From IMG/VR virus record IMGVR_UViG_3300028610_000968: a stretch of DNA of 64,000 bases. The stretch is one strand, 5' to 3'. How positions within the stretch are numbered: the stretch's first letter is position 1; each line of letters begins with the position of its first letter. The notes below the pieces were generated by a model that saw only the letters and a list, made by a program, of their open reading frames with translations, was not told the origin of the DNA and searched no databases. Both the position numbers and the translations under genes were made by a program. Of this stretch, positions 1 through 64,000 are shown piece by piece. The stretch comes from a virus (taxonomy: Duplodnaviria; Heunggongvirae; Uroviricota; Caudoviricetes).

Positions 1-814
1 CTTTTGAGGAAGGGCTAATGCCATTAGTTCTCAGAACTTCTGCCATATCCCTATCAAAATGAGAGTAAGACTGTCCACCAAACTGGTCAACTTGATTTGC
101 TTGTATGATAATAGCAGCCAGAGCGAACGCTGAATAAGGTCTTTTTGGTGGTCTAATCCTTCCTCCCAAGCTAGTCATAAATCCATTCATTAAAAGTTCT
201 TTAAACGGTATCTGTAAACAGTTAGAAGTGAAAGGCCACGAAGCATCGTGAATATGAATTCTACCCTCTCTGTGCGCTTTGGAGAATCTCTCAGGCATCA
301 TCCTGTCCAAGTGGTACTTGGTACTGGCAGCTTCACCTATCTGTAACATACGTGCTGAGGGGTGTCTCCCTGTATTTGAATTATCTTTGTGAGGCTCTTC
401 AATAATTTCTCTAACAGCTTCCATCAGAGCAGATTTGGCTTCACGAATGTCTGTTCTTTCTTTTCTATGCAATATAAACTCTTTTGCTAAATCTGGCTGA
501 TTAAACTCCACAAGTACCTCTTCAATAGAATCTTGAATCTGTTCTACATTAGGGTATTTTTGTCTTTTATCTGTTTCAACTTTAAGTAAAACTTTTTCTT
601 CTACTTTTGATAAGTAATCTTTCCACTGGACATACTTCTTATCACTTACTATAAACGACCCATCGTAGTCTGTACCACTTGAATCACAAGCATTTTTAAT
701 AGCAGTTATTATCTTCTTGGTATCATATTTATCTAACCTACCATCGCGCTTTCGTACTTTTTCAAACCTAATCTCTGGTGTTCTTTCTTTCTTTGTAAAT
801 ATTTTAAATGGCAA
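1..814 (-). CDS. nrdD: Anaerobic (class III) ribonucleotide reductase large subunit, N-terminal part with ATP-cone; truncated at window edge
   Basis: Manually translated (absent from ORF track): TTG start after AGGAGG; ...VRKRDGRLDKYDTKKIITAIKNA (ATP-cone)...AHREGRIHIHD...SNCLQIP...ANQVDQFGGQSYSHFD. Confidence 0.9.
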   Translation of the reverse strand, partial: MPFKIFTKKERTPEIRFEKVRKRDGRLDKYDTKKIITAIKNACDSSGTDYDGSFIVSDKKYVQWKDYLSKVEEKVLLKVETDKRQKYPNVEQIQDSIEEVLVEFNQPDLAKEFILHRKERTDIREAKSALMEAVREIIEEPHKDNSNTGRHPSARMLQIGEAASTKYHLDRMMPERFSKAHREGRIHIHDASWPFTSNCLQIPFKELLMNGFMTSLGGRIRPPKRPYSAFALAAIIIQANQVDQFGGQSYSHFDRDMAEVLRTNGISPSSK

Positions 815-1090
815 TCACTTTCCTCCTTCAACTTCTTTTATTACCTCGTACCAAGCCATACAAACGGTAGCAGTTTGCACAAGCTCTTCTAATATCCCAA
901 TATCATTTTCATTATAAGCTTTGCAAATTTCTCCAAACTCTTCTCCTAATATAGTTGGATAATTTGCTCCTTCTTGCTTTTCTCCCCACATTGCTATTTG
1001 TCGGCCTCGTTCCTTTAAAACTTTATTAAGAAACTCTATTTCCTTATCAGCTATTGAATACCTTTTTGCATTTAAAATTATATCTCTCAT
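815..1090 (-). CDS. MazG-like NTP pyrophosphohydrolase
   Basis: ILGEEFGEICKA...EELVQTATVCMAW (EExxE...EExxD/Q pattern). Confidence 0.7.
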   Translation of the reverse strand: MRDIILNAKRYSIADKEIEFLNKVLKERGRQIAMWGEKQEGANYPTILGEEFGEICKAYNENDIGILEELVQTATVCMAWYEVIKEVEGGK

Positions 1091-1091
1091 G

Positions 1092-1334
1092 TTAAGGCCA
1101 AAAAACTATGGCCGGTTCACCATCTGGATTCAAGTCTGCTTCTCCGTATCCATCCTTTATATCTTCTTCTGTCAGAGTTCCTAGTCCCACTTCTCCATCT
1201 TGCCGGTCATACATCATATCCGAATCCCATTCTCTTAGTTCGTTGTATCCGTTTCCTTCTGGGTCTATACTCATAACAACTACTCTTTCTGGGTCTACAT
1301 TTTCTAAAACCTTAATTAAATCTTTTACTTTCAT
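1092..1334 (-). CDS. Hypothetical protein
   Basis: 80-aa ORF coupled to its neighbours. Confidence 0.7.
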   Translation of the reverse strand: MKVKDLIKVLENVDPERVVVMSIDPEGNGYNELREWDSDMMYDRQDGEVGLGTLTEEDIKDGYGEADLNPDGEPAIVFWP

Positions 1335-1507
1335 TTTCCACTCCTATAACTTTCTGATATTCTCCAAATATTTGCTAATGGATATTTCCAAACACGGTTT
1401 TCTTTCTTAGAAAACACACAGTACAAATTACCTTTGGTATAAGTATTACAAACCTCTTTATGAACAATAGGCCATGATGTTTCTTTCAACTCTACTTTTA
1501 CTTCCAT
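1331..1507 (-). CDS. Hypothetical protein (58 aa)
   Basis: Manual: MEVKVELKETSWPIVHKEVCNTYTKGNLYCVF...; AGGAG upstream; ATGA overlap with next gene. Confidence 0.6.
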   Translation of the reverse strand: MEVKVELKETSWPIVHKEVCNTYTKGNLYCVFSKKENRVWKYPLANIWRISESYRSGK

Positions 1508-2448
1508 TTACCTCTCCTTAAATAATTCTAATCTAGATTCTAATAAACTAACGTCTAATGCTTCACTATCTAAGATTTCCTTTTCCGACACATCTCCTAA
1601 ATCTTTCTCCAGTGGCAGTTCTATAAATCTCACTTTCGCAAACGGACTAAGCTTTTCAGCAGCTTTTATCATTCCCTCTACTCCATGCACATCCATATCT
1701 GGGGCGAGGACAATGTTTTTGAATCTAGATAGTAGTATGTCTGCCTGATTATCATGTAATTCACGGCCCATTATTGCTACAGCCGGTACTCCTGCTTGAT
1801 ACGCTCTCCATACCCCTTTGAATCCTTCTGTCACTACAACTCTATCCACACTAATATTGTGTAAATTGTAGAGTAAATTTCTTTTTTGCAACTTCTTAGG
1901 GTAAATTAGATACTTTCTTTGTTTTGTTTCCCAACTAACTCTACCACTGACACCTACCAATCTGCCCCTATTATCATATATTGGTATTATGTATCTTCCC
2001 TTGAGTTCCATGCCCAAAGTACTCTTGGTAGTTTTATCACAGAAACAAACATTGAAGTAATCTAGAGTAGATTTCTTAAATTTCTGTTTTAGAAAGTACG
2101 ATTGTTTGTTGAGGAACTTACTAATGTCTAAATTGATTTCTTCTGGTTCTTCACTGTCAAAACCGTCAAACTCTTTTAAAAAATCTTGTTGGCCGTAAAG
2201 ATATTGGGTGGCCCCAAAATCCTTTATCCTGTTTACTGCCTCTTTCTTTGAGCAGCCCTCTAGCTCGGTGACTAGTCTTACTAAGTTCCCACTAGCCCCG
2301 AAGCAAAGCAGGTATATAGTCCACCAGACTTAGAGATACTAAAGGAAGAGGGGTTAGAGCCACCATGTATAGGGCAAGTAGACCGTATACTCTCACTAGT
2401 CTCTACTATCCCTTTTGCTCCATAATGATTGAGAATATTTTCTATCAT
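1508..2448 (-). pseudogene. dnaG: DNA primase (CHC2 Zn finger + TOPRIM) interrupted by a 1-nt deletion at 2300/2301
   Basis: N-terminus MIENILNHYG...CPIHGGSNPSSF...LYTCFA, then frame break; C-terminal frame has YIIPIYDNRGRLVGVSGR, VVTEGFKG, IVLAPDMD (TOPRIM). Confidence 0.85.
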
Positions 2449-2451
2449 TTA

Positions 2452-2679
2452 TCATTCTGAAATCCTTTCAAGGTAATCACAACTGAAGCAAACTTGTGCT
2501 CTACCAGGTGTAAGTAGTTCTCCACATTTAGAACACACTAGCCCTTTATCTTCTATTTCAATCATGGTTGTCACCAAATAAGATAACTCTTTGCTGTGTC
2601 CTCTATAGATAACTAACATATCTATTTCTCCATTGTAGAAATCTACTAAACTTTTAGTTTTTACCCAAGCTTTTGTCAT
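2452..2679 (-). CDS. Hypothetical protein with C-terminal CxxC...CxxC
   Basis: CSKCGE...CFSCD. Confidence 0.6.
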   Translation of the reverse strand: MTKAWVKTKSLVDFYNGEIDMLVIYRGHSKELSYLVTTMIEIEDKGLVCSKCGELLTPGRAQVCFSCDYLERISE

Positions 2680-2865
2680 TATTCCTCTTCCTCTACTCCT
2701 ATATTCTCTAAAATAAATTCTGCTAATCTCTCAGCTTCTTCCTCGCCTAGCTCTAGTGCAATCCAGTCCTCGAACCCAAAGGTAAACATTTCATCTTCAT
2801 GGTTCACGTGCATTTCAGTCTCACAAACCCAGCTCCCACAATCACAACCGAAGTCCTCGGAACTA

Positions 2866-4164
2866 CTAATTGTAACCTACCTCTTTCATATCAAGAATTT
2901 CTTTTTGGAATCTAATATCAATTCCCTTACCTGAAGCTCCTTCTCTATTGATACCTATACGCAATTTCATATTCCCTAACCTACCACCCTCATCATACAT
3001 TTCACTCTCAGACTTCTCTCTCAAGAACACTAAAGCGTCACAATAATGAGCTAACCTATCTGAACCACCAATTTGGGATTCATCGTTCTTTTGTACTCCC
3101 ACAGCAGTTCTATTCAATTGACATGCAGTTAGAACAGGTATATTTAAATCTCCAGCAACTCTGTTCTTTAGTATATTCGTCAAGTACCCTAAATGTTGAT
3201 ACTCTTGAGCAGATTTTAAATCACTTGAATCCGGCAATTTAATGTAATCAAACACCAACAACTCTATGTTACTCTTTATCTTGTATTGTCGTGCTAATGA
3301 AAGAATAGACTCATAAGAAAATGTTTTCAAATACAAATGATACAACTTGCCTTGTTCTATTTTCTTAGCTGCTAGAGATAAAGCTTTCACTTCAGTTCTA
3401 TTGTTGACCCATCGGCCTGTTGCTAATTTTCTTTCTTCAACACCAGACAACATGGATAACAATCTTAATTGTTGAAACTCTTTTGGCAACTCTGTGTCCA
3501 GATAAAGAACAGGTCTTTTTTCGTTAATAGCTATATTCTTACTAACAGCTAAAAGGAACGCTGACTTACCAGCTTTGGCTCTAGCTGCAATAATAATTGC
3601 TCTCCCCGGCTGTAATCCAAGTATTCCTTCATCTAAGGAAGGAAATCCTGTAGATATACCAGGCAACTTTCCTTTAAGTTCTGCTCTATCTTCTATCAAC
3701 TCATGTATACCTGACCCCATGTGCTCAGCGGCTCCAACATTAGAATTACTATTGGCTACATCTAAAACTTGTTCGTAACAATACTCTACTGGGTCGCCTT
3801 TGAAATCAGATAATTTATCCTGTACAGTTGTAAGTTTATCTTTGAGTTGTGCTTTTATAGACTTATTTTTTACAGACTTTATATAGCCTGGTAAGTTATC
3901 TCTTGTGGTAGGTATATTAGATACCCTGTTAATATATTTTATACCACCTACATCTTTAATACCATCTGAAATTCTATCATAAATAGACATTACATCTACT
4001 TTGAAGCTTTCATTTATTAAATCAATACAAGCTCCATATATTAGTTTATTCGGTGGAAACAAAAAGTCTTTCGGAGATAGTTCTGAAGAAACTTTAAACA
4101 ACGCTCCTTCATCTTGCAAACAACAGGCTAGTATATATACCTCGTCATTAAATTTTTCAGACAA
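2866..4164 (-). CDS. dnaB: DnaB-like replicative helicase
   Basis: GISTGFPSLD, AARAKAGKS (Walker A), LLVFDYIKL, QLNR, GGSDRLAHYCD. Confidence 0.92.
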   Translation of the reverse strand: MSEKFNDEVYILACCLQDEGALFKVSSELSPKDFLFPPNKLIYGACIDLINESFKVDVMSIYDRISDGIKDVGGIKYINRVSNIPTTRDNLPGYIKSVKNKSIKAQLKDKLTTVQDKLSDFKGDPVEYCYEQVLDVANSNSNVGAAEHMGSGIHELIEDRAELKGKLPGISTGFPSLDEGILGLQPGRAIIIAARAKAGKSAFLLAVSKNIAINEKRPVLYLDTELPKEFQQLRLLSMLSGVEERKLATGRWVNNRTEVKALSLAAKKIEQGKLYHLYLKTFSYESILSLARQYKIKSNIELLVFDYIKLPDSSDLKSAQEYQHLGYLTNILKNRVAGDLNIPVLTACQLNRTAVGVQKNDESQIGGSDRLAHYCDALVFLREKSESEMYDEGGRLGNMKLRIGINREGASGKGIDIRFQKEILDMKEVGYN

Positions 4165-4167
4165 TAA

Positions 4168-4800
4168 TTAACCTCCCACTGATTCTAAATGAGCTATAAA
4201 CGTTTTCTTGTCTGTAGGAGTTCTAGGTGGCCCATTTAGTCCAGATTCAGTAATAAGTTTTGTAGTTTCTTCTTTGCCTTTCACATTCAATTTAGTAAGA
4301 CAATTTTTAATTTTAACATCTAGTGCTTCTGCACTAACAGTTCTTGTTGGTGCTTTGGTTGGCTTTTTCGTTTCTGGGTATCCTCTATCGTTCACTGGAA
4401 CCCATCTCATATCACCATCATATAGATGGTGTCCAATGCCAAACTTAACTGCCGCTCTTTTCAAAGCATCACTGAACGACGATTTGTATGGCTCTTCGTC
4501 TCCTGGCCCATTGGGATATCCAACATCACTTTTTTGTATTCCGTTGACAGTTAAAAAACACTGCACAACTCTTGTGTCATGGTCAATCACTTGATAGTTA
4601 TCAGACCAGTTTGCTTTGCCTACGGCTTCGTCCAGGCGTTTCATAACGTCCCTAGCATCTACATAAGATGCCATTAAGCCCTTGCCATTCTTCACAGTGA
4701 TAGGTCTTTCTTTTACAACCTCTGCTGGGAATTTCTTGTCTAAAATTTTTGATTCCTTCTCATTTATAATAGAGGGGTAATCATTGTTTCTTTGCGTCAT
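4168..4800 (-). CDS. Rad52/Rad22-family ssDNA annealing protein (Sak-like)
   Basis: YVDARDVMKRLDE...WS...KSDVG...SDALKRAAVKFGIGHHLY. Confidence 0.85.
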   Translation of the reverse strand: MTQRNNDYPSIINEKESKILDKKFPAEVVKERPITVKNGKGLMASYVDARDVMKRLDEAVGKANWSDNYQVIDHDTRVVQCFLTVNGIQKSDVGYPNGPGDEEPYKSSFSDALKRAAVKFGIGHHLYDGDMRWVPVNDRGYPETKKPTKAPTRTVSAEALDVKIKNCLTKLNVKGKEETTKLITESGLNGPPRTPTDKKTFIAHLESVGG

Positions 4801-4802
4801 AT

Positions 4803-5696
4803 TTAATTTTCCTTTCCTGTTAATATATCTACTGCCATTTCTGGGCTACACCAATTATCATATATAGCTGCTGAAAACTGCAACGCAGACACTTCAAACA
4901 TCTTTGGTATAATCTCCACATGGCAATGAAAATATTTTTTGTGGGTTAATAAATTTGGTGGATTATTGTTGACCGGAAACCCACTAAGAATCAACATAAT
5001 ATCATCCTGTTCTAAATAATTTGAATATCTCCATGCTGTGCCAAGTAACAAATCTGAAAACTCTATTATAGAAGCTGTACTAATATCCTCAAAAAACGAT
5101 ACATGTCTCTTTGGTATTATATTCAACTCAAAAGGATACCTAGCAGCAAAACTACTCAAGGCCATAAAATTTTCAGTCTCATCTAAAACTCTACTCTCTG
5201 CTTTTCTTTCTACACCAATTAAATCACACGCCCAACATTGACTTTTGTTCAAAAACGCATCATAAGAAGATAATCCAAACATTTTAGTACTTGTTATGGC
5301 GGGGTAAGAATTTAGTGCTAACACCCTAAAAATTAAATGACCACTTTCATCAGTATCAATATAAAAACATACATAACGAACATTTTTGTTTCGCCTAAAC
5401 TCTAACATCCTTTTCTTAACATACAAAAGAACTCCAGATAATGTATTTATATTCAAATCACAAATTCTAGTACTGTGTGAATGTGGAAATATAATCAAAT
5501 CTTTTATAACGTAGTTATTTATTTCTTGAAAAGATTTTCCCTTAATATAAACTTTTTCGTCAGGGATATCCGTTTCAATCATAGAAAAACTCGTATTTAT
5601 TGCTTCTTTTTCTTCACTCTCACAGAGTTCGCAACCTCTTTTGGCCACACGCAAAAGTGAATGAGTGTCAGTAATGACACTATATCTAAGTGACAT
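4803..5696 (-). CDS. GalT/HIT-fold nucleotidyltransferase homolog, catalytic HPH motif degenerate
   Basis: CWACDLI, FAARYPFELNIIPKRH, FHCHVEIIPK, N.CSPE.A typical of the GalT family; HPHSQ position reads GHLIFR. Confidence 0.75.
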   Translation of the reverse strand: MSLRYSVITDTHSLLRVAKRGCELCESEEKEAINTSFSMIETDIPDEKVYIKGKSFQEINNYVIKDLIIFPHSHSTRICDLNINTLSGVLLYVKKRMLEFRRNKNVRYVCFYIDTDESGHLIFRVLALNSYPAITSTKMFGLSSYDAFLNKSQCWACDLIGVERKAESRVLDETENFMALSSFAARYPFELNIIPKRHVSFFEDISTASIIEFSDLLLGTAWRYSNYLEQDDIMLILSGFPVNNNPPNLLTHKKYFHCHVEIIPKMFEVSALQFSAAIYDNWCSPEMAVDILTGKEN

Positions 5697-5904
5697 AAGC
5701 CTCCAATGTAAGATGAAGTTTCCTAGCTAACTTAACATCTCTAAAGATAAATATTCTATCTTCTTCTTTGTTTATATTTATTTGCAAAATGGTTTGGTCT
5801 GAATACAATGAAACTAACAGCTTCTCTAAAGCCGACTCTGAGAAGTCAGAGATTTTAAGGGGAAATATAGCGTGGTTCTCTAAATCTAAATTTTCAGTAC
5901 CCAA
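5686..5904 (-). CDS. Hypothetical protein
   Basis: TTG start just downstream of a consensus promoter. Confidence 0.55.
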   Translation of the reverse strand: MGTENLDLENHAIFPLKISDFSESALEKLLVSLYSDQTILQININKEEDRIFIFRDVKLARKLHLTLEAYVT

Positions 5905-5919
5905 GTTTCAACAGTCCTT

Positions 5920-5948
5920 ATTATAACATATTTTTTGAACCGTGTCAA
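5920..5948 (-). promoter_or_regulatory. Sigma70-type promoter for the replication module
   Basis: TTGACA-17 nt-TATAAT with extended -10 TG. Confidence 0.85.
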
Positions 5949-6043
5949 GGACTTTTGACAAATTTTTAGTGGACTATTAATAATGCAAGCAAGCATTAGC
6001 CGCCACCATTATCGTTTAATGAGTTTTCTCTAACTCCGCATGT

Positions 6044-6631
6044 CTATCCCTCCCCACTACCATTATTTAGATTTTCTAATGCAACTATCCTTAAACCATT
6101 ACATTGTTTATCATGATACATAAACTTCATAATACTATCCATCAGTAACGGTTTGTAATCAGTGTCTTCAAGGACAAAGCACACATGATGCTCTGTTAAC
6201 CTACACATATTTTTTTCATGCTCACGTATTAGCCTGTGATTGTTATTATGAAAATGCCCATGAATATTTAAATCAATCCCTGAAGGCATATCCATCGGTA
6301 TGTGTGAAAATAAAACCCACTTGCCTAAATACTTGTCAACAAAATTTTCACAGACAAAATCCCAACCATGCTCTAAATACCAACTGTTAGTTCTCTTGTC
6401 ATGATTTCCTCTAACTAGTATTTTTTTACATTTTATAGGTTCTATGAATTCTCTATGTAATTCTACATCTTTGCCCAAGCCGACATCACCTAAATGTATT
6501 AACACATCATTCTTAGTTAAAAATTCTAGGTTTCTTGAAATACGTTCATTGAAGTCGTTAGGTCTGCCACAGAAATCTATAATCTTCCTGTGGCTCCAAT
6601 GAGTATCACTTATAACAAATGGTCTTGACAT
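6044..6631 (-). CDS. Calcineurin-like metallophosphoesterase
   Basis: SDTH, GD, GNHD, SH, HGHFH motifs. Confidence 0.88.
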   Translation of the reverse strand: MSRPFVISDTHWSHRKIIDFCGRPNDFNERISRNLEFLTKNDVLIHLGDVGLGKDVELHREFIEPIKCKKILVRGNHDKRTNSWYLEHGWDFVCENFVDKYLGKWVLFSHIPMDMPSGIDLNIHGHFHNNNHRLIREHEKNMCRLTEHHVCFVLEDTDYKPLLMDSIMKFMYHDKQCNGLRIVALENLNNGSGEG

Positions 6632-6633
6632 AG

Positions 6634-6720
6634 AGGAAGAAGTAGGATTTGAACCTACGGAACCTTTGACAGTTCACTGAGTTAGCAACCCAGCGCAATA
6701 AGCCGCTCTGCCATTCTTCC
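6634..6720 (-). tRNA. tRNA-Ser(GCT)
   Basis: GGAAGAA/TTCTTCC acceptor, CTGGG-TTGCTAA-CTCAG, long variable arm, GGTTCAAATCC. Confidence 0.9.
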
Positions 6721-6754
6721 TGGAGCCGGGAGAAGCGTTGCAACATTCCCGGCT
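6721..6754 (-). ncRNA. tRNA acceptor-stem minihelix ending in CCA
   Basis: AGCCGGGA-ATGTTGCAACGCTTC-TCCCGGCT-CCA wedged between two Ser tRNAs. Confidence 0.5.
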
Positions 6755-6756
6755 TG

Positions 6757-6847
6757 AGGCAGGAGTAGGATTCGAACCCACGAATCCTCTTCCGAGGACT
6801 AACGGTTTTCAAGACCGTCACAATAAACCAGACTCTGACATCCTGCC
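6757..6847 (-). tRNA. tRNA-Ser(TGA)
   Basis: GGCAGGA/TCCTGCC, ACGGT-CTTGAAA-ACCGT, long variable arm. Confidence 0.9.
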
Positions 6848-6856
6848 GATATTAAA

Positions 6857-7030
6857 CTACTCTACACTTCCAACAATTGCTATACCTAAAACACGATTAG
6901 AAAACAGTTCGATTGCCGCAGCCATCGCTGCCGCAAGCTCTTCCTCGTCAATTGGCAATTGCCTTTGCTCACAATGAGAGCTTGCAATCAATTTTGCATG
7001 TTCAATAATTTTATTTCTATTTATTTCCAT
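6857..7030 (-). CDS. Hypothetical protein (57 aa)
   Basis: Manual: MEINRNKIIEHAKLIASSHCEQ...; ATG overlaps position 76 of the upstream tmRNA-like gene. Confidence 0.55.
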   Translation of the reverse strand: MEINRNKIIEHAKLIASSHCEQRQLPIDEEELAAAMAAAIELFSNRVLGIAIVGSVE

Positions 7031-7032
7031 AG

Positions 7033-7109
7033 TGGAGATGAGCGGATTCGAACCGCTGTCCTGAAGCTGCTCTTTGGCTTTAACTCCAGTCTAAACCATC
7101 AACATCCCC
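7033..7109 (-). ncRNA. tmRNA-like RNA consisting only of the tRNA-like domain (no tag reading frame)
   Basis: GGGGATG/CATCTCC-A with G3:U70; GGTTTAGAC D-loop motif; CTGGAG/CTTCAG helix closed by 17 nt; GGAC-AGCGG-TTCGAAT-CCGCT. Confidence 0.8.
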
Positions 7110-7113
7110 TTAG

Positions 7114-7187
7114 TGGGCCAGGTAGGAGTTGAACCTACAACATTCGAATTCTAAATCCGACTTCTCTGCCAATTGGAATACTGGCCC
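7114..7187 (-). tRNA. tRNA-Leu(TAG), short variable arm
   Basis: GGGCCAG/CTGGCCC, TCGGA-TTTAGAA-TTCGA, 5-nt variable loop. Confidence 0.85.
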
Positions 7188-7649
7188 TTATTTTTTATCT
7201 TTATAATAATACTCAGATTCAACACTCGGTTGTGGCGTTAATTTTTTAATTAATCCCATCTGTAGCTGTTTGCCATATTTACCTGCACAGCTCTTACAAA
7301 AAGGGCCAGCATGACCACTATCAGAATTATGTCTAATCTGACTACCTATCCTATAAAATTTTTCGTTACACCAAATACAGTGTACTTCCACTGGTTTAAC
7401 TCTTTTAGCATCATCTTCACCATGTTGACTTCTACTCACAATTCTTAGGTTTTCAATTCTATCATCAGTGAAATCTCTATTTATGTGGTCTACTGTTTCG
7501 TCAGGCAATAACTTTCTCCCAAGATGTTGCTCCATCAAATACTTTGGGTAAGACATGGTTGTTTGTTTACCGTTGCTATACCAAATCTTTAAATATTTTC
7601 TACCATCTTTTCTTGTATAAGGCCCGTTTATTCTAAAATTATCTTGCAT
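7188..7649 (-). CDS. HNH homing endonuclease
   Basis: MSYPKYLMEQHLGR.L...TVDHINRDFTDDRIENL; C-terminal CxxC pairs. Confidence 0.88.
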   Translation of the reverse strand: MQDNFRINGPYTRKDGRKYLKIWYSNGKQTTMSYPKYLMEQHLGRKLLPDETVDHINRDFTDDRIENLRIVSRSQHGEDDAKRVKPVEVHCIWCNEKFYRIGSQIRHNSDSGHAGPFCKSCAGKYGKQLQMGLIKKLTPQPSVESEYYYKDKK

Positions 7650-7673
7650 GTATACCAATTCCACCACTAACCT
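7642..7673 (-). pseudogene. Orphan tRNA-Leu-type 5' half overlapping the HNH start codon
   Basis: AGGTTAG-TG-GTGG-AATTGGTAT-ACAT-G-CAAGA; no matching 3' half seen. Confidence 0.65.
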
Positions 7674-7848
7674 ATAACATAAAACATTTAAAATCATCGC
7701 AAATATCCCAAGGTTCTCTATCTCCTAGATGGTCTGGATGCTCACATTTCCCATCACTTGTATAAGCTCCTTCTTCATTTGCATTGAAATCATAATAACA
7801 ACAAAAATCACAAACTGGATAATCTCCACAATCAGTACACTTTTCCAT
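7672..7848 (-). CDS. Cys-rich hypothetical protein (58 aa)
   Basis: Manual: MEKCTDCGDYPVCDFCCYY...CEHP...CDDFKC; TAAATG coupling. Confidence 0.6.
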   Translation of the reverse strand: MEKCTDCGDYPVCDFCCYYDFNANEEGAYTSDGKCEHPDHLGDREPWDICDDFKCFML

Positions 7849-8082
7849 TTAGTAAATACGCACCAAAATCCTATCACCGTGTATACGCACAGCAATACCA
7901 AACCAATTGATAGTGTCTCCATCATTAGCTTTGACAATACGCCCATGTTTATCCGACACCCTGACTCTATCTCCTAGCTCAATGTTCATCTCAGATAAAC
8001 AAGTCACATACAAACCATTACCTAGCACTTTAGCTCCACACTCAGAGCAAACCGTAACCTCTAACCTGTCTAATTCATCCAT
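7849..8082 (-). CDS. Hypothetical protein
   Basis: GGAG-8 nt-ATG; CSEC motif. Confidence 0.55.
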   Translation of the reverse strand: MDELDRLEVTVCSECGAKVLGNGLYVTCLSEMNIELGDRVRVSDKHGRIVKANDGDTINWFGIAVRIHGDRILVRIY

Positions 8083-8112
8083 TTTAATAACTCCAACCAT
8101 AGAATTTCATAG

Positions 8113-8183
8113 TTCTAGGTCAAGGGGTCGAACCTCGATTACTGAGTCCAAAGCCCAGCGTCCTACCTTTAGACGAACCTAGA
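8113..8183 (-). tRNA. tRNA-Gln(TTG)
   Basis: TCTAGGT/ACCTAGA, CTGGG-CTTTGGA-CTCAG. Confidence 0.88.
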
Positions 8184-8188
8184 TCGAA

Positions 8189-8617
8189 CTATAGTAAATA
8201 ATGTGCAATTATAAAATTTCTGTAGGTACTATTATTTAAAGCCCTTGGCCTCAATAAGATAATCTTTTCTACTGCCTCTCTGCCTGACATTCCTAATTCG
8301 CACATAGCAATAGCAGCAGCTAATCCAGACCTATTCTCTCCACCATAACATGTCACTAGTACACGTTTGCCTTGTTTTACATTATCAGCAATTAATTTTC
8401 CTACCTCCACAGCCTCTTCAAAGTTATTTATAAGTGGCCTTAGTCCTACATTGGAAGTGTCATGCCAAGGTATCTTGTAACTTACAACATAGTCTGGAAT
8501 CAACTTCCAAGTTTCCGCTGCAAAGCTCACCACTACATCTGCAGGGTGGCTTCCTAATGTTTCCCAACTACCAATAAACAAATTGGTATAAGGTTCTATT
8601 GGATCAATGTTTTCCAT
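8189..8617 (-). CDS. Dual-specificity/Cys-based protein phosphatase
   Basis: CX5R P-loop VTCYGGENRS; PWHD general-acid loop. Confidence 0.85.
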   Translation of the reverse strand: MENIDPIEPYTNLFIGSWETLGSHPADVVVSFAAETWKLIPDYVVSYKIPWHDTSNVGLRPLINNFEEAVEVGKLIADNVKQGKRVLVTCYGGENRSGLAAAIAMCELGMSGREAVEKIILLRPRALNNSTYRNFIIAHYLL

Positions 8618-8619
8618 AG

Positions 8620-8694
8620 TGGAATGTGATGGATTCGAACCACCGGCTAATGAGTTATCGGCTCACTGCTCTGGCCGGACTGAGCTAACATTCC
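8620..8694 (-). tRNA. tRNA-Ile(GAT)
   Basis: GGAATGT/ACATTCC, GTGAG-CCGATAA-CTCAT. Confidence 0.85.
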
Positions 8695-8765
8695 TGGGCA
8701 CGAGTATTCTTATCTCTTTATTTCCCGCACACCCAGTTAGTGTACACCTTTAGATACTGGGCCGG

Positions 8766-8838
8766 TGGAAGTAGAGGGAGTCAAACCCCCGACCTTCGGC
8801 TTGCAAAGCCGCCGCTCTCTCAACTGAGCTATACCCCC
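8766..8838 (-). tRNA. tRNA-Ala(TGC)
   Basis: GGGGGTA/TACTTCC with G3:U70; GCGGC-TTTGCAA-GCCGA. Confidence 0.9.
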
Positions 8839-8904
8839 TTGTGGTGACTGATTTGACCAGGCTGGCTCAATCACCGAAGCCTATCGAGGTAGCGAACCCG
8901 ATTG

Positions 8905-8976
8905 TGGGCAATACTGGATTTGAACCAGTGACATCCTGCTTGTAGAGCAGGCGCTCTCCCCCTGAGCTAATCGCCC
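8905..8976 (-). tRNA. tRNA-Val(TAC)
   Basis: GGGCGAT/ATTGCCC, CCTGC-TCTACAA-GCAGG. Confidence 0.9.
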
Positions 8977-9500
8977 TCTTTTGACTTCTTTATATCTTTT
9001 GTCCTGTGTGGCAAATTATATTTTTTACACCATTTTCGTATAGCATTATCACTGACTCCATACATTTTCCCAATTGACAGAAAACTAGAGTTGAATATAA
9101 GTTTATCAAGTTCTTCTTTACTTGGTCTTAAAACCTTTCTTGCAGCTAAATCAGCACAGTCATGGCTACAATATTTTTGAACGGTGTTAGTTCTTTTGAA
9201 CTTTTTTCCACAAACTAAACATAACATCAATTTAGAAGATTCAGTCTGATAAGTACCATCACCATTATCAATTAATCTGCCACCCCTATGATACCTTGCA
9301 TGAGCTGCTAAAGTAGAAAAGATCATCAAATTATCTGGATTGTTATTCTTCTTGTCACCGTCTATGTGATGTACAGTTTCTCTTCCTTCTAGAAACCTTC
9401 CTATCTTTTTTTCGGCCACAATTATATGTTCGTATCTATATCTACTATCCATCAATGTGCCTTCAGATGATTTTATATACACATACTTATTACTTGGCAA
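8967..9500 (-). CDS. HNH homing endonuclease with Zn-ribbon and C-terminal HTH
   Basis: YEHIIVAEKKIGR.L...VHHIDGDKKNNNPDNL; CLVC..CSHDC; GKMYGVSDNAIRKWC; stop lies inside tRNA-Val. Confidence 0.9.
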   Translation of the reverse strand: MPSNKYVYIKSSEGTLMDSRYRYEHIIVAEKKIGRFLEGRETVHHIDGDKKNNNPDNLMIFSTLAAHARYHRGGRLIDNGDGTYQTESSKLMLCLVCGKKFKRTNTVQKYCSHDCADLAARKVLRPSKEELDKLIFNSSFLSIGKMYGVSDNAIRKWCKKYNLPHRTKDIKKSKEGD

Positions 9501-9515
9501 TCTTTCTCACTTCCT

Positions 9516-9548
9516 AGCTGCCACTCTGCACTACTGAGTTACTCACCT
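9516..9548 (-). pseudogene. Orphan tRNA 5' half upstream of HNH
   Basis: AGGTGAG-TA-ACTC-AGTAGTGCA-GAGT-G-GCAGC-T followed by purine-rich RBS-like sequence. Confidence 0.6.
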
Positions 9549-9718
9549 AAATGTTTCTCAAAAAATTCTTTTATAATCTTCTCTAATTTATCATTTTCTA
9601 CATAGTACAACCAAGTCTCAAATCCGTGAGGTTGTGGTACGCCATGTGGAGCATTTGAAATTATCTGCCCCAACCTAAGATTATGTATCTTTTCTTTCGG
9701 TATAATTCTATCACTCAT
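9539..9718 (-). CDS. Hypothetical protein (~59 aa)
   Basis: Manual: ...NLRLGQIISNAPHG...WLYYVENDKLEKIIKEFF; stop inside the orphan tRNA half. Confidence 0.5.
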   Translation of the reverse strand: MSDRIIPKEKIHNLRLGQIISNAPHGVPQPHGFETWLYYVENDKLEKIIKEFFEKHLGE

Positions 9719-10293
9719 TATGGTTTACGCCTTATCTCCAAGCCCACTACGTTTCCTAATAGTTCCCAACCATCTTCAGGGTTCATATTCTCTTCACCGT
9801 AGAAGTTAATTCCCCAGTGAGCATTTGTGTGGTCTGTACCATCATCACCAGGAACCCAATCATGTGACATTACAACGCCACCACTCTTAACAAACGGTAT
9901 GAACTTCTCATAGTCCAACTTAACCATTTCTGGTATGTGACAACCATCAATTATAAGTAAATCTATTTCTTTTTCCCACTCTACATCTTGGCTTCTTCCA
10001 GTAATGATATTAGTTTCTAAACCTAATTCTTCTAAGGTAGCTCTAAATTCTTCTTCAGAGTTCCCCAACGACCAATCATCTATGCCATAAGTCTCAAAAC
10101 CTTTTTCTTTGGCTACATAGGTCAGCACAGAAGTTGTTATCCCCCTACATATGCCTATCTCCAAAGCAACGTCACCTTTGCCCAATTGTGCAGCACAGTC
10201 ATACACAGCTTCTCTTTGCCCCATACTCATGGAATAGATTATATCTATATCTTTTGTAAGATTTATTATCTCTTTGAAATTCAAACTACACAC
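9718..10293 (-). CDS. Class I SAM-dependent methyltransferase (Methyltransf_24-like)
   Basis: ALEIGICRG, IDLLIIDGCH, GGVVMSHD. Confidence 0.85.
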   Translation of the reverse strand: MCSLNFKEIINLTKDIDIIYSMSMGQREAVYDCAAQLGKGDVALEIGICRGITTSVLTYVAKEKGFETYGIDDWSLGNSEEEFRATLEELGLETNIITGRSQDVEWEKEIDLLIIDGCHIPEMVKLDYEKFIPFVKSGGVVMSHDWVPGDDGTDHTNAHWGINFYGEENMNPEDGWELLGNVVGLEIRRKP

Positions 10294-11038
10294 CCAAAGT
10301 TTCTAAACGATTACTTACCTCTAATTTTGCTGGTGAACCATCCCTTAGTGTAGGATTAATGGCATTAAATACATTGTACTTGGTCGTAAGTTTTGCACTA
10401 ATTGAATGCAACACAATGGTGTTGAGCAATTCCCAACTAACTTCAGCCCATTTGTGTGCAGCTAAGATACCATCTGAAGGACATAAACCAGGCCAATTAA
10501 CTCTCAATACTATACTCTCTAATCCCTTGGCTTTCTCTACTTCTTTTTCAGCAACAACTTTACTTCTGGCATATAAGTTCAGTTCATCCCAGTTGGCCTC
10601 ATGACTTAACGGAATGGGGTAACTTTCTGGTTCTACAAATCCACCATCAAAGCCGTACAGAGCACCTGTTGAAAAGTAAATAATTCTCTCACAAGGTTTA
10701 CCTGCTTGTGCTGTTACTCTTTTCTTCTGAGATTTACTTGTAGTCTTAACCTTTGTTGGGGTATTTGCTTTCTTCATAGCAGCTAGAACAGCTTTAGTCC
10801 CACCAACATTAAGTCTCTCAAATTCTTCCCATGATTTACTTGGGTCAAAATGTGGAATAGCAGCAGTGTGGATAACTGCATCATTACCTTTGATTCTCTT
10901 TGCTAAAGCAGTGGTATCAAAAATATCATCACCATCTGCAATATCATAGATGTCTACTTCTACGCCACTCTCTCTCAGGAAAGGGATAATTTGCCCACAC
11001 AAAAATCCTCTTCCTCCTGTTACTAATACTTTACTCAA
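10286..11038 (-). CDS. NAD-dependent epimerase/dehydratase (extended SDR)
   Basis: VLVTGGRGFLC, HTAA, YxxxK (YARSK). Confidence 0.85.
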   Translation of the reverse strand: MSKVLVTGGRGFLCGQIIPFLRESGVEVDIYDIADGDDIFDTTALAKRIKGNDAVIHTAAIPHFDPSKSWEEFERLNVGGTKAVLAAMKKANTPTKVKTTSKSQKKRVTAQAGKPCERIIYFSTGALYGFDGGFVEPESYPIPLSHEANWDELNLYARSKVVAEKEVEKAKGLESIVLRVNWPGLCPSDGILAAHKWAEVSWELLNTIVLHSISAKLTTKYNVFNAINPTLRDGSPAKLEVSNRLETLGV

Positions 11039-11066
11039 AATACATCATCCTTTTCTTTTTTATTTG

Positions 11067-11137
11067 CAGGTGATAGAGGAATCGAACCCCTGTCTTTCGT
11101 TTTGGAGACGACTATAATACCCCTATACGAATCACCT
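11067..11137 (-). tRNA. tRNA-Trp(CCA)
   Basis: AGGTGAT/ATCACCT, G73, loop CTCCAAA. Confidence 0.85.
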
Positions 11138-11141
11138 ATAG

Positions 11142-11214
11142 CGACAGCAAAGGGAGTCGAACCCTCACCAACTTCCTCGACAGGGAAGTGCTCTAACCGT
11201 TAAGCTATACTGCC
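11142..11214 (-). tRNA. tRNA-Asp(GTC)
   Basis: GGCAGTA/TGCTGTC, CTTCC-CTGTCGA-GGAAG. Confidence 0.88.
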
Positions 11215-11385
11215 TTATATCTTTTTTATGTCTGTTACTACTTCTATATTTATGGTTTTAGATTCATACAGTTTATTCACAGCTTTTTTGGCTGTAGATG
11301 CTGAAACAACACGAGAACCTTCTTCTGGTGTCATGTAAGGACAATCTACAAAATGCCACATATATGATATAAAATATTCATTCAT
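11215..11385 (-). CDS. Hypothetical protein (56 aa) sandwiched exactly between tRNA-Arg and tRNA-Asp
   Basis: Manual: MNEYFISYMWHFVDCPY...; ATG at tRNA-Arg position 76, TAA adjacent to tRNA-Asp G1. Confidence 0.55.
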   Translation of the reverse strand: MNEYFISYMWHFVDCPYMTPEEGSRVVSASTAKKAVNKLYESKTINIEVVTDIKKI

Positions 11386-11387
11386 AG

Positions 11388-11461
11388 TCTGCCAGAAGAG
11401 ATTTGAACTCCTAGTCTCAGGGGTAGAAACCCTGCGCCTTCTCCAGTTAGACCACTGGCAG
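11388..11461 (-). tRNA. tRNA-Arg(TCT)
   Basis: CTGCCAG/CTGGCAG, CAGGG-TTTCTAC-CCCTG. Confidence 0.85.
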
Positions 11462-11466
11462 TTAAT

Positions 11467-11985
11467 TTACTCTTTAAAAATTCTTACAACATTCTCAGAT
11501 ATAGCTGTTCCAATTTCTTCAGTTTCTCTTGAAAGTTGTATTTCTCTAACAATTTTACTTCTACACTTCTGGCTACAACTAGTAAATCCTAATCCTTTTC
11601 TTGAGGGAACAAGATGTGTATTTCCAAACTTCCTTACAAAAACCTTACCACACCCAGGACATTTCAACTCCACCATTTTCCTACCTGTCCTCATATGTCT
11701 AGCAGAGTGTTCTTTTTTGTCTAACAATTCTAGATTTTCTAATCTATTATCTTTTTTATCTCCATTTATATGGTGAACAACTTCTTCTGGAGTCAATAGC
11801 CTGCCAAGATGATTTTCCATTATGACTCTGTGCCATAAAACATAACCCCAATCAGTACTATTCGGATGTTCTGGAAGAACAGCGTAGTAATAATCTCCTT
11901 TACTAACTACTCTAGTAACTCTCCATAATTTTCTAGCTTCTGCCTCAGCTGTTCTTCTTAAAGATTCTTCTACTGTTATTTTCAT
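11467..11985 (-). CDS. HNH homing endonuclease
   Basis: YVLWHRVIMENHLGR.L...VHHINGDKKDNRLENL; CPGC..CSQKC. Confidence 0.9.
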   Translation of the reverse strand: MKITVEESLRRTAEAEARKLWRVTRVVSKGDYYYAVLPEHPNSTDWGYVLWHRVIMENHLGRLLTPEEVVHHINGDKKDNRLENLELLDKKEHSARHMRTGRKMVELKCPGCGKVFVRKFGNTHLVPSRKGLGFTSCSQKCRSKIVREIQLSRETEEIGTAISENVVRIFKE

Positions 11986-12000
11986 ATTATCATCTACTCA

Positions 12001-12030
12001 CGTTGCTCTGTCCAATTGAGCTACAGTCGG
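12001..12030 (-). pseudogene. Orphan tRNA-Arg-type 5' half upstream of HNH
   Basis: CCGACTG-TA-GCTC-AATTGGACA-GAGC-A-ACG; no matching 3' half seen. Confidence 0.65.
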
Positions 12031-12184
12031 TTATTTCTTTAATCTGCGCCAATTCTTTATCGGATGAAAATAATAATAAGTCGCTTCTTTCACCTGTTTT
12101 ATTAACCACTTCATAATAATGGACTTCTACAAAAGTAGCAGAAACTATTATCTGAGGGGTTCATAGTCCCACATCTAGAACACT

Positions 12185-12466
12185 TCATTTAATCCTAATA
12201 TCCATTCTATCTGGAAGCTTGTTAACTAGTTCTACTAATACATCACCATGACAATCTTTAGGTTTACACCAACACCCAAGAACTTTACCCTCTAGCTCAT
12301 GCAAATCTGCCATTAGTTCTTTATTCATAGTAATCCATTCACAGTATTTACCTATAACTCGTTTTCTATCTCCGTCACGACCAAGGATGAATGGATTACC
12401 CCACTTAGTTCTTCTATCTATTAATATATCGTATGATTCTTTTTGACAGTGTACTACTCTAGTCAT
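12185..12466 (-). CDS. DUF4326-family protein
   Basis: IDRRTKWGNPF...GDR..VI.KY...L.GKVLGCWCKPKDCHGDVL. Confidence 0.85.
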   Translation of the reverse strand: MTRVVHCQKESYDILIDRRTKWGNPFILGRDGDRKRVIGKYCEWITMNKELMADLHELEGKVLGCWCKPKDCHGDVLVELVNKLPDRMDIRIK

Positions 12467-12665
12467 TATCGTGTAACTCCTTATCACAAATAGGGCAAAA
12501 TAAACGAATAACAGGGCCACGCCACTCTCCACCATAGCTACCAATCTCGTCCATGTATCTCTGATTACTTGTCCGTATATCTCTCATTGTTGGTTGCACT
12601 GTATTCTTACACTCTTTACATTCGAGTAATGGGTCACGTTCTGCATCTATATTAAAATCAGTCAT
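12459..12665 (-). CDS. Hypothetical Zn-ribbon protein
   Basis: CKEC...CPIC. Confidence 0.55.
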   Translation of the reverse strand: MTDFNIDAERDPLLECKECKNTVQPTMRDIRTSNQRYMDEIGSYGGEWRGPVIRLFCPICDKELHDND

Positions 12666-12796
12666 CTAATTCCCTACAATCCATAATATCTTCATTTATA
12701 CATTTCTCATGGAAATAAATATAGTACCCGGCAGAGTCTTCTCTTTGCCAACTATCCCTGTCTTTCATATCAATAGGTTCTCTACAAAGAGTACAG

Positions 12797-13012
12797 TTAG
12801 GCACGAAGTTCACTCCTCAATTCAAAATAATTATCACAGTACCAATTAGGAACAGCTAAAAACTGGTGAGGAACTGGATGGCCTTCTTTATTCCATATTT
12901 TAATAGCTTCTTCAAATGCTTTACAGTACCTATGCTCACATGTCCAACAACATCTTTTCGTTATAAAATTATCTTTTTCCCAATTCTCTCTTACATAATC
13001 TCTAGGTTCCAT
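12797..13012 (-). CDS. Hypothetical Cys-rich protein
   Basis: CCWTCEHRYC; packed in operon. Confidence 0.55.
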   Translation of the reverse strand: MEPRDYVRENWEKDNFITKRCCWTCEHRYCKAFEEAIKIWNKEGHPVPHQFLAVPNWYCDNYFELRSELRA

Positions 13013-13300
13013 CTACTTAGCCTCTAACTCTTTAATATAAGTTATAAGTTCAAGTGATTCATGATAAGTCAGTCCTGCTACCAAATCTCTCAGTCTTTCT
13101 TCCATACCCTCAACATCTGGTCTGCCCACTATACTCGCCTTAATTGGAGGAGTACTATTTTTTGGGCCTCTCTTGGCTCCAAATACTTTTTGTTTTCTAC
13201 TTGGTCTCTCACCTGTTCCACCACAAGCATGGCATGGTGCAAAGTTATCATATTCTCCACTACCACCACAAGCAAAACATTTCTCAGCCACGGAACTCAC
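13013..13300 (-). CDS. Protein with DnaJ-type Zn-finger repeats
   Basis: CFACGGSG...CHACGGTG. Confidence 0.6.
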   Translation of the reverse strand: MSSVAEKCFACGGSGEYDNFAPCHACGGTGERPSRKQKVFGAKRGPKNSTPPIKASIVGRPDVEGMEERLRDLVAGLTYHESLELITYIKELEAK

Positions 13301-13784
13301 TTCTTAAATCCATCATTATTTGTGCAAAGGTAGGATTAGGAATAGATACTGAATCTGGTAATCTTTCACCTTTACTATTCCATAGTATATGAGTTATTGG
13401 TCTATCTCCTGTATCAAATAATAGTTTCAAAATATCGTGATTACTCATCAGTTTGTACCTAACAGCCAGTTTCATCAAACCCCAATGTTTAGGGCTGCCG
13501 ACCTCATATAGCTTTCCCCAAAGTTCAAATGTGGTGGCTCTTTCACCATATGTGTAGAGTAACTGAGCTTTATCGCCATACCTCTTAGCTTCTACTCCAT
13601 AAAGTTTGTTGACCTTCTTTCTCTCCCTGCGGCTTGGGAATTTAAGACCTTGCCAAAATCCTTCAACAGAGTTGTACTTGCGTGACCCCACACTAATGTA
13701 GAATGGAGAGTAAGCTAAGTTGCTCAACATACGTTCTGTTAAATCATTACTTTGTGAATTTATATTTACTGGTTCATTGCTCAT
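13284..13784 (-). CDS. NADAR-superfamily protein
   Basis: LSNLAYSPF...YNSVEGFWQGLKF...AKRYG...KLM.NHDILKLLFDTG. Confidence 0.75.
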   Translation of the reverse strand: MSNEPVNINSQSNDLTERMLSNLAYSPFYISVGSRKYNSVEGFWQGLKFPSRRERKKVNKLYGVEAKRYGDKAQLLYTYGERATTFELWGKLYEVGSPKHWGLMKLAVRYKLMSNHDILKLLFDTGDRPITHILWNSKGERLPDSVSIPNPTFAQIMMDLRSEFRG

Positions 13785-14043
13785 ATTTTTTTATATTCAT
13801 CGGACACCAATCAGGTAAATCCAAATCTTCCTTTTCCTCCCTAGACAACAAGCACTCATACATACTGAGGCTTGCCATATGACATTGTAAACATTTTTGC
13901 AATTTTCTGTAGTCACTCCTGATTTCAGAACAATCACAACAATTACAACAACCATCATACCTTTTGCCCTTTTTATGATTTTTTATAAACTCTTTCCAAA
14001 GAATTGTATTGCCAACTAGTATATTTATTTCACCTTTTTGCAT
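13774..14043 (-). CDS. Hypothetical Cys-rich protein
   Basis: ATG at tRNA-Phe position 76; CCNCCDC, LPDWCPM. Confidence 0.55.
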   Translation of the reverse strand: MQKGEINILVGNTILWKEFIKNHKKGKRYDGCCNCCDCSEIRSDYRKLQKCLQCHMASLSMYECLLSREEKEDLDLPDWCPMNIKKYEQ

Positions 14044-14045
14044 AG

Positions 14046-14118
14046 TCGAGACGAAAGGAATCGAACCTCTGTCGCGTAGGGCTTCAACCTACCGCTCTAC
14101 CACTAGAGCTACGTCTCG
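14046..14118 (-). tRNA. tRNA-Phe(GAA)
   Basis: CGAGACG/CGTCTCG, GTAGG-TTGAAGC-CCTAC. Confidence 0.88.
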
Positions 14119-14122
14119 GGGC

Positions 14123-14194
14123 GCAGGGTGGTGGGACTTTAACCCACGGCCTCCTGAGTCGTACCCAGGTGCTCTTTCTCTGAGCTACACCCCG
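14123..14194 (-). tRNA. Atypical tRNA, anticodon ACG (Arg) on a Pro-like body; possible pseudo-tRNA
   Basis: CGGGGTG/CACCCTG, C73, loop GTACGAC, abnormal T-loop TTAAAGT. Confidence 0.55.
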
Positions 14195-14199
14195 CATTG

Positions 14200-14274
14200 T
14201 CTAGATGGTAGGATTCGAACCCACGACTTCCCGGCCCCAAACCGGGCGCTCTTACCAAACTGAGCTACACCCAG
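14200..14274 (-). tRNA. tRNA-Pro(TGG)
   Basis: CTGGGTG/CATCTAG, CCCGG-TTTGGGG-CCGGG. Confidence 0.9.
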
Positions 14275-14284
14275 ATATTAATCT

Positions 14285-14431
14285 TTAATAACGTTTCTCA
14301 TCCTTCTTATTAATGCCACACACTGTACATCTATGGCCTATGTTTGATTCATTGTGAAGTCTGCGTTGACGACCATACCTTTTATCCTGGTACTCATGCT
14401 CGCATGTACACATTTTAACTACTGTTGCCAT
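14285..14431 (-). CDS. Small Zn-binding hypothetical protein
   Basis: AGGAG RBS; CTCEHEYQDKRYG...LHN...CTVC. Confidence 0.6.
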   Translation of the reverse strand: MATVVKMCTCEHEYQDKRYGRQRRLHNESNIGHRCTVCGINKKDEKRY

Positions 14432-14563
14432 TTTACTCTCCTTTAATGTTGTTCTGGCCTGCCTAGAGGGAGGTACGTCTACTACTATAAAACCTGCTTC
14501 GGTCAAATAGCACACCAATTGGAACTCCCCCACAGGACTTACACGCCAGAAATCTTTTATAAA

Positions 14564-14836
14564 TTACTCACTGCTTCGCCTTAAATCCAAACCTAATACT
14601 CCTAATACTGGTTTAGCGAATTTATCATGGCCTACCGTCGCTCCCAAAAGTCCAACAAAAGCTGTAGCTGCCGCTGTTACTGTTAAATCAACTTGCCCAG
14701 TCAGCACCGCAAGAGCCACTGCTCCAACAGTTGAACCAATAGCAATCAATTCTACAGCCGTATTTTTGAAGATGTATTTAGATACCTGAGTAGACACCCA
14801 AATACCAGCTCCAAAAGTTAATGCTAAATCTAACAT
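14564..14836 (-). CDS. Small membrane protein (holin-like)
   Basis: Three hydrophobic segments, basic C-terminus, GGGAGGGG RBS. Confidence 0.5.
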   Translation of the reverse strand: MLDLALTFGAGIWVSTQVSKYIFKNTAVELIAIGSTVGAVALAVLTGQVDLTVTAAATAFVGLLGATVGHDKFAKPVLGVLGLDLRRSSE

Positions 14837-14868
14837 ATATTATATCACCCCTCCCGAGTTTGATGTAG

Positions 14869-14943
14869 AGCTGATGGTAGGATTTGAACCCACGACTCCC
14901 TCATTACAAGTGAGGAACTCTGGCCTGACTGAGTTACACCAGC
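14869..14943 (-). tRNA. tRNA-Thr(TGT)
   Basis: GCTGGTG/CATCAGC, CCTCA-CTTGTAA-TGAGG. Confidence 0.9.
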
Positions 14944-14957
14944 ATATATATTATTTG

Positions 14958-15030
14958 GGTGACAGGAGGGACTCGAACCCTCGTACCAGAGGCCACAACT
15001 CTGTGTCTATACCTACTTGACTACTGCCAC
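14958..15030 (-). tRNA. tRNA-His(GTG)
   Basis: GTGGCAG/CTGTCAC, C73, CAGAG-TTGTGGC-CTCTG; position -1 is T. Confidence 0.88.
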
Positions 15031-15032
15031 AG

Positions 15033-15118
15033 TGGAAACGGTAGGAGTCGAACCTACGAAGCCCTTTCGCAACGGCGGGGTTACAGCCCGCATCCTTTAA
15101 CCACTTGGATACACTTCC
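15033..15118 (-). tRNA. tRNA-Tyr(GTA)
   Basis: GGAAGTG/CGTTTCC, GCGGG-CTGTAAC-CCCGC, long variable arm. Confidence 0.9.
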
Positions 15119-15505
15119 TTAATTAACTAAAAACTTTTTATACAATAAACCTAAATTTATAGTTGCTCTTTCTTTGCCAGTTAATATTGCTGTGGGTATC
15201 AAGTACTCCTCAAAATCCCCAGTAACTACAAAAATAAAATCAACACTATCCACATCAAACAGTTTTACAGTGTTTCTGCTCTTATTACCACCATTAACTC
15301 TCAAATCAACTTTGTAAACGCCACACTCAGACTTCAAACTAGTGTACTTAACTTCAACTTTGCCTAAAGTTTTAGTGTTTATTCTTTCTATAACTAAATC
15401 ATAGGATTGACTATCATTTAATGGAATAGAAACTATATAACCATTACCAGTGAACCAAGCTATAGCTCTACCTAAAGCAATATTTCCTTTTTCTTTTGTG
15501 TTCAT
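15119..15505 (-). CDS. PD-(D/E)XK endonuclease (PDDEXK_5 / group I intron-associated type), free-standing
   Basis: KEKGNIALGRAIAWF...VSIPLNDSQSYDLVI...KVEVK...DFIFVV. Confidence 0.8.
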   Translation of the reverse strand: MNTKEKGNIALGRAIAWFTGNGYIVSIPLNDSQSYDLVIERINTKTLGKVEVKYTSLKSECGVYKVDLRVNGGNKSRNTVKLFDVDSVDFIFVVTGDFEEYLIPTAILTGKERATINLGLLYKKFLVN

Positions 15506-15507
15506 AG

Positions 15508-15584
15508 CGGAAATGATAGGATTCAAACCTACACAGCTGTTGCGGATGCGCCCACCCTTGAGTTCATCAATACTCAGCATTTCC
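15508..15584 (-). ncRNA. tRNA-like RNA with a 4-nt loop in place of the anticodon loop
   Basis: GGAAATG/CATTTCC-G; GAGT/ACTC D stem; GGGTG-GGCG-CATCC; GTAGG-TTTGAAT-CCTAT. Confidence 0.7.
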
Positions 15585-15588
15585 AGGC

Positions 15589-15715
15589 GGCTCCTTCTCG
15601 GGGTCGCACAACCCTCTCCGGAGCCTTCACGTGATTTGTGCGAGGCCAACGTTATCGGGAAACATCCCAGGCACAACGCATGGCCAACTCATTCTACCCA
15701 TACGGTAGGTGAGTT
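15589..15715 (-). ncRNA. Candidate structured RNA (three hairpins plus a possible pseudoknot)
   Basis: AACTCA/TGAGTT, GGCCA/TGGCC, GGCTCC/GGAGCC stems; loop TGTGCG complementary to linker CGCACA. Confidence 0.5.
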
Positions 15716-15717
15716 TG

Positions 15718-15789
15718 AGAAAGTGGATGGAATCGAACCATCCTTAATGGCTTTGCAGGCCATCCCCCACTGCCAGTAGGCTCACTTTC
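15718..15789 (-). tRNA. tRNA-Cys(GCA)
   Basis: GAAAGTG/CACTTTC, U73, ATGGC-CTGCAAA-GCCAT. Confidence 0.9.
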
Positions 15790-16197
15790 TTATTCTAAAA
15801 ATTCTCTAGCTTCATCCTCATAGGGTTCGTATGTTATCTTCCTATCTGCTAATTCTGCTAACACCATAGTTAACAACGGAACCCAACCAATCATGCTCTG
15901 CTCTGACGCATAGTATTTACTACAACTGTATAATTTTTCTCCAGTTGATGCGTAAACACCAAAGTAATTGTATCCATGTTGGACTACCTTACAGTCTGGA
16001 TTTTCTTTTATTACTTTGTATAGTCTTGATTCTTTAACATCCACAACTACGTCCTTGTACTCTCCACAGGATTCAGTCAGAGCGCCTATTTTTTTCCTCA
16101 ACATATTCATACAAAAATGAAAGCTTAGGCAATTCCCACATAGAGTCATACCTTGTAGTTTTTTCAACATCTTATCTGAGACCAATTTCTTACTCAT
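15790..16197 (-). CDS. Hypothetical protein
   Basis: 135-aa ORF; stop abuts tRNA-Cys G1. Confidence 0.6.
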   Translation of the reverse strand: MSKKLVSDKMLKKLQGMTLCGNCLSFHFCMNMLRKKIGALTESCGEYKDVVVDVKESRLYKVIKENPDCKVVQHGYNYFGVYASTGEKLYSCSKYYASEQSMIGWVPLLTMVLAELADRKITYEPYEDEAREFLE

Positions 16198-16199
16198 TC

Positions 16200-16433
16200 C
16201 TAAGCTCCTCCATTCTCACTATCTGCTGTTGCACTAAACCAGCTATACTCACATCTTCTACATTTTATAATTAAATATTCTGATTCATCAACAAAGGGTT
16301 GTAAGTCTAACCAACCTGGCATTGTAAAAGCAAACTCTCTTGCATCATTAGTCATTTCTCTATATGTCACATAAGTATAAGTACATAAACACTTAGGGCA
16401 TTGAAAACTCTCAACTAATTTAAAATTTTCCAT
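16200..16433 (-). CDS. Hypothetical Zn-ribbon protein
   Basis: ATG at tRNA-Asn position 76; CPKC...CRRC. Confidence 0.6.
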   Translation of the reverse strand: MENFKLVESFQCPKCLCTYTYVTYREMTNDAREFAFTMPGWLDLQPFVDESEYLIIKCRRCEYSWFSATADSENGGA

Positions 16434-16435
16434 AG

Positions 16436-16508
16436 CTGCTCCACTAGGAGTCGAACCTAGAGCTACTGACTTAACAGGCCAGCGTTCTACCAATTGAACT
16501 ACAGAGCA
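16436..16508 (-). tRNA. tRNA-Asn(GTT)
   Basis: TGCTCTG/TGGAGCA, G73, CTGGC-CTGTTAA-GTCAG. Confidence 0.9.
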
Positions 16509-16840
16509 TTGTATTTTTGTAGTGCTATCCACAGACGAGCTACTGCTTCTTCAGGGGTATCGCCTCTTTTTGTTTCTAGCATTAAGCTATTTGGACTAAT
16601 TCGTGCCTGCGCTACCCAACCAGCACTATATGATGGGTGCATTACTCCCCGAAACCCATCCCCACAAGCAGCTATCAGCTCTGAAAGTGTGGGGACTTCA
16701 TAAAATTCTTTATCAGCCCTACGTGGCCAGTCTCTATAATGATAAAGTTCTTTTGTTGTCGCTCCATAGCAATAGTCAAAGATTCCCTCTTGCGAATACC
16801 CTTTTTCTTCCAGTTCCTTCGCTAATTCATATGTAATCAT
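16499..16840 (-). CDS. Hypothetical phage protein
   Basis: MITYELAKELEEKGY...PTLSELI...TPEEAVARLWIAL; ATG at tRNA-Met position 76. Confidence 0.7.
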   Translation of the reverse strand: MITYELAKELEEKGYSQEGIFDYCYGATTKELYHYRDWPRRADKEFYEVPTLSELIAACGDGFRGVMHPSYSAGWVAQARISPNSLMLETKRGDTPEEAVARLWIALQKYNAL

Positions 16841-16842
16841 AG

Positions 16843-16916
16843 TAGCGGTAGTGGGATTTGAACCCACGACCTTCGGCTCATGAGGCCGACGAGATAGACC
16901 ACTTCTCCATACCGCG
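16843..16916 (-). tRNA. tRNA-Met(CAT), initiator-like
   Basis: CGCGGTA/TACCGCT with C1xU72 mismatch; TCGGC-CTCATGA-GCCGA (lacks the third G-C pair of canonical fMet). Confidence 0.8.
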
Positions 16917-16924
16917 TCGTTTAC

Positions 16925-17362
16925 TTATTTAAAATCTACCACTACGAACTTGTCGTCTTGGTTCAAATATTTATCTAGTATTGGTTCTACATCTTTCCAA
17001 TTTAATTTACCATTTCCGCATCCTACTTTTGGCAAATAAACAGTGTCTACTGTTGTGGCCGCTCCCACAAATGCTAAATTCCTTGTGGATTGTTCAATAA
17101 GAGGTAAATCTGCTTTTTGTTTCCAATGATGTTTGACCGGAAAACTTAACATATGTGGATTAATATAGTGAACAACATTACCGTGTGATTTTATAAACGT
17201 ACCTAAAAGCATTGGAAAATTAGGATACTTCTCTCGAGCCTGTTTTGCTAACCCAGCTCCCATAACACATTCTCCGTTACTCTTAACAAAACCATTTGTG
17301 GGTATTACTATATAATGTCCTTTTTTATGATAATCCCATATGTTTCCTTTAATCACTTTCAT
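16925..17362 (-). CDS. Macro-domain (ADP-ribose binding/hydrolase) protein
   Basis: MKVIKGNIW...IPTNG...VMGAGLAKQAR..YP...FPVKHHW...PKVGCGNGKLNW. Confidence 0.85.
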   Translation of the reverse strand: MKVIKGNIWDYHKKGHYIVIPTNGFVKSNGECVMGAGLAKQAREKYPNFPMLLGTFIKSHGNVVHYINPHMLSFPVKHHWKQKADLPLIEQSTRNLAFVGAATTVDTVYLPKVGCGNGKLNWKDVEPILDKYLNQDDKFVVVDFK

Positions 17363-17364
17363 AG

Positions 17365-17437
17365 TGCTCTCGGTGAGACTTGAACTCGACATCGCTGGAT
17401 TGAAAGTCCAGCATCCTAACCTTTAGACGACAAGAGC
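17365..17437 (-). tRNA. tRNA-Glu(TTC)
   Basis: GCTCTTG/CGAGAGC, CTGGA-CTTTCAA-TCCAG. Confidence 0.88.
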
Positions 17438-17489
17438 ATGAGGGAGTTTTTCACGCCAGGATTACCCCCGAACCTGCTGTACAGTTAAA

Positions 17490-18098
17490 TTAATAAGAAA
17501 CTTGAATCCTTTGAACTCCGCTGAATCCTATGTGTTTAGCTACAGCATTAGTGAGGTCAAACTCCCTACCAGGAGTGTATGGGCCTCTATCAACTACAGG
17601 TGCAGTGACAGTTATCCCATTGTGAGTAATCTTCACAGGTGTACCAAACGGTAAACTCTTGTGAGCTACTCCCCACGTTGAAGCAGTATATACTATACCA
17701 CTAGCTGTTCTATTCCCATACAATCCAGGGCCATACCAAGATGCTAGTACTCCAGAGCCAGAGCTTCCTCTGTTTGTTGTTACTCCAGACGCATACCGTT
17801 TTCGAGATTCGGCTTCCTTAGCTTTCTTGGCTTGTAGTTCTTTTTCTAATCGTTCCCTGTCCTTATTTAAAGTTTCATTATTTTTTTCCAACTTGTTCTT
17901 TTGAATAATCAACTGCTTTTTAATATCTCTTAGTTCTCTCAGTTCATTATTCTTAACTTTGATGGTTTGATTTTTTTGTTCAATCTTGACTTCATGACCT
18001 ATGATTAAATCATTCAACTGCTGTCTATAGCCCACTGCCATACAAGCGACAAGAAATAGAGCTATAACAGCGGTCGCACCGGCCTCACGCCAAGTCAA
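17490..18098 (-). CDS. Membrane-anchored coiled-coil protein with RlpA-like DPBB (lytic transglycosylase) domain
   Basis: N-terminal TM; ASWYG...TASG...AHKSLPFGT.V...VVDRGPY..GREFDL. Confidence 0.85.
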   Translation of the reverse strand: MTWREAGATAVIALFLVACMAVGYRQQLNDLIIGHEVKIEQKNQTIKVKNNELRELRDIKKQLIIQKNKLEKNNETLNKDRERLEKELQAKKAKEAESRKRYASGVTTNRGSSGSGVLASWYGPGLYGNRTASGIVYTASTWGVAHKSLPFGTPVKITHNGITVTAPVVDRGPYTPGREFDLTNAVAKHIGFSGVQRIQVSY

Positions 18099-18157
18099 AC
18101 CATCTTTTTTAAAGTACTTCAGACTGAATCACCTCCCTCAATCTTGTGTACTGTTAG

Positions 18158-18227
18158 TTGGGAGTCTAGGACTTGAACCCAGATTACCGCCCCTCAAGAA
18201 CGGCGTCCTCACTTAGACGAACTCCCA
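18158..18227 (-). tRNA. Atypical tRNA: Gln-like body with TGA (Ser) anticodon
   Basis: TGGGAGT/ACTCCCA (U1-A72), TCGTCTAA D-arm, loop CTTGAGG, 4-nt variable loop. Confidence 0.6.
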
Positions 18228-18252
18228 CACTCCATATCTGGAGCAGTTGCAA

Positions 18253-19683
18253 CTATCTTAAACTAACTTGGTCAATCTTTCTAGTCAAAGCTTTTCTGTC
18301 TGTTTCCAACAATTTCATTATGTCAAATATCTTCTCTGAGAATCCAGAGAAACAAAAGGTACTGTCATTCGGAAATTGTGTACTTCCGTAACCATGTAAA
18401 TCGAAAGAATAAATCTTCGGATTTGCTCCTGTCTTTTTCTTGTACGCTTGTAACGCTGCCGTTGGGACGTTGTACTCCTCCCAAGCCTGCATGTCAGACA
18501 AGATAATTATTCTATCATATTTCCTATTCGCTGTTTCAAAGATGGTATGGAAGTTAGTTCCCCCACCTGGGAAATTGATAGAGTTCGCAATTGTCATTGT
18601 ACTGTCCGAAGGATTTAACGTTTGGTATCTCGCTCTGGTGCTGAACTCAAGAAAATCTGCATTGTTAGCTTTAACCAAAACAGCAGCGAACAAAGTTCCA
18701 ATCTTCTTTGCATCACCAAAGGTCATTGAGCCAGAAGTATCCAAAGCCACCAACGTCTTGCCTTCAAATCTAGGCACATTAGCCAAAGAAATGTCAACAG
18801 CTTTATTCAAAGCCACTGTTATTTCCCTCGCCCCCTCGATATTCCCACCTGTAAATTGCTCAAGTGCTGTGACGAATCTAAAAGGCAGGACTAATGACTT
18901 CCTTATTGCCCTTTCATCCACCAACATTCTCAAAGCCCGGTCTAAAACGATTGGAGCCTGCTCTGCTATGTTTCTTAAATTCCTCAGCAAAGCGAAATAA
19001 CCTAATTTTTCCTCAGTTATCAGCTCGACCCAAGCTCTCTGCTTCAGCTTCGCTTTCTCTTTTTCGTCTTTGGCGTTCTGCCCTGCCTGAGTTAACTTGG
19101 TCTCCCAAGTATCAGTTGACCTCAACTCATCATTGATAAGTTTAGTTAACGCTTCAGTAGGCTTAGGTCTACAACAGTTGACTAAATCAACCAAAGAGAC
19201 AGCGTTGCCCTCACCCCTGTACTTACCTAACCTGTATTCATCGAAACTTCTCAGTCTCTCAGAAAAACCTTTCTTCATTTGGTTAGATATAATCTTGTGT
19301 CCAGTTGCAGCCAGATAAAACGCAGCAATCTCTGTCATATCATCCGGCCTATGAACAACTTTATTGAAAAAATCTTTCGGCCATTCTTCGCCTTTGACTG
19401 TTCTGGCTATCTCAGCAGCCACTACATGAGAAACAGACCTCATGCCAAACTCTGTTCTAGCAAAAACAGCAGCTTTAGCGATAAACTCTTTATCGTCTAT
19501 CCCTTCAACTAACTCTCTTATGCGTTCTACAGTTTGGTTTGAATTTCTGTAATACTGATTTTCCACAAAAGAGGTCAACAGGACAGAAACAATTTCATCT
19601 TTCGATGTTTGTTTGAATGCTTCTCCGCCAGCCTTGTTGACTGTCCTTTTCTTTACCCTTGCTTTTTCGTTGAACTTGCCCAT
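18253..19683 (-). CDS. Ro60/TROVE-domain RNA-binding protein with C-terminal vWA
   Basis: TVNKAGGEAF, ARTEFGMRS, YFALLRNLRNI, PFRF..A, MIDAS motif DTSGSM, ILSDMQ. Confidence 0.93.
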   Translation of the reverse strand: MGKFNEKARVKKRTVNKAGGEAFKQTSKDEIVSVLLTSFVENQYYRNSNQTVERIRELVEGIDDKEFIAKAAVFARTEFGMRSVSHVVAAEIARTVKGEEWPKDFFNKVVHRPDDMTEIAAFYLAATGHKIISNQMKKGFSERLRSFDEYRLGKYRGEGNAVSLVDLVNCCRPKPTEALTKLINDELRSTDTWETKLTQAGQNAKDEKEKAKLKQRAWVELITEEKLGYFALLRNLRNIAEQAPIVLDRALRMLVDERAIRKSLVLPFRFVTALEQFTGGNIEGAREITVALNKAVDISLANVPRFEGKTLVALDTSGSMTFGDAKKIGTLFAAVLVKANNADFLEFSTRARYQTLNPSDSTMTIANSINFPGGGTNFHTIFETANRKYDRIIILSDMQAWEEYNVPTAALQAYKKKTGANPKIYSFDLHGYGSTQFPNDSTFCFSGFSEKIFDIMKLLETDRKALTRKIDQVSLR

Positions 19684-19726
19684 CTACTCCACTCCATTCC
19701 TTTTGGTTTTGTACGCAAAAAATTGC

Positions 19727-19815
19727 AGAGGAAGAAAAACGGTTAGAGTTCGGTGGCACGACACCACCATTTACGTTTCAGAGTCGTTGAAGTAACTCTA
19801 ACCTGACTATCCTCT
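19727..19815 (-). ncRNA. Y-RNA-like unit 1 (no tRNA module)
   Basis: AGAGGA-TAGTCAGG-TTAGAG-TTACTTC...CTCTAA-CCGTTTTTC-TTCCTCT. Confidence 0.75.
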
Positions 19816-19828
19816 TATGTTTAAAATT

Positions 19829-19967
19829 AGAAGGAAGTAAATTGAAAAGGGAGCTTTTTTTACCGCCGCCTTTACCAACTTGGCCATTTCTCCACAAGTG
19901 GAGAAACCAGGATTTGAACCTGGGAATAGCGGTTCCTTAGAAGTAGCCCTTATCTGACTGTCCTTCT
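19829..19967 (-). ncRNA. Y-RNA-like unit 2, YrlA-type with permuted tRNA-like module
   Basis: CAGTCAGA...CTACTTC; T-arm CCAGG-TTCAAAT-CCTGG; closed acceptor TTTCTCCA-CTTG-TGGAGAAA; D-arm GCCAAGTTGGTAAAGGC. Confidence 0.85.
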
Positions 19968-19975
19968 TAAATTGC

Positions 19976-20061
19976 AGAAGAGAGGAAAATGACTAGAGTG
20001 TATGCGGCCCGAGGCCGCGATTCATTTCAGTTGAAGTAACTCTGTGTCTGACTACTCTTCT
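19976..20061 (-). ncRNA. Y-RNA-like unit 3 (no tRNA module)
   Basis: AGAAGAG-TAGTCAGA-CACAGAG-TTACTTC...GCGGCC-TCG-GGCCGC...CTCT...CTCTTCT. Confidence 0.75.
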
Positions 20062-20071
20062 ATTAAAGTTT

Positions 20072-20134
20072 AAAGGGAGAAAAACGACTAGAGTGTTTTC
20101 ACCAAAAGAAGTAACTCTAACCTGACTACCCTTT
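20072..20134 (-). ncRNA. Y-RNA-like unit 4 (minimal, 63 nt)
   Basis: AAAGGG-TAGTCAGG-TTAGAG-TTACTTC-TTTTGGTGAAAACA-CTCTAG-TCGTTTTTC-TCCCTTT. Confidence 0.75.
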
Positions 20135-20232
20135 ATATAGTAGGAACAGGGGGAAATCGAACGCCCTCAAAGACCTGTTTCGGTCAATGTCCTCCAGGAG
20201 TCCCTTATGCTCTAGCTAGAAACATAAAGTTT

Positions 20233-20358
20233 AAAGGGAGAAAATTAACAAGAGAGATTTTAGTGCTCTACCGCTGAGCTACACGCTATGCGTGGCGGGA
20301 ATTGAACCCGCGACCACTCGAATTAAAAGTCGAAGTAACTCTTGTTTGACTACCCTTT
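20233..20358 (-). ncRNA. Y-RNA-like unit 5, YrlA-type with permuted tRNA-like module
   Basis: TAGTCAAA-CAAGAG-TTACTTC; T-arm GCGGG-TTCAATT-CCCGC; closed acceptor CACGC-ATA-GCGTG; D-arm TAGCTCAGCGGTAGAGC. Confidence 0.88.
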
Positions 20359-20364
20359 ATGTAG

Positions 20365-20437
20365 TGGAAAGCGAGGAATCGAACCTCTACCTGTGTTGCG
20401 AACACAACCATCACTTACTAGTGTAAGTTAACTTCCC
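20365..20437 (-). tRNA. tRNA-Ala(CGC) with non-canonical D-arm
   Basis: GGGAAGT/GCTTTCC-A with G3:U70; loop TTCGCAA; D-arm ACTTAC-ACTA-GTAAGT lacks the GG motif. Confidence 0.65.
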
Positions 20438-20438
20438 T

Positions 20439-20513
20439 TGGAGCGAATAACTGGATTCGAACCAGCATCCTACGGTTTGGAAGACCGAGATAATACCGTT
20501 ATACCACATTCGC
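20439..20513 (-). tRNA. tRNA-Gly(TCC); the only full tRNA here with encoded CCA
   Basis: GCGAATG/TATTCGC, U73, CCA; loop CTTCCAA. Confidence 0.9.
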
Positions 20514-20605
20514 ATCTCTGCCCTTTCATCTCTGCCTCTTTCTCTTTGGCTCTCTATCTATTAATACTATAACATTTCTTTTTTCCATTTTTAACTGTGG
20601 GGCTT

Positions 20606-20634
20606 ATAATAACATATAGTTAGGGGCTTGTCAA
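20606..20634 (-). promoter_or_regulatory. Sigma70-type promoter at the head of the RNA island
   Basis: TTGACA-17 nt-TATTAT with extended -10 TG; -35 sits inside the inverted repeat TAGGGG-N8-CCCCTA. Confidence 0.75.
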
Positions 20635-21200
20635 CCCCTAAATGTAAACTTTTTGTAAACTTGCTGCATACCGCTTGCTTGTTCGCTTTTGAATACTAGA
20701 GCAAGTTTAAATTCAGTCCTAACCTCAGCAAACTTTAATCCTAATTCCTTCAAAGCTTCTATTACTCCAACCAAACGAAAGTCATGTAGGATTATTAAAT
20801 CGTCAACCATGTCATAAACATTCTTCATATCTATGATTACCTGTTCTTTGGTATGGTCGCCATCAAGAAAACAAATGTCAAACTTCTCATTCTTTAACTT
20901 TTTTATATCCTTACAAGTTTTTACATTTCTGGGCAAAGACGGCCAAACTGCCTCATGAACCCAAGGGTCTATATCTATTGTAGTCACGCTCCTGGCTGTC
21001 TTGCTTATGTTCGCAGCAGACACTCCTACACCTGTCCCTATTTCTAGTACATCGGCCCCCACGCACAGTAAAGAAATTATCTTAGCTTCTTCATCTGTTA
21101 TAGAGACTCTCTGGCCACCTTGTCCATCTGCTCCTGGTTCACCAGGGTCTTTAGGATTATACCAAGCAGCAGCGTATTGTACTCTCTCTAACTTATTCAA
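20631..21200 (-). CDS. Class I SAM-dependent methyltransferase
   Basis: VLEIGTGVG, TIDID, FDICFLDGDH, ILHD. Confidence 0.85.
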   Translation of the reverse strand: MNKLERVQYAAAWYNPKDPGEPGADGQGGQRVSITDEEAKIISLLCVGADVLEIGTGVGVSAANISKTARSVTTIDIDPWVHEAVWPSLPRNVKTCKDIKKLKNEKFDICFLDGDHTKEQVIIDMKNVYDMVDDLIILHDFRLVGVIEALKELGLKFAEVRTEFKLALVFKSEQASGMQQVYKKFTFRG

Positions 21201-21998
21201 TTAGAATCCTCTAAGACTAGACACCGGAAGCTCCCCTGGACAAGCTGTTGCTTGATTTGGAAAACTATTGTGTCCATCTGTTTCTGAAGCACCAACGCCT
21301 TTGCCCCTAAGAAAAGCTATAAACTTCTTACCAGCTCTAAATTGTTCATCTGTTATTTTACCATCCAAAGATATAAAACAAAGACCATAAGAAACTCTAT
21401 TAAACCCAAATATATGTGCTCCTATTTCAGTACTTGTTCTAAGTAAATTAGGGAACTCGTCTCCAGTTTGTATAGTTCCATCTAGTTTAACTACCGCATG
21501 ATAGCCGCCTTTTCTCCAACCAAATCCACGATGCCATTTATTTATTGTTGCAGCGCCACCGAAAGAAGAAACAGAGATATGTAAAACTAAATTATCCCAT
21601 CTTCTTCCTCCATAAACTAAACTAAAACCAGCTATGGGAGTAATAACACTATCTATTACTCTCCTAATAATTTGTTTTGGTTTTGAGACTAACTTCATTC
21701 TAGCATTGAGTGTGGATGGGCCATAAATTCCATCTACTTTAATGTTAGCCTTTAGTTGAAACTTCTTCAAGGCGCTTATGGTTTTTAATCCAGGCCACCC
21801 ATCTACCGTTCCTGCGCCGTACCCTTTCTTATTCAAATACGTTTGCCAATCTCTACAAATCTCAATTGCTTTTTGTGTGTTCTTTCCTATGTCACCATCA
21901 ATTACTACATCATTGTATTTTTGATGGTCACTGAAAAATCCTTGCTTTCTTAATGCTTTTTGCCAATTCTTTATTTCTGCTTTTGTCATGTTATTCAT
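21201..21998 (-). CDS. Endolysin: peptidoglycan-binding repeats + amidase_2
   Basis: VIDGDIG..T, VDGWPG..T, VDGIYG..T repeats; LHIS, GYH, GAH, GH...ACPG. Confidence 0.9.
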   Translation of the reverse strand: MNNMTKAEIKNWQKALRKQGFFSDHQKYNDVVIDGDIGKNTQKAIEICRDWQTYLNKKGYGAGTVDGWPGLKTISALKKFQLKANIKVDGIYGPSTLNARMKLVSKPKQIIRRVIDSVITPIAGFSLVYGGRRWDNLVLHISVSSFGGAATINKWHRGFGWRKGGYHAVVKLDGTIQTGDEFPNLLRTSTEIGAHIFGFNRVSYGLCFISLDGKITDEQFRAGKKFIAFLRGKGVGASETDGHNSFPNQATACPGELPVSSLRGF

Positions 21999-22022
21999 CT
22001 CCTTAATTTTCTATTAAAATAT

Positions 22023-22208
22023 CTACATAAACCAAGCCATTTTTCTTGTCTGTTTGCTTGAAATAATAACCTCTACAACCACCTGTGTTACTCTTGCCTT
22101 CTGGGTGTCTGGAGTGACGATTGTCTCAACCGGCAATTGTGTTACCCTGGCCGCCCTGTCTGTGGTGACAATTACCTCAATAGGTAATTGTGTTATTCGA
22201 CCAGCCAT
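22023..22208 (-). CDS. Small virion-associated hypothetical protein
   Basis: Three internal R(I/V)TQ(L/V).(I/V)E repeats; overlaps the stop of the upstream gene. Confidence 0.55.
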   Translation of the reverse strand: MAGRITQLPIEVIVTTDRAARVTQLPVETIVTPDTQKARVTQVVVEVIISSKQTRKMAWFM

Positions 22209-23221
22209 TAGCTAATCAACTTTATTCCGGCCTCTATGTCGTTGACATCCGCAATAGTCCAAGGCTCCCCACCACCATCGGGATTCTCATCGTAATAGTC
22301 GGTGTAATAGAGATAGCTGTCTCCTATGCTTTTAGTAGAACCATCAGTCTCAGTTGTGCCTTGTTCAAGTATGGTGGCGATAGAACGTGAACCGCCATCA
22401 TCCTTACGACAACAAGCATGTACAGCAACCGCCTGGACTGTTCCCGATGTAGTGTCTAAATTTGTCATCGTGTATAAATCCTTTTCAGTAGCGGTGTCGT
22501 GAGAATTGTATGTCGAGTCGTCGTCTATTACATATTCCTCATCTACGTTCTGCCAGTTTGCTTCTCCACCGTCAGGGTATCGTGACCATTGAGCGGAGCC
22601 ACCAGCCCCATTACATCGTAGAGTCTCAATCTTTATGTCGCCGTAATAACCAGAGTCGTTAATATAGAGATCGTCATAGAGGGTCGCAGCGGTACTGCTT
22701 GTGGAGTACAGCTTTATGTCATCCATTGTGGCGTTGCCTGTTGTTTGCGTGTCACCCGAAAAACTTATCTCGGGAGTCTCGTTGATTCTTACATCAAACA
22801 CGCCGCTTGAGTTGTGAATCGTAAGCTTGACTTCAATGTAGTACCAAGCCGAAAGACTAAGAGGAGTCGAGCCCGTTGCAAGCAAGGTTCCTGAAAATTC
22901 ACGGTCGCGGTAGGCTTGTAGTAGTCCCCCTTGAGTTATCGCCAGAGTGCATTGAACCGTTCCTGCATCCCTAAACTCCATAATCATTTCATTTGAACCA
23001 GCGGTATGTGCTCCAATCTTAAACGCCCATCCAAAATAATATGTTGCTGCTGCGGGGATTGTCTTGGAAACCGTTTCTGAATCGTCACGGTTCAACTGCA
23101 AGCAGCGTCCCCCGTTGCGACCGGACGACTCGATTGTTGGAGAGCTTGCGGTGGCGTTCCACTTCTTGAGAATATCCGCTGTTTGATAATGGTCAAAGCC
23201 ATCACAAAATACTACTGCCAT
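22208..23221 (-). CDS. Putative tail/receptor-binding accessory protein (beta-rich)
   Basis: MAVVFCDGFDHY...WYYIEVK...; position in tail module; GC-richer than surroundings. Confidence 0.6.
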   Translation of the reverse strand: MAVVFCDGFDHYQTADILKKWNATASSPTIESSGRNGGRCLQLNRDDSETVSKTIPAAATYYFGWAFKIGAHTAGSNEMIMEFRDAGTVQCTLAITQGGLLQAYRDREFSGTLLATGSTPLSLSAWYYIEVKLTIHNSSGVFDVRINETPEISFSGDTQTTGNATMDDIKLYSTSSTAATLYDDLYINDSGYYGDIKIETLRCNGAGGSAQWSRYPDGGEANWQNVDEEYVIDDDSTYNSHDTATEKDLYTMTNLDTTSGTVQAVAVHACCRKDDGGSRSIATILEQGTTETDGSTKSIGDSYLYYTDYYDENPDGGGEPWTIADVNDIEAGIKLIS

Positions 23222-23236
23222 ATTTTATATTCCTTT

Positions 23237-25297
23237 CTATGGGTTACAACGGACTGTAGCTGCTAAATTAGCACCTGCAACCGTTGACCCTATTTGATCT
23301 ATTTCTAAAGTTACAACATCACCTAAAGCTATTGAAGTGATATCTGGAGCCACACTATTACTACTAGTACTGCCAGCAGATATTGTTGGCCTGTTGCCTT
23401 GTGTGCTAAACATTGTAGTTCCGTTTTTATGAATATCAATTATTAAGTCAGCACCAGTTGGAGCTGTATCTACTGATAAATATACATCTACAACAGTTAA
23501 AGACATTGGTGATATACTAGATATAGCCTTTACCTCAACCACCAAAGTATCGTCTATATAATAACCAAACGCTCTAGTTGCACCACCAGTGTTAGGAACC
23601 CATTGGGTCATCACTAAACCGTCTTGTAGCATAAACGCATCTGTGTATCCAGTTCCTACTTCAAATAATTGAACTGTTAAGTTGGCTCTGGTTGTGTCCT
23701 CTGGATAATAATTATAATTTTCAGTGGTAGCGTTTCTTTCAATATACCAATAATCAAAAGATATATCTACACTAACACTAGAAGTTGTTTGTATCTCCTG
23801 TGCAGTTATAGTCAACCAATCAGGAGCGCCTACCTCTTCAAAATTATTCTTCTGGTCTTGTATTTCATTCCAACCATCTACTATATCAGACCTTTGTATG
23901 TATTTCACAAAGTAGTTACTGGCATCTGTTTTTATTCTGAGTGCCATACAATAATCGTTTTCAGTGTCTTCAAAGTGGGCTAAATCATTGGAAAGGTTGT
24001 CAGAACTTTCAACAAAAAATCTTAATTTCACTATATCAGTAATTCCAAAACTATTGAGATTTAATGTTCTTGTAAAGGCTGTTGTTACATCTCCATCTAT
24101 AGTGGCTTTCCTTGATTGAACTCCATGAGACACATTTATAAAATCATCTGATGAATTTGTCCAGTTACCATTGAAGTCTGATATTTCTGTTATTGGTCTA
24201 TTTAATGTGTGTACTCTAGTCCAATCTGTATAATTATCCTCTAATTCAAGTTCATCATACCCTATTACAGAATTAGAATTATCCATGTAATTTACTCTTA
24301 GATTATTTAGTTTCCCTTTTACATGAGTTGAACCAGTCATGGGTATGTTTTCAACAACATTAACATACACAGCTCTCAATTCTATCCTATTGCCTGTTTT
24401 CTCAGTGCAATCTAACTTCATACATCTGCTACCTATATTACCACCAGTAGATTCATAAGTGTCATTTAAAGTGCCAGCATCTTCATTGTCAACAGAAAAG
24501 TTTGCTGGTAAACTACCATCAACTGATTCCACATCTGCGTTTAATGTTTTATTAATAGCAGCTAAATCATTTTCTTTAGGATTTTTATTTCCATGCCCAA
24601 ATAAACCTATGTCATCTAAATATAAAACTACTTCATCATCATAAGAAACCTTAAATTTCAGCTTATATCTTGTGGCTTTTCGGGGTGACTTGAAATCAGT
24701 AATCAGTCTTCCCCAATCGTTTATCTCCGCTATATTTAAATCCTCTTGTTCTGATTCTCCCAGTTCTCTACCTTCACCATCTAACCAAACACAGGTTATA
24801 TCGAAAGAGGCCGATGAATTCTCAATGAAAGAATAAAACTGTAGTTGATATACTGATTCAGGTTTAATCCTTGTGTCATTTTCAATGTATTCAAACGTAA
24901 AGAACTGCTGCCCATAATCGTTTGGCCTGACCTGCAAAGATTTTATTCCAGAGTTTATTTCTTTATCACTAAGAGATAAATCACAATTGTATGATGCTCT
25001 CCAACCATTTCTGTTTAATTCAAAATCTCCATTTGAAATTAAGTTATTAGAATAGACTGAATCAAAGTCAACTTTAGAAACTATTACCCAGGAGTTATTA
25101 TCCCCCATAACAGTCACCTTGTCACCAATAGTGACTAGTGATTGTGGATTAAGCCTTGCTGAAATGGAGTCTCTATCGCCAACAGCTATCATAGCATTAT
25201 TTTCTTCTGGATTTAAACTAGTTATAGTTCCAGTTTTTATTGATACATTCCCTTTATTTGTACCTAATAGCTTTTCTATTTGTTTAACGTCAAACAA
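23237..25297 (-). CDS. Putative tail protein with carbohydrate-binding-like domains
   Basis: NLISNGDFE, LYLDDIGL; C-terminal VDTAPTGADLIIDI module. Confidence 0.65.
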   Translation of the reverse strand: MFDVKQIEKLLGTNKGNVSIKTGTITSLNPEENNAMIAVGDRDSISARLNPQSLVTIGDKVTVMGDNNSWVIVSKVDFDSVYSNNLISNGDFELNRNGWRASYNCDLSLSDKEINSGIKSLQVRPNDYGQQFFTFEYIENDTRIKPESVYQLQFYSFIENSSASFDITCVWLDGEGRELGESEQEDLNIAEINDWGRLITDFKSPRKATRYKLKFKVSYDDEVVLYLDDIGLFGHGNKNPKENDLAAINKTLNADVESVDGSLPANFSVDNEDAGTLNDTYESTGGNIGSRCMKLDCTEKTGNRIELRAVYVNVVENIPMTGSTHVKGKLNNLRVNYMDNSNSVIGYDELELEDNYTDWTRVHTLNRPITEISDFNGNWTNSSDDFINVSHGVQSRKATIDGDVTTAFTRTLNLNSFGITDIVKLRFFVESSDNLSNDLAHFEDTENDYCMALRIKTDASNYFVKYIQRSDIVDGWNEIQDQKNNFEEVGAPDWLTITAQEIQTTSSVSVDISFDYWYIERNATTENYNYYPEDTTRANLTVQLFEVGTGYTDAFMLQDGLVMTQWVPNTGGATRAFGYYIDDTLVVEVKAISSISPMSLTVVDVYLSVDTAPTGADLIIDIHKNGTTMFSTQGNRPTISAGSTSSNSVAPDITSIALGDVVTLEIDQIGSTVAGANLAATVRCNP

Positions 25298-28200
25298 TCT
25301 CTTCCGACTCCTCTACCTTATCCCCAAAGAATTTAGATAAGTTTTCATTTATTATTTTATTCCTAACCGACAAAGCTAATGTTTGAGTAAAACTCAAACG
25401 TTCTAAACTAAATGAATAACTAACCTTACTAATATAAAACTCTTCATTTATTCCTTTTCTTTCACTATTAATTCTTATTACATCACCAATATCTAGGTGT
25501 AGTAATGGATTTAGTACCTCTACATCTCCAACCAAAAGTCCTTCATTTCTATTGTAGTACTCTTGCTTCGCGGCAAATACCGCTGTTCTATCACTCTCAA
25601 ATGCACCTTCTACAAGTTCAAACCTAACTCCATATTTGTTAATACTGTCTTTATTTTTGACATTGCCGGAGTATTCTTTGCCATCTTTATCCCCAGCAGC
25701 GTAAACCCAGTTTGTATATTCAAATGATGAAAAGTTGACAGAAATTCTTTTTATATAATCATCTGTTATAGTCATAACTGAATTTTTCAAAGTATCTTCT
25801 TTGTACAACAAACTTCCGTCGGGAGTAAACCTTAGTTTCTTTTTGTAAGCCCTACTGAGCCTCTCTAAGAACTCTTTAGCACTTTCCCCTGGCCGCCATG
25901 TCATAAAGGTAAAATAGGACTCTCCTGTGGAATCTGAGTGCATTGTGACAGGCATGTATGATTGCATGGCACGACACGCAGCGTCTTGTACTATTGACAA
26001 ATCTGTTTTCTCTATATCTCTAAGCCTTTTAGTTCTTGGAGAATCAAAATGAACATGACCATATGCAAACAGTCCCATTCTATTACTTTCATAATCACTA
26101 ACAATACCTGTTTTTCTATACTTCAAAGAATCATTAAAGTACACGTTTAAAACTTTTTTAGTCACACTTAATCTCAGAGAATGTTTTTCAGTGAGAACTT
26201 GTTTACCTATATCTACACTTGTACTCACAATACTGTTATTATTTCTCTTAATGGTTATATCTAACACCCAAGTAGTACCAGGAGTTATGCCAACCTTTAT
26301 ATAATCTATTTTCTTATTATTACATCTTGCTATCATGCCAGCATTGACTTCCTCTTTGAACAAAAAGTCACACGCATAAGACATACCATATAGTCTAAGA
26401 GCCTTAGAATAAAGTTCTCCATAAGTACCGGCTGAATCACCGTAACTTAAAACTTGGTCTTGTCCATGAACCTTCCAATTATCTATATCTGTAGAAAGTT
26501 CTGTACCACCCATTATTTTAGCATCATCTATATACCCAACTGTAGAACCAGAACGAAATCCAAAGTAACCACTTGTGAAAGTAGTATCAGCAGAATGCTC
26601 AATCAGTTTAGCACCATTCACATAACAAGAAATTGTACTATCCTGTAAAACTATTTTATATCTAAACCAAGTATTAGTTGAGGGTGTTGAAAAAGACACT
26701 TCTTCAATTATGTCATAACCACCAATCACTTTTTTGTAAAGCCTAGCTTTGTTGGTATCTAAACCTGAAGCTCTAAAGAAATAGTGATTGTTGTTGTCAT
26801 TAGCCCTGAATACAATTGAAAAATCATTACCAGAGGTGCATTTGGCTCTGCAAGAAAAAATACCGTTAGTCATCCCCCTAAGAGATAACAAAGTTCCAGA
26901 ACCAGAAAACTTTAGCTTTTTGTTCTCTATAGTAACTGCACTGAGCTTTCTCCAACTAGATAGACTTTTAGAAAAATCGTCTGTAAACTTTATTGTAGTG
27001 TCCCATATCTTACTGTTTGGGTTTTGATTAAAATTGTCTTGTGGAATATAGCCATCAAAGTTGTCTAAAAAATCATAAACGGCTCCAGCATATGTAAGTG
27101 AATGAGGAGTCTTGTACCTAGCTAATTGATAACCATAGTCATAACAATCAACCCGAAGTTCGTCTGATATATCTTCACTGACATTTGACACATTCGCTAA
27201 GATTCCAGAAAACTCTTTTACATATTCAATAGTACCTTCTACATCTACTTCATAACCATAATATACATTAACAAATCTTACGGCTCTATCTTCTTCATCA
27301 ACAGGAATTAAACCATATAACTCAGAAGTTGTTTCCGTAGTTTTGAATTGATTATCTTTGTTATCCATTATCAATGAGGACATATTGGAAGAATCATCAT
27401 CAGAATTATCTACATTTGCCTCTATAACATAATCACTTACATCTACAGTGTTGTATGTTCTTCCAAACCCATGTGTGTAGAGCTTGGACTTATACAGGGA
27501 GTAAGATTTAGAATTATTACCCAAAGACAAACTCCCCACTATTCTATATGTATTATCATACAATTCTCTTTCAGTTCCCCAAAATGAGATATCAAAAGTA
27601 GTAAAATACAATGGAGTGTTTTTATTAACGTGCCTAACAAATTTATTAACATATATTCTATATAATCCTGAACTGTCTTGTGTGGCCATTATCCCATCAA
27701 AATAAACAGGTTTGCCAGATGTGTGCCAGCCTTGTGTCATTACATTATTGCTCTCCCACTTCAATTTGCCAAACCATGTATTGCTTAAATCCTTTTCTGA
27801 GATAAGTGTGTGACAAATCACAGAAGTCTTATTGTTGTGGTGATACTGTTCTATTCTATGGAGTATACTAAATGTATCAACGAAGAAAGAAGTCATCGAA
27901 GGTGGATATCTATAATTCTTCCAGTAAGAAGTATCTCTGTCCATAGAACCATCGTTCCCTATTAAAACATTAACGACCTCTACTTTTTTACTTGAGTTCA
28001 AGGTACTTGCTTCAACATCATCTATTGTAACTTTTCCGCTTGTATGTACTCCACAACAAATCTCAATATAAGCTTTTCTGCACTTTTTAGGAGCAATAGA
28101 GAATACTGTCATCTTAGTAAACTTAGAAGAGGATAAATTATAATCATCACCCCAACTGCCCTTACTAATAATAACATTATCACTTGAATCTACAAACTGT

Positions 28201-29474
28201 ATTCTAACAAAAACTACACTGTGATCATCCAAAGAACTTTTAATGGACGCTGACATAAGTACTCTTTCATCAGAGTCAACTGGTATAGCTTGTCTAACTC
28301 TAGTTAAACTAGCAGATCCACCACCAACATTAGATATTTCTAACATTCTATTCCCAGTGTTTCCTCCACCGCCAGCCCAGGTTATTACATTATTGGGTTC
28401 ACCAGTCTCGGTGTAATCCCAATCTTCGGTCGGGTCTTTTTCAAAACTTCTATTCACTATAAGACTTTTCTCTTTATCAAAACTATATAATACTTCTTGA
28501 GTGTATGGAGCCACTGCTGAATCATTGAAATTAATACATTCAAAATTATTTTTAACCATAGCACCATCAACCAGTAGAGTATCTCCACTGACTTTTATAA
28601 CTTCCAACATGTACTCTGACTTCACTAAATAATCATACAGGCTCACAACGCTCAGTTGTTGTGCGAACGTAGTGTTGTTAGATAAATCTATTGTTCTAGC
28701 AGAACCAGGAACCAGAGAGGTTTTCTTACCTGAATTTAAACTGTACAAAGCGACCTTTATTTTACAAGAAGATGTTCCTCTCCTGACAAATAAATCTAAC
28801 CCAGTACCTTTAAACACAAATCTAAATCCAGAATTATTAGTAGTAGTGAACTTACTTTTCTGTATAGTAGCTCCACCATAGTAATCTGCCCAACCACCGC
28901 CAAAAAATTTAAATGAATTAGCAGTATATCTTCTATACCCACTCAAACCGGCTTCTAATATCTTATGGTGCGGATATGAATCTACACCACTCCAAGTGAC
29001 TCCTCCATTATCACTGGTAACCTGTCTAATATTTACAACATTATATCCCCAATACCTAGTATCTAAAGTTTGCCAATGTACCACCAATTGCCCATCAGAC
29101 TTAATGTTTATTTTAACTTTCTTATCATACATTGGGTAAGCATAAGAGGAAGTGTACCCTATGGCTGTTGGTGAACCAATCAAAGAATTGGAGGTTGGAT
29201 TAAACTTAGCAAAATATAATCTAGTCTTACCTAAGTATTTTATATCATCATTTCCAGCCACAAATACAATATAGCCTAAAGTATTAGAATACTTTAAAAC
29301 ATCGAAAGCTTTATAATTAACAAATAAATCATCCACGAATGGAAGATTCAAGCCAGTTAAATAAGACAAACGACTTAAACTCTCTTCTACTGTACTTATT
29401 TCTACTTTTGAATGAACTCTTGGAGAATTAGACAACTGAGCAGCTTCTAACTCCCTACTTATTTCTAATGACAC
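25290..29474 (-). CDS. Large tail/baseplate-hub-like protein
   Basis: 1394 aa; internal lectin-like domains; C-terminal ERLS...LRF...NWVYAAG...SINKYG...DIGDVI. Confidence 0.65.
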   Translation of the reverse strand: MSLEISRELEAAQLSNSPRVHSKVEISTVEESLSRLSYLTGLNLPFVDDLFVNYKAFDVLKYSNTLGYIVFVAGNDDIKYLGKTRLYFAKFNPTSNSLIGSPTAIGYTSSYAYPMYDKKVKINIKSDGQLVVHWQTLDTRYWGYNVVNIRQVTSDNGGVTWSGVDSYPHHKILEAGLSGYRRYTANSFKFFGGGWADYYGGATIQKSKFTTTNNSGFRFVFKGTGLDLFVRRGTSSCKIKVALYSLNSGKKTSLVPGSARTIDLSNNTTFAQQLSVVSLYDYLVKSEYMLEVIKVSGDTLLVDGAMVKNNFECINFNDSAVAPYTQEVLYSFDKEKSLIVNRSFEKDPTEDWDYTETGEPNNVITWAGGGGNTGNRMLEISNVGGGSASLTRVRQAIPVDSDERVLMSASIKSSLDDHSVVFVRIQFVDSSDNVIISKGSWGDDYNLSSSKFTKMTVFSIAPKKCRKAYIEICCGVHTSGKVTIDDVEASTLNSSKKVEVVNVLIGNDGSMDRDTSYWKNYRYPPSMTSFFVDTFSILHRIEQYHHNNKTSVICHTLISEKDLSNTWFGKLKWESNNVMTQGWHTSGKPVYFDGIMATQDSSGLYRIYVNKFVRHVNKNTPLYFTTFDISFWGTERELYDNTYRIVGSLSLGNNSKSYSLYKSKLYTHGFGRTYNTVDVSDYVIEANVDNSDDDSSNMSSLIMDNKDNQFKTTETTSELYGLIPVDEEDRAVRFVNVYYGYEVDVEGTIEYVKEFSGILANVSNVSEDISDELRVDCYDYGYQLARYKTPHSLTYAGAVYDFLDNFDGYIPQDNFNQNPNSKIWDTTIKFTDDFSKSLSSWRKLSAVTIENKKLKFSGSGTLLSLRGMTNGIFSCRAKCTSGNDFSIVFRANDNNNHYFFRASGLDTNKARLYKKVIGGYDIIEEVSFSTPSTNTWFRYKIVLQDSTISCYVNGAKLIEHSADTTFTSGYFGFRSGSTVGYIDDAKIMGGTELSTDIDNWKVHGQDQVLSYGDSAGTYGELYSKALRLYGMSYACDFLFKEEVNAGMIARCNNKKIDYIKVGITPGTTWVLDITIKRNNNSIVSTSVDIGKQVLTEKHSLRLSVTKKVLNVYFNDSLKYRKTGIVSDYESNRMGLFAYGHVHFDSPRTKRLRDIEKTDLSIVQDAACRAMQSYMPVTMHSDSTGESYFTFMTWRPGESAKEFLERLSRAYKKKLRFTPDGSLLYKEDTLKNSVMTITDDYIKRISVNFSSFEYTNWVYAAGDKDGKEYSGNVKNKDSINKYGVRFELVEGAFESDRTAVFAAKQEYYNRNEGLLVGDVEVLNPLLHLDIGDVIRINSERKGINEEFYISKVSYSFSLERLSFTQTLALSVRNKIINENLSKFFGDKVEESEEIV

Positions 29475-29882
29475 TTATTCTTTTCCAACTCCTTCAAACA
29501 CTAAACTACCTTTGTAAGCGGATGGCACTGTCGAAACTATTTCATTGAATGAAAAATCAAGTATGCACCCACTTAATCTATTTTCCGAATCTATCTTTTC
29601 TGCCACTTTATAATTATGGTCTTGTAAAACAAACACATTGCCACTCTTATACCTTTTTTCCAATTCCTTATACATGACTCTGGTTATTCTATCCCAAGAC
29701 ATAGTTTTTCTTGTTGGTGCTCTCTTGAACACCTGAGCAGATTTGTTTGCAGAAATAGAATACTTAATAGAAATAAACTCTTTGTCATTTAATGGTTTAT
29801 AGGCTGTGGGATTTATCTCAAATGTATATATGGAAAAATACCCTGTAGTATCAATAAGTTTTAATCTAATTACTTCTGGCAT
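29475..29882 (-). CDS. Putative distal tail protein
   Basis: YTFEINP motif; position downstream of the tape measure. Confidence 0.45.
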   Translation of the reverse strand: MPEVIRLKLIDTTGYFSIYTFEINPTAYKPLNDKEFISIKYSISANKSAQVFKRAPTRKTMSWDRITRVMYKELEKRYKSGNVFVLQDHNYKVAEKIDSENRLSGCILDFSFNEIVSTVPSAYKGSLVFEGVGKE

Positions 29883-31375
29883 TATTCAGTATCCACCTCG
29901 AATACAACAGAGTTTGTATTAGTTTCTTCTGCTGTGTTTTTGTTCCCCGCCAAATCTATTGTTCTAACTCTTAGAAAGTAAGCTCCATCAGTTAATCCTG
30001 TTAATTCCTTTGACCACTCAACTGAACTTGTGCCAGAACCATACACCATAGGAATCTCTTGCCAAGCATTAGAAGCTGTATCAGTGTAGTTATTTATTTC
30101 TGTCAAATTATCTAAAATTTTAAAATCATCAAACAGGCCATCTGCCCCATCAGCAGTAGCACCTATTTCTACAAAAGCATTATCACTATCAACAACACTT
30201 ATAGTTTCTAATGTAATAGAATCTACTTCTACACCATCCAGTGATAAATACATATCACTAGAATTAGTACCATTATTTATATCCCATTTCAACTGCACTA
30301 AATACCAAGTACCACTCACCCAAGAAGATGATACATCACTAGTAGTAGTGTGCGCTACTGAACTTTTATCATAAATTATAAATTCTAAATTGTTACCTGT
30401 GGTTTTTTGTAGTACAAAAGAATTTTCAGCCGAACCTATTGAATAAGCAAATAATTTATGCATTGTACTATCATTGCCATTCCAATTTGGATTAAACCAC
30501 ATTTCACACGTACCAAGATTCACATCGAACTCAGTAGAATAATATCTTAATCTGTCTGTACTAGACATAGATACAGCATTCGCAAACTTTCCTGACACAA
30601 ATGAAGGTGAACCATCCACTATAGCATCTTCATAATCCTGCCCTTCATAATTATTCTCAAATTTACAATGTAGCACTGGTATCCTTTGTTCTAGAGAATA
30701 CTGCACATTTGTTATTGGAACCTCTGTATTTTTGTCTGCCTTGCCAGTTATCACTATACTTTGTCCAGATGGCATTAAACTTGGCAGTGGGTCGATTGTT
30801 GCAACTGGAACGTCATTATCAAGAGTAACAGAAACAGAATCCGAACCGCCGGTCTCTGCTAAATTTATATAATTTATCTGTAAGTCGTAATCACCATCAT
30901 CATACAGAGTGGAATCAAATGTAAAGTCTGTTGTCCAAGAATCACCATCTTGTACTGGAACACTAGAACCAATCAAAGTAGTCCCGAAGTAAAAGTAAGC
31001 AGCGTATATATCTGAACCAACACTATTACCGCTAACTGAAATCTGTGCCCCAGAACCTCTTAGGTATGTACCCATTGTGTCTATGTAAACTCCAGGTGAG
31101 CCTGTGTCTACCAACAGTTGTTGAGTGTTTATTCCCTCTACTTCTGCTGCTCCGCTGGTATACCAATAAAAGGTATTATCTCCTTCTAGACCTTCTCCAG
31201 CATGGAGTCCACTGTTTATAATTGCATACCCAGAAGACCAAGTTCCTCCTGAAGAGTTCCATTGCCAGTAAGATGTTCCTCCAGAACTTGCAAACAAATA
31301 TAAGTTCGGAACTTCATCAAACCATCCGCTTTCAGGTGTGTCTGGTATTAAATCAAGAATTGTAATTAAACTCAT
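29882..31375 (-). CDS. Virion protein with Ig-like and LamG/concanavalin-like domains
   Basis: DNDVPVATID, GTCEMWFNP, WYLVQLKWD, GAYFLRVRTIDLAGN. Confidence 0.7.
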   Translation of the reverse strand: MSLITILDLIPDTPESGWFDEVPNLYLFASSGGTSYWQWNSSGGTWSSGYAIINSGLHAGEGLEGDNTFYWYTSGAAEVEGINTQQLLVDTGSPGVYIDTMGTYLRGSGAQISVSGNSVGSDIYAAYFYFGTTLIGSSVPVQDGDSWTTDFTFDSTLYDDGDYDLQINYINLAETGGSDSVSVTLDNDVPVATIDPLPSLMPSGQSIVITGKADKNTEVPITNVQYSLEQRIPVLHCKFENNYEGQDYEDAIVDGSPSFVSGKFANAVSMSSTDRLRYYSTEFDVNLGTCEMWFNPNWNGNDSTMHKLFAYSIGSAENSFVLQKTTGNNLEFIIYDKSSVAHTTTSDVSSSWVSGTWYLVQLKWDINNGTNSSDMYLSLDGVEVDSITLETISVVDSDNAFVEIGATADGADGLFDDFKILDNLTEINNYTDTASNAWQEIPMVYGSGTSSVEWSKELTGLTDGAYFLRVRTIDLAGNKNTAEETNTNSVVFEVDTE

Positions 31376-31378
31376 ATT

Positions 31379-34300
31379 TTATCTCCTAGCATTACTTTGT
31401 ACACTCCTATTAAATTCATTCATAGTTTCACGTTTAAACGAACTCAACGCTTCCCCTAAATCTTCTTTAGACATACCAGTGGCATCAACTTGAATTTGAG
31501 AATTATCTTCATAAATAATTTGCCCACCAATATTACCATTTCTATCATCTAATCTTCTAATTATATCTAAAGCCATTTGCCCATACCCAGGTGGGAACAT
31601 TACTTCTCCTTTGTGAGTTTTGGCAATAACTTGGTCACGGAGAATTTCGCCACCGGATGCCATTGGGTAAGCAGTATTCCCTTTGAAACCAAAGTGCCAC
31701 CATTCTGGAGAATAATTCTGCCACCCAAAGTTACCAGCATTATCCATCATCCAGTTTGCTGCTTTGCGGCCACCACTTGTCCAAGCAAAATCAATGGCTC
31801 TTCCTCTATTGTGGTCACTCTTTCCGGGTGGAGCAACCCACTTCCTAGCAGCGGCTTCTGAACCATATCTTCTAACAGCATCATCCCACAAAACTTGTTG
31901 TTCACCAACAGTTCTGAAAGTATTTCCTATTTTAGATAAATCAACTCCATCTTTAGCGGCAGCTCCACTCATGACAGCAAAAGAACTTGCAGCATTTCTA
32001 CTTAACTTTAACCCGCCACCTATACCAACTAAATCTGCTGGCCCACCTTGCTCATGGGCACGTGCAGATAGCGTTGTACCGCCTGTAATGTACTTGATTA
32101 CTTCTCCTAATTTATCCATAAACCTAGAGAATACACTTCTCTCTCGTTCATCTCCGTGAACAGTCATGGATGGGTCTCCTTTGGTCATAAGGTCAACCAT
32201 ATTTCTAAGTTGCTCATTTAAACCTGTAAGAGCCGTCACAAGGTCATCTGTTACAGTTTTGAAATCAGTCATACCTTTAGCATAATTATCTAAAGTACCA
32301 CCTTCTTTTATTAACTCTTCATAGATAGCTATTAACGTTTCAGCTCTTTCTTTTTCAGCTTTAGTTAATTCCCTAGTGGCATCAGCAGAATCAATTGTTT
32401 GTAGAGCATAATTACTCATAGCTTTAATTATCTCTTGAGTAGTCATATTAGCATTTTGTTGTCTTTCATCTAATTTGTCTAGTATATCTCTCAATGCCTC
32501 AGCTGAGTGCATAGTGTCACCAGTAGTATCTGTCAGAGTGTTCATATGCGTTGACATTTGTGAAATAGCATCACTAGCACTATCTATAGAATCTGAGGCT
32601 AATTCATTTTCATCTGTAGTGTCACCAATAAACTTCTTATACTCTTGAAAAGATATAGCTAAAGGTGACTGTAGCCCAGAAGCTCGTCTTACAATATTCT
32701 TAGCAAACTCATTACTGGTATCTTCGTCTTCATTTCTTATCTTATATATCTCTTCTTCATACTTCCACATTTCTTCTTGAAGCTCATGTCTCTCCGAGAA
32801 GTTAAGTAGATTTTGGTAAAGTTTAATTCTATTCTCTTTAGACAATCTATCTAATACAGCTTGATGCCCAATCCAAGCTTCTGCTTTGTTCAATTTATCT
32901 CTTAGGTAGTTGCCTTCTATCCCAAAAGATTCTTCTTCTAAAGTCCATATGTCTTTAGTATTGTCTGCACTTTTAAGCATAGCACTATAAGCAGCTAATT
33001 TATCAACAAAGTTAAGTCTGCCTAAATTGTCAGATTCATCTGACATAAATTCAGATATGAATCCACCTTTGTTAGCGAGTTCTTTTTGTTTATTGAAAAT
33101 ATCTGTTTGTACCTTTAATCTTTCTTCTACTGTGGGAGCCTGCTTTTCTAAAATCTTTAGTATCTCTACTTCTCTTTCAGCAGTTATTCTTTCAGTACTA
33201 AGAAGGAAATCTAAATAAGTTACCTTTGCATTGAATATCTCTTTGGCCCTAGACTTGGCTTCTTTCTGTAACTCTTGTTGTTTATCAAACTCATCGTCTC
33301 TCAGAGATTGTATTTCCTCTGCTATTTCAACGCCCTTTTGGAAGAGCATCATTCTTTCTTCCGGGCTTTCGGCTTGAGTAAATAATCCACCCATTACAGC
33401 ATCATAGTCACTGACCAAATCACCAGACTTTAAGTTGTCTGTAAAAGCTCTCAGTCCACTGAAAATATCTAATTTGTTGAATGTCGTGGCTGCTCTTTGA
33501 ACCATGCCCTCTACTTGAGTTTCCAAAGCTGATAGCCACTCAGAATAATGTAAAGCCACTTCTTCATTGGCCTTTATCATCTTATCATATTTTTGTTTTA
33601 CTTGTTTTTTATTATCCTCTATTTGTGATTGTAGTTTATTTGCTTCTTTTCTACTAGAAGAAAAACCACCCAAAGTACGATAAGCATCTTGTTGTAAAAG
33701 ACTACCTCTGGCTGTAGATTCATCAAATTTATCACTTCTTAGTTTCCCAGTTTCCATCCAAGTTAACATGCCTTCTTGTAACCTTTTCACATCTTCACCA
33801 GCGCCAAATGCTTTGTACTGAGAACCAAACCCCAATTTTGTAGCGTCGTCCATAGCTTTCGTTATAGTTATAAAAGGTTCTAACTTTTCTTTTAACTTTT
33901 CAAAAGCTACCGCAACAACTCCAATTCCAGTGGCAAGTGCCTTTGTTTTTTCAAGAGTTCCCTCCATAACATAGCCTATCTTTTCAAGCTCTACACCAGC
34001 TTTTTCTGATTCAATTACCGCTAATTTACCTGCTACTCGGTCTGTCCCTGAAGTAATTTGTGACAAAACAGTTCCAAAATTACTAAAAATGGCTTTTGTT
34101 AAACCTACAGTTCCTCCAAAAGCTTCAAATGGGTTTGCCATAGTGCCATCAGCACCGAACTCTCCTAGTTTTCTCCTTCTCTCTATTAATCTCGCTTCAA
34201 CGTTTTCCCTGTTATTCTCATATTGGTTTCTAACGCCTCTTCTGCCAAATTTAAGTCCTGTACCATAAGAAAATGAGGGAAGAACATTCTCTGCTAACCA

Positions 34301-37000
34301 ACCAGTCACACCACTTCTGTTCTCTCTAGTATCGTTTAATCTTTCAGATTCTTCTTTGAGTTCTTTTACTGCATCTTTTTGAAATAATATTTCCCCAGTT
34401 TCAGCATTTATGCCTTCTATTCTATCCGGGTATAATTTACCTAATTCCTTACTTAAAGCTATTCTTTCCTCAAGATTAACTGTTGAATGTCCACCAAGTT
34501 CTTTTTCTTGTTTGGCTATTCTGCCATTAAGGTCTTCAATTTTTTCAAGCACACCAATTGCTTCTTGCGCTCTATCAAACTTTATTTTATCAAAGTATCT
34601 CCAAGCTGTATAAATAGCCGCTGCGATAGCTGTCACTAACACAGTTATCAAACCAGCCGTAGTCCCCACAAGAAAAGCTCCTATTCTCAAAAGACCAGCT
34701 TTTATCAAAGTCCAAACACCTTTAAGACCAGTCTTCACTCCAGATACTAGACCAGCAGCACCCGCGCCTGCGGCTGCTCCCGCGCCCATCAAATTTTGTT
34801 GTCTAGCTTGTCCTGCCAATGTCCTAGCTCTACCACCAAGTGATGGAGCTGCACCCACCGCTGCTGTTGAAGCGAGAGCTACGTTTCTTTGAGATTTAGC
34901 AAAGTCATCTAAACGACCTTTTAAACTTCTTAAACCATCACCCATAATAGTAAATGTTCTAAATTTCGTATCTTTGGGGTTTCTCCAAATGTTCATTGAA
35001 AAATCTAATAATTTAAATGCTGCTGCTAAAGTTCCAATCGGCCCTATAACGGCATAAACGGCAGGAGGAAGCATAAGCATCACTTCTAAGAAAGTGTTTA
35101 CTATTTTAGTTAATCCATAAAGTAATGGAATTACTCCTGTATTCATCATCATTATAGAAAAAGCAGTTATACTCTGCTTTAGCACAAAGAATTGCCTTGA
35201 TAAAGAAGCTAAAACAATTCCAGCTTGTCTGCCAGCTTCTCCTTGAGACTTCTGGCTGACACTAACATTGTTTAAAAATTTATCATAATGCTTCAACGTG
35301 GCTATAAAGAATTGGTATCTTCTAGAACCACCTATAACCTTAGCAAAGTTATCTTGTTGTTCCCTAGATAACGTGTCCCACATACCAGCAAGTTCTCCCA
35401 ATAACTCTGGGAATGGTCGCAGTTTTCCTTGAGCATCTTCATACTCTATGCCTAATGGCTCGAAAAGTTCATCTGACCTAGCTCTAATTTTATTAAACAT
35501 AAATGTCCAAGCATTACCAATTTCAGTACCACTACGTTTCATAGACTCAGCCAAGGTTCCTACCAAAGCTGTCATTTCATGAAATCCCATACCAACTGAA
35601 TCAGCAGAATCACCGGCCTTAGTAACACCGTCTGCTAAATCTTTCATTGATACTCTAGCCTTAGCAGCTACACCAGCCCAAGAATCTACTATTTCCATAT
35701 TATCTTTAGTAACGTCGCCGTACTGCTCTGTTACAGCAGTAAGATACTGGACAGTCTCAGCTGGTTTTATAGATGGCTCTCCCTCAATAGCAGACATTGT
35801 AAGAGCAGCCTTCATACGTTCTTTTATTTGCTCTCTATTGAATCCTTGCTTTGCAAGTTCTGTCATTCCATCTACAACTTCTTCAGAGGCAATACCAAAG
35901 TTTCTGGACATTTTTAAAACATCCATACCTAAACCAGCAAACCCAGTTCTTGAGTCTTTCATGAATCTTTGCAACTCTTTGAGCTTAGATTCTAATGTAA
36001 CAATAGTTTTTATTAATTGTTGAAACTCTCTGACAGCGCCGTAAGTCACGGAAGCCGCTGCACCCCACATAAACACTCGTTTGAAAGCATTGTGGAATTG
36101 ACCTCTAAATCCTTGTCTACCTTTTCTTTCCATCTCTACTTGAGCAATTCTATTCCTACTGGCCTTTTCTTTTAAATCAGTCTCAAACTTAGAAGTAGCA
36201 CTAGTAATCATCTGGTCAGTGCGTTTCACATCAGCTTGTATGGCATTAAACTCATCATCTGGGCTACGTCTACGGACTCTTGAAGCCTCTTGCCCCATAA
36301 CATAATTAAGCTGTTGTTGTTGGCCCATTCTTTTTTGGTCTAGCTTCGCTTGTCTCTCTATTATCGCTAGTCTTTCATTGTTTACTACGTTTAGTTCTCT
36401 TTGTGCTGTTGCTTGCTCTCTAATTACTTGAGTATATTCTTTAGCATCTCGCAGTACAGCCGATTCAATCTTTAAACCATCTTTAAGTAAATGTATATAT
36501 TCTTGTTTTGCTTTAATTAATTTGTCTTTGTTTTCTTTTTCTTTTTGTTCTTCTTTACCTAATTCTCTTTTAGAGTCTCTAAGCTCTCTTAACTTCTTTG
36601 ATTCATTGGATATTTCAGCTTGTATAACTCCTCTACCTCTACCACGCAAAGCGCCAGTGGCCGCTTCTCCTCTTGCTTGTATTTCAGCAGCTGAGGATGT
36701 TCCACCTCTTCCTGGGGCATAAGGAGAAACAAGAGAACTTTGTATTCTGTGAATATTTTTTGAAAGTGTATCAGCGTGAACTTTTCCTCTTTTGGTTAAT
36801 CTGTCATACATAGCATTAAGTTGTCGCTCGAATGATTGAACATTAGACGCAGCTTTTGATGGGTCAACCCTGAGTTCGTACTCATAACGTAGACCCATTT
36901 GTTTTTGAAGTTGTTTATTTAAAGCAGCAACTTTCTGTTGTGCTTCTGTAGTATCTGCTTCAAAATATATTTGTATTTTTCTTATAGCCCGATTAGCCAT
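31379..37000 (-). CDS. Tape measure protein with C-terminal M15 peptidase
   Basis: ~1870 aa coiled-coil; TP901-like core; APPGKSDHNRGRAIDF...GW...EWWHF. Confidence 0.9.
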   Translation of the reverse strand: MANRAIRKIQIYFEADTTEAQQKVAALNKQLQKQMGLRYEYELRVDPSKAASNVQSFERQLNAMYDRLTKRGKVHADTLSKNIHRIQSSLVSPYAPGRGGTSSAAEIQARGEAATGALRGRGRGVIQAEISNESKKLRELRDSKRELGKEEQKEKENKDKLIKAKQEYIHLLKDGLKIESAVLRDAKEYTQVIREQATAQRELNVVNNERLAIIERQAKLDQKRMGQQQQLNYVMGQEASRVRRRSPDDEFNAIQADVKRTDQMITSATSKFETDLKEKASRNRIAQVEMERKGRQGFRGQFHNAFKRVFMWGAAASVTYGAVREFQQLIKTIVTLESKLKELQRFMKDSRTGFAGLGMDVLKMSRNFGIASEEVVDGMTELAKQGFNREQIKERMKAALTMSAIEGEPSIKPAETVQYLTAVTEQYGDVTKDNMEIVDSWAGVAAKARVSMKDLADGVTKAGDSADSVGMGFHEMTALVGTLAESMKRSGTEIGNAWTFMFNKIRARSDELFEPLGIEYEDAQGKLRPFPELLGELAGMWDTLSREQQDNFAKVIGGSRRYQFFIATLKHYDKFLNNVSVSQKSQGEAGRQAGIVLASLSRQFFVLKQSITAFSIMMMNTGVIPLLYGLTKIVNTFLEVMLMLPPAVYAVIGPIGTLAAAFKLLDFSMNIWRNPKDTKFRTFTIMGDGLRSLKGRLDDFAKSQRNVALASTAAVGAAPSLGGRARTLAGQARQQNLMGAGAAAGAGAAGLVSGVKTGLKGVWTLIKAGLLRIGAFLVGTTAGLITVLVTAIAAAIYTAWRYFDKIKFDRAQEAIGVLEKIEDLNGRIAKQEKELGGHSTVNLEERIALSKELGKLYPDRIEGINAETGEILFQKDAVKELKEESERLNDTRENRSGVTGWLAENVLPSFSYGTGLKFGRRGVRNQYENNRENVEARLIERRRKLGEFGADGTMANPFEAFGGTVGLTKAIFSNFGTVLSQITSGTDRVAGKLAVIESEKAGVELEKIGYVMEGTLEKTKALATGIGVVAVAFEKLKEKLEPFITITKAMDDATKLGFGSQYKAFGAGEDVKRLQEGMLTWMETGKLRSDKFDESTARGSLLQQDAYRTLGGFSSSRKEANKLQSQIEDNKKQVKQKYDKMIKANEEVALHYSEWLSALETQVEGMVQRAATTFNKLDIFSGLRAFTDNLKSGDLVSDYDAVMGGLFTQAESPEERMMLFQKGVEIAEEIQSLRDDEFDKQQELQKEAKSRAKEIFNAKVTYLDFLLSTERITAEREVEILKILEKQAPTVEERLKVQTDIFNKQKELANKGGFISEFMSDESDNLGRLNFVDKLAAYSAMLKSADNTKDIWTLEEESFGIEGNYLRDKLNKAEAWIGHQAVLDRLSKENRIKLYQNLLNFSERHELQEEMWKYEEEIYKIRNEDEDTSNEFAKNIVRRASGLQSPLAISFQEYKKFIGDTTDENELASDSIDSASDAISQMSTHMNTLTDTTGDTMHSAEALRDILDKLDERQQNANMTTQEIIKAMSNYALQTIDSADATRELTKAEKERAETLIAIYEELIKEGGTLDNYAKGMTDFKTVTDDLVTALTGLNEQLRNMVDLMTKGDPSMTVHGDERERSVFSRFMDKLGEVIKYITGGTTLSARAHEQGGPADLVGIGGGLKLSRNAASSFAVMSGAAAKDGVDLSKIGNTFRTVGEQQVLWDDAVRRYGSEAAARKWVAPPGKSDHNRGRAIDFAWTSGGRKAANWMMDNAGNFGWQNYSPEWWHFGFKGNTAYPMASGGEILRDQVIAKTHKGEVMFPPGYGQMALDIIRRLDDRNGNIGGQIIYEDNSQIQVDATGMSKEDLGEALSSFKRETMNEFNRSVQSNARR

Positions 37001-37129
37001 TTTACACCTTCTCAAAAAATTAAGGGTAAGCCAAATCAACTCACCCTAACTACACGAATATTGATTTTAGCCCTTATCCTATGATATTATTTACTGTCTA
37101 TAAATACTAATTTCACCGAAAGCTTAGAT

Positions 37130-37528
37130 TTATGCTTCCTGTATCTCTAGCACTTCGTCGTGCCTATAAGCGGTGTCCATCTTACCTGAACCACTTCTCC
37201 ATTCCTTTTGCCGTTCCCGTCTATCTTCATCCCCTTGTTCCTCTAACCATCGGTCTAACAATTCATCATCATCGACAATTTCTTGAGGAGGTCTTTTGTA
37301 AGCTTCTGAAACAGAATCATACAATTGTAACCAGTAACAAAGACTCAACTTGTTCATGTCCCACTCCGAAACTAATCCCTCGAATATAGGAGCATTTGTT
37401 TCTTTTGCTATTCTCCAAACTAGCCTTACTCTATTATTTTTAGCTAACCATCTGTGGATGTTAAAGTCTTTAAACTTAACATTGTGTTTACATTCCAAGA
37501 TGAGTTTTCTAAGCTCATCATCATCCAT
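37130..37528 (-). CDS. Putative tail assembly chaperone (downstream)
   Basis: Position before the tape measure; YDSV.EAY.RP..EIVDDDELLDRW. Confidence 0.55.
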   Translation of the reverse strand: MDDDELRKLILECKHNVKFKDFNIHRWLAKNNRVRLVWRIAKETNAPIFEGLVSEWDMNKLSLCYWLQLYDSVSEAYKRPPQEIVDDDELLDRWLEEQGDEDRRERQKEWRSGSGKMDTAYRHDEVLEIQEA

Positions 37529-37531
37529 AAC

Positions 37532-38188
37532 TTACACTTCTATATATTTTGATTCAGGTAAGTTTTCAAAGAAGTCTGATGTTAACCCAAGTTGAAATGT
37601 AGAAAACTCAATAGATACTCTTGCTACTAAGTCATATCTATTCTCGTTGTCAAGTTCTTCAGTCTTTTCCCAAAGTCTTTTTCCATCTTTAAAAGCACAT
37701 CTACATAGAAGATACTGAGTTTTCACTTCTTCTGCTTTTGTTTCCACAGCATGTAGTAAGTAGCTCTGTTTTTTTCCTTGTAAAGCATACAGTTCATTTC
37801 TCTTATTGAGTAATTCTGTAGCTATTTTTTTAGTCGCTTTGCTTTTGTCCTCTTCATCTCTTTTTCCTAAGATTACTTCTAAACTGCCAATCTTTTCTCT
37901 CAGTTTAGTTACTTCCTCTTCTTGCTCTTCAGTCCAAATACTCTTGTTCTTGAGCATTTTTAGAACTTCTTCCTGTAGAGGAAGACCTTCATTTATAGCA
38001 TCCATATACGTTTTAGAGTATTTCCAATCTGCCACGCGAGTATCTTCACCTGTAGGAAATCTCAATTCTACTTCGCCGTGTCCTTCAATCTCAACTATCC
38101 TTTTCCCTGACTTTACCTCGTCAAAGACTTTTTGTGCGGCGGCATCTTTTTTTACTTCCTTAATCTTGTCCTGTTCCTTTTCACTCAT
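37532..38188 (-). CDS. Putative tail assembly chaperone
   Basis: Acidic helical protein between tail tube and tape measure. Confidence 0.55.
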   Translation of the reverse strand: MSEKEQDKIKEVKKDAAAQKVFDEVKSGKRIVEIEGHGEVELRFPTGEDTRVADWKYSKTYMDAINEGLPLQEEVLKMLKNKSIWTEEQEEEVTKLREKIGSLEVILGKRDEEDKSKATKKIATELLNKRNELYALQGKKQSYLLHAVETKAEEVKTQYLLCRCAFKDGKRLWEKTEELDNENRYDLVARVSIEFSTFQLGLTSDFFENLPESKYIEV

Positions 38189-38191
38189 AAT

Positions 38192-38431
38192 TTACTCCTT
38201 TTCTATGTCCAATAATTCTAGGTTGTCCACAATCTTTGCTATTACATACTCATCCGAAGTTCTTTGTAAATCCCTGATGGCAGTATTGCCAGAACGCAGT
38301 ATCCTACTTCTCAGAATTTCCCATTGCCTTTTGTTAGGTACAGCTACTTCAGCGTAACTTAGTATCTCATCAAACATTTGGGTTATATGTTCTTGGATTT
38401 CATTTTTAAATTTTACTTTATCTCCTACCAT
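38192..38431 (-). CDS. Hypothetical protein
   Basis: MVGDKVKFK...; start reassigned downstream of a GC hairpin. Confidence 0.55.
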   Translation of the reverse strand: MVGDKVKFKNEIQEHITQMFDEILSYAEVAVPNKRQWEILRSRILRSGNTAIRDLQRTSDEYVIAKIVDNLELLDIEKE

Positions 38432-38467
38432 TCCATCTTCCTCTTTCCTTATCCTGCCGAAGCCCCT

Positions 38468-38487
38468 CCCCCTGGAAAACCAGGGGG
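38468..38487 (-). terminator. GC hairpin after the tail tube gene (no U-tract; function uncertain)
   Basis: CCCCCTGG-TTTT-CCAGGGGG. Confidence 0.35.
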
Positions 38488-38512
38488 CTAGGGAATTCAA
38501 CAAATATTTATC

Positions 38513-40123
38513 TTACACTTCTCCAGTTAACGTCCAGTTATCAGCTTTTAGAGAGAAAGATTGTGTCATATTGGAATCGACACGAATATCTCCATTCTCT
38601 TCAGTGACACTGACATTACTTACGAGCAATGTAAGGATTTCTGCACTGGTTGTTACAGGCAGTTTTGCACGTTTCTCATCGTCTTCTCTGTACATCTTAA
38701 CAGTCAAGTCCAAAGTCTTAATGAAATCATTAATACTTAATTCGTCAAGTGTTCCAGCATCAAACTCAGTTTTCTTACCGCACAGTCTAGCAAAATCTTC
38801 TAAATCAGAAGCCGTAGCCTCTACCGACATAGTTACCGGAATCGGGAACTGCAACGGTCTACTGTACGCTTTCTCAGAACCAATCTCATTTAGTGCCTCT
38901 CTGTTCAAGGCCGTGTTAATAGTAACACTTTGTAGCCTTAGAACTTTGTTTGACTCATCATCAGACAGGTACACCTCAATTTGACCAGCTCTTATTCCAC
39001 CAGCGGGATGCGGGTGTCCAGACACAACGACTGGCATTCTATCAAAGAACTTAGCTCCACCACTTGCAGGATACCTAACTATGAGTGTGTTCCCATCAGC
39101 AGGCACTGTAGTTAATGTTACAGTCGTACCAGAGATTGTATAATCATCCGAAGTTCCCTCCACATAATCAGTAAATGCTCCAGTAGTTCTGTTGTACAGT
39201 CTCACCCTAATTGATAGTTTACTATCTCCTAGAGTTGTAGGAGTTTGAGCCAAAGTATAAGTTGAAGTACCATCAGTTGTAAATCTCTCTACAATAATGT
39301 TTGAAGCGTTATTCATGTACCACACCTTATTATCTGATTCTAGTCCCATTGCCACAGACGATTCTCCAGTTGCACTGAATGAAAAGTCTACCCTTGTTAA
39401 GTATGCGTCTTTAATTGACATACTTCTGGTAATAAAATCTGATGTTGTGTTATCTCCAGTTTCTTTAACAGGTACAACAAAGTCAACGTTAGCAAGTTCA
39501 AAATCTTTTGCTTCCACTGTAGCAGAGTCATGCCTATTTGTTATGTAATCAGAAGTAATCGCGGTTACTCCATCTTGTAACTCAACTTCCGCTAGTTTGA
39601 TTGAACCAGCAGGAGTAGCAGGAGCCGCTTGAGTACCATCTGTTTGCTCAGTACCAAGAGTAGCAACTACAACTTGAGAACCAGAAACAATACTAAGTGT
39701 TGCCACTTGCTTTGCAGTTGAACTCAAAGCAGTAATGTCACCATCAAACTCATAAGCCGTATCCACAGTAAGTACATAATCTTTTTCATCGTAAAAGTAA
39801 GTTCCAGAATTTAACAGTACAGATGTTGTACCGGCAGCACCACTAGGCTCTACAAATATGTAACCGTGGTCAAACTTCTTTCTAGCCAAAGCACTAACAT
39901 TTTTTAATGAGCCATACTGATTTTGGTCAAGAGTTACTTCCACTGATGGAATACCATCAATAACTTCAACAATGTCTAAATTACCAATTTCCACTAAATC
40001 CTCTGGAGATAGTCTTGTTGAACTACCAAAGGCAGTTATTCTGTCCATTTGAGTATCATTCGCATGTACAGCTATCGCAGAAGATTTAATTCTTATAGGT
40101 CTTGTTGTTGGCATATAATTCAC
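38513..40123 (-). CDS. Major tail (tube) protein with inserted domains
   Basis: 536 aa; RLQSVTIN..LNRE...EIG; position after head-tail genes. Confidence 0.65.
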   Translation of the reverse strand: MNYMPTTRPIRIKSSAIAVHANDTQMDRITAFGSSTRLSPEDLVEIGNLDIVEVIDGIPSVEVTLDQNQYGSLKNVSALARKKFDHGYIFVEPSGAAGTTSVLLNSGTYFYDEKDYVLTVDTAYEFDGDITALSSTAKQVATLSIVSGSQVVVATLGTEQTDGTQAAPATPAGSIKLAEVELQDGVTAITSDYITNRHDSATVEAKDFELANVDFVVPVKETGDNTTSDFITRSMSIKDAYLTRVDFSFSATGESSVAMGLESDNKVWYMNNASNIIVERFTTDGTSTYTLAQTPTTLGDSKLSIRVRLYNRTTGAFTDYVEGTSDDYTISGTTVTLTTVPADGNTLIVRYPASGGAKFFDRMPVVVSGHPHPAGGIRAGQIEVYLSDDESNKVLRLQSVTINTALNREALNEIGSEKAYSRPLQFPIPVTMSVEATASDLEDFARLCGKKTEFDAGTLDELSINDFIKTLDLTVKMYREDDEKRAKLPVTTSAEILTLLVSNVSVTEENGDIRVDSNMTQSFSLKADNWTLTGEV

Positions 40124-40142
40124 CTTCCTTTTCTAAAATTTT

Positions 40143-40667
40143 TTAAGTTAATATTAATGCCTCTACAGTTATCTTTTTCCTGTTTGCTGTTGTATCTCCA
40201 ACATTCATTTCAGGCAAAGATAATTTTCTCAAATCATCAAAATTCACCCACTGCAATCTCGTGGGGAGTCCAGTTCTAGTGAATGAAGAACCTCCCCAAG
40301 TGTATGTAGGGAAACCGACATTATAATCTCCCAACGCAACTTGGCTTTTGAAAACTTCTAACACTAAATCTGTCAAATCATCTCTTTGTCCATTGTATCT
40401 AGAGTATATATCTATATCTAATACTTGCTCAGACTTATACCCACCACCAATCTGTTCATAACCTTCGAGAGCAAAACTGTCCTCGACTATTACTGTAGGT
40501 AAATTTACTTCACTGAAATCTTTAGGAAAACTATCTAAAACCGGGCAGTACAGCCACCCAGTAGTATCTTCGACACTGGACTCTGTATTTATCTCATTTT
40601 CATGAAGTTTATCTTTTATTGCATAGACTATTGATAATTTTAACAATCTTGTTGTGTCCATGTTCAT
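40143..40667 (-). CDS. Putative tail terminator/completion protein
   Basis: FP......LPTV.V...IDIYS....QRDDL. Confidence 0.55.
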   Translation of the reverse strand: MNMDTTRLLKLSIVYAIKDKLHENEINTESSVEDTTGWLYCPVLDSFPKDFSEVNLPTVIVEDSFALEGYEQIGGGYKSEQVLDIDIYSRYNGQRDDLTDLVLEVFKSQVALGDYNVGFPTYTWGGSSFTRTGLPTRLQWVNFDDLRKLSLPEMNVGDTTANRKKITVEALILT

Positions 40668-40671
40668 AAAT

Positions 40672-41625
40672 TTATTCCTCCAAAGTCTTTCTTATAGCCT
40701 CATCAACTTCTTTTCCAAATTCAGCCCCACCGTATTTTTGAGAAGGCTGAGACAAGCAATTGAATCCTGCCATAGATGGCGGAGTGTAAACTACGCCACC
40801 AAATCTTGCCCACCACTCAGCTTTACGGCTCATGAAAAATAAAGATTTTCCTTGTGACCTTATAGCTGAATCTCTCCCACCACTAGTGGATACAACTTCT
40901 ATATTTCTTATACTACCTCGACCGGCTACTAACTGAACTCTTTTATACTCACTTTGGCCTGGATAAATTTGGCCGCCCCATTCTAAAAACTTCCAAAATT
41001 TATATTCTGTTGGTGCAACTCCAAATTCACCAACACCAGACTCAGTTGTGCCTGTTCCAGTTGCGCCTCGTATATTCATAAATAACGGTTTTCTTTCGTA
41101 TGTGTACTGTTCTTCTACTCCGTTTGAATTTACTCTATTCACAGTTCTGTCATCAAAATCTATCATAACACGTACATCAGACCTTGCAGAACGGTTCAAC
41201 CTATCTAATCTCCCAGCTCCTGCTCTTATAACTACTGAATCTTCTGAATAAGGGTCTCTTTCTCCTATATTCTCTTCAGTTGCTATTACTTCCGCAGGAT
41301 TAGGTTCTCTCCAAATGATTGAACCAGGCTCTAATGCTTGTGCAGCCCTATAAGCTCCGTCGAAATTACTTACTGCCTCTTTGTTCACATTCACAGCAAG
41401 TCTAGTGAGAGCTGCCCCTACATTTCTTTCTAATTTCTTACTTAACTTTTTAAGGTTAAATGCTTCATCAAGGTCTTGTGTTAGGCTCATGGTTGGTGTG
41501 GTTCTAGCTTTTAAAGCTTGGCCCATCAAAGCTAATCCTCTTCTTTCTATTTTAGCCAGCTGCTCTTCATCCCACTCAACAGCCACCTCAAAAAAGTGAG
41601 TCCTATGTTTTCTTTCTATAGCCAT
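40672..41625 (-). CDS. Putative neck/head-tail protein
   Basis: Position; YKFWKFLEWG motif. Confidence 0.4.
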   Translation of the reverse strand: MAIERKHRTHFFEVAVEWDEEQLAKIERRGLALMGQALKARTTPTMSLTQDLDEAFNLKKLSKKLERNVGAALTRLAVNVNKEAVSNFDGAYRAAQALEPGSIIWREPNPAEVIATEENIGERDPYSEDSVVIRAGAGRLDRLNRSARSDVRVMIDFDDRTVNRVNSNGVEEQYTYERKPLFMNIRGATGTGTTESGVGEFGVAPTEYKFWKFLEWGGQIYPGQSEYKRVQLVAGRGSIRNIEVVSTSGGRDSAIRSQGKSLFFMSRKAEWWARFGGVVYTPPSMAGFNCLSQPSQKYGGAEFGKEVDEAIRKTLEE

Positions 41626-42080
41626 TAGCCTGTTATCTTTTCCATTTTAACTAATAGCCTATTATTTCCACCAATTCCTTTTAGTTCTTTTGAAACTACC
41701 CTATAATTTACATCATCAATTTCTATTTTCTCCATTGGGTTTATATATGCCCCATAAGTGTCATTGTCGTCTATAGATATATCTAACGTTAAAGTACTGT
41801 TTTGAACTATACCAGCATTTTCTAATTGATTACTATAATCCTGATAATGTACACCAGCATGTAGAGGTATTCTAACCGTAGTTACTGTTACTCCTAAACC
41901 ACCACATGCTGTGCACGTTATGTCTGTTGACTCCTCTGTTATTGGGTCATAGTCACATTCAGAACAATCTGTTTCTGTTTCTTTTAGCAGGTTTACTTCA
42001 AAACCATCGGAAGTACATTCACGAAGTCTATTTATATCTTTTTTTATTTGTAATAAATCATTGTCACTTAATAAGTGCAT
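41625..42080 (-). CDS. Putative head-closure protein with CxxC...CxxC
   Basis: CSEC...CTACGGLG; KIEIDDVNY. Confidence 0.5.
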   Translation of the reverse strand: MHLLSDNDLLQIKKDINRLRECTSDGFEVNLLKETETDCSECDYDPITEESTDITCTACGGLGVTVTTVRIPLHAGVHYQDYSNQLENAGIVQNSTLTLDISIDDNDTYGAYINPMEKIEIDDVNYRVVSKELKGIGGNNRLLVKMEKITG

Positions 42081-42790
42081 TATCTATCATTCCAAAACCA
42101 AGTATCAAAAGCTCTATAATCAACACTAGTGTCACTTGAAACACTGCTGGGAACTTCTCCACCTGACAAAACTTTTCCAGTTAATTTAAACATAATATAC
42201 TTCTTCATTATTCCATCTATGTCTTCATCTAGCTTTTCTAATGCTATTTTTTGCATAGCAGTTTTTGCTGCCCTATTGACGGATTTTTCTCCATCTCTCC
42301 AAATCAATGCTAAATCAGCATCATAGCTCATTTGCTCTGATCTCAATGCATAAAGAGCCTTCATATACAATACATCTTCCAACATAAAATCAATCGAAGG
42401 AGTAACTATATAATTGGGAGCAGTGCCAGTTACGGCATATGTATCAGCGGAAATATTTAAATTTATATTTGAAACTGCTCTTTTTAGAAACTCTGCTAAA
42501 ACATTGTCAGAATAAGAATACACTGTATACCTAACATTCACAATACTATCAACAGTAACAGAGCTTGTAAAAACTAATTCTCCAGAATCTAAATCTAAAG
42601 TGTAATCAGTAACATCAGTTTGTTCTATGCTGTCCACTTCTACAACATATGAACTCGCCTTTATGGGGATATCTCCGAGCCAAAATCTTGTAGTACCAAC
42701 ACTGGTTTGCTCTTTTGACATGCGGTGTCCACTGTCCCTGATTATTATTCTAAATGTAGCTATTAAACTATTTAAATCAGTTGTTGCCAT
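42080..42790 (-). CDS. Putative head-tail adaptor
   Basis: FRIIIRD...YSDNVLAEFL..A; internal YTLDLDSG.L.F. Confidence 0.5.
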   Translation of the reverse strand: MATTDLNSLIATFRIIIRDSGHRMSKEQTSVGTTRFWLGDIPIKASSYVVEVDSIEQTDVTDYTLDLDSGELVFTSSVTVDSIVNVRYTVYSYSDNVLAEFLKRAVSNINLNISADTYAVTGTAPNYIVTPSIDFMLEDVLYMKALYALRSEQMSYDADLALIWRDGEKSVNRAAKTAMQKIALEKLDEDIDGIMKKYIMFKLTGKVLSGGEVPSSVSSDTSVDYRAFDTWFWNDR

Positions 42791-42799
42791 TTAATCTCC

Positions 42800-43006
42800 T
42801 TAATCAAATATGTTTTTAATTTTCCAGTTTCTCTTTTTATTGACGAAATTTCCCATTTTATTAGTCCACTCACTGTGTTTGTTAGACATTCTTTGTTCAG
42901 ATATTATACTAAGAGGAGTAATGTCAAATTCAACACACATTAAACGAGTTAAGTCTTCCGATGTGAAAGCACTAGGTACTGCTATATTAAAATCACCTAT
43001 CTGCAT
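42800..43006 (-). CDS. Hypothetical protein
   Basis: 68-aa ORF coupled to its neighbours. Confidence 0.45.
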   Translation of the reverse strand: MQIGDFNIAVPSAFTSEDLTRLMCVEFDITPLSIISEQRMSNKHSEWTNKMGNFVNKKRNWKIKNIFD

Positions 43007-45840
43007 TATGAGCCTTTAGTCCTCGTTTGTGTTGTCCCATCAGTAGAAACAGTTGCGGTTGCATTAGCGGTTGAATTATCAGCTTTATATACTTTTTGTT
43101 GTTCTGCTGTTTGAGTTGTCTTAAAATAGAATCTAGCAAAACTCCAGAACATTAGGTTTCTAAGTGACTTAGTGGATGTTATATCCGCTGGCTCTGCAAT
43201 CGCTGTATCTAAAGCTGCATTTACTTGAGTCAAAACATTAGCTGCTGAAATATCATTAAGAGCTGTTATCTGAGCTGGAATAGTTGTGCCAGTGTCTTCA
43301 AGTATTGCAGCAATCTCAGTATCTAGAAAATCATCAATCACAGTAATAGCTGCTGGCAATGTTGTTGCTGTATCTTCAAGTATTGCGTCAAAGATTAAAT
43401 CTAGTCTACCACCGTCTGCTAAATCATCTCGTAAAGTATCAAGAATACTTGCTCCATTTTCTTCTAACTCCGCCTGTATCTGTGCAACAGTTGGTGGAGT
43501 TGTTGTGTTCGCACCGTCAGTGCCTCTCATGGCTGCGCCATCCAAACCAGCAACGTCTACGGCTATAGTATCTACATCCGCAGGTAAATTTGCTGCGTCT
43601 AATTCTGCTAGTCTTGTCTCTGTGGCTATTGAATGTTTCGCCCAAGCTGAGTTATTAGCATCTGTTGTATTAGTTCCACTGTCAGTGATATTACCACTTG
43701 TATTATTATTCATCAAATTTCCACAAACTAAGGTGTCTGTTGAAGTTGCACTTATATTTATAGCCCAACCACTAGAACCCGTAATTGCATTGTTTTTAAT
43801 AGTTGTGTTATCAACTGTTCCTGCACCTAATTTAATAGCATCTCCAGCAACCTCTTCAAAGAAGTTGTTTTCAATATGATTGTCGTCCGATGCCGAGCCT
43901 GTGCCTACTATGTTCAAACCTACAGCAGCGCCACCAGCCCCAGTTCCTTGAAAATGATTATTTCTAATCTGGCAATTAGTTCCCTGATTAATATTTATGC
44001 CGTCGCCTCGCGTATCATTTACCCAAACATGATTAATACTTACAAAATCGGCCCCACTTATTTGAACACCATTACCAACTCCAACAGCAGCGGTTTCTAA
44101 TTGGAAACCACTTAACTCTACACCATCACCAGTAACTGCAATTGTGTCTCCTGCACCTGAGCGAGTCCAAATAAAATCTCTACCTGGCCCTCTTATGAAG
44201 CAATATCTTTTGGATATAGTAACATCTTCAGTTAGAGTGGTCACTGTTGAAGCGTGTCCTGCAACTAAGATTATAACATCATGATTGCTGTCTGTGACAG
44301 AATTATCATGACAATCCTGCACGCCCAAGTATGGGTCTGCTCTTCCGCCTCGATTACCATTAGCATAAGTATCTCCATTTACAGGGTCTACATAATACAT
44401 ATTACCTTGCCATGTATGCGCCCCTCTTTGGGTTTCAATAAGGTTGGCGTTCCTATCTACCGATGCTTCTGTTCCCCATTGCTCATTGTTCATAAGATGA
44501 TTATCCGTTCCCTGGTCATCAATACTTCCTAAAGTGTTGTTCATCATGTGCATATCGTAAATTCCAATTTCACTAACACCAACACCAACACTTACCGCCC
44601 AAGCTGAACAGTGAGTAATCCAACAATTTGAAATTATCACATGTTCAGTATCTCCGACTGTTTCACTCATTGATATCCCATCACCTGTTACATGAGAAAT
44701 ATAACAATTCTGAACTGTTATATGTTCCGCCCCAGCAGTTCCTGATATAATATCAATGGCTGAACTCGCCGCATTTTCGCCTACATCGTGGAACGTACAA
44801 TGGCAAACCACAACAAAATCTGATTGAGTTATAGAAATAGAATTACTTCTTGCATAATCGAACCAAACATTTTCTATCCTCAAGAAAGTTGCTCCATCAG
44901 CTGCTACTGCGTCACCAGAACCAGATGTGTGGGTTTCACATTTAAATCCACTTAGTTCCACACCTTCTCCTGTAATTGTTATTACATTACCAGTTGATGT
45001 TGACTTCCAAAGGAAATCACGACCAGGGCCACGTATAAACAAATAATTCTTTGAAATCGTAACCTGTTCATCAAGTACAGTTTCAGCACCAGATTGTCCT
45101 GCCACCAAGAAAATAACATCATGATTATAGTCAGTTGCCTCGGTGTGAGCTTTAGTTACTGTTAGATAAGGTAGTACCTTTGACCCATCTCCAGTAGAAT
45201 CGTTGCCATTTATAGGGTCTACATACCAAACATCTCCTTGGTAAGTGTGATGTCCTTTTTGAGTTTCAATGAGATTAGCATTTCTATCTACGTCAGCAGG
45301 TAAATTTGCTGAATCTAATTCTGCTAATCTGGCTTCTGTTGCTACTGATGCCAAAGCCGCGTTATCTGTACCGACCATATCGGTGTTGGTTGTAGTGGTG
45401 TTCACAAGATTAACAACATCTAACACACCTAACGTGGTATCTAGTGCCTGGCCAGATGATAAAATATCTGTTGCCGCAAGAGTTGAAAACCCTGTCGCCT
45501 TGAAATCCGCCGCATTACAGGCTGTGTAACTTTCTCTTTTTGATGTTGTAATACCATCAACTGTCATTTCCCAAAGAAAGTGATAAGCTTTGCCTGCTGT
45601 AAAAACTGATTTTGCTATAGCAATACCGTACCAGCCAGTTTTTGACATTAATTTCGCAGGAGTAAATGGTGAACCAGTAACACCCACTAGGTCTGTCTCG
45701 TCTGTGTCTCCATCGTCCTCATATATAATTAAATTTGCAGCACTAGGGTCTACTTTAAGACCAGTGCCATCAGTACACTGAATATCAAAAAGTACATTCG
45801 TTGGTAATAAATCTAATTTAAGTTCTTTAATATCACTCAT
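43006..45840 (-). CDS. Virion fibre/spike with two right-handed beta-helix modules
   Basis: Two copies of RNANLIETQ.G.HT.QG...YVDP.NG...H.VI.L...ISK.Y.FIRGPGRDF.W. Confidence 0.7.
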   Translation of the reverse strand: MSDIKELKLDLLPTNVLFDIQCTDGTGLKVDPSAANLIIYEDDGDTDETDLVGVTGSPFTPAKLMSKTGWYGIAIAKSVFTAGKAYHFLWEMTVDGITTSKRESYTACNAADFKATGFSTLAATDILSSGQALDTTLGVLDVVNLVNTTTTNTDMVGTDNAALASVATEARLAELDSANLPADVDRNANLIETQKGHHTYQGDVWYVDPINGNDSTGDGSKVLPYLTVTKAHTEATDYNHDVIFLVAGQSGAETVLDEQVTISKNYLFIRGPGRDFLWKSTSTGNVITITGEGVELSGFKCETHTSGSGDAVAADGATFLRIENVWFDYARSNSISITQSDFVVVCHCTFHDVGENAASSAIDIISGTAGAEHITVQNCYISHVTGDGISMSETVGDTEHVIISNCWITHCSAWAVSVGVGVSEIGIYDMHMMNNTLGSIDDQGTDNHLMNNEQWGTEASVDRNANLIETQRGAHTWQGNMYYVDPVNGDTYANGNRGGRADPYLGVQDCHDNSVTDSNHDVIILVAGHASTVTTLTEDVTISKRYCFIRGPGRDFIWTRSGAGDTIAVTGDGVELSGFQLETAAVGVGNGVQISGADFVSINHVWVNDTRGDGININQGTNCQIRNNHFQGTGAGGAAVGLNIVGTGSASDDNHIENNFFEEVAGDAIKLGAGTVDNTTIKNNAITGSSGWAINISATSTDTLVCGNLMNNNTSGNITDSGTNTTDANNSAWAKHSIATETRLAELDAANLPADVDTIAVDVAGLDGAAMRGTDGANTTTPPTVAQIQAELEENGASILDTLRDDLADGGRLDLIFDAILEDTATTLPAAITVIDDFLDTEIAAILEDTGTTIPAQITALNDISAANVLTQVNAALDTAIAEPADITSTKSLRNLMFWSFARFYFKTTQTAEQQKVYKADNSTANATATVSTDGTTQTRTKGS

Positions 45841-46631
45841 GCTGCTAATACACTCCTTAAAAGTGGTGTTTCAAAACCATCAAGCAGAGACTTGCCCCCG
45901 AAAACTGCTGCCGATAATCCCGGTACAATAATCCCACCCGGATAACTCAGGAGTGTCTCGCCCTGCCATGTGCCGCTGTTGACAATAGTGCCGTCATTGC
46001 CGCCAACAACATCAGCCATCGTTTCGCCAACTGCGGCTGTTCCGTGTGGCTGGTCGTTGGCAGGCCAATAGCTCACTAGGTCTGATTGCTTAATGAGCAA
46101 GGCGCTATACTTCATTTTAGAGGCATATATGGCGAGAACTTCGGCAGCGGTCAGCTCTGCTCCCCACACAACCATGTCCGTTATCTGTCCAGAGTATTCG
46201 ATGGTGTTGTCGTTTCGTCTGCCTATTCTTGGAACAACATTGTTTAGAGTGCTGCCAGAGGTCAGGGTGTCAATAATGTTTGTGCCTTCGTCTACCCCAT
46301 CAACATATAGCCCGCAATCGGCAAATCTCCCGCCGTTTTGGGTGATGGCTACATGATGCCAAAGACCATCATCAATTCTGCTTGTGCTGTCCACAAGAAG
46401 TCGAGCGCTGCCGATGAGACTAATAAATTGCCATCGCACCTGACCGACAGGCGTGGCAATTTCCCAACCCGTATAATTGCCCCCGATAGTAAGTTTGGAA
46501 AAAATTGTCGTTTCTGAAACCGTTCCTTTGCACCAAAAGCTGAAACTAAAGGGGTCTGTCCTGTCGAAATCAAAGGCCGATTCATTGGCTATTGAGGCAT
46601 AGGTGGTTGTCCCGTTGTAGATTAGTGACAT
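45837..46631 (-). CDS. LamG/concanavalin-like virion protein
   Basis: FSFSFW...DGLWHHVAIT...LYVDG...IGRR...G.I.D..VW..ELT. Confidence 0.8.
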   Translation of the reverse strand: MSLIYNGTTTYASIANESAFDFDRTDPFSFSFWCKGTVSETTIFSKLTIGGNYTGWEIATPVGQVRWQFISLIGSARLLVDSTSRIDDGLWHHVAITQNGGRFADCGLYVDGVDEGTNIIDTLTSGSTLNNVVPRIGRRNDNTIEYSGQITDMVVWGAELTAAEVLAIYASKMKYSALLIKQSDLVSYWPANDQPHGTAAVGETMADVVGGNDGTIVNSGTWQGETLLSYPGGIIVPGLSAAVFGGKSLLDGFETPLLRSVLAA

Positions 46632-46904
46632 TTAGCCCAGCGCCCCCGTGCCGTGGCTTGGATGATCTTTGCCCTTGATGGTTGTGGCCACAGCCCCGGT
46701 CGCCAGCGCGTTCAGCTCGGCCTTGAACGTCCTGAGTGCGGCCAGTTGGGCGTCCGTGATATTTGTGTTGGCCAGGTCGATTCCCTTGGTGTCGAACTGG
46801 GCCACAAAGCTATCCAGCTTGGTATCTGCCGCCTGGACTAAATCAATGACTTCAATCGCACCCTGGATTAAAGCCTGAGCTACCTTCTCTTTTGCTATTG
46901 TCAT
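46632..46904 (-). CDS. Hypothetical protein
   Basis: 90-aa ORF in a GC-rich cassette. Confidence 0.6.
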   Translation of the reverse strand: MTIAKEKVAQALIQGAIEVIDLVQAADTKLDSFVAQFDTKGIDLANTNITDAQLAALRTFKAELNALATGAVATTIKGKDHPSHGTGALG

Positions 46905-46917
46905 CTAAATCACCCCT

Positions 46918-47418
46918 TTAGGCATCATCATATTTAATCTCAGCAGCCACCAGTTCTAGATCACCGCTGGCTGTGTCATCAGTGTCATCATGGTCACGTT
47001 GGATATGAAACCAGACAGAATCACCCACCGCCATGCTATCAGCATTGGTCAGTGGCGTGGCGATGGTGTCGTGAAGTCCAGCTGTGCCGGGAACAGTGAT
47101 GCCTCCCGTGGTTTCGTTCAAGGTGTCAAAACCAGCAGCATCTACATCATCACCATCAGAGCAGGCCATGACCTTAACTTCCATGTCTACTTTGCCGCTG
47201 GTGGCTGAGGCCATCGCATACTTCAATTCTAAAATCGGCGTACCCACATAATTCAAAGGAACAATCCACGGGCCGAAAATTGCTTCTTGTGTGGCATCTG
47301 TGGCGAATAATAGCTTGGGCTTTCGGTCACCCATATCAATTCGTGCTGGCGTTGTAATGTCTGCGCCTGATAACTTCGCTGTTTGTGGTTGAAGTGTCCC
47401 ACCTGATATTGTTGCCAT
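46918..47418 (-). CDS. Hypothetical virion protein
   Basis: GAGG RBS; beta-rich; D...GDLELVAAEIKY. Confidence 0.6.
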   Translation of the reverse strand: MATISGGTLQPQTAKLSGADITTPARIDMGDRKPKLLFATDATQEAIFGPWIVPLNYVGTPILELKYAMASATSGKVDMEVKVMACSDGDDVDAAGFDTLNETTGGITVPGTAGLHDTIATPLTNADSMAVGDSVWFHIQRDHDDTDDTASGDLELVAAEIKYDDA

Positions 47419-47475
47419 AATTAACCTCTTTCCTTAAACTTCATCGAATATTTCATAGTTCTCAATATTTGTTTC

Positions 47476-47862
47476 TTATTGCGGTAATCTCATTAGAGTG
47501 TCTGCCGCTTGTATTTGGTGGAAAAACTGTTGTTTTCCTGTTCTTGCAGCCGCCTCTAAAGCTTTATGCACTAGCTTGTCTCTTTTTTTCTTATCAAACT
47601 TAGCAACTCTAGCTAACCAAAGATCTAAATCCTCTTTTGAATCAGCTTCTAATACAGCTTCAATATCATCAGGGTCTCCTGAGATTTCTACAATTTTACT
47701 TTCAATTGTTGCTTTCTGTACTTTCTCAATCAGTTCAACATCAGCTTTTGCAATGTCATACTGTTTCTTAGTTAGAAACGATTCTGCTTTTGGAGCAATC
47801 CACTTTTCTCCCTCTAGGATTTTTATTACTCGGTCATGTTTGTTCTTTACTCTATACATCAT
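47476..47862 (-). CDS. Hypothetical protein downstream of the major capsid gene
   Basis: AAGGAA RBS; conserved position. Confidence 0.6.
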   Translation of the reverse strand: MMYRVKNKHDRVIKILEGEKWIAPKAESFLTKKQYDIAKADVELIEKVQKATIESKIVEISGDPDDIEAVLEADSKEDLDLWLARVAKFDKKKRDKLVHKALEAAARTGKQQFFHQIQAADTLMRLPQ

Positions 47863-47894
47863 ATTATTTATTCCTTTCCTTAAATATAGGTATT

Positions 47895-47927
47895 GGTGAG
47901 AGCATCGGCATAACCAATGCTCTCACC
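47895..47927 (-). terminator. Strong hairpin after the major capsid gene (terminator/attenuator or mRNA stabiliser)
   Basis: GGTGAGAGCAT-11 nt-ATGCTCTCACC. Confidence 0.5.
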
Positions 47928-47946
47928 CGCGTACCTAATAAAAATA

Positions 47947-48807
47947 TTAATCACTAATTGTAGCTTTAATGATACGATTAGCGTCCATCACTCCAAATCC
48001 AACTTCTTGGTGAGCAATAATACCAACGCGCAATTTCTTAATTGTTGTTGGGTCGTCATACGTTCTCAAACTGCCCCTAATTGGCATAAAGCCAAGTAAG
48101 TTCGGACGGGCATCAACGAAATATACCTCATCGTCAGTGAGATTGTACGCCACATTAATGTTAGCTTTCCAAATGGAATTTAGACCAGCATCAACATAGA
48201 TTTCTCTTTGTGTCACTGGGTCAAGAGTTGTACTTGTCCAGTCACGAATATTCGCATATCTATTTGAACTTACGAAAATTTCAGTAACTTTGTAGTCTCT
48301 CCTTGACTCCATCTTTTGGAAACCAGCGTTAATAACAGGTTTTGTTAATCCGCTTTCTCCTGAAACACTAACAGTGTTTCCTGTTGTTACAGCGGCTTCA
48401 AGTACAGTCCAACCATCAGTTTCTTCAAGTTGAACAATAGAATCAGTCAATCTTTGCTGTGCCCTCTCAATTACGTTAAGACGGCCTTGCTCTGCATCTC
48501 TAATTTTGTACTCTACGTCACCCACCATTTCATAGGTGTTTATAGTAACTTCTTCCAATTGGACTAAGTTCGTAGGAACCGCACCCATGCGAGGCATAAG
48601 CCATGCAGAGATGTATGGTAAGTCTAATTGGTATGTAGGAGCTGTACCAGGCTCAATCTGGTCAACTGTAAAAATCTTTCTTACAGTTGATAATACTGGT
48701 AGTTGTTCTTCAACCATAGTAGCCCAGGAACCCGCGTGGGCCTGACGATTATTTTCGCTGGCTACTGATGTTTTCAGAAGTTCTACCTTTTGTTCTCTAG
48801 TAAGCAC
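47947..48807 (-). CDS. Major capsid protein (HK97-like fold, probable)
   Basis: AGGAGG RBS; follows protease and decoration genes; GRLNVIERAQQRL, EVGFGVMD.N.I. Confidence 0.75.
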   Translation of the reverse strand: MLTREQKVELLKTSVASENNRQAHAGSWATMVEEQLPVLSTVRKIFTVDQIEPGTAPTYQLDLPYISAWLMPRMGAVPTNLVQLEEVTINTYEMVGDVEYKIRDAEQGRLNVIERAQQRLTDSIVQLEETDGWTVLEAAVTTGNTVSVSGESGLTKPVINAGFQKMESRRDYKVTEIFVSSNRYANIRDWTSTTLDPVTQREIYVDAGLNSIWKANINVAYNLTDDEVYFVDARPNLLGFMPIRGSLRTYDDPTTIKKLRVGIIAHQEVGFGVMDANRIIKATISD

Positions 48808-48844
48808 TCTATCTACCTCCTTATGTTTTTTATTTTTTTATAGA

Positions 48845-49285
48845 TTAAATAAGCGCCTTAATGGTTATCAAACCAGTTGTTGCATCTGGAGTTGTGATTG
48901 TCTCAGCAACCGCAGTACCGTTAGCCGTAGCTGTAGTGATAAGTTTACCACCAGAAGCGTATAATAGGTCTCCGATACTGATACTCTCACCAGCGTTACC
49001 TGAAGCCTTTAGGATACCTCCATTTAGATAGACACCGATAACATCGTCTACCTTGGCTGTCCTAGTAATGAGACCGTTCAGTGCAATCTGATCAATTCCA
49101 TCAGTTGTAACTGTCTGAGCTGAAAACCCAAAAGGTCTCTCTGTAGCAAGACATTTTTCTACCTCTCCCGCAGTGCTAGACAATGTAACAACATCCATGA
49201 TGGCCATTGTTTCATTGGCTTTGAGTTCGATATAGATAATATCTTCATATACACCTGCTGTGTAATTTTGATTTGTATATGGCAA
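48845..49285 (-). CDS. Putative capsid decoration protein
   Basis: AGGAGG RBS; GD.LYAS.GKL motif; lies between protease and capsid genes. Confidence 0.6.
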   Translation of the reverse strand: MPYTNQNYTAGVYEDIIYIELKANETMAIMDVVTLSSTAGEVEKCLATERPFGFSAQTVTTDGIDQIALNGLITRTAKVDDVIGVYLNGGILKASGNAGESISIGDLLYASGGKLITTATANGTAVAETITTPDATTGLITIKALI

Positions 49286-49322
49286 TTAAAATTCCCTCCT
49301 TAAAATTTTTAAATTTTTTTAA

Positions 49323-50654
49323 TTACTCTTTGCTGTACATGTCAGTGTACTTTTGGTCAAGAGTTTTGTCTTCATCATCTTCTAGGTTCAATGAACCAGG
49401 AACAATGTCACCGAATGTATCAGTGACTTCTGTTGAAGCACTCGCTTTTTTGACCGCAGTAATATCTGCAAAATAACTAGCAAACACTTCTTCCTCCATT
49501 CCACCAAGAACCTTTTTCTTATCAGAAAGCTGCTCTTCTGTGAAACCAATTCCAGCTTTAGAAAGTTTATCTAGTCTCTCAAGTCCAAGATTATCGGCAA
49601 TAATTACCGCATTCTCAGACTTGGCATTTTTTAGTTCTTCCTCTAGCTCTTCAATCCTTTTGTTAGCAATAGAAATTTCTGTATCTTCATCTGTTGACTC
49701 TTCTTGTGGATTAATCGCAGCTGTAATTTCCTTAACTGCCTCCGCAACAATAGACTTAACATCTTCAGTTGTTAGAGTTTCTTCTGCTACCACAGTATCG
49801 GCTACTTTTGGAGCTTCCTCTGCGTTAGTATCTTCTACCTTTACTTCTTCTTTATTCTTACTCAATATATCTGAAACCTCCTTTTTGCTTATGCAATATT
49901 CGCACTTTTCTTCATGTTCTTTAATTTCTATCCCAACAACATTAGCGAGTGCGTTATCATATACATCATTGTGGATTTTTCCCCAATAGTCTGTGACCTT
50001 TTCTAACGTGCATAATTCTGTATTCTCAAACAGTTTCAAGGCCAGTAAAGAATTGGCTTTCTTATCTGAGACTACTTTCGCTGTCTCTTTGGCTGCTGCT
50101 AAAAATACAGCTTCTTTGTCTGCGGGGGTGGCAGTTACGCCTACGCCTCCGAAAAATGGTCTTATAAACTCTCTAGAAACTAACTTTCCTTTGTATTCTC
50201 CGCCTTTTGATTCTCTAAGCTCATCAGAAGCTTCACTATCACTGATTACTTCGTCGTAATCTCCTAATACAAAGTTACAATCTGGAAAATAACATTCCAT
50301 TGAAACCTTTATATCCCCATTTGCATAGCCAGTTTTGATTTCTTCAGATTCATCTGAGTACTTGTACTTCCAAATCTCACCTTCGCACACAACATAAGAT
50401 ACGTCGTTTCTTTCCTCAATAGATGATGCTGTCACAACACCTATGTTTGGTTCCCCATGTTCCCAATTAATTGGCTTGTTTACAATAGTCTTATAAGAAT
50501 AATCTAAACTAGCCTTGGTGAATCTGTCTCCATTGTTATTTACTCCCTCATGGCAAAGTTCAAACTTCACTCTCATAAGGTCTTTACTTTCTCCCTCTGC
50601 TGCGGAGCTGTAGGAAACAATTTCAAAAGGGGTTGTTATAATTACTTTATTCAA
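49323..50654 (-). CDS. Prohead protease with C-terminal scaffold
   Basis: NNNGD.F...KPINWEH...IG...G.IWK...VSMEC...F.GVG.T..PAD; acidic coiled-coil tail. Confidence 0.8.
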   Translation of the reverse strand: MNKVIITTPFEIVSYSSAAEGESKDLMRVKFELCHEGVNNNGDRFTKASLDYSYKTIVNKPINWEHGEPNIGVVTASSIEERNDVSYVVCEGEIWKYKYSDESEEIKTGYANGDIKVSMECYFPDCNFVLGDYDEVISDSEASDELRESKGGEYKGKLVSREFIRPFFGGVGVTATPADKEAVFLAAAKETAKVVSDKKANSLLALKLFENTELCTLEKVTDYWGKIHNDVYDNALANVVGIEIKEHEEKCEYCISKKEVSDILSKNKEEVKVEDTNAEEAPKVADTVVAEETLTTEDVKSIVAEAVKEITAAINPQEESTDEDTEISIANKRIEELEEELKNAKSENAVIIADNLGLERLDKLSKAGIGFTEEQLSDKKKVLGGMEEEVFASYFADITAVKKASASTEVTDTFGDIVPGSLNLEDDEDKTLDQKYTDMYSKE

Positions 50655-50690
50655 ACACGCTACCCCCTTTCAAGATTAAATAATGTGTTT

Positions 50691-50972
50691 TTATCCCCAT
50701 ACTAAAGCTATTAATCCTCCGACAAATGAAACTAAAACAATGCCCACAAAACCGTATACTATTTTTTCTACAGTTTTACTTGCATACCTTTCATCCGCTG
50801 ACTCCGTAAAGTCATCAATGTTCTTAGTTAATTTTTTTATACCTGATTCAATTCTTGTTTGACCATCTGTGAAATTCTTTTCTATTCTTTTATGGTCTAC
50901 TTTATTCTGTTCCATCTGTTCTTTCATGACAGCCACCGCCATATCAGTTTCTCTTCTATCGTCTTCTGGCAT
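50691..50972 (-). CDS. Small protein with C-terminal TM helix (holin/XhlA-like)
   Basis: Coiled-coil + YASK.VEKIVYGFVGIVL. Confidence 0.55.
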   Translation of the reverse strand: MPEDDRRETDMAVAVMKEQMEQNKVDHKRIEKNFTDGQTRIESGIKKLTKNIDDFTESADERYASKTVEKIVYGFVGIVLVSFVGGLIALVWG

Positions 50973-51511
50973 TACTTTCTATAAATGTCTTCAAACCCAA
51001 AGTCTTCTACGATTCTGCCTTTTGATTTAAAATAATCAAGTGCAACATCAATCCTAGCAGATATATAATTTTGTTCTCTTTCGGTGTAAAGATTTTTATT
51101 AGTAGCAACGCTCCAATTTTGTTTGGCAGCTTGAGTTCTATCAAGCGTGTTCAACGGCAATCTATAGTTCATCTCATCTGCAAACATATAATCAGGGCAA
51201 TCTTCGTAGCTTTTTGGTTTCTCTGTATTACCAAACTCTCTTTTGATTGGCTGAGTTCCCATTCCAATTGGCAACTTGAATTTCTTGGTTGCAGAAGAAT
51301 CCAATAGACCACTTAAAAACCCAGACAATTCATCCAAATTGGCTTTTGATTTCTTTTGATGCTCTTCCCAACTGACTTCAGACCTTACTCTCTGTCTACA
51401 TTCAACTAATTGAAGAACCACGTATGGAATATCCAAAATATCTTCTTTCAGTGTCAGTATAGCTTCTTGTAACTTTTTATCCGCTTTCTTCAGTCGTGCT
51501 AGACTCGCCAT
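50972..51511 (-). CDS. Hypothetical protein
   Basis: 179 aa; FADEMNYRLPL...AK.NW motif. Confidence 0.55.
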   Translation of the reverse strand: MASLARLKKADKKLQEAILTLKEDILDIPYVVLQLVECRQRVRSEVSWEEHQKKSKANLDELSGFLSGLLDSSATKKFKLPIGMGTQPIKREFGNTEKPKSYEDCPDYMFADEMNYRLPLNTLDRTQAAKQNWSVATNKNLYTEREQNYISARIDVALDYFKSKGRIVEDFGFEDIYRK

Positions 51512-53087
51512 CTACTTCTCCCCCTTCTGTTCCGAGAAAATCCAAATCCAAAGACGCTTGGCCTTTTGGACTCGGTTGCCCTCGTTTAGTGTAATCATTT
51601 TTAACTTTATTTTTCGGTCTCCCAGTACCACCGGGCTTATTACTCGGAGGTTTTGGTGTGGCCGGGGGTTTTGGTGGAGAAGTTGGGTCTTGCCCAGAGA
51701 AAGGAGTATAAGGCGGTTCAAATATTTTATTAATTCCTTTTTTAGTCTCATTCTCTTTTTTCTTTCTTTCAACGTCTGCGTCTAACCCAAAAACTTCGTG
51801 CATAGTCTCAGCTGATAATAATCCTCTGTCGTACATATTTTGCATAACTGTAAAGTACACTTTCTCATCCTTGAGATTTATTTTATGTAACTTGACTTTA
51901 GGAACACTTTTAAAATTAAGTCCTAATTCATCTGCTATACGTCTATACTCTAGTTCTTGCCACCTGCGAACTTGGTTTCTAACTCCTTCTAATCTTTCAA
52001 TAAGAGCCATTACCCCTACCCAAGCTGTAGCGAAGTTCGAACCTCCACCACTAATTAATATATCTATAACACCCAAACCATCGATAATATCTTTATTCAG
52101 TTGAGAATATTTATCATCCTTGAATATATCAACTGGTGGTCTGAACATTTCTATATCTAAAGTATGATTCCAAAAAATCATTTTAGTCTTAGCTGGGTTA
52201 GCAAACAAAGCGGCTAACCTTTGTAATCTCGCATCTGTGCTGGGGTAATCATCGTTCCCCTCAGTCACTTTAATCAGAAAGTTTGTAAGCCCCTCAGCTG
52301 TTGCCATGTCAGCTTGGCGCATTGCTCTTTTAATTAATACAGGCTCAAAAATTCTAGTTAAAAACGGTGTGGCAAATTTTTGGTACGGTTGTCTTTTCCT
52401 ACTTATACGTGATGTGCGTTCTTCTGGTAGAGGTATAATAGTACTAGCAGAAAGAACTTTTTCTTTTCTCAACACAGCACGTACTTCTTTAGGTAAAGAA
52501 TTTATTACAATATTCTTAGTTCTTTTGTCATTATAAAGCTTTATAAATTCTTGATTGGGTTTAATCCCTAGTATTTCTTTCCCCATGAACAAACCATCAA
52601 AAACCTCTATATTCAAAGGGTTAAGAACAGTGAAAGGAAAATAAGTAGAACCCTTATCTTTGCCTGTTTTTACTTTCTGCTCTTCTCCTCTTAATACAAA
52701 AACGTCACCAGTGATAAGATACTCCCAAAAAAGCCATCTGTGTAAATTATCCATGTCTGAGTATTTACATAGCTTATCAAAAAACTCTTTTGCTTCTTTA
52801 TCATCACTAATGTTTTCCATGCCAGTAGTGGAAAAATCAATCATCAAATCAATAACTGTGCCTACTACTGCTTCATTAAAATATATATCTCTAGACAATT
52901 TAACTCTACTCTTAAAGTCTTTAGGTATCCTTATCGTTTGGCTCCTTTTGTCTAGTCCAAACCTTTCCCCTAAGTCTGAAGGAAATAGGTTAATACTACC
53001 TAGAGCTAAAGGCAGCTTTTGTGGTGTTGCTTCAACTTCGATACCTAAATCTTGCTGTTCTTCTTGTTGTTCGTTTTCTTCAGACAA
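51477..53087 (-). CDS. Portal protein
   Basis: GGAGG RBS + TTG; VGTVIDLMIDF, EYLITGDVF, LNPLNI, PFL; follows terminase. Confidence 0.75.
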   Translation of the reverse strand: MSEENEQQEEQQDLGIEVEATPQKLPLALGSINLFPSDLGERFGLDKRSQTIRIPKDFKSRVKLSRDIYFNEAVVGTVIDLMIDFSTTGMENISDDKEAKEFFDKLCKYSDMDNLHRWLFWEYLITGDVFVLRGEEQKVKTGKDKGSTYFPFTVLNPLNIEVFDGLFMGKEILGIKPNQEFIKLYNDKRTKNIVINSLPKEVRAVLRKEKVLSASTIIPLPEERTSRISRKRQPYQKFATPFLTRIFEPVLIKRAMRQADMATAEGLTNFLIKVTEGNDDYPSTDARLQRLAALFANPAKTKMIFWNHTLDIEMFRPPVDIFKDDKYSQLNKDIIDGLGVIDILISGGGSNFATAWVGVMALIERLEGVRNQVRRWQELEYRRIADELGLNFKSVPKVKLHKINLKDEKVYFTVMQNMYDRGLLSAETMHEVFGLDADVERKKKENETKKGINKIFEPPYTPFSGQDPTSPPKPPATPKPPSNKPGGTGRPKNKVKNDYTKRGQPSPKGQASLDLDFLGTEGGEVDGESSTTEESG

Positions 53088-53089
53088 TA

Positions 53090-53371
53090 TTACCTGTCCT
53101 CCCTCGGCATGTACACTTGTTGATATACTCTCAACTGTGCCTTGTAGTCTAAATCTGATACGCAAGGGTTTCTAGTAGACCATTCAACAGAATCTTCAGT
53201 GCTCCAATTTTTTTGTAAAGAAAATAAATGGGTAATCACAACAACTTTATTATTTATGACTTCCACTGAGGCTTTTATGCCTTTCTTTTTATCAATAACA
53301 ATTGTTTTTAATTTTCCTGTTTTGGGCTTTTTTACATCTACCCTGACATATTTTCTACTTACCTCTGGCAT
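53090..53371 (-). CDS. Hypothetical protein
   Basis: K.GIKA..E......VVITHLF...WS.E....W motif. Confidence 0.55.
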   Translation of the reverse strand: MPEVSRKYVRVDVKKPKTGKLKTIVIDKKKGIKASVEVINNKVVVITHLFSLQKNWSTEDSVEWSTRNPCVSDLDYKAQLRVYQQVYMPREDR

Positions 53372-53374
53372 ATT

Positions 53375-54973
53375 TTATATTCCTCGGCTCTCTGGTAGCC
53401 AAAATCCAGACGGTAACTCTGATACTTTCGCATATTCACTTTCCAATCTTTCCCCCACTATTACATTAGCTCCAAAATTAGCTAACAACAATGAGGAATA
53501 CCTATCTTTTTTTAATGTGCCAGGAGCATAAAACTTCAAGTACCCGTGTTGTGTTGGGTCTGTCTGTATAGTCTCCAACTCATTACGCAGCGCACTTATC
53601 TCTGTTAGAGCGACTTCAGCTGCTTCATTGTATTCTTTAGGCTTTAAAGTTGGTTGTGATGGGAATTTTAGTAGCTTATCCTCGAAGTTCTTCTTCAATG
53701 AAAAGTTCATTTCATTCACACTAGGAGAACCAAATGCTACTAAATGTATATGTCTTCTTCCATTCCATCCCTCTGTGTCTTTATCATCGACTACTAAATA
53801 GGGCATTTTCTTTCTTAACTTCCCATCCTGTCCTCTTGACAACCGTTCCGTCCTTAAAAGGTCTCTGATTGCCAATCCTCCTCCACCAGCGTCTAAATTT
53901 ATATTGGTGAAATCGTATATATTATCTAACTCATCTATTCTATTAACCATTTCTGGGAATGAGATATTTTCATAAGCACAACAATTAGCTACTTGCATTT
54001 CATGTGGCCCAACCTCAACAACTGTCATAGCAAACCTATCATCTTGTCTAGCTGGGTCAACTCCCAGAACATACAGACACCCTTCTCTCGGGGTCAATAC
54101 AGGGACTATACCTTTTTCTGTACAACTATGAAGTAATGATGAGGGGTAAAATCCTTTTGAATCTGTTGGAAACTTTGCAAGAATCTCCATATCAAACTGT
54201 TCTTCAGTGAAGTTCTTTCTATAGTACTCCACCATCTTCATGTCCGCGAATCCTTCCGGGGCATCTAAATAGTTGTACCTTTGAAGACTATAATCGGGGT
54301 CTCCTTCTAATACTAATTCTCTCCAAGAAAGGAACTTGGCATAAAGATGATTAAATTGGTAATAAGCAGAAGAAGCGAATATTACAGAATTTTCCATGTC
54401 GTCTTCTAAATCACCGAAATATTTTGCTGTTGGGTTTCTCACTGTGGCCGCGAAAGGCAATATAACACTATTGATGATTGTATCAGAAACTTTCGCCGTT
54501 TCATCCACTAGGATTAAAGTGGCACGAAGTCCTCTAAGTGTACTACCGTCTGCACCTAATGGTATAGCTTTCACCCAAGAATCATTATTAAAATACATAC
54601 TAAATCCATTTGCATGATGCAAAGGTGGTTTTGATAAACTTTGTTGGAAGAATGCACTGTGCCTCAGAATCTTTTCCATCTCAGCGAATATAAGCTGACT
54701 TTGGCGGAAACTAGGCCCAACTATCACGACCTTTTCCTCTGGAAACAACATGGCTCTCAAAATGCCCATAACGGCCAACATATAAGTTTTCCCCATACCT
54801 CGTCCAAGTATCCAACAAACAAATTTTGTGTCCCAAGCTTCTTTGACCATTATTCTCTGGTGTGGGACAAGTTTGACTCCCAACAACTTGTACGCAGCCT
54901 CAACAGGGTGCTCTCTGAGAAATTCAATATATTCTTTTAGTAAGGCATCTTGTTTTTTATCTTTAACTACCAT
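53375..54973 (-). CDS. terL: Terminase large subunit
   Basis: GRGMGKT Walker A, ILVDE Walker B, GVDPA and KDRYS nuclease motifs. Confidence 0.92.
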   Translation of the reverse strand: MVVKDKKQDALLKEYIEFLREHPVEAAYKLLGVKLVPHQRIMVKEAWDTKFVCWILGRGMGKTYMLAVMGILRAMLFPEEKVVIVGPSFRQSQLIFAEMEKILRHSAFFQQSLSKPPLHHANGFSMYFNNDSWVKAIPLGADGSTLRGLRATLILVDETAKVSDTIINSVILPFAATVRNPTAKYFGDLEDDMENSVIFASSAYYQFNHLYAKFLSWRELVLEGDPDYSLQRYNYLDAPEGFADMKMVEYYRKNFTEEQFDMEILAKFPTDSKGFYPSSLLHSCTEKGIVPVLTPREGCLYVLGVDPARQDDRFAMTVVEVGPHEMQVANCCAYENISFPEMVNRIDELDNIYDFTNINLDAGGGGLAIRDLLRTERLSRGQDGKLRKKMPYLVVDDKDTEGWNGRRHIHLVAFGSPSVNEMNFSLKKNFEDKLLKFPSQPTLKPKEYNEAAEVALTEISALRNELETIQTDPTQHGYLKFYAPGTLKKDRYSSLLLANFGANVIVGERLESEYAKVSELPSGFWLPESRGI

Positions 54974-54978
54974 AAAAT

Positions 54979-55758
54979 CTACTCGTACTTAACTTCTTTC
55001 ATAGCCGCCTGTGCGTCTATGCCTGTGTTAATATCTTCTTCCTCTATACTTAATAAATTCCTTTTAGAAAGTGCTTCTTCTTCTTTAATAAACTCTTCTT
55101 TTTCAGAAAATATCTTTTCTTTCCTGCGCTCATTATCAAAATCTTTAACTAAATCAGCTATGTTGACTGTAGTATCTACTGTCTTTGTTTTTAGTCTTTC
55201 TTTTCTTGAAGCTCCCAAAGATTCCAATGCTTCTTTGTGCCTTCTAGCACATTGACTTATTTGCTCAGAAAAATTCTTCTCAGGACTATCTAATTGATAA
55301 CCATATAGTCTTCCTTGAACTATCTCCTCAGTTATTATTCTGTTGAGTAATCCCCAGTCCGAAGAATTGTTAAACTCAAAATCTCTTTTAAAATCTGCCA
55401 TCCTAGTCACATAGTACTCTTTTTCTAGGTCTGTTAATCTATTAAATACTTCAAGTGTTCTAAGATTATGCTCTCCTGTTTCATCAAAGCTATCTTCTTC
55501 TGGAGCTTGCACTCTTAAATTTGCAAGGGATTTCATCTTTCCCTCAACTGAGTTCGGGCCTGTGAGATTAGCTTCACTTTTTTTCATAGCCTCTTCAGTA
55601 TTAAAATGGCTATTCTTAAATTTATCCTCTTGTGTCTTTACGGCAACATCTCTGATGTGCTCTAAAGTTAGAGGTCTTTTCTTAGTGTTTCCTATAGTAT
55701 TAGTCTTTGCTTGAGACTCTCTTTTTGTCCTCACTATTTTCTTTTTTGTCATCAACAC
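54979..55758 (-). CDS. Putative terminase small subunit
   Basis: Immediately upstream of TerL; TGP.S.EGK..S.AN motif, coiled-coil C-terminus. Confidence 0.5.
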   Translation of the reverse strand: MLMTKKKIVRTKRESQAKTNTIGNTKKRPLTLEHIRDVAVKTQEDKFKNSHFNTEEAMKKSEANLTGPNSVEGKMKSLANLRVQAPEEDSFDETGEHNLRTLEVFNRLTDLEKEYYVTRMADFKRDFEFNNSSDWGLLNRIITEEIVQGRLYGYQLDSPEKNFSEQISQCARRHKEALESLGASRKERLKTKTVDTTVNIADLVKDFDNERRKEKIFSEKEEFIKEEEALSKRNLLSIEEEDINTGIDAQAAMKEVKYE

Positions 55759-57040
55759 TCAACCTTACTTTATCATTCTTAATATCAAACTTAAACGTTC
55801 TGCTATCATTTCCATGTGCAACAATTTCTTCAGCAACTCTATTTTCTATTATTTTGCCAAACCTACGTTTAAGTTCTCTAGCTCCATACTCCCGTGAATA
55901 AGAATCTTTAACTATAAATTCCTTCGCCTTTTTAGATATTTTAATCTTTATCCCAGAATTTGATAAACGTGTGTTCAATTGTTTAAGATATAAATTAATA
56001 ATTAATTTAAAATCTAACTCTGATAAAATATCAAAAACGAACAACTTATCAATTCTATTGAAAAACTCTGGTGATAAAGTACGTTTAATGGATTCTTCCA
56101 TATCTTCACCAACAGAATTTTCTTGTTCAATAAATCCTACTTTAACTTTATTCGGATTCCTGTTACCAATGTTAGTAGTGAAAAAGAAAATTACTTTTCT
56201 GCAATCAATCTTTTCCCCAGTCTTATCAAAGAAACAACCATCATCGGCTATTTGTAAAAATATATTTAATATATCAAAATGAGCTTTTTCAATCTCATCA
56301 AATAAAACTACACATTCTCCAACTTCACTTATAGTGTCTGCAAAGCTATTCTTCTCGTCATGACCTATATAACCAGGAGGAGCACCAATCAATTTACTAA
56401 CTTCATGACGACTAGAGAACTCAGAACCATTCAACTTAATGAAGTGGTTCTTCCACTCTTTCCCCCACACAGCTTTTGTAAACTCCTTAGTAAGTAAAGT
56501 TTTTCCACAACCAGAAGTTCCTCCAAACATATACATACCCAAAGGTCTTTCTGGTTCAGCTATCCCCACAGAAGCACACTTCAAAGAAGTCATAAGTTCA
56601 TCTACCACACTATTGTGTCCTATCACTTCTTCTTTGAGTTTATTAGCCACGTAATCAAAATTAATTTTATGTATAGCATCAATTTTTTTCTTCTCTGGTA
56701 AAGTCTTTTCTTTTTTAAAGCTTTGTGAAGTGGCTTTTCTTTTGCCACCTCTAGCTCTCTTTGTATTAGGTGAAAAATTTAAAATGCTAGGATTAATCTG
56801 AACAGATAAATTAAACAGTTCTTCTAAAACAACTGACCAGTCAATCCCTTGTGTCAAAGACAACTCAGCTATCTCACTGTAATTAACGCATATTGTACAA
56901 ACAACCGTATCTTTAAAATCTTCTTCATTCTTAATCTGAGCTATGGTGAATGTTTGTTCTAGTTCCTCAACATCAAAAACTTCCAGCACAGCTTTACAAT
57001 CAATTGTTTCTAAATATGCTTCTACTTCTTCTTTAATCAT
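55700..57040 (-). CDS. ClpA/B/C-type AAA+ ATPase, D2 module only
   Basis: GTSGCGKT, LIGAPPGYIG, LFDEIEKAH, FFFTTN, VGF loop, PEFFNRID, YGARELKR. Confidence 0.88.
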   Translation of the reverse strand: MIKEEVEAYLETIDCKAVLEVFDVEELEQTFTIAQIKNEEDFKDTVVCTICVNYSEIAELSLTQGIDWSVVLEELFNLSVQINPSILNFSPNTKRARGGKRKATSQSFKKEKTLPEKKKIDAIHKINFDYVANKLKEEVIGHNSVVDELMTSLKCASVGIAEPERPLGMYMFGGTSGCGKTLLTKEFTKAVWGKEWKNHFIKLNGSEFSSRHEVSKLIGAPPGYIGHDEKNSFADTISEVGECVVLFDEIEKAHFDILNIFLQIADDGCFFDKTGEKIDCRKVIFFFTTNIGNRNPNKVKVGFIEQENSVGEDMEESIKRTLSPEFFNRIDKLFVFDILSELDFKLIINLYLKQLNTRLSNSGIKIKISKKAKEFIVKDSYSREYGARELKRRFGKIIENRVAEEIVAHGNDSRTFKFDIKNDKVRLSVDDKKENSEDKKRVSSKD

Positions 57041-58292
57041 TTACACTCAACTCGCTCACTTCATGTATCAAAGTTTTAAACTCAGGTAATATTTTTTCCC
57101 AAGTATAATTTTCTGCGAACTCTCTAGCTTTTCTTCCTAGTTCTATATTTTTCTCTTTATTATTATGAATCTCCAACATAGCCTCTACAATTCCTTCTAC
57201 AGAGATTAGTGGTCTTTTCATACAATATGGTCTACTATAAATATAATCTGATGGTTTTATTAAATAACCATGTCCTTTTACTAGTTCTGGTATTGAAGAA
57301 TAATCTACTCCAATGGTAGGTGTGTTACATGCCGCTGATTCCAAAATTGGCAATCCAAATCCTTCACAGGAAGACGGTAGCAAATGGGCATCAGCGATGT
57401 TGTAAGCCGTCCTAACGCCAGACAAAGGACTTCCTTTACCATTGATTACCCCCTTACCAAATATAACATTTCTGACGTTGAGAGTTTTAACAACTTGGTC
57501 TAAAAAATATCCTTCTTTTGAATCTCTTACCGGAGTGTGCATGTACATGGTTGTTTTTGCTGGGCCTACCTCTTCGGAAAATAAAGCAAATGCCTCTAAC
57601 CCCCTAGGATTTTGTTTCCTTTCGGAGTTTGTACACACTGTTGAAAATATTGTTTCAATGTGGTCTAATCCATTTTTACATTTTATATGGAGCTTATCTA
57701 CTGGGTAAAACTCAGCTTTGTCGTACCCATGATAAATAGTAACTGGTTCATTCTTAAAATTACAAACTTCTCTTGCTTTAGTCTCTCCATACTTTGACAT
57801 AAATACAACTTTGTCTGGAGCTTCAAGTACAGTTTGCCAACCAAACTCCATTCCATTCTGATGTACTGAAGGTATTGGGTGACTATCAATAGGTACATAA
57901 GCAATCCATTTGGCATCCCCTATAGCCTTGTTGTTCACTAGCCAATCTACCGCATAACAATCTCCTAAAGAAAAAATTATGTCTGGTTTAAACATTTTAC
58001 ATACGTCTGGAAAAACATCAGATCCAAAATAATTTCCATTTGGATACCTTATTGGATATACTGGGAATGGTGCTTGTACAGGTGGAAATCCTGTGTAAGC
58101 CCAAGCTTGTTGGGCCACCTCATATCCTTGTTCGTGAAAATAGTATAATAACTTTCGTATCACATTTGCAAATCCACTATTAAATGTAATACTATCTGTG
58201 ATAAATAGTATCCTTGGTTTCAATATAAAACAATCCTTTCCTTTCCGTTCAATAAATCTAGGTAAAACTTTCCCTCTACTATATATATACAA
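57033..58292 (-). CDS. Glycosyltransferase family 4 (start may be ~23 codons downstream)
   Basis: RKQNP, EGFGLPILESAAC..P.I, YTWE. Confidence 0.88.
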   Translation of the reverse strand: MYIYSRGKVLPRFIERKGKDCFILKPRILFITDSITFNSGFANVIRKLLYYFHEQGYEVAQQAWAYTGFPPVQAPFPVYPIRYPNGNYFGSDVFPDVCKMFKPDIIFSLGDCYAVDWLVNNKAIGDAKWIAYVPIDSHPIPSVHQNGMEFGWQTVLEAPDKVVFMSKYGETKAREVCNFKNEPVTIYHGYDKAEFYPVDKLHIKCKNGLDHIETIFSTVCTNSERKQNPRGLEAFALFSEEVGPAKTTMYMHTPVRDSKEGYFLDQVVKTLNVRNVIFGKGVINGKGSPLSGVRTAYNIADAHLLPSSCEGFGLPILESAACNTPTIGVDYSSIPELVKGHGYLIKPSDYIYSRPYCMKRPLISVEGIVEAMLEIHNNKEKNIELGRKAREFAENYTWEKILPEFKTLIHEVSELSVND

Positions 58293-58515
58293 GATAGATT
58301 TGGTTTCGGCGGAAAAAAGTTAAAAAAAGTTAGAAAATATTCTAAATAAGCAGGTTGTGTTTCTAAAGAAATGTTGCCAATTCTTTCTGAAGGTTTAAAA
58401 GCTTGATTGTTCTCTCGCCCCTAATAAATATTATTATAAATAAATATTATTATTAATAAATCCCAAAGTAAAAAAGTTCTACTTCTTATATACAAGATAG
58501 ATTTGGTTTCGGCGG
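58284..58515. repeat. 29-bp perfect direct repeat (58284-58312 and 58487-58515) flanking an AT-rich tract
   Basis: TATATACAAGATAGATTTGGTTTCGGCGG twice. Confidence 0.9.
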
Positions 58516-58573
58516 GAAATAATTGTAAACTTATTGTTAACAGCTTGCTTGTTAAAAGTTTATAAATTAATGC

Positions 58574-58602
58574 TTGACAAACATTACAGTTTGTGTTAAT
58601 AT
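58574..58602 (+). promoter_or_regulatory. Sigma70-type promoter for the plus-strand operon
   Basis: TTGACA-17 nt-TAATAT with extended -10 TG. Confidence 0.6.
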
Positions 58603-58706
58603 ACAAATTAAGAAAAATTCACCGTTCAATTTCTTAAACCCCCCCTCTTTGGACACATTCTATATAGATAAGATGTCCGAAAATTCAAAAAAAGGAAAGA
58701 TGTATT

Positions 58707-58853
58707 ATGTTCTGTTCCCGATGTGGAAACTCAACCGAGGATGGAGAACTCTGTTCAACTTGTCAACAAGACTTACTTCATGAGGCAGACAAAGCTATGC
58801 TTAATGATGAAGAAAGAACTATGCTGGAAGAGATGTTATTCTATCAATGCTAA
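58707..58853 (+). CDS. Small Zn-ribbon protein (48 aa)
   Basis: Manual: MFCSRCGNSTEDGELCSTCQQ...; overlaps the start of the next gene. Confidence 0.55.
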   Translation: MFCSRCGNSTEDGELCSTCQQDLLHEADKAMLNDEERTMLEEMLFYQC

Positions 58854-59728
58854 AAATTTCAGTAATAATACCAGTAATAGGAGAACACGATTTAACTGAG
58901 AAGTGTATTGACCACTTATTCCAACACTCAATCAACGCACCAGACTTTAATATACTGATTATTGACAATGGTTCAGAAGTACCTGTTGTGGAAGCTTTGG
59001 CAGGGCCACTTGCACTCCCAAATGTATTTGTACTTAGGAATGAGGAAAATGTTGGGCTATACCCAGCATTGGAGCAAGGTTACAACTATTTCAAAGACAC
59101 AGATATTTATTTCTTTACTCATAATGATTTGTTCGTACAAGAGTTAGGCTGGGATAATATAATTAGACGAGCCTACAAAAATTACCCAAACTTAGGTGTA
59201 TCTGGGCTTGTGGGTGCTGTCGGAATTGGTACTGATGGTGGACGCATCCAGACTATGTGTAATTTCTTAGGTCTTGAGTTGGGAGCCCCGTACTATGAGC
59301 ACGGGCAATTACCGCCCGTAGAAGTAGTCCCAGCATGTATTATGGACGGCGCTTCATTGATAATTAGAAAAGAAGCTCTGGACGAAATAAAGTGGGATGA
59401 CTTGATTGAAGTCCACCATTTTTATGATAAAATCTTGAGTTTAGATATTCTCTATGCTGGTTGGGACAACGCTGTACTGAGAATTGGCTGTGACCACGCT
59501 GGAGGATTAACGTCTTGTAGGCCAGCTTATCTTGAGTGGGCTAAAAAGCACATTAAAGAAGTTTATGGTGAAGACGTAGAAAATGGAGATAAATTCATAT
59601 ACGAAAAGTCAGAACAAAGACTATTCGGCAAATACGGAGACAAGTTCCCTGTGGTTGTTAGGCCAGATTGGTCAAGAACAGACGCAAAAGGAGTTGTCCC
59701 GAGAAATGAGGAAAGAACAAATGAGTGA
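58847..59728 (+). CDS. Glycosyltransferase family 2
   Basis: ISVIIPV, IIDNGS, N.G...A..QG, HND. Confidence 0.85.
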   Translation: MLKISVIIPVIGEHDLTEKCIDHLFQHSINAPDFNILIIDNGSEVPVVEALAGPLALPNVFVLRNEENVGLYPALEQGYNYFKDTDIYFFTHNDLFVQELGWDNIIRRAYKNYPNLGVSGLVGAVGIGTDGGRIQTMCNFLGLELGAPYYEHGQLPPVEVVPACIMDGASLIIRKEALDEIKWDDLIEVHHFYDKILSLDILYAGWDNAVLRIGCDHAGGLTSCRPAYLEWAKKHIKEVYGEDVENGDKFIYEKSEQRLFGKYGDKFPVVVRPDWSRTDAKGVVPRNEERTNE

Positions 59729-59975
59729 AACTGAACCAACACCAGTAAGTATTAAACTGAAGTTACCTAATTCTGAACAACGATTAAAAACAATTAATAC
59801 TTTGGCAGAAGCAATTAATACTTTATCCAAAGCATTGAATGATCAACCTCATGTTTTTATTAATGATAATGTTATCTATGGTGCGCCAAACACTACAGCT
59901 ATTGAAATATCAAGCAAAGTGGAACCAATTATAAAAAATATAACTATTCCCCTGAGTGAAGAGGAGATTAATTAA
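59721..59975 (+). CDS. Hypothetical protein
   Basis: MSETEPTP...; GAGG RBS, overlaps the upstream stop. Confidence 0.5.
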   Translation: MSETEPTPVSIKLKLPNSEQRLKTINTLAEAINTLSKALNDQPHVFINDNVIYGAPNTTAIEISSKVEPIIKNITIPLSEEEIN

Positions 59976-60638
59976 TTGGATAAAATAAGAGTAATTATAC
60001 CAACTTTGGAGCGCCCAGGTTGGGAGGCTTCAAAAGATAGTCTAAAGCATCTACCCTTTGATTATGATTTAAAAGTAATCACAGGCAGAATGACTTGGCC
60101 AGAGGCTATAAATAAAGGATTAGAGGGTCATGATTCTGATGTACTTATCATGGATGATGATGCTGCTCTAACAGCTGAGACATTTGATAACTTCGGTAGG
60201 TATTACCCACATGGAGACATTTTTGGATTCAAACTATTAAAAGAGGACGGTAGTTTGCAACATGGTGGCGGAGTAATGACCGCTAGAACCTCGATTATAC
60301 ATTTACCAGAAGGAGAGAACGTGGCACTTTATTGTTGTCATGTAACTGCCTCGGTGATGTACATTAAAAAACAAGTATTGAAAAAACTAGGTGGTATAAC
60401 AGAAGATTGGCCTTCATACCAATTTGAAGATGTTGACTTTAACTGGAGAGCTTTAGAAGAGGGATTCAGAATAATGTACATTCCAAATGTAGCTTACCAC
60501 GGAGAGAGTTTAACTAAAAGAGACCTTGATGATTTTGAAATGGGTTCAAACGCAGAGAAGTTAAGTGACAGATTTTTGAAAGACAACACCTTTGTTAATT
60601 ACCTCAATTCATTCCCTAGGAAAGTGTTTTTTAGTTAA
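59976..60638 (+). CDS. Glycosyltransferase family 2
   Basis: VIIPT, AINKG, MDDD (DxD), FEDVDFNWRA..GFRI.Y.P. Confidence 0.85.
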   Translation: MDKIRVIIPTLERPGWEASKDSLKHLPFDYDLKVITGRMTWPEAINKGLEGHDSDVLIMDDDAALTAETFDNFGRYYPHGDIFGFKLLKEDGSLQHGGGVMTARTSIIHLPEGENVALYCCHVTASVMYIKKQVLKKLGGITEDWPSYQFEDVDFNWRALEEGFRIMYIPNVAYHGESLTKRDLDDFEMGSNAEKLSDRFLKDNTFVNYLNSFPRKVFFS

Positions 60639-60871
60639 TGATATTAGCTTGTAACGGATGTGGAAACCCATTAAATGTCCTAATGGATGAAAACGAAAAA
60701 ACTCATAATGGATTCAGTGAATATGACTTATATCTTTGTTGTACCAACTGTAAAACAAAAAAAAGAATGGAAGATGGTCGTGGGCATCCTTTAACAGCAG
60801 CACAGAAAGATGAAGTAAAGCCATATGTGGAAGACGGAACATATGAGGGGTTTGGAGGAAAAACTAATTGA
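60638..60871 (+). CDS. Hypothetical Zn-ribbon protein
   Basis: CNGC...CTNC. Confidence 0.5.
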   Translation: MILACNGCGNPLNVLMDENEKTHNGFSEYDLYLCCTNCKTKKRMEDGRGHPLTAAQKDEVKPYVEDGTYEGFGGKTN

Positions 60872-61911
60872 AAATAGATAGATTCAACCCATATAAAATA
60901 CTCAAATACCCTTTGAAACTAGATTTATTAGCCAGAGGTGGTTTGTCTGCTCCATTGATTTGGCATATTTATCCAACCAATGCGTGTACAAATGATTGTA
61001 ATTTTTGTATTATGAAAGATGATAGAAGTGAAAACAAAAGTGCTGTATTATCAGCAGATATTTTTGATTATATAATTGGCCAAGCTCGGGAATGTAATTC
61101 AAAAACAATACATTTCTCTGGCGGTGGCGAACCACTTTTAAATCCCGAAACATTGAACATGATAATAAAAGCGAAAAAGTACAAGCTGAAAGTAGCATTG
61201 TCTACAAATTTAAATGTATCTTTGGATAATGGAGGTATTAAAACTATAGCAGAAAATGTTGATTATTTAAGAGTTTCTATCAATGCTGGCACAGAAGATA
61301 CTTATAATTTAATAATGAAACCAAAAATGGGTGGCTTCAATAGAGTATTAGAAAACATAGACAGAATAAACAATTTTATGACAGAAATCCCCGGTGATTT
61401 AGGTCTAGCTATGGTATTAACTCATGAAAATGCGTTTGAGATACTAAATTTTTGTAGTTTGGCAGAAAAGAAACATGCTGATTTTGTACACATAAGACCA
61501 GCATATTGGCCAGAGAAAGATAAAGAAATCTATGAGACTGTAAAAAATACTCTACAAGTATATAGTGAGGATGATATAAAGAAAGCATTCTCGAACCTAG
61601 ATGTTAACATTAGGTTAGATAAGTTTGCAGGGCATTGGACTCCAGATAGAGGCTATTTAAAGTGTAGGGCAACACCACTACTGGCTTGCGTCAAAGCTAC
61701 TGGTGATTTGATTGTTTGTCAAGATAGAATGGACTTAACATTTGGCAACTTGAATGAAAGATTCTTTGATGAAATTTGGAAAAGTAAAGAACACTTAGAA
61801 GCTATAGAAAGTATAGACTTAGAAAAATGCCCTAGATGCGTAGAAGGGCCAAAAAACCAGATAATAGAATCATGCTTTGTAAGAGACGATTGGAGAGGAG
61901 ATTTATTCTAA
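60868..61911 (+). CDS. Radical SAM enzyme with C-terminal SPASM/twitch domain
   Basis: CTNDCNFC, SGGGEP, RVSINA, C...GDLIVC...GNL...C..C. Confidence 0.9.
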   Translation: MKIDRFNPYKILKYPLKLDLLARGGLSAPLIWHIYPTNACTNDCNFCIMKDDRSENKSAVLSADIFDYIIGQARECNSKTIHFSGGGEPLLNPETLNMIIKAKKYKLKVALSTNLNVSLDNGGIKTIAENVDYLRVSINAGTEDTYNLIMKPKMGGFNRVLENIDRINNFMTEIPGDLGLAMVLTHENAFEILNFCSLAEKKHADFVHIRPAYWPEKDKEIYETVKNTLQVYSEDDIKKAFSNLDVNIRLDKFAGHWTPDRGYLKCRATPLLACVKATGDLIVCQDRMDLTFGNLNERFFDEIWKSKEHLEAIESIDLEKCPRCVEGPKNQIIESCFVRDDWRGDLF

Positions 61912-62192
61912 TGTGGCCTTGGAAAAAGAAAGTTCAAAAACACGAACAAGAGCGACACACCACCGTTTGGGAGGGTGGAGAACGTGCAGACAAACAACAG
62001 AAGATTTTTGATATGCAACGAAAAAATGTTTTTTGTCCAATAACCAAATCAAATTGTAGGACAGACTGTGAGTATTATGAAGCATCATCAACATCTATTA
62101 ATACACGAACAAGTACAATTTACGGTACTGATATAGAACATAGAAAAACATTTGAATATGTAGCACACCCAGGAGAGTGCAGAAAGGAATGA
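61911..62192 (+). CDS. Hypothetical protein
   Basis: FCPI.K.NC..DC motif. Confidence 0.5.
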   Translation: MWPWKKKVQKHEQERHTTVWEGGERADKQQKIFDMQRKNVFCPITKSNCRTDCEYYEASSTSINTRTSTIYGTDIEHRKTFEYVAHPGECRKE

Positions 62193-62196
62193 TTAT

Positions 62197-62958
62197 ATGA
62201 AAAAAATGATATACGTAGGTGCGCCGGTATTAAACTGTGTTAAATTTACTAAAGACTATTTAAAAAGTATACGTTCAGATAAATATGACTTATATGTTAA
62301 TATTATTGACAATGCTTCAATTGATGGAACAAAAGATTATTTAAAACAACAGATGACAACAGGTTCAGATATGCACGAATCAGTAAAACATTTACACGTT
62401 GTTACTAATGAAGAACCTAATTGTTGTGCTGGAAGTTGGAATCAAATAATAGAGAATTCTATGGTCAAACTAGGGGGAGAATATTGTCTTGTGACAAACA
62501 ATGATATTATTCTTCATCCAAAAACTATAGATAATCTAGTTGATTTTTTAGAAGCTTCAGAAGAAGATATAGTTCTTGCGTCAGCTTTGAATGTCAGAGG
62601 TGCATTAGAGAAACCGTGGGATATTCTAAACTACGAACTTGATATGGAAACACCTCATTCTGAACATCCAGATTTTGCTTGCTACATGATTAACAAAAAA
62701 TGTGTTAATGTGGTGGGACTATTTAATGAGCAGTTTAAGCCTGCTTATTTTGAAGACAACAACTACCATGACAGAATACTATTTCGTCACTTAAGAGCTG
62801 TCTCAACACCATCAGCACCATATTACCATTATGGTTCTGTGACTCAAAATCAAGTAGAAAATGGTTTAGTAAAAGGAGAAACTTTTGAAAAGAATAGGGC
62901 AATGTACAACGATATAAAAATGCACTTAGAAGAATTACATGGAGGTAAATTAACTTAA
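62197..62958 (+). CDS. Glycosyltransferase family 2
   Basis: IIDNASIDGT, WNQ, VTNND, GLFNE.F.PAYFED. Confidence 0.85.
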   Translation: MKKMIYVGAPVLNCVKFTKDYLKSIRSDKYDLYVNIIDNASIDGTKDYLKQQMTTGSDMHESVKHLHVVTNEEPNCCAGSWNQIIENSMVKLGGEYCLVTNNDIILHPKTIDNLVDFLEASEEDIVLASALNVRGALEKPWDILNYELDMETPHSEHPDFACYMINKKCVNVVGLFNEQFKPAYFEDNNYHDRILFRHLRAVSTPSAPYYHYGSVTQNQVENGLVKGETFEKNRAMYNDIKMHLEELHGGKLT

Positions 62959-64000
62959 ATGTCTTGGGCTAATAAATTTCGTCCAAAAAGACTTGATGAT
63001 ATTGTAGGCCAAAGGATTACAGTATCCAGGCTAAAGTCAACATTGGACAAAGTTAACAGTGATACATTTCTATTAACAGGGACTAAAGGTACAGGTAAAA
63101 CATCAACAGCTAGAATTATAGCTAAGTATTTAAATTGTACCAATAAACAAGAAATAGAACCCTGTAATAAATGTATAAGTTGTAAATCAATAGAAAGTGA
63201 TATGAATCCTAACGTTATAGAAATTGATGCTGCTTCAAATAGAGGTATCAATGAAGCTAGAGAGATTAGGCAAATTCTACAGTATACTCCACCTAAAAAT
63301 AGTTATAGAATAATTATATTGGATGAAGCACACCAACTTACCAAAGAAGCTTTTAATGCGCTTTTAAAAAGCCTTGAAGAAATGCCAGATAGAAATGTAA
63401 TTATATTATGCACCACAAATCCTTCTGCTATACCAGAAACGGTTTTGTCAAGATGTAAAACATTCAATTATATCCCAATGAGACACGCTACCATAGCTGA
63501 ACATCTAGTTAAAATTTGCAAAGAGATGTCTGTTACTGAAAATGGTGAAGAACCAACACCCAAAAATGAATTATCAGTAATAGCAAAACTTTCTGAAGGA
63601 AGTATGAGAAATGCTATCCAATTACTAGAAGAAGTAGCAACGGTGTGTAAAGATGATATAAAACAAGGTTCTACATTTCTATTAGCAAATAAATCAGAAA
63701 TTACTTTATTGAATGAAGCTGTTTTTGTAGCTTTGGAGGGGGATAACGAAAGGACTCTACTATTTGTGGAGAAAATGTCTAAAAGTGGAATTGATTTGAG
63801 AACTTTTATAAATGATTTATTAAAACACACCAGAGATTTAATTGTGGTGAAAGAATTGTCAAAGCCAGAAATAATAATACAAGACCCTACACTCTTAGAA
63901 GGAGCTAGGGTACTATTGGGCAGTAGAACAATACATTCCCACACACTACAAGGTATGTTAAATAATATTTCTCATAAAATGGAACTACTCGCTTACAATG
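62959..64000 (+). CDS. dnaX: DNA polymerase III gamma/tau-like clamp loader; truncated at window edge
   Basis: Manual (absent from ORF track): KFRPKRLDDIVGQ, GTKGTGKTS, PCNKC.SC, EIDAASNRG, ILDEAHQL...FNALLKSLEE. Confidence 0.92.
   Translation, partial: MSWANKFRPKRLDDIVGQRITVSRLKSTLDKVNSDTFLLTGTKGTGKTSTARIIAKYLNCTNKQEIEPCNKCISCKSIESDMNPNVIEIDAASNRGINEAREIRQILQYTPPKNSYRIIILDEAHQLTKEAFNALLKSLEEMPDRNVIILCTTNPSAIPETVLSRCKTFNYIPMRHATIAEHLVKICKEMSVTENGEEPTPKNELSVIAKLSEGSMRNAIQLLEEVATVCKDDIKQGSTFLLANKSEITLLNEAVFVALEGDNERTLLFVEKMSKSGIDLRTFINDLLKHTRDLIVVKELSKPEIIIQDPTLLEGARVLLGSRTIHSHTLQGMLNNISHKMELLAYN

Follow-up and report, generated by a model that had tools for sequence, protein, structure and literature searches.

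Start codons sharing nucleotides with tRNA 3' ends in the tRNA cluster of a large phage, and a possible role of tRNA processing in the translation of accessory genes

The window analysed here is a 64,000-nucleotide stretch of the genome (approximately 129 kb) of a large, uncultivated phage. The only sequencing run located for it is of metagenomic DNA. In the window lies a 14.6 kb cluster in which 24 tRNA or tRNA-like RNAs and about 28 ORFs share the minus strand. ARAGORN identified 22 tRNAs (6633–20513, all minus strand), to which we add a tmRNA-type domain recognised by Rfam and a tRNA-like cloverleaf at 15506–15584. The cluster starts at a promoter-like site just upstream of tRNA-Gly (20513), and the promoter of the next unit lies directly after its last gene (Table 1). 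Inside the cluster we found no site comparable to the head promoter and no convincing terminator, and packing is tight, with many ORF–ORF gaps between −17 and +2. We infer that the whole cluster is a single polycistronic transcript of approximately 14.6 kb.

Table 1. Features of the tRNA/ORF cluster and its flanks discussed in the text (window coordinates).
Positions	Strand	Feature	Basis
5920..5948	-	Promoter of next unit: perfect consensus TTGACA, 17 nt, TATAAT, with TG	Directly after operon's last gene
6044..6631	-	Metallophosphoesterase ORF, 195 aa, operon's last gene; ATG at tRNA-Ser position 76	Metallophos profile
6633..6720	-	tRNA-Ser(gct), then C-T-A-T-G	ARAGORN, sequence
6857..7030	-	57-aa ORF; ATG at mini-tmRNA position 76; no SD	Start-site analysis
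7030..7109	-	Mini-tmRNA: tmRNA-type tRNA-like domain, 80 nt, G3:U70, A73	Rfam RF00023, 65.3 bits
7188..7697	-	HNH_3 endonuclease ORF; TAA abuts G1 of tRNA-Leu	Domain match, gap
7849..8082	-	77-aa ORF with own SD (GGAG, 9-nt spacer)	Direct reading
8084..8110	-	8-codon mini-ORF; ATG at tRNA-Gln position 76	Direct reading
8112..8183	-	tRNA-Gln(ttg), then C-T-A-T-G	ARAGORN, sequence
8189..8617	-	Dual-specificity-phosphatase-like ORF, 142 aa; ATG at tRNA-Ile position 76; no SD	Domain match
8619..8694	-	tRNA-Ile(gat), then C-T-A-T-G	ARAGORN, sequence
8967..9500	-	HNH_3 endonuclease ORF; TAG stop is nt 8-10 of tRNA-Val	Domain match, gap
11215..11385	-	56-aa ORF; ATG at tRNA-Arg position 76	Start-site analysis
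11387..11461	-	tRNA-Arg(tct), then C-T-A-T-G	ARAGORN, sequence
13774..14043	-	89-aa ORF; ATG at tRNA-Phe position 76; no SD	Start-site analysis
14045..14118	-	tRNA-Phe(gaa), then C-T-A-T-G	ARAGORN, sequence
15119..15505	-	PD-(D/E)XK nuclease ORF, 128 aa; ATG at position 76 of tRNA-like element	PDDEXK_5
15506..15584	-	tRNA-like element (pseudo-tRNA), then N73-C-T-A-T-G	MFE structure is a cloverleaf
15790..16197	-	135-aa SD-led ORF; TAA abuts nucleotide 1 of tRNA-Cys	Gap
16200..16433	-	77-aa zinc-ribbon-like ORF; ATG at tRNA-Asn position 76	Domain, start-site analysis
16435..16508	-	tRNA-Asn(gtt), then C-T-A-T-G	ARAGORN, sequence
16499..16840	-	113-aa ORF of widespread phage family; ATG at tRNA-Met position 76	554 homologues
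16842..16916	-	tRNA-Met(cat), then C-T-A-T-G	ARAGORN, sequence
16925..17362	-	Macro-domain ORF, 145 aa; A of ATG is tRNA-Glu position 76; no SD	PHROG match from residue 1
17364..17437	-	tRNA-Glu(ttc), then C-T-A-T-G	ARAGORN, Rfam, sequence
20606..20634	-	Operon-head promoter-like site: TTGACA, 17 nt, TATTAT, with TG	11/12 matches; just upstream of tRNA-Gly (20513)

Direct checking of the sequence showed C-T-A-T-G after the discriminator in exactly the ten elements named in the original prediction, namely Ser-gct, the mini-tmRNA, Gln, Ile, Arg-tct, Phe, the pseudo-tRNA, Asn, Met and Glu. As was also predicted, nine of these ATGs open substantial ORFs (195, 57, 142, 56, 89, 128, 77, 113 and 145 codons in the same order, omitting Gln), and the Gln junction opens a mini-ORF of only eight codons. 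An ORF follows a tRNA at 13 places, and in nine of them the AUG occupies tRNA positions 76–78 (N73-C74-U75-A76-U-G). The spacing is bimodal, being zero in nine cases and 11–58 nt in four, with none intermediate. C74 is kept in every tRNA of the cluster. The mini-tmRNA is without a tag-coding part and ends in C-T-A, the A being shared with an ATG. The element at 15506–15584 is predicted, from thermodynamic folding of this one sequence, to have a 7-bp acceptor stem, a D arm, a 5-bp stem with a GGCG tetraloop and a T arm, without an anticodon loop; it was called neither by ARAGORN nor by the Rfam tRNA model.

The downstream ends of the ORFs are similarly compact. The claim that four TAA codons directly abut nucleotide 1 of the next tRNA (gap of 0 at 7188, 11215, 15119 and 15790) and that two stops fall within a tRNA is correct: the stops at 8967 and 16499, the latter also a TAG, are nucleotides 8–10 (U8-A9-G10) of tRNA-Val and tRNA-Asn, respectively. 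ORFs 11215–11385 and 15119–15505 are bracketed completely, with an ATG at position 76 upstream and a TAA abutting G1 of tRNA-Asp and tRNA-Tyr, respectively, downstream.

The junction pattern is non-random, far beyond chance. CTATG would be expected about 0.03 times at 24 fixed sites and is seen ten times, in the same register and with the same CT ahead of the ATG in 10/10; among 323 unascertained phage tRNAs its frequency is 5.3% (binomial P = 1.6e-7). The word as such is neither under- nor over-represented in the window (120 copies on both strands, 128 ± 10 expected). This count, together with 62 further copies on the coding strand, mostly within long genes, makes it very improbable that a MazF-like, sequence-specific endoribonuclease of host or phage origin recognises CUAUG and makes leaderless mRNAs wherever the word occurs; the window showed no enzyme of this kind. 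The idea does accommodate a second CTATG 10 nt past the Gln junction, where CT precedes an alternative in-frame ATG (8100) of ORF 7849–8082. The mini-ORF at this junction spans a GGAG and stops 1 nt ahead of the ATG at 8082, and ORF 7849–8082 is possibly translationally coupled to it.

Judged by sequence comparison, the nine junction starts are genuine, since their first residue coincides with the beginning of domain models and of hundreds of homologues. PDDEXK_5 profile positions 1–114 correspond to residues 1–116 of ORF 15119–15505, and Metallophos position 5 to residue 6 of ORF 6044–6631, which, like approximately 50 of its homologues, starts 3–6 residues ahead of the D-x-H motif. The N-terminus of ORF 16499–16840, M-I-T-Y-E-L-A-K, aligns at residue 1 with the aligned members of its 554-member family. 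That the junction ORFs are not genes, or start elsewhere, is already largely refuted and has a next to negligible probability. Five of the nine do lack a Pfam or PHROG family, and the PD-(D/E)XK gene has an upstream in-frame ATG at 15580 with an SD-like GAAGGAG. Against this, ORFs of 56–195 codons exactly fill the inter-tRNA gaps where about 7.5% of random triplets would be stops (an estimate from base frequencies), four have domain matches starting at residues 1–6, and one of the orphans is the ORF with 554 homologues sharing its N-terminus.

The predicted lack of a Shine–Dalgarno sequence outside the tRNA was borne out. Eight of the nine junction starts have no SD and no SD-led in-frame alternative start nearby, and the sole SD-like motif, the GGAG of ORF 16200–16433, sits within the tRNA-Asn acceptor stem. 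In the window, a dG of −4.5 or below is found for 77% of long ORFs versus 16% of internal start codons, and at least two of the four spaced ORFs (those after Thr and Gln) have a clear SD. All nine junction ORFs start with AUG, compared to TTG or GTG in approximately 45% of well-supported window starts, and there is hardly any structure in their first 42 nt (mean −2.1 kcal/mol, background −4.8). An AUG and an unstructured start are known requirements of leaderless initiation (PMC8459731).

Starting at position 76 and lacking a ribosome-binding site, these genes probably depend for their translation on prior removal of the preceding tRNA by cleavage, as in mitochondria. With only 3 nt between the acceptor helix and the AUG, and no room for an SD, a ribosome would most likely be unable to load as long as the folded tRNA is attached. 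If an endonuclease cleaved the RNA at the 3' end of the tRNA, either behind N73 (RNase Z/BN type) or at the U75–A76 bond (RNase E type), the mRNA set free would carry a 5'-monophosphate, with its AUG at this end or 2 nt from it, and would be read by a leaderless, SD-independent route. The tRNA would retain C74 and be completed by trimming and the host CCA-adding enzyme, and the degenerate tRNA-like element and the mini-tmRNA may, at least in part, be processing marks of the same kind. We infer the cut and the mode of initiation from the observed anatomy, genuine starts, missing SDs and repeated independent origin (below); exposure of a leaderless or 2-nt-leader AUG by tRNA 3' processing is in our view the best reading, with roughly even chances of being right.

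The mitochondrion-like punctuation originally proposed stands as regards the anatomy, the probable single polycistronic unit and the genuine starts, but its strict form is weakened because C74 is universal, a 2-nt leader is costly and two stops lie inside tRNAs. Pellegrini (2003) reportedly found that the first C carries most of the suppression of RNase Z. Cytidines directly after the discriminator suppress the RNase Z of B. subtilis and wheat, and E. coli RNase BN removes CU or CA after N73 (PMC7479834). In Caulobacter, leaderless initiation drops about 4-fold when the leader is 2 nt long, and in E. coli a single leading nucleotide is already inhibitory (PMC8459731), so that a cut after N73 would yield a poor leaderless mRNA. 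For ORFs 8967–9500 and 16499–16840, an RNase P cut at the next tRNA would remove the stop codon, and these mRNAs would have to be read ahead of it.

A possible, though less probable, account is that C-U-A is simply the tRNA 3' trailer preferred by this phage and that genes, sliding upstream, have come to start at the first A available, SD-less initiation on an A-rich, unstructured start being aided by S1 whether or not the tRNA is removed. The tightness of the whole operon agrees with this, as does the presence of CTA after N73 in 14/24 elements, including four without an ORF behind. Elsewhere too, CTA is the commonest phage tRNA trailer, CTAT is the spacer in 21/87 tRNA–tRNA cases, and ORF starts in unascertained phage tRNAs show no general peak at position 76 (3/86). 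However, sliding predicts a spread of short spacers, rather than nine identical registers beside four spacers of 11–58 nt. U75 is moreover tied to ORF-abutting junctions, both here (CTA in 10/10 abutting elements versus 4/14 others; Fisher P = 6e-4) and in other phage contigs, where 23/48 CT-ATG starts at position 76 lead into an ORF of at least 40 codons, versus 10/47 for CA-ATG (P = 0.009). Judging from ribosome structure, the folded acceptor/T-arm helix 3 nt before the AUG is also bulky and closer than the shortest workable SD spacing.

It is unlikely that the 5-mer is a by-product of insertion rather than a translation device, accessory genes having been swapped into the array at CTAT/G tRNA–tRNA spacers, for example with help from resident homing endonucleases. 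Three HNH_3 genes overlap or abut tRNAs of the cluster, as in T5, the cluster has an Asp-CTAT-Trp junction of its own, CTAT-G1 junctions being common elsewhere, and homologues of the ORFs reside outside tRNA arrays in other phages. Such swapping would account neither for the expression of genes with intact domains and no SD, nor for the retention at the junction of nine intact genes with conserved N-termini; 5 nt of identity is also too short to direct recombination.

The check originally suggested, CTATG enrichment in other phage tRNA clusters, revealed only sporadic use, the junction occurring in at least 25 further contigs of uncultivated phages, and no general peak. In other phage contigs, 27/28 such position-76 ORFs of at least 40 codons have no SD-led alternative start. 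The nearest relative found (57–59% protein identity) has one junction in 15 tRNAs and is too distant for following individual junctions. The homologues examined of the phosphoesterase and of the 554-member family are found in normal arrays of ORFs and in no case follow a tRNA. Because homologues elsewhere are never tRNA-abutted, comparison indicates that the same junction is built repeatedly and independently in this lineage. It is absent from T4 and T5, and our literature search found no published description of phage position-76 junctions.

Among phages, T5 (AY543070, 28–41 kb) is similar in its long same-strand array of approximately 24 tRNAs interleaved with small ORFs, HNH homing endonucleases overlapping tRNA genes, tRNA-like stable RNAs of unknown function and one ORF stop abutting a tRNA 5' end. 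It differs in that all its tRNA genes encode CCA, following ORFs start 10–20 nt later with clear SDs and no ATG at position 76, and internal promoters are annotated. The T4 cluster resembles the present one in having phage tRNA genes without an encoded CCA, some with C74 followed by non-C, which need trailer removal (endo- or exonucleolytic) and CCA addition, but T4 has no ORF directly at a tRNA 3' end, segB starting 41 nt past tRNA-Ile.

In human mtDNA, tRNA punctuation was reportedly described by Ojala, Montoya and Attardi in 1981. As in mitochondria (reviewed in PMC4394434 and PMC3790967), a polycistronic transcript has tRNAs directly flanking ORFs with 0–3 nt before the AUG and no SD, and mRNA ends would come from tRNA excision by RNase P and RNase Z. 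Unlike mitochondria, this bacterial virus has other genes with strong SDs, complete stops, none finished by polyadenylation and two inside the next tRNA, and an AUG overlapping position 76 in a fixed CU-AUG register, with processing that is proposed. Plant mitochondrial t-elements are said (Forner et al. 2007) to be tRNA-like structures serving only as processing signals for mRNA ends. The element at 15506–15584 resembles them in keeping the acceptor, D and T arms, with a tetraloop replacing the anticodon loop, and in directly preceding an ORF; it differs in being known from one folded sequence, and its cleavage is putative.

Bacterial leaderless mRNAs include lambda cI, Tn1721 tetR, Caulobacter and actinobacterial sets, and those made by MazF. 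The junction ORFs share their AUG-only, SD-less, unstructured starts (PMC8459731), and according to the discussion in PMC3848588 leaderless mRNAs can arise by RNA cleavage as well as at transcription starts. The known examples come from a promoter at the AUG or a toxin nuclease, whereas the proposed maker in this phage would be the tRNA-processing machinery. As the cut would expose the AUGs of the accessory genes, their expression would be coupled to tRNA maturation.

ARAGORN called 22 tRNAs on the minus strand between 6633 and 20513, and the array also holds a tmRNA-type domain (mini-tmRNA) and a further cloverleaf-folding element (pseudo-tRNA), both listed in the table. When the bases following the discriminator were read directly, C74 was present in all 24 elements and CCA was encoded by none; the triplet C-T-A followed the discriminator in 14. 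The sequence C-T-A-T-G follows N73 in exactly the ten elements named in the original prediction, namely the mini-tmRNA, the pseudo-tRNA and tRNAs Ser-gct, Gln, Ile, Arg-tct, Phe, Asn, Met and Glu, so that position 76 of the tRNA is also the first base of an ATG. Nine of these ATGs open substantial ORFs, as predicted (195, 57, 142, 56, 89, 128, 77, 113 and 145 codons), and the one behind tRNA-Gln opens an ORF of only 8 codons. The predicted 3′ boundaries are likewise present: four ORFs end in a TAA that directly adjoins the first nucleotide of the following tRNA, two others take their stop from U8-A9-G10 of tRNA-Val and tRNA-Asn, and two ORFs are bracketed by tRNA elements on both sides. The ORFs are flanked by tRNAs on one strand at the 0–3 nt distances typical of mitochondria, and the stops of the junction region are all complete (TAA, TAG or TGA).

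The spacing between tRNA and ORF is bimodal. Nine of the 13 transitions have no spacer and four have one of 11–58 nt, with nothing in between; a clear Shine-Dalgarno (SD) sequence is found in at least two of the four spaced transitions (Thr and Gln). The 8-codon Gln ORF spans the SD of the next gene and ends 1 nt before its ATG. Judged by sequence, this is a classic layout for translational coupling and is consistent with initiation taking place at position 76.

Coordinates of features in and around the tRNA operon, and of one structural-region gene
Feature	Coordinates	Strand	Basis or remark
Near-consensus promoter	20634-20606	-	pattern scan; just upstream of first tRNA
YrlA-type Y-RNA-like match	20231-20356	-	42 bits, below gathering score; upstream of Ro60 gene
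Ro60/TROVE protein with vWA domain	18253-19683	-	Pfam TROVE, 4e-17
'tRNA-Ser(tga)', 71 nt	18157-18227	-	ARAGORN; just downstream of Ro60 gene
GC-rich stretch, 131 nt	15586-15716	-	between tRNA-Cys and pseudo-tRNA
Cloverleaf-folding element (pseudo-tRNA)	15506-15584	-	anticodon arm replaced by 5-bp stem and GGCG tetraloop
Bracketed ORF	15119-15505	-
DUF4326 protein	12185-12544	-
HNH_3 endonuclease gene	11467-11985	-	ends at or inside next tRNA gene
Bracketed ORF	11215-11385	-
NAD-dependent epimerase/dehydratase-like protein	10286-11038	-
Class I methyltransferase	9718-10293	-	Methyltransf_24
HNH_3 endonuclease gene	8967-9500	-	ends at or inside next tRNA gene
HNH_3 endonuclease gene	7188-7697	-	ends at or inside next tRNA gene
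tRNA-Leu(tag), 75 nt	7113-7187	-
tmRNA-type tRNA-like domain (mini-tmRNA), 80 nt	7030-7109	-	Rfam RF00023, 65 bits
Perfect consensus promoter	5948-5920	-	pattern scan; just after last gene
Lectin-fold protein, 264 aa	45837-46631	-	Laminin_G_3

The word CTATG occurs 120 times on the two strands of the window, against an expectation of 128 ± 10, whereas at the 24 fixed positions behind the discriminators about 0.03 copies are expected and ten are observed. What is special about CTATG is its placement only, and not its frequency. The same count disfavours cleavage by a nuclease specific for CUAUG, since the word is not avoided, and we regard such an enzyme as very improbable. As a baseline, we retrieved more than 100 viral contigs carrying a tRNA that ends in CTATG, and restricted the counts to those 323 of their tRNAs on whose choice the search pattern can have had no influence. 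ATG occupied positions 76–78 in 17 of these (5.3%), a rate at which 10 of 24 has P = 1.6e-7. Within the window, CTA is found in all ten elements that abut an ORF vs four of the other 14 (P = 6e-4). The overlap of tRNA and start codon is anatomically solid and statistically strong.

The positions of the start codons are supported by homology. Residue 1 of the PD-(D/E)XK protein, behind the pseudo-tRNA, corresponds to profile position 1 of Pfam PDDEXK_5; residue 6 of the phosphoesterase, behind tRNA-Ser, corresponds to position 5 of the Metallophos profile; and the macro-domain protein, behind tRNA-Glu, has a PHROG match from residue 1. About 50 metagenomic homologues of the phosphoesterase start 3–6 residues ahead of the D-x-H motif, as the window protein does. 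The 113-residue orphan behind tRNA-Met has 554 homologues of similar length, and the conserved block starts at residue 1–2 in all 12 aligned members of this family. A search near the nine junction ATGs found no SD-led in-frame alternative start. We note that the PD-(D/E)XK gene has an in-frame ATG further upstream, at 15580, preceded by an SD-like GAAGGAG; however, it is with the downstream ATG that the homologous profiles begin, and the sequence separating the two ATGs contains a T arm and an acceptor stem of 7 perfect base pairs. That the junction ORFs are simply mis-called is in our judgement scarcely credible.

SDs are generally strong in this phage: an anti-SD duplex at least as stable as −4.5 kcal/mol is available to a start of 77% of long ORFs, compared with 16% of internal start codons. 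The original prediction held that the junction ORFs have no room for an SD outside the tRNA, and the duplex energies agree, being −3.0 to +2.4 kcal/mol at eight of the nine starts; at the ninth start, which follows tRNA-Asn, there is a GGAG, but it belongs to the acceptor stem. All nine junction ORFs start with AUG, whereas among the other well-supported starts of the window about 45% are TTG or GTG, and the mean MFE of nucleotides +1 to +42 is −2.1 kcal/mol, against a background of −4.8. Leaderless initiation depends on an AUG start, little RNA structure and as short a leader as possible (PMC8459731). The junctions share with it the absence of an SD (8/9), the AUG and the unstructured start region; the length of the leader would hinge on where the RNA is cut.

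A pattern scan placed candidate promoters at both ends of the array and found no comparable promoter or convincing terminator between 20606 and 5948, and the operon is therefore likely to be transcribed as a single 14.6-kb precursor. We considered transcription starting at each ATG from a promoter within the tRNA and rejected it, because the ten acceptor stems are unrelated and contain no −10 element. Without a conserved −10-like element ahead of the ATGs, an RNA 5′ end at the AUG could arise only by cleavage.

In the uncut precursor, each junction AUG sits 3 nt from the 12-bp coaxial acceptor/T-arm helix, which is nearer to the AUG than an SD helix could work and takes up far more room. The tRNA would be cut away first, leaving an mRNA with its AUG 0–2 nt from a 5′-phosphate end, which would then be translated by the leaderless route; on the sequence evidence, we consider the chances about even that excision is needed before translation in this way. 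Cutting after N73 would leave a CU-AUG leader, and the mRNA would be perfectly leaderless if the cut fell between U75 and A76. By a fitted curve, a CU-AUG leader retains about one quarter of full leaderless activity in Caulobacter, and in E. coli leaderless initiation is inhibited by even one extra base (PMC8459731). The RNase Z enzymes of B. subtilis and wheat are suppressed by cytidines after the discriminator, and E. coli RNase BN removes CU or CA (PMC7479834). Because C74 is universal among the window elements, it is uncertain which enzyme would be responsible. A scan of 40 window proteins identified none as an RNA-processing or CCA-adding enzyme.

At the other end of the ORFs, RNase P cleavage at the four abutting ORFs would place the stop codon at the extreme 3′ end of the mRNA. 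Strict 3′-side punctuation cannot hold, as the sequence reads, where the stop is within the following tRNA; the two ORFs of this kind must be translated with that tRNA attached. An alternative to excision is that the junctions reflect compaction, with SD-independent initiation taking place on the uncut precursor. We consider this rather unlikely; it has to accommodate the acceptor/T-arm helix beside the AUG.

Megablast found no near-identical phage in the phage record collection. A search of sequencing runs listed one that contains this DNA, a subsurface metagenome that may be its source, and no RNA run. Searches for viral-contig relatives using the Ro60-like, macro-domain and PD-(D/E)XK proteins gave 0, 1 and 1 loci, and the phosphoesterase gave 7 viral and 51 metagenome loci; none of these shares the junctions of the window. 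In the closest relatives found, at 57–59% protein identity, one of 15 tRNAs forms such a junction, and homologues of the phosphoesterase and of the 113-residue protein lie in ordinary ORF arrays in other phages, never abutted by a tRNA. The same junction therefore arose repeatedly in the lineage of this phage, and this speaks for selection of that register. Nine identical junctions of independent origin need explaining even if the mechanism is another one.

A general enrichment of CTATG in the tRNA clusters of other phages, put forward as a check on the idea, did not emerge: the occurrences are sporadic, with no general peak at position 76. Among unascertained tRNAs, ORFs start at position 76 in 3 of 86, and ATGs at position 76 open long ORFs about equally often as those 4–40 nt further on. 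We therefore rejected a general phage preference for ATG at position 76, given the rate of 5.3% among 323 tRNAs and the lack of an offset peak. Roughly 27–28 tRNA-CT-ATG junctions in other uncultivated phage contigs nevertheless open ORFs of 40–409 codons, 27 of 28 of which have no SD-led alternative start.

In the tRNAs of the window and in 782 tRNAs from the retrieved viral loci, almost every gene retains C74, whereas C75 has mostly given way to another base (CTA > CAA > CCA > CTT); A76 is present in about half, and CTAT recurs as a 4-nt spacer between neighbouring tRNAs. As a spacer between two tRNAs, CTAT followed by G1 of the second is common (21 of 87). Insertion at such CTAT|G spacers, helped by the probable homing endonucleases of the array, would also leave the junction as a scar, and we rate this as improbable. 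When tRNA-verified matches with no other tRNA behind them were compared, an ORF of at least 40 codons followed CT-ATG in 23 of 48 cases vs 10 of 47 for CA-ATG (P = 0.009), and 17 of 57 for CC-ATG. These counts indicate that the base at position 75 matters. A U before AUG is able to pair with A37 of the initiator tRNA, and two G residues of RNase P RNA bind CCA. C74 and U75 could contact these G residues, and either the A37 pairing or the RNase P contact could explain the preference for U75.

In its anatomy, the arrangement is a variant of two known kinds, organellar tRNA punctuation and the T5-type tRNA region. It shares directly flanking tRNAs with mitochondrial punctuation, but not the incomplete stops completed after cleavage. 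With its 24 tRNA-like genes, three HNH_3 genes, mini-tmRNA, pseudo-tRNA and structured 131-nt RNA, the array is of the T5/T4 type; T5 has about 24 tRNAs, HNH endonucleases overlapping tRNAs, tRNA-like stable RNAs and small ORFs. In T5, however, all tRNA genes encode CCA and ORFs lie 10–20 nt behind tRNAs with clear SDs, whereas the window has no spacer at 9 of 13 transitions and there lacks the SD-bearing spacer of T5 and T4. T4 has tRNAs without CCA, some with C74, but no abutting ORF. Compared with the t-elements of plant mitochondria, which are non-decoding tRNA-like processing signals next to mRNA ends, the pseudo-tRNA has a predicted cloverleaf as its MFE structure, in which a GGCG tetraloop replaces the anticodon loop, at a z-score of only −1.2 from a single sequence; neither ARAGORN nor Rfam calls it. 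Our literature search found no report of phage tRNA punctuation, tRNA/start-codon overlap or leaderless mRNAs made by tRNA processing, and as far as we could find the junctions are undescribed.

The operon has other unusual contents. The T5 F-Tfl endonuclease genes also end at or inside the next tRNA gene, like the HNH_3 genes here, which by sequence are probably homing endonucleases targeting tRNA genes. In the tRNA-Leu(tag) the variable arm is short and the D stem has 3 bp; the leucine tRNAs of bacteria and of T4/T5 are class II with a long arm. The long variable arm of serine tRNAs is missing from the 'tRNA-Ser(tga)', whose 6-bp anticodon stem includes wobble pairs; rather than decoding, it may serve as a tRNA-like module. 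The Ro60 gene and the Y-RNA-like match look like a phage-encoded Ro/Y-RNA module within the operon. Folding of the 131-nt stretch predicts four strong hairpins (−55.8 kcal/mol, z = −4.3; none of the shuffled sequences was as stable), and Rfam has no match for it; the stretch probably encodes a stable RNA comparable with the unexplained ones in the tRNA region of T5. The DUF4326 protein, methyltransferase and epimerase-like protein also lie among the tRNAs. The mini-tmRNA has alanine identity (G3:U70, A73) and no tag reading frame. As RNase P cleavage of the operon would produce mRNAs ending at, or without, a stop codon, a link to ribosome rescue is conceivable, though this is pure speculation. 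Outside the operon, the lectin-fold protein, a concanavalin-like fold, also matches the receptor-binding N-domain family of clostridial neurotoxins, and from its position among structural genes is probably a tail-fibre or receptor-binding module.

We tentatively propose, at somewhat less than even confidence, that the tRNAs, together with degenerate tRNA-like marks retained for this role, serve as obligatory punctuation, from which host tRNA 3′ processing would release pAUG or pCUAUG mRNAs for SD-less accessory genes, with U75 selected as the base ahead of the start codon. Mitochondrial punctuation would then have a counterpart in bacteria, scattered among many uncultivated phages, in which tRNA maturation would gate accessory-gene translation. 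If so, it would offer a simple rule for annotating those genes of phage tRNA arrays that have no SD and that gene callers often truncate or miss, and compact tRNA-ORF junctions could be used as parts for synthetic operons. The tRNA-processing machinery would be capable of making leaderless mRNAs, and the timing of the accessory genes (phosphoesterase, phosphatase, macro domain and nuclease) would be tied to tRNA production. If tRNA excision does make these genes translatable, the logic of organellar punctuation would extend to viruses that infect bacteria.

Follow-up and report, generated by a model that had tools for sequence, protein, structure and literature searches.

A gene for the tRNA-like head of tmRNA in the tRNA array of an uncultured phage and its family on phage DNA

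Background

Trans-translation is the main pathway for ribosome rescue and protein tagging in bacteria and is pursued as a target for antibiotics. The G3:U70 pair of the acceptor stem is the alanine identity pair. SmpB binds tmRNA at its tRNA-like domain (TLD), boosts its aminoacylation and brings the tmRNA to the ribosome (PMC3022190).

Forms of tmRNA that consist of the TLD alone have been described in a phage and in organelles. The entry "Mycobacterium phage DS6A (TLD only)" appears among the tmRNAs listed by Hudson, Lau and Williams (PMC4131195); a database paper of 2025 repeats it and also includes plastid tmRNAs without a CDS (PMC11915505). In E. coli, strong inhibition of tmRNA by a TLD-only molecule similar to the DS6A RNA, perhaps through titration of SmpB, is described in the accounts of Mao et al. 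2009 given in PMC4131195 and PMC11915505; as related in PMC4131195, this inhibition did not need charging. The DS6A RNA was published as a single example, and the phage surveys in print relied on ARAGORN (PMC9004378, PMC7162821), an approach by which molecules of this kind are missed. The CDS-less tmRNAs of organelles, found in jakobid and oomycete mitochondria and, at ~65 nt, in the plastids of Mallomonadaceae (PMC11915505), have separate origins and hosts and replace the resident tmRNA.

The present analysis concerns a short element in the genome of an uncultured phage which an original prediction, made from the sequence alone, had interpreted as a tmRNA reduced to its tRNA-like part. The precedent cited there, tag-less tmRNAs in jakobid and oomycete mitochondria, agrees with the CDS-less organellar forms recorded in PMC11915505. 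The accompanying suggestion that the form is new in phage does not hold in view of the published DS6A entry (PMC4131195, PMC11915505).

Methods

The DNA under study, hereafter the window, is a stretch of 64,000 nucleotides from a virus of the class Caudoviricetes (IMG/VR record IMGVR_UViG_3300028610_000968). A covariance model, R1, was built from uncultured-phage copies of the element only, with both DS6A and the window left out of training. IMG/VR was scanned with two patterns, the first describing a degenerate TLD in which GAC and GGAC are 14-44 nt apart, the second leaving the acceptor stem unconstrained. The D-loop and GGAC motifs are imposed by the search patterns and their family-wide conservation is not an independent result. 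Covariation was assessed on an alignment of 24 diverse family copies (A4), with the structure specified by the analyst. Conservation of the alanine identity was assessed on an acceptor-unbiased set of 107 unique elements obtained, among the matches listed, with the pattern that leaves the acceptor stem free.

Results and Discussion

Identity and structure of the element

The minus strand of the window at 7033-7109 was confirmed to carry a real gene for the alanine-accepting, tRNA-like head of tmRNA only (hereafter mini-tmRNA), 77 nt long up to the discriminator A73. The match to the Rfam tmRNA model RF00023 (7030-7109, minus strand) extends from the first to the last model position with 65.3 bits (E = 3e-23) against a gathering score of 47, in agreement with the predicted likeness of both termini to bacterial tmRNA; the stretch searched on its own with RF00023 gives 56.8 bits. 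The family model R1 scores the gene at 66.9 bits (E 8e-13). In Rfam clan competition tmRNA is the best model at 7033-7109, weaker overlapping matches being dropped.

Read 5' to 3' on the minus strand, the RNA begins with the acceptor strand GGGGAUG (7103..7109, G3 at 7107), which pairs at all seven positions with 7034-7040. It is followed by a D-loop without a stem, UUGAUGGUUUA, bearing the GG..UU motif of tmRNA (7092..7102) and aligned to the unpaired D region of RF00023, and by GAC and the 5' strand of helix 2a, UGGAGUU (7082..7091). An apical loop of 13 nt, AAAGCCAAAGAGC (7069..7081), has an AAAGCC motif and only a 2-bp GC/GC mini-stem, and leads into the 3' strand of helix 2a, AGCUUCA, with GGAC (7058..7068). 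The T arm, AGCGG/UUCGAAU/CCGCU (7041..7057), and the acceptor 3' strand CAUCUCC (U70 at 7036) with the discriminator A73 at 7033 (7033..7040) complete the molecule. These assignments follow the RF00023 alignment throughout, with family covariation in agreement for helix 2a and the T arm. The minimum free energy (MFE) fold of 7033-7109 likewise gives the acceptor stem, helix 2 and the T arm, the fold energy (z = -1.5) being by itself not significant. CCA is not encoded at the 3' end, where the flank reads CUA.

The features named in the original prediction are therefore largely those found. G3:U70 and A73 are both present within the fully paired acceptor stem, and the stemless D-loop with GG..UU.GAC and the GGAC before the T arm are aligned in RF00023 with high posterior probability. 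Helix 2 also stood, although the 17-nt loop ascribed to it did not, as U.G and U-A pairs can extend the helix and leave 13 nt. These 13 nt take the place of about 308 internal model positions, where a full tmRNA has its pseudoknots and tag ORF, so that the reported absence of both is borne out and no ORF is possible. The sequence of the loop is not haphazard, as most family members share the AAAGCC with which it starts.

Other RNA classes were considered for the element. An ordinary tRNA (RF00005) was ruled out, as there is no anticodon arm, ARAGORN is silent and tmRNA is the best model in the clan. The permuted two-piece tmRNA model (RF04321) yields a partial match of 19 bits against a gathering score of 47. 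The threshold of the canonical tmRNA model is exceeded, with the mRNA-like domain and its resume codon, tag frame and stop codon absent. ARAGORN called neither a tRNA nor a tmRNA at 7033-7109, a silence to be expected because the program requires a tag, while calling 22 tRNAs in the window. The covariance search proposed with the original prediction thus places the element above the tmRNA threshold, with the tRNA model giving no better fit.

Relation to DS6A and other tmRNA forms

The TLD-only tmRNA of DS6A lies at 28478-28557 of NC_023744 (L123:979-1058 in our set; tmRNA Website). R1 scores it at 54.9 bits and a copy in Streptomyces phage Shaeky at 67.9 bits; the 22 tRNAs of the window reach 26 bits at most (its tRNA-Ala 21.6) and a full phage tmRNA 29. 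Because R1 places both the window RNA and the DS6A RNA far above tRNAs, the window RNA is, by sequence and predicted fold, to be regarded as a member of the DS6A family and not as a new form. The two have in common a 7-bp acceptor stem with G3:U70 and A73, the stemless D-loop, helix 2a, the T arm, an A-rich motif followed by CC and a small cap (GAAAACC-GCACGCGG in DS6A), the lack of a tag, their location on phage DNA and their recognition by one covariance model. They differ in two motifs, GGUGGUCGAC and GCAC in DS6A corresponding to GGUUUAGAC and GGAC in the window, and in the cap, which in the window is a 13-nt loop with just a 2-bp mini-stem. The DS6A gene stands alone between protein genes, whereas that of the window lies in an array of 22 tRNAs, 4 nt after a tRNA-Leu. 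The DS6A RNA also falls below the RF00023 gathering score, which the window RNA exceeds, and is without annotation in its RefSeq record. That RF00023 at its gathering score misses DS6A helps explain, in part, why the family is rarely annotated.

Compared with the canonical one-piece tmRNA (RF00023), as carried by Streptomyces phage Sushi23 and cluster C mycobacteriophages, the mini-tmRNA has a homologous TLD and helix 2 base that align end to end, but with resume codon, tag ORF, stop codon and all pseudoknots missing it cannot template a degradation tag. In the RF00023 consensus helix 2a is followed by a GAA bulge and a C-rich strand, which the apical part resembles; the impression gained is that the RNA may derive from a full tmRNA whose interior was deleted. 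The organellar CDS-less tmRNAs likewise have a chargeable TLD, presumably acting with SmpB, and a short class of the phage family, 63-65 nt, is about their size. Unlike these, the phage RNA joins a cell that has a full tmRNA, and competition is therefore expected. The tRNA arrays of phages such as T4 and T5 offer the same setting. Their tRNAs, too, are expected to be cut by RNase P at the 5' end and by RNase Z at the 3' end before CCA is added, and the mini-tmRNA shares the N73-CUA flank with neighbouring tRNAs of its own array; unlike them it has no anticodon arm and decodes nothing.

Distribution of the family

The mini-tmRNA belongs to a large family, common but unannotated, that is found almost only on phage DNA. 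With the first pattern at least 119 IMG/VR loci were identified, the matches listed comprising 76 distinct sequences of 63-87 nt, mostly 77-80 nt; the second pattern gave at least 120 loci and at least 55 further distinct sequences. About 130 distinct sequences from independent samples, among the matches listed, share the architecture. In 596 Gb of prokaryotic genomes, one per species, the first pattern matched 9 times, in every case on a MAG contig. In one MAG, binned as 'Candidatus Iainarchaeum' (PWLL01000004; L126:6146-6370), two adjacent mini-tmRNA-like matches of 61.9 and 44.2 bits lie beside tRNA-like matches, and the contig is probably that of a phage binned wrongly as archaeal.

Among cultured phages, Shaeky carries its copy inside its tRNA array (MT701595, 42932-43013; L120:1494-1575; RF00023 59.3 bits). 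Unannotated mini-tmRNA genes were also seen in the Streptomyces phages LuckySocke, GiJojo, pSt2308, Alone3, BRock and Riptide (with Shaeky, H113-H120). A blastn search of INPHARED with the 80-nt element returned one full-length cultured match, Shaeky, and otherwise 3' ends of tmRNAs and tRNAs; the same kind of search with the commonest marine variant found no cultured match, and with 6600-7700 of the window it found tRNA genes only. Two IMG/VR scans with proteins of the window, a GalT-like protein and the DnaB helicase, revealed no close relatives of the phage, and tblastn of the window ORFs against 133 loci gave distant single-gene matches only.

In a large, mostly marine lineage (L090:5430-6776, L106:2015-4093 and about 22 related IMG/VR loci) the mini-tmRNA has the S78 prohead protease gene on one side and, ~120 nt downstream, the major capsid gene on the other, all three sharing a strand, in a late structural operon with no tRNAs nearby; the neighbouring genes are 121-232 nt away. 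The portal, S78 prohead protease and major capsid genes of this one lineage are the only recurrent neighbours across 128 loci, among which no SmpB, Pth or other translation factor adjoins a mini-tmRNA. A tRNA lies within 300 nt, always on the same strand, at 16 of the 119 loci listed, and none is nearby at 99.

The short class of 63-65 nt (L003, L023, L039, L059, L072, L079) represents the minimal family form, with a helix 2 of 3-6 bp, no AAAGCC and a small closing loop, 2-6 nt long in five of the six loci. Since this class is without the apical part, that part is not essential. Two further phage RNAs were observed during the survey. Synechococcus phage S-SSM7 (GU071098; L121:1461-1763) has a complete permuted tmRNA of cyanobacterial type (RF01851, 109 bits), and the CDS annotated over it, hypothetical protein SSSM7_025, is likely a misannotation. 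In Vibrio phage F86 (L122:1415-1534) the Rfam tRNA model spans 120 nt with 57.6 bits beside a neighbour annotated as a 121-nt tRNA, and these long tRNAs may contain an intron or insertion.

Selection on the pairings and on alanine identity

The pairings of the mini-tmRNA and its alanine identity are both under selection. In A4, standard pairing is seen in 92% of the cells and falls to 36-52% if the 3' partners are shifted; changes on both sides are seen in seven of the eight helix-2 pairs, in all three unconstrained T-stem pairs and in the acceptor pair 5:68. The covariation score of 0.574 compares with a shuffled mean of 0.126 and was reached by none of 500 shuffles. The acceptor stem is paired 7/7 and the T stem 5/5 in the 77 unique pattern sequences among the matches listed. 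In the family the apical part usually consists of (U/G)AAA(G/A)CC, a 3-bp stem with a tetraloop and then a few A residues; on visual inspection a CCN/NGG stem capped by a tetraloop is present in most members. An apical hairpin was rejected for the window copy, which can form at most 2 bp there, such a hairpin pairing in 62.5% of the A4 cells.

In the acceptor-unbiased set, among the matches listed, G3:U70 is present in 106 of the 107 elements, the lone exception looking like a damaged copy, and A73 in all 107. The pairs 4:69, 5:68, 6:67 and 7:66 of the same set switch, with compensation, among G-C, C-G, A-U and U-A. It is this retention of a wobble pair amid compensated neighbours that places the alanine identity under selection. 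As G3:U70 and A73 are invariant in nature, pure SmpB titration is not a sufficient explanation for the family; the invariance points to a role that would need charging, that is, entry into the ribosome.

Genomic setting and tRNA punctuation

The proteins recognised in this phage DNA comprise a terminase, portal, DnaB helicase and Erf/Rad52-type annealing protein, HNH endonucleases and a lysis enzyme, as well as an anaerobic ribonucleotide reductase and a Ro60/TROVE protein; every gene between 1 and 58 kb is on the minus strand. A Shine-Dalgarno sequence is found in 37 of 66 genes, and the terminase match is to a Bacillus-phage-like protein at 27-28% identity; together these hint weakly at a Bacillota-like host. 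The stretch is present in one DNA run, from a subsurface metagenome, and in no RNA run; three marine runs share 0.04. A Logan contig from the probable source run, made by a second assembler from the same sample, covers 6600-7700 in one piece without differences or an alternative junction, so that the earlier concern about an assembly deletion of a full-length gene finds no support.

The mini-tmRNA sits in the 22-tRNA array (6044-17437, minus strand), directly downstream of a tRNA-Leu(UAG) (7114..7187, minus strand). The spacer CUAA (7110-7113) leaves 4 nt between this tRNA and G1, and it is highly likely that both are made as one transcript which RNase P then divides. On the other side the ATG of a 57-aa ORF (6857..7030, minus strand), which has no Pfam or NCBIfam match, begins 2 nt after A73 (A73-CU-AUG) without a Shine-Dalgarno sequence. 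The same N73-CUAUG junction occurs at nine true tRNAs of the array besides the mini-tmRNA, and CUA follows the discriminator in 13 of the 23 tRNA-like genes. Eight ORFs of at least 56 aa, among them a metallophosphoesterase and a dual-specificity phosphatase, have their start precisely 2 nt behind a discriminator and no Shine-Dalgarno sequence; at most other genes a GGAG-type site is present. As to the stops, the TAA of four array ORFs directly adjoins the first nucleotide of tRNA-Leu, -Asp, -Tyr or -Cys, the stop of two lies 7-9 nt inside tRNA-Val and tRNA-Asn, and that of six more is 5-10 nt before a tRNA. An ORF at 11215-11385 exactly fills the gap from tRNA-Arg to tRNA-Asp.

The mini-tmRNA is thus handled by the genome just like a tRNA gene, which provides sound if indirect grounds for believing that transcription, cleavage at the two ends and later addition of CCA take place. 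Promoter and terminator scans around the gene gave counts no better than shuffled sequence. SmpB, Pth, an RF-1/ArfB domain, AlaRS and a CCA-adding enzyme were all missing from the ~75 window ORFs scanned, so that the RNA has to rely on host factors.

Two other genes of the window deserve mention. The Ro60/TROVE and vWA protein (PF05731, PF25045, phrog_850) is encoded at 18157-19683 on the minus strand, and 25 nt downstream lies an odd 71-nt 'tRNA-Ser(UGA)' without a long variable arm (Rfam tRNA 43.9 bits), which may be a Y-RNA or YrlA-like partner of Ro60. Ro60 occurs together with a tRNA array and a mini-tmRNA at a further IMG/VR locus (L024) as well. At 55700-57040 (minus strand), adjoining glycosyltransferase and terminase genes, is a single-ring Clp-type AAA+ protein like the D2 ring of ClpA/ClpB (AAA_2 and ClpB_D2-small; phrog_4871 'ATP-dependent protease', 283 bits), with no ClpP seen. 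Any link between it and the proteolysis of ssrA-tagged proteins is pure speculation.

Probable function and alternative explanations

The mini-tmRNA retains the parts of tmRNA used by SmpB and AlaRS and has lost all parts used for tagging. Tag-less rescue and SmpB titration, the two functions put forward in the original prediction, are both reasonable candidates. The reading favoured here, to which we give a probability of about 0.55, is that it is a functional tag-less mini-tmRNA, a TLD with a helix-2a stub of the DS6A family, which competes with host tmRNA for SmpB and stalled ribosomes. Its expression, charging, SmpB binding and effect on trans-translation are what we infer from the conserved features, the gene's surroundings and the published work. 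The RNA would be transcribed together with the phage tRNA array; an RNase P cut 4 nt after tRNA-Leu would form its 5' end, and an RNase Z-type cut after A73 would form its 3' end and at the same time a near-leaderless mRNA of the next ORF. The host CCA-adding enzyme would add CCA, host AlaRS would charge the RNA with alanine by way of G3:U70 and A73, and host SmpB would bind it. With no resume codon or tag frame it could not tag; it would vie with host tmRNA for SmpB, EF-Tu and the empty A sites of stalled ribosomes, and proteins made during infection from truncated or stop-terminal messages would escape ssrA tagging and proteolysis. As the inhibition reported in E. coli had no need of charging, sequestering SmpB is probably not all that the natural RNA does; most likely it would enter the A site of the ribosome in alanylated form, accompanied by SmpB and EF-Tu.

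A charged RNA of this kind could also complete a rescue of its own, a tentative proposal that we consider clearly less probable than competition. Lacking a template, the peptidyl-RNA would drop off or be translocated out and be cleaved by host peptidyl-tRNA hydrolase; ribosomes would be freed, the protein would stay untagged and the RNA would add rescue capacity, as has been proposed for the CDS-less tmRNAs of jakobid mitochondria. Such a role would account for the selection on charging, seen in the invariant G3:U70 and A73 beside covarying pairs, which a pure SmpB sponge would not need. The array also favours it, as four ORFs with a TAA abutting a tRNA and two with a stop inside one would often give stop-terminal or non-stop messages on processing. 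Ala-TLD with SmpB is reportedly enough for peptidyl transfer in vitro (work of Shimizu and Ueda, 2006), and the growth of lambda-immP22 is said to require the charging of tmRNA and not the tag (Withey and Friedman, 1999). On the other hand, we know of no demonstration of peptidyl-TLD drop-off in bacteria, and no release mechanism is encoded, Pth, an ArfB/RF-1 domain and SmpB not being found within the window. The persistence of CDS-less tmRNAs together with SmpB in mitochondria and plastids, where they are thought to help with incomplete mRNAs (PMC11915505), speaks for tag-less rescue, whereas the sole experiment on such a molecule in the account of PMC4131195 showed inhibition. A more specific version regards the mini-tmRNA as the counterpart of the tRNA-punctuated layout, shielding or rescuing ribosomes on processed messages without tagging. 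Processing of the array by RNase P and RNase Z would yield messages that start 2 nt before AUG and whose 3' ends lie at the stop codon (four ORFs), 5-10 nt past it (six ORFs) or before any stop (two ORFs). Stop-terminal and non-stop ends would be natural substrates of tmRNA-SmpB, with phage proteins being ssrA-tagged and degraded in consequence, and a chargeable tag-less tmRNA would spare them. This link is doubtful, and weak as a general explanation, because 99 of the 119 family loci listed have no tRNA nearby and the marine lineage has the gene between prohead protease and capsid genes.

It is improbable that the element is kept merely as a tRNA-shaped processing module, its likeness to tmRNA being ancestry only, at which RNase P and RNase Z cuts would separate cistrons and create the leaderless start of the downstream ORF. 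The A73-CU-AUG junction does open the 57-aa ORF exactly as at nine array tRNAs, and the marine element lies between prohead protease and major capsid genes on their strand. Acceptor and T arms would suffice for that purpose, however, so that the invariant G3:U70 and A73, the tmRNA-type D-loop and the covarying helix 2 are left unexplained; any of the 22 tRNAs could punctuate, and distances of 121-232 nt to the marine neighbours mean that punctuation there is not tight. Least probable is a remnant or artefact, be it a decayed ssrA, an attP-type ssrA fragment from imprecise excision, a pseudo-tRNA-Ala or an assembly deletion. Integration at ssrA is common and prophages are known to carry fragments of the gene (PMC9004378), and DNA of the stretch occurs in one sequencing run only. 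Against this, an att fragment would comprise the 3' part of ssrA only, whereas both ends are present here and paired 7/7, and no integrase family was found among the window ORFs scanned against Pfam. A pseudo-tRNA-Ala is at odds with the missing anticodon arm and with the lack of a tRNA call by ARAGORN, and a second assembly of the same run gives the identical sequence. The remnant reading is already contradicted by the covariation, with about 130 distinct sequences from independent samples, among the matches listed, showing the same architecture and compensatory changes.

Conclusion

The TLD-only form was already known from DS6A; the present data show the large size of the family, its near-exclusive location on phages and the selected alanine identity, which argues that the RNA is charged and is not just an SmpB sponge. 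A tRNA-punctuated operon provides a concrete reason for a phage to want tag-less rescue and, if the link to punctuation is true, the mini-tmRNA would be a dedicated viral answer to a problem made by mitochondrion-like tRNA punctuation. Cultured non-pathogen systems that carry a mini-tmRNA are at hand in the Streptomyces phages Shaeky, LuckySocke, GiJojo and BRock. A phage RNA that hijacks or blocks trans-translation would be a compact tool of host takeover and a natural inhibitor of the pathway.

What the first reader, a model, noticed from the sequence alone, without database searches (positions are those of the whole stretch)
18253..20358. Ro60/TROVE gene preceded by a tandem array of five Y-RNA-like units with swappable cargo
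Five units (63-139 nt, separated mostly by short AT spacers) share one scaffold: terminal purine/pyrimidine stem, YAGTCA, a ~6-bp stem, YTACTTC, variable insert, complementary strand and pyrimidine tract. Stem sequences differ between units but pairing is preserved (TTAGAG/CTCTAA, CAAGAG/CTCTTG, AAGGG/CCCTT), which is direct covariation evidence. Units 2 and 5 carry the permuted T-arm/closed acceptor/D-arm module of YrlA RNAs; units 1, 3 and 4 carry unrelated short inserts. Established: Ro60 binds Y RNAs, which tether effectors such as PNPase, and Ro60+YrlA occurs in some bacteria and phages. The unusual part is the array-like multiplicity with different cargo under one promoter, next to many aberrant tRNA mimics. 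Inference: a modular RNP platform in which each RNA recruits or decoys a different host RNA-processing or anti-phage nuclease.
Basis: partly seen in the sequence, partly recalled or inferred. Interest (0 to 1): 0.85.

Follow-up and report, generated by a model that had tools for sequence, protein, structure and literature searches.

The report
Five Y-RNA genes before phage Ro60
A large uncultured phage carries five small RNA genes in front of its Ro60 gene. All five share one Ro60-type stem ("handle") but have different bodies, two of them tRNA-shaped, and arrays of one to at least seven such RNAs flank related Ro60 genes in many phages and bacteria, forming a Y-RNA branch that the curated Rfam model misses.

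Summary
Window 18253-19683 (minus strand) encodes a Ro60 protein with TROVE and vWA domains. Directly upstream on the same strand lie exactly five RNA units. They share this scaffold: 7-bp terminal stem, UAGUCA, 8-bp inner stem, UUACUUC, variable insert, AAUUUUCU. Ten of the 15 pairs change on both sides among the five copies.

Two units (A, D) carry permuted tRNA-like modules of the YrlA type, two (C, E) carry a GC hairpin, and one (B) is minimal.

The array is not a peculiarity of this phage. A covariance model built from the units finds the same scaffold beside 73 of 74 related viral or metagenomic Ro60 genes. All 183 hits lie on the Ro60 strand, with 1-6 per locus. It also finds arrays of up to 7-9 units in bacterial MAGs (metagenome-assembled genomes), and hits beside crAss-like phage Ro60 genes. 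Rfam's YrlA model never reaches its threshold, and the published GNCGAA motif is absent.

Most likely these are Ro60-partner Y RNAs made from one tRNA-punctuated transcript. The claim that each cargo recruits a different nuclease is untested. A decoy for anticodon nucleases is unlikely, because the mimics have no anticodon loop.

This scan has noted similar Ro60 + RNA arrays on other DNA in more than 200 genomes. Verdict: a new variant of a known kind.

The parts
20606..20634 (-). Promoter-like site, TTGACA-17-TATTAT with TG before the -10. The -35 lies inside a hairpin (20641-20620) that could be the upstream gene's terminator.
   Evidence: 11 of 12 consensus matches. Prediction only.
20439..20513 (-). 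tRNA-Gly(UCC), the first gene of the putative transcript
   Evidence: 57.9 bits
20362..20438 (-). X1: tRNA-like element with a 7-bp acceptor stem and a T-arm, but a 6-bp/4-nt D hairpin and an anticodon stem closed by a 3-nt loop
   Evidence: Fold z-score -2.69. tRNA-Sec model only 18.6 bits, E 1.1. ARAGORN calls it only at 80% thresholds.
20231..20358 (-). Y-RNA unit A: scaffold plus V hairpin plus a permuted tRNA-like module (T-arm GCGGG/CCCGC, 5-bp closed acceptor stem, D-arm GCUC/GAGC)
   Evidence: R2 72.4 bits. Rfam YrlA 42.1 bits, below the gathering score of 69. ARAGORN on the permuted sequence.
20138..20230 (-). X2: unassigned 93-nt stretch between units A and B
   Evidence: No hit from either model, Rfam or ARAGORN. 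Fold z-score -0.6. Unique in the window.
20068..20135 (-). Y-RNA unit B: minimal form, scaffold closed by a loop of about 21 nt
   Evidence: R2 64.0 bits; fold
19973..20062 (-). Y-RNA unit C: scaffold plus a GC hairpin (GCGGCC-UCG-GGCCGC)
   Evidence: R2 53.0 bits; fold
19828..19967 (-). Y-RNA unit D: scaffold plus a permuted tRNA-like module with a 7-bp closed acceptor stem (UUUCUCC/GGAGAAA) and a long-loop D-arm of class II tRNA type
   Evidence: R2 51.6 bits; ARAGORN on the permuted sequence; fold
19728..19819 (-). Y-RNA unit E: scaffold plus a GC hairpin (GGUGG-loop-CCACC); its insert resembles that of unit C
   Evidence: R2 65.1 bits; fold
18253..19683 (-). Ro60/Rsr gene (476 aa): TROVE ring domain plus vWA domain with a DxSGS metal-site motif
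   Evidence: A2 invariant columns D315, S317, G318, S319.
18157..18227 (-). tRNA-Ser(UGA) directly after the Ro60 stop codon

Best explanation
The five units are genes for Y RNAs, the small partner RNAs of the Ro60 protein encoded just downstream.

Shown:
- The five units share a stem / internal loop / stem scaffold with covarying pairs.
- The same scaffold travels with Ro60 genes, on the Ro60 strand, across phages and bacteria.
- Two units carry YrlA-type tRNA mimics.

Inferred, step by step:
1. One transcript starts at the promoter-like site at 20634. It runs through tRNA-Gly, the tRNA-like X1, units A to E, the Ro60 gene and tRNA-Ser.
2. The transcript is cut into separate RNAs by the host tRNA-processing enzymes at the tRNA(-like) elements, and by endonucleases in the A/U-rich spacers.
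3. Each RNA binds the outside of the Ro60 ring through the shared handle. This is GG|UAGUSA at the stem-loop junction, which sits where GNCGAA sits in YrlA, probably together with the invariant single-stranded UUACUUC.
4. The variable insert (tRNA mimic, GC hairpin or none) decides what else the particle touches. By analogy with Deinococcus, Salmonella and phage phiLo, that partner is host polynucleotide phosphorylase or another RNA-handling enzyme. The phage would then have several Ro60 particles for surveillance, decay or repair of structured RNA, probably tRNA, during infection.
For: Ro60 identity.

Scaffold and covariation within the window: 10 of 15 pairs compensatory, 96% paired against 51-60% when slid.

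Specificity within the window: five hits only, next best E 2.8, filters off.

Linkage to Ro60:
- Model R1 found 131 of 131 non-window hits in viral and metagenome loci on the Ro60 strand.
- R1 found 149 of 150 hits in 80 GTDB genome loci on the Ro60 strand.
- Model R2 found 183 hits in 73 of 74 loci, all on the Ro60 strand, 174 of them upstream.

Clade-wide covariation: 93% paired against 45-57% when slid, and all 15 pairs show changes on both sides.

Invariant letters U, A, C and C of UUACUUC in 136 of 136 units.

Architecture matches the Rfam YrlA consensus: 6-bp stem, 5/8-nt loop, 7-bp stem (alignment).

tRNA-like modules.

Precedents:
- YrlA and YrlB are cut from one precursor upstream of Rsr.
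- The tRNA-Asp-Yrn2-Yrn1 polycistron (PMC4201824).
- phiLo Ro60 binds two upstream Y-like RNAs and host PNPase (PMC12135203).
- TROVE proteins in jumbo phages are read as an RNA-repair platform with a tRNA-like partner (PMC7824862).

tRNA genes interleave with units in relatives L111, L030 and L016.
Against: - The RNAs have not been observed, and their binding to Ro60 has not been tested.
- The published Ro60-contact motif GNCGAAN0-1G is absent from the 5' stem of all five units (read directly).
- Rfam YrlA scores below threshold for unit A and gives no hit for B-E.
- The promoter and the single-transcript model rest on a consensus scan.
- The alignments used for clade-wide covariation were fitted to the model, which favours pairing.
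- No exoribonuclease or RNA ligase gene was seen among the neighbours I annotated, so the effector is inferred only by analogy.
- X2 is unexplained.
Confidence: 0.75

Rival explanations
1. The units act in cis. They are Ro60-binding sites in the long 5' leader of the Ro60 mRNA, and they let the protein control its own translation or mRNA stability rather than serving as free RNAs.
For: The units lie on the same strand between the only promoter-like site and the Ro60 start codon. No terminator-like site lies between them on the minus strand. Unit E ends 45 nt before the start codon.
Against: In relatives the units also lie downstream of Ro60: L090, L070, L067, L089 and crAss001. They can also be separated from Ro60 by up to ten tRNA genes (L111). 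Characterised bacterial Y RNAs in the same position are processed into free RNAs (PMC4201824). The two roles do not exclude each other.
Confidence: 0.1
2. The units are tRNA decoys or permuted tRNA-derived genes. They belong to the phage's tRNA island, act against host tRNA-targeting defences, and do not depend on Ro60.
For: The locus closes a 14-kb island with 22 tRNA genes and a tmRNA-like gene. Units A and D are tRNA-shaped. Some relatives embed nearly complete tRNAs with anticodon arms in the same scaffold. In L006 the tRNA model matches positions 4-67 at 55.4 bits. In csAssE-Sib two units are annotated as tRNA-Tyr and tRNA-Lys in GenBank.
Against: Three of the five units have no tRNA-like part. 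A and D have no anticodon loop. The scaffold is the conserved part, not the tRNA-like insert, and it follows Ro60 almost without exception.
Confidence: 0.1
3. The units are structural punctuation only: repeated hairpins that guide processing or stabilise the polycistronic tRNA/mRNA transcript, with no specific protein partner.
For: Units are tightly packed between tRNA-like elements and separated by A/U-rich spacers.
Against: Single-stranded letters (UAGUSA, UUACUUC, UUUUCU) are conserved across phyla, which simple processing hairpins would not need. The scaffold occurs only next to Ro60 in the 64-kb window, even though the window holds 22 other tRNA junctions.
Confidence: 0.04

Closest known systems
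Bacterial and mycobacteriophage Rsr (Ro60) with YrlA/YrlB (Rfam RF02553; Chen et al. 2014, PMC4201824)
   Same: - The RNAs lie within about 1 kb upstream of Ro60 on the same strand.
- The ends pair into a stem, followed by an asymmetric internal loop and a second stem.
- At least one RNA carries a permuted T-arm, closed acceptor stem and D-arm.
- A shorter hairpin-type RNA sits alongside.
- All are made from one precursor.
   Different: - Five RNAs instead of two.
- No GNCGAAN0-1G motif; the handle is UAGUSA ... UUACUUC ... UUUUCU-CC instead.
- The Rfam model scores 42 bits or less (gathering score 69) here, and 35-46 bits in relatives.
- Two different tRNA mimics occur in one array.
Thermus phage phiLo Ro60 with Yrl1 and Yrl2 (PMC12135203; PDB 9KOP, 9L5Y)
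   Same: A phage-encoded Ro60 with Y-like RNAs next to its gene. It is the nearest solved structure (E 1.3e-25). In that work it was shown to bind its RNAs and host PNPase.
   Different: Two RNAs, found through a CGAA motif. Protein identity is only 25.7% by tblastn. My model gives only weak hits in that locus (E about 0.01).
Deinococcus radiodurans tRNA-Asp-Yrn2-Yrn1 polycistron with Rsr (PMC4201824)
   Same: Y RNAs co-transcribed with a tRNA upstream of Rsr. Several small RNAs (a-d) are encoded in the spacer.
   Different: A different Ro60-binding helix (metazoan-like, both strands conserved) and a different orientation of the tRNA-like part.
Vertebrate Y RNAs (two to four paralogues per species)
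   Same: One protein, several paralogous RNAs with a common Ro60-binding stem and divergent loops thought to bind different partners.
   Different: Separate RNA polymerase III genes rather than a tandem operon. No tRNA-like module. A different binding sequence.
Dictyostelid Class I RNAs (PMC7919456) - a resemblance only
   Same: A short stem followed directly by a conserved single-stranded motif of about 11 nt, with the rest variable. The five letters reported as near-invariant (T3, C6, C9, A10, A11) fit AGUUACUUCAA of units C and E.
   Different: Class I RNAs have a single stem, no Ro60 link is reported, and they are eukaryotic. Across this clade, positions 10 and 11 fit in only 44 and 65 of 136 units. 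Homology was not tested.

Membership tests
Ro60 / Rsr protein (TROVE + vWA) | TROVE (HEAT-repeat ring) domain | tested here: met
   Pfam PF05731, E 4.3e-17, 62.9 bits against a cut-off of 23. phmmer to phiLo Ro60 covers residues 14-465.
Ro60 / Rsr protein (TROVE + vWA) | C-terminal Ro60-type vWA domain with a metal-site (MIDAS) DxSxS motif | tested here: met
   PF25045, 30.4 bits against a cut-off of 27.7. D315, S317, G318, S319 are invariant in 19 clade members.
Ro60 / Rsr protein (TROVE + vWA) | Closed ring fold that binds RNA | not tested
   No structure prediction was run. Sequence matches to solved Ro60 rings only.
Y RNA (Ro60-bound small RNA) | Encoded near Ro60 on the same strand (Chen et al. 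used within 4 kb) | tested here: met
   All five units lie within 45-675 nt upstream of the Ro60 start codon. 183 of 183 hits in relatives are on the Ro60 strand.
Y RNA (Ro60-bound small RNA) | 5' and 3' ends pair into a long stem interrupted by an internal loop; size about 70-140 nt | tested here: met
   Units are 68-140 nt.
Y RNA (Ro60-bound small RNA) | Accumulates as a discrete RNA bound by Ro60 | not testable with these tools
   Needs RNA and binding data from infected cells or a heterologous host.
YrlA (Rfam RF02553) | Score at or above the Rfam gathering threshold (69 bits) | tested here: not met
   Unit A scores 42.1 bits. Units B-E give no hit at E<=10.
YrlA (Rfam RF02553) | GNCGAAN0-1G motif near the 5' end | tested here: not met
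   At that position all five units read GG(G/A)(U/C)AGUCA. The clade consensus is GG-UAGUGA.
YrlA (Rfam RF02553) | Permuted tRNA-like module: T-arm, closed acceptor stem, D-arm, with the Y stem in place of the anticodon arm | tested here: met
   Met for units A and D only. B, C and E lack it.
YrlB / Yrn2-type hairpin Y RNAs | Long hairpin with a small loop, Ro60-bound, lacking a full tRNA-like module | tested here: inconclusive
   Units B, C and E have that general shape. These RNAs have no sequence model to test against.

The most novel reading that the evidence does not exclude
The UAGUSA/UUACUUC handle defines a large, uncurated Y-RNA superfamily. It co-evolved with one branch of Ro60 in phages (including crAss-like phages) and in Bacteroidota, Verrucomicrobiota and Chloroflexota.

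Its tandem arrays would be a combinatorial kit. One ring protein is loaded with up to nine different adaptor RNAs: permuted tRNA mimics, un-permuted near-tRNAs, hairpins and bare handles. Each would steer Ro60 to a different RNA-handling enzyme or substrate inside tRNA operons.

A further possibility is that the stem-plus-UUAC..C..AA handle is related to the orphan Class I RNAs of social amoebae.
Probability: 0.3. Interest if true: 0.8.

Novelty: new variant of a known kind. Interest (0 to 1): 0.6.

Why it matters
Ro60 and Y RNAs are conserved from bacteria to humans, yet what the variable part of a Y RNA does is known for very few cases.

These loci offer natural sets of RNAs with a constant handle and a variable body, up to at least seven per locus. 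They sit next to a protein that can be expressed and purified, and they occur in hundreds of genomes.

That makes two questions directly testable: which letters Ro60 reads, and whether different bodies recruit different partners.

There is also a practical point. Genome annotation currently misses these RNAs, because Rfam YrlA scores stay below threshold. In csAssE-Sib two units with embedded near-complete tRNAs are annotated as plain tRNA genes, so phage tRNA counts may be inflated.

crAss001, a cultured gut phage whose TROVE gene is reported as an early gene (PMC8375218), has two such units. It could therefore serve as an experimental model.

Tried and rejected
- **Megablast against 50,697 phage records**: the 2.3-kb locus gave no match.
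- **Single-protein scan of IMG/VR**: no relative found. The alignment-based scan succeeded.
- **Whole genome**: none is held for this window.
- **Sequencing runs**: one DNA run holds the stretch and is possibly its own source. No RNA holder is listed.
- **Reviews**: PMC10870794 and PMC6047535 are not held. I could not check whether they mention larger arrays.
- **X2 as a tRNA or a sixth unit**: no support from either model, Rfam or ARAGORN.
- **Cargo homology by blastn-short among 286 units**: only the tRNA-like arms of unit A have relatives. The inserts of B-E have none, so I could not show that cargo types are orthologous between genomes.
- **Simple pairing between UAGUGA, UUACUUC and the 3' loop**: checked by hand, no helix or kink-turn pattern found.
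- **ARAGORN at 80% thresholds**: it also called unit E a tRNA, which I treat as a false positive.
- **Protein-protein complex prediction**: not attempted, because the partner is RNA.
Full report
**What is there**

All genes in this part of the window run on the minus strand. ORF 18253-19683 encodes a 476-aa protein that matches Pfam TROVE (E 4.3e-17) and the Ro60-type vWA domain (E 4.5e-07). Its best solved relatives are the Ro60 of Thermus phage phiLo (9KOP/9L5Y, E 1.3e-25) and Deinococcus Rsr (2NVO).

The gene closes a 14-kb island with 22 tRNA genes and a tmRNA-like gene. The island also holds HNH endonucleases, methyltransferases, a macro domain protein and a PD-(D/E)XK nuclease. It is flanked by replication genes and an endolysin.

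The contig is a 129-kb metagenome assembly. The nearest deposited phage is a 635-kb uncultured phage whose Ro60 is 50.6% identical. So this is a large uncultured phage.

**The five units**

Read on the minus strand, the 950 nt between a promoter-like site and the Ro60 start codon contain, in order:

| Element | Coordinates | Content |
|---|---|---|
| tRNA-Gly | 20513-20439 | normal tRNA |
| X1 | 20438-20362 | aberrant tRNA-like element |
| unit A | 20358-20231 | permuted tRNA-like module |
| X2 | 20230-20138 | unassigned 93 nt |
| unit B | 20135-20068 | minimal, about 21-nt loop |
| unit C | 20062-19973 | GC hairpin |
| unit D | 19967-19828 | permuted tRNA-like module |
| unit E | 19819-19728 | GC hairpin |

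All five units share this order of parts: 7-bp terminal stem, UAGUCA, 8-bp inner stem, UUACUUC, insert, inner-stem 3' strand, AAUUUUCU, terminal-stem 3' strand (alignment A1).

On that structure 96% of cells pair, against 51-60% when the 3' partner is slid by 1-3 columns. Ten of the 15 pairs change on both sides among the five copies, and none of 500 shuffles reaches these values. The scaffolds are 67-84% identical to one another, so these are diverged paralogues rather than fresh duplicates.

A clade-level covariance model (R2) run with filters off over all 64 kb, both strands, returns these five units (E 4.6e-10 to 4.2e-15). The next best hit has E 2.8.

**The inserts**

- **Unit A** aligns end to end with Rfam YrlA: T-arm, closed 5-bp acceptor stem, D-arm, plus an extra V hairpin. 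It scores only 42.1 bits against a gathering score of 69.
- **Unit D** has a T-arm, a 7-bp closed acceptor stem and a long-loop D-arm. Rfam does not report it.
- When A and D are cut in the acceptor loop and rejoined through their terminal stems, ARAGORN calls both as tRNAs. It treats the Y scaffold as a 50- or 61-nt insert in the anticodon arm. Neither is called in its native order.
- **Units C and E** carry one GC-rich hairpin after a similar linker.
- **Unit B** is the bare scaffold closed by a loop of about 21 nt.

**Not a peculiarity of this phage**

The Ro60 protein has thousands of relatives (3930 with E<=1e-30 among the scored candidates).

I fetched these sets of loci:
- the DNA around eight close homologues
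- 80 viral loci from IMG/VR
- 80 loci from GTDB genomes

*Model R1*, built from the window's five units, gave:
- 131 further units in 63 viral or metagenomic loci, all on the Ro60 strand
- 150 units in 62 genome loci, 149 of them on the Ro60 strand

*Model R2*, built from 118 of these units, found 183 units in 73 of 74 non-redundant viral or metagenomic loci. All are on the Ro60 strand and 174 lie upstream. The one locus without a hit has only 98 nt of upstream sequence.

| Units per locus (R2) | 1 | 2 | 3 | 4 | 5 | 6 |
|---|---|---|---|---|---|---|
| Loci | 14 | 29 | 16 | 8 | 5 | 1 |

These counts are lower bounds. The flanks were only 1.5 kb, and each model misses some units. L021 has six units by eye. 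A Chthoniobacteraceae MAG (L133) has seven by the model and nine handle starts by eye.

Across 136 units, 93% of cells pair against 45-57% when slid, and every one of the 15 pairs shows changes on both sides. That alignment was fitted to the model, which favours pairing.

The consensus is: stem-GG, UAGUGA, inner stem ending AGAG, U-UACUUC, insert, CUCU-inner stem, AAU-UUUCU, CC-stem. U, A, C and C of UUACUUC are invariant in 136 of 136 units.

Unit lengths are bimodal, at 60-100 nt and 120-160 nt.

tRNA genes often interleave with the units or flank the locus (L111, L030, L016, L161, L162).

The model also finds units beside much more distant Ro60 genes:
- three upstream in phage csAssE-Sib, two of which GenBank annotates as tRNA-Tyr and tRNA-Lys
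- two downstream of gp96 in the cultured Bacteroides phage crAss001
- two upstream in Xanthomonas phage Tenjo

**Comparison with what is known**

Chen et al. 2014 (PMC4201824) established these points:
- YrlA-type RNAs lie within 4 kb of Ro60 on the same strand in 254 bacteria and 22 phages.
- M. smegmatis YrlA and YrlB come from one precursor.
- D. radiodurans makes tRNA-Asp, Yrn2 and Yrn1 as one transcript.
- A GNCGAAN0-1G motif near the 5' end is the likely Ro60 contact.

The phiLo study found two Y-like RNAs upstream of a phage Ro60 and showed binding to Ro60 and to host PNPase (PMC12135203). A Listeria phage paper speculated that three highly transcribed regions upstream of an Rsr homologue are Y RNAs (PMC12282133).

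I found no paper describing this handle, or tandem arrays of five or more. Two reviews were not available.

The overall architecture is that of YrlA. The Rfam consensus has a 6-bp stem, a 5/8-nt loop and a 7-bp stem. However, two defining features of YrlA membership fail: the gathering score and the GNCGAA motif. Relatives score 35-46 bits, and none reached 69 in the loci I scanned with Rfam.

I therefore file the units as Y RNAs of a divergent, uncurated branch, and not as members of RF02553.

**How it most likely works**

The identity as Ro60-partner RNAs rests on linkage, strand, architecture and covariation. I rate it at about 0.85.

The remaining steps are inferred:
- one transcript from the TTGACA-17-TATTAT site
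- release of the RNAs by tRNA-processing enzymes at the tRNA(-like) elements, and by cleavage in the A/U-rich spacers
- binding of the shared handle to the Ro60 ring
- inserts that select partners such as PNPase

The setting is a tRNA island. The literature links Ro60/Y RNA with the RtcB tRNA-repair operon (PMC7790460, listed) and with RNA repair in jumbo phages (PMC7824862). Together these point to surveillance or repair of tRNA-like RNAs during infection.

It could fit the un-permuted near-tRNAs seen in relatives such as L006 and csAssE-Sib.

**Rival readings**

I considered three rivals: cis-acting leader sites, Ro60-independent tRNA decoys, and mere processing hairpins. Each is weakened by three facts. 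Units also occur downstream of Ro60 and behind tRNA arrays. Three of the five units have no tRNA part. Single-stranded letters are conserved across phyla.

**Earlier notes of this scan**

Earlier notes report Ro60 plus RNA arrays in more than 200 other genomes. I used them only as leads. The Class I RNA resemblance was checked against PMC7919456. It holds for units C and E but only partly across the clade.

**Verdict**

This is a new variant of a known kind. The window's array is a mid-to-large example of a widespread, undescribed Y-RNA branch.

Noticed in passing
window 20362-20438 (-): X1 lies between tRNA-Gly and unit A. It is a tRNA-shaped element with a 7-bp acceptor stem and a normal T-arm, but its D hairpin has a 4-nt loop and its anticodon stem is closed by only 3 nt, so it cannot decode. 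It may serve as an RNase P/Z processing signal.
   Followed up: partly
window 20138-20230 (-): X2 is the only long spacer in the array (93 nt). It contains the palindrome CTAGCTAG, a small GACC/GGUC hairpin and a T-loop-like GTTCGATTT. It matches no model and has no copy elsewhere in the window.
   Followed up: partly
L006 2672-2809; L175 2136-2271 and 2282-2418: In some relatives the Y scaffold carries a nearly complete tRNA in normal order, with an anticodon arm. In L006 the tRNA model matches positions 4-67. In phage csAssE-Sib two such units are annotated in GenBank as tRNA-Tyr and tRNA-Lys, so some 'phage tRNAs' may in fact be Y-RNA cargo.
   Followed up: partly
L176 4014-4102 and 4108-4190 (NC_049977 about 96599-96775, minus strand): The cultured Bacteroides phage crAss001 has two short units of this family just downstream of its TROVE gene gp96, in an unannotated 900-nt gap. 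The TROVE gene is reported as an early gene (PMC8375218), which makes this a possible experimental model.
   Followed up: partly
L111, L161, L162, L158, L151, L168, L125 (GTDB genome loci): In bacterial MAG contigs, including multi-megabase ones, the Ro60 gene and its Y-RNA array sit inside same-strand tRNA gene arrays, with up to ten tRNAs between units. I did not determine whether these are prophages, tRNA-array islands or core loci.
   Followed up: no
L008, L009, L010: Three relatives have an RlaP (PF10127, RNA-repair-pathway nucleotidyltransferase) gene one or two genes upstream of Ro60. This hints at a link to RNA repair. No such gene was seen next to Ro60 in the window.
   Followed up: no
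window 20620-20641 (-): A 9-bp hairpin (TTAGGGGTTGACAAGCCCCTAA) contains the -35 hexamer of the best promoter-like site. It may double as the terminator of the upstream methyltransferase-like gene, or occlude the promoter.
   Followed up: no
window units C and E (19973-20062, 19728-19819); clade consensus: The letters after the inner stem, AGUUACUUCAA, fit the five near-invariant positions reported for the 11-nt motif of dictyostelid Class I RNAs (PMC7919456). Across the clade the fit is only partial. This is a resemblance, not shown homology.
   Followed up: partly
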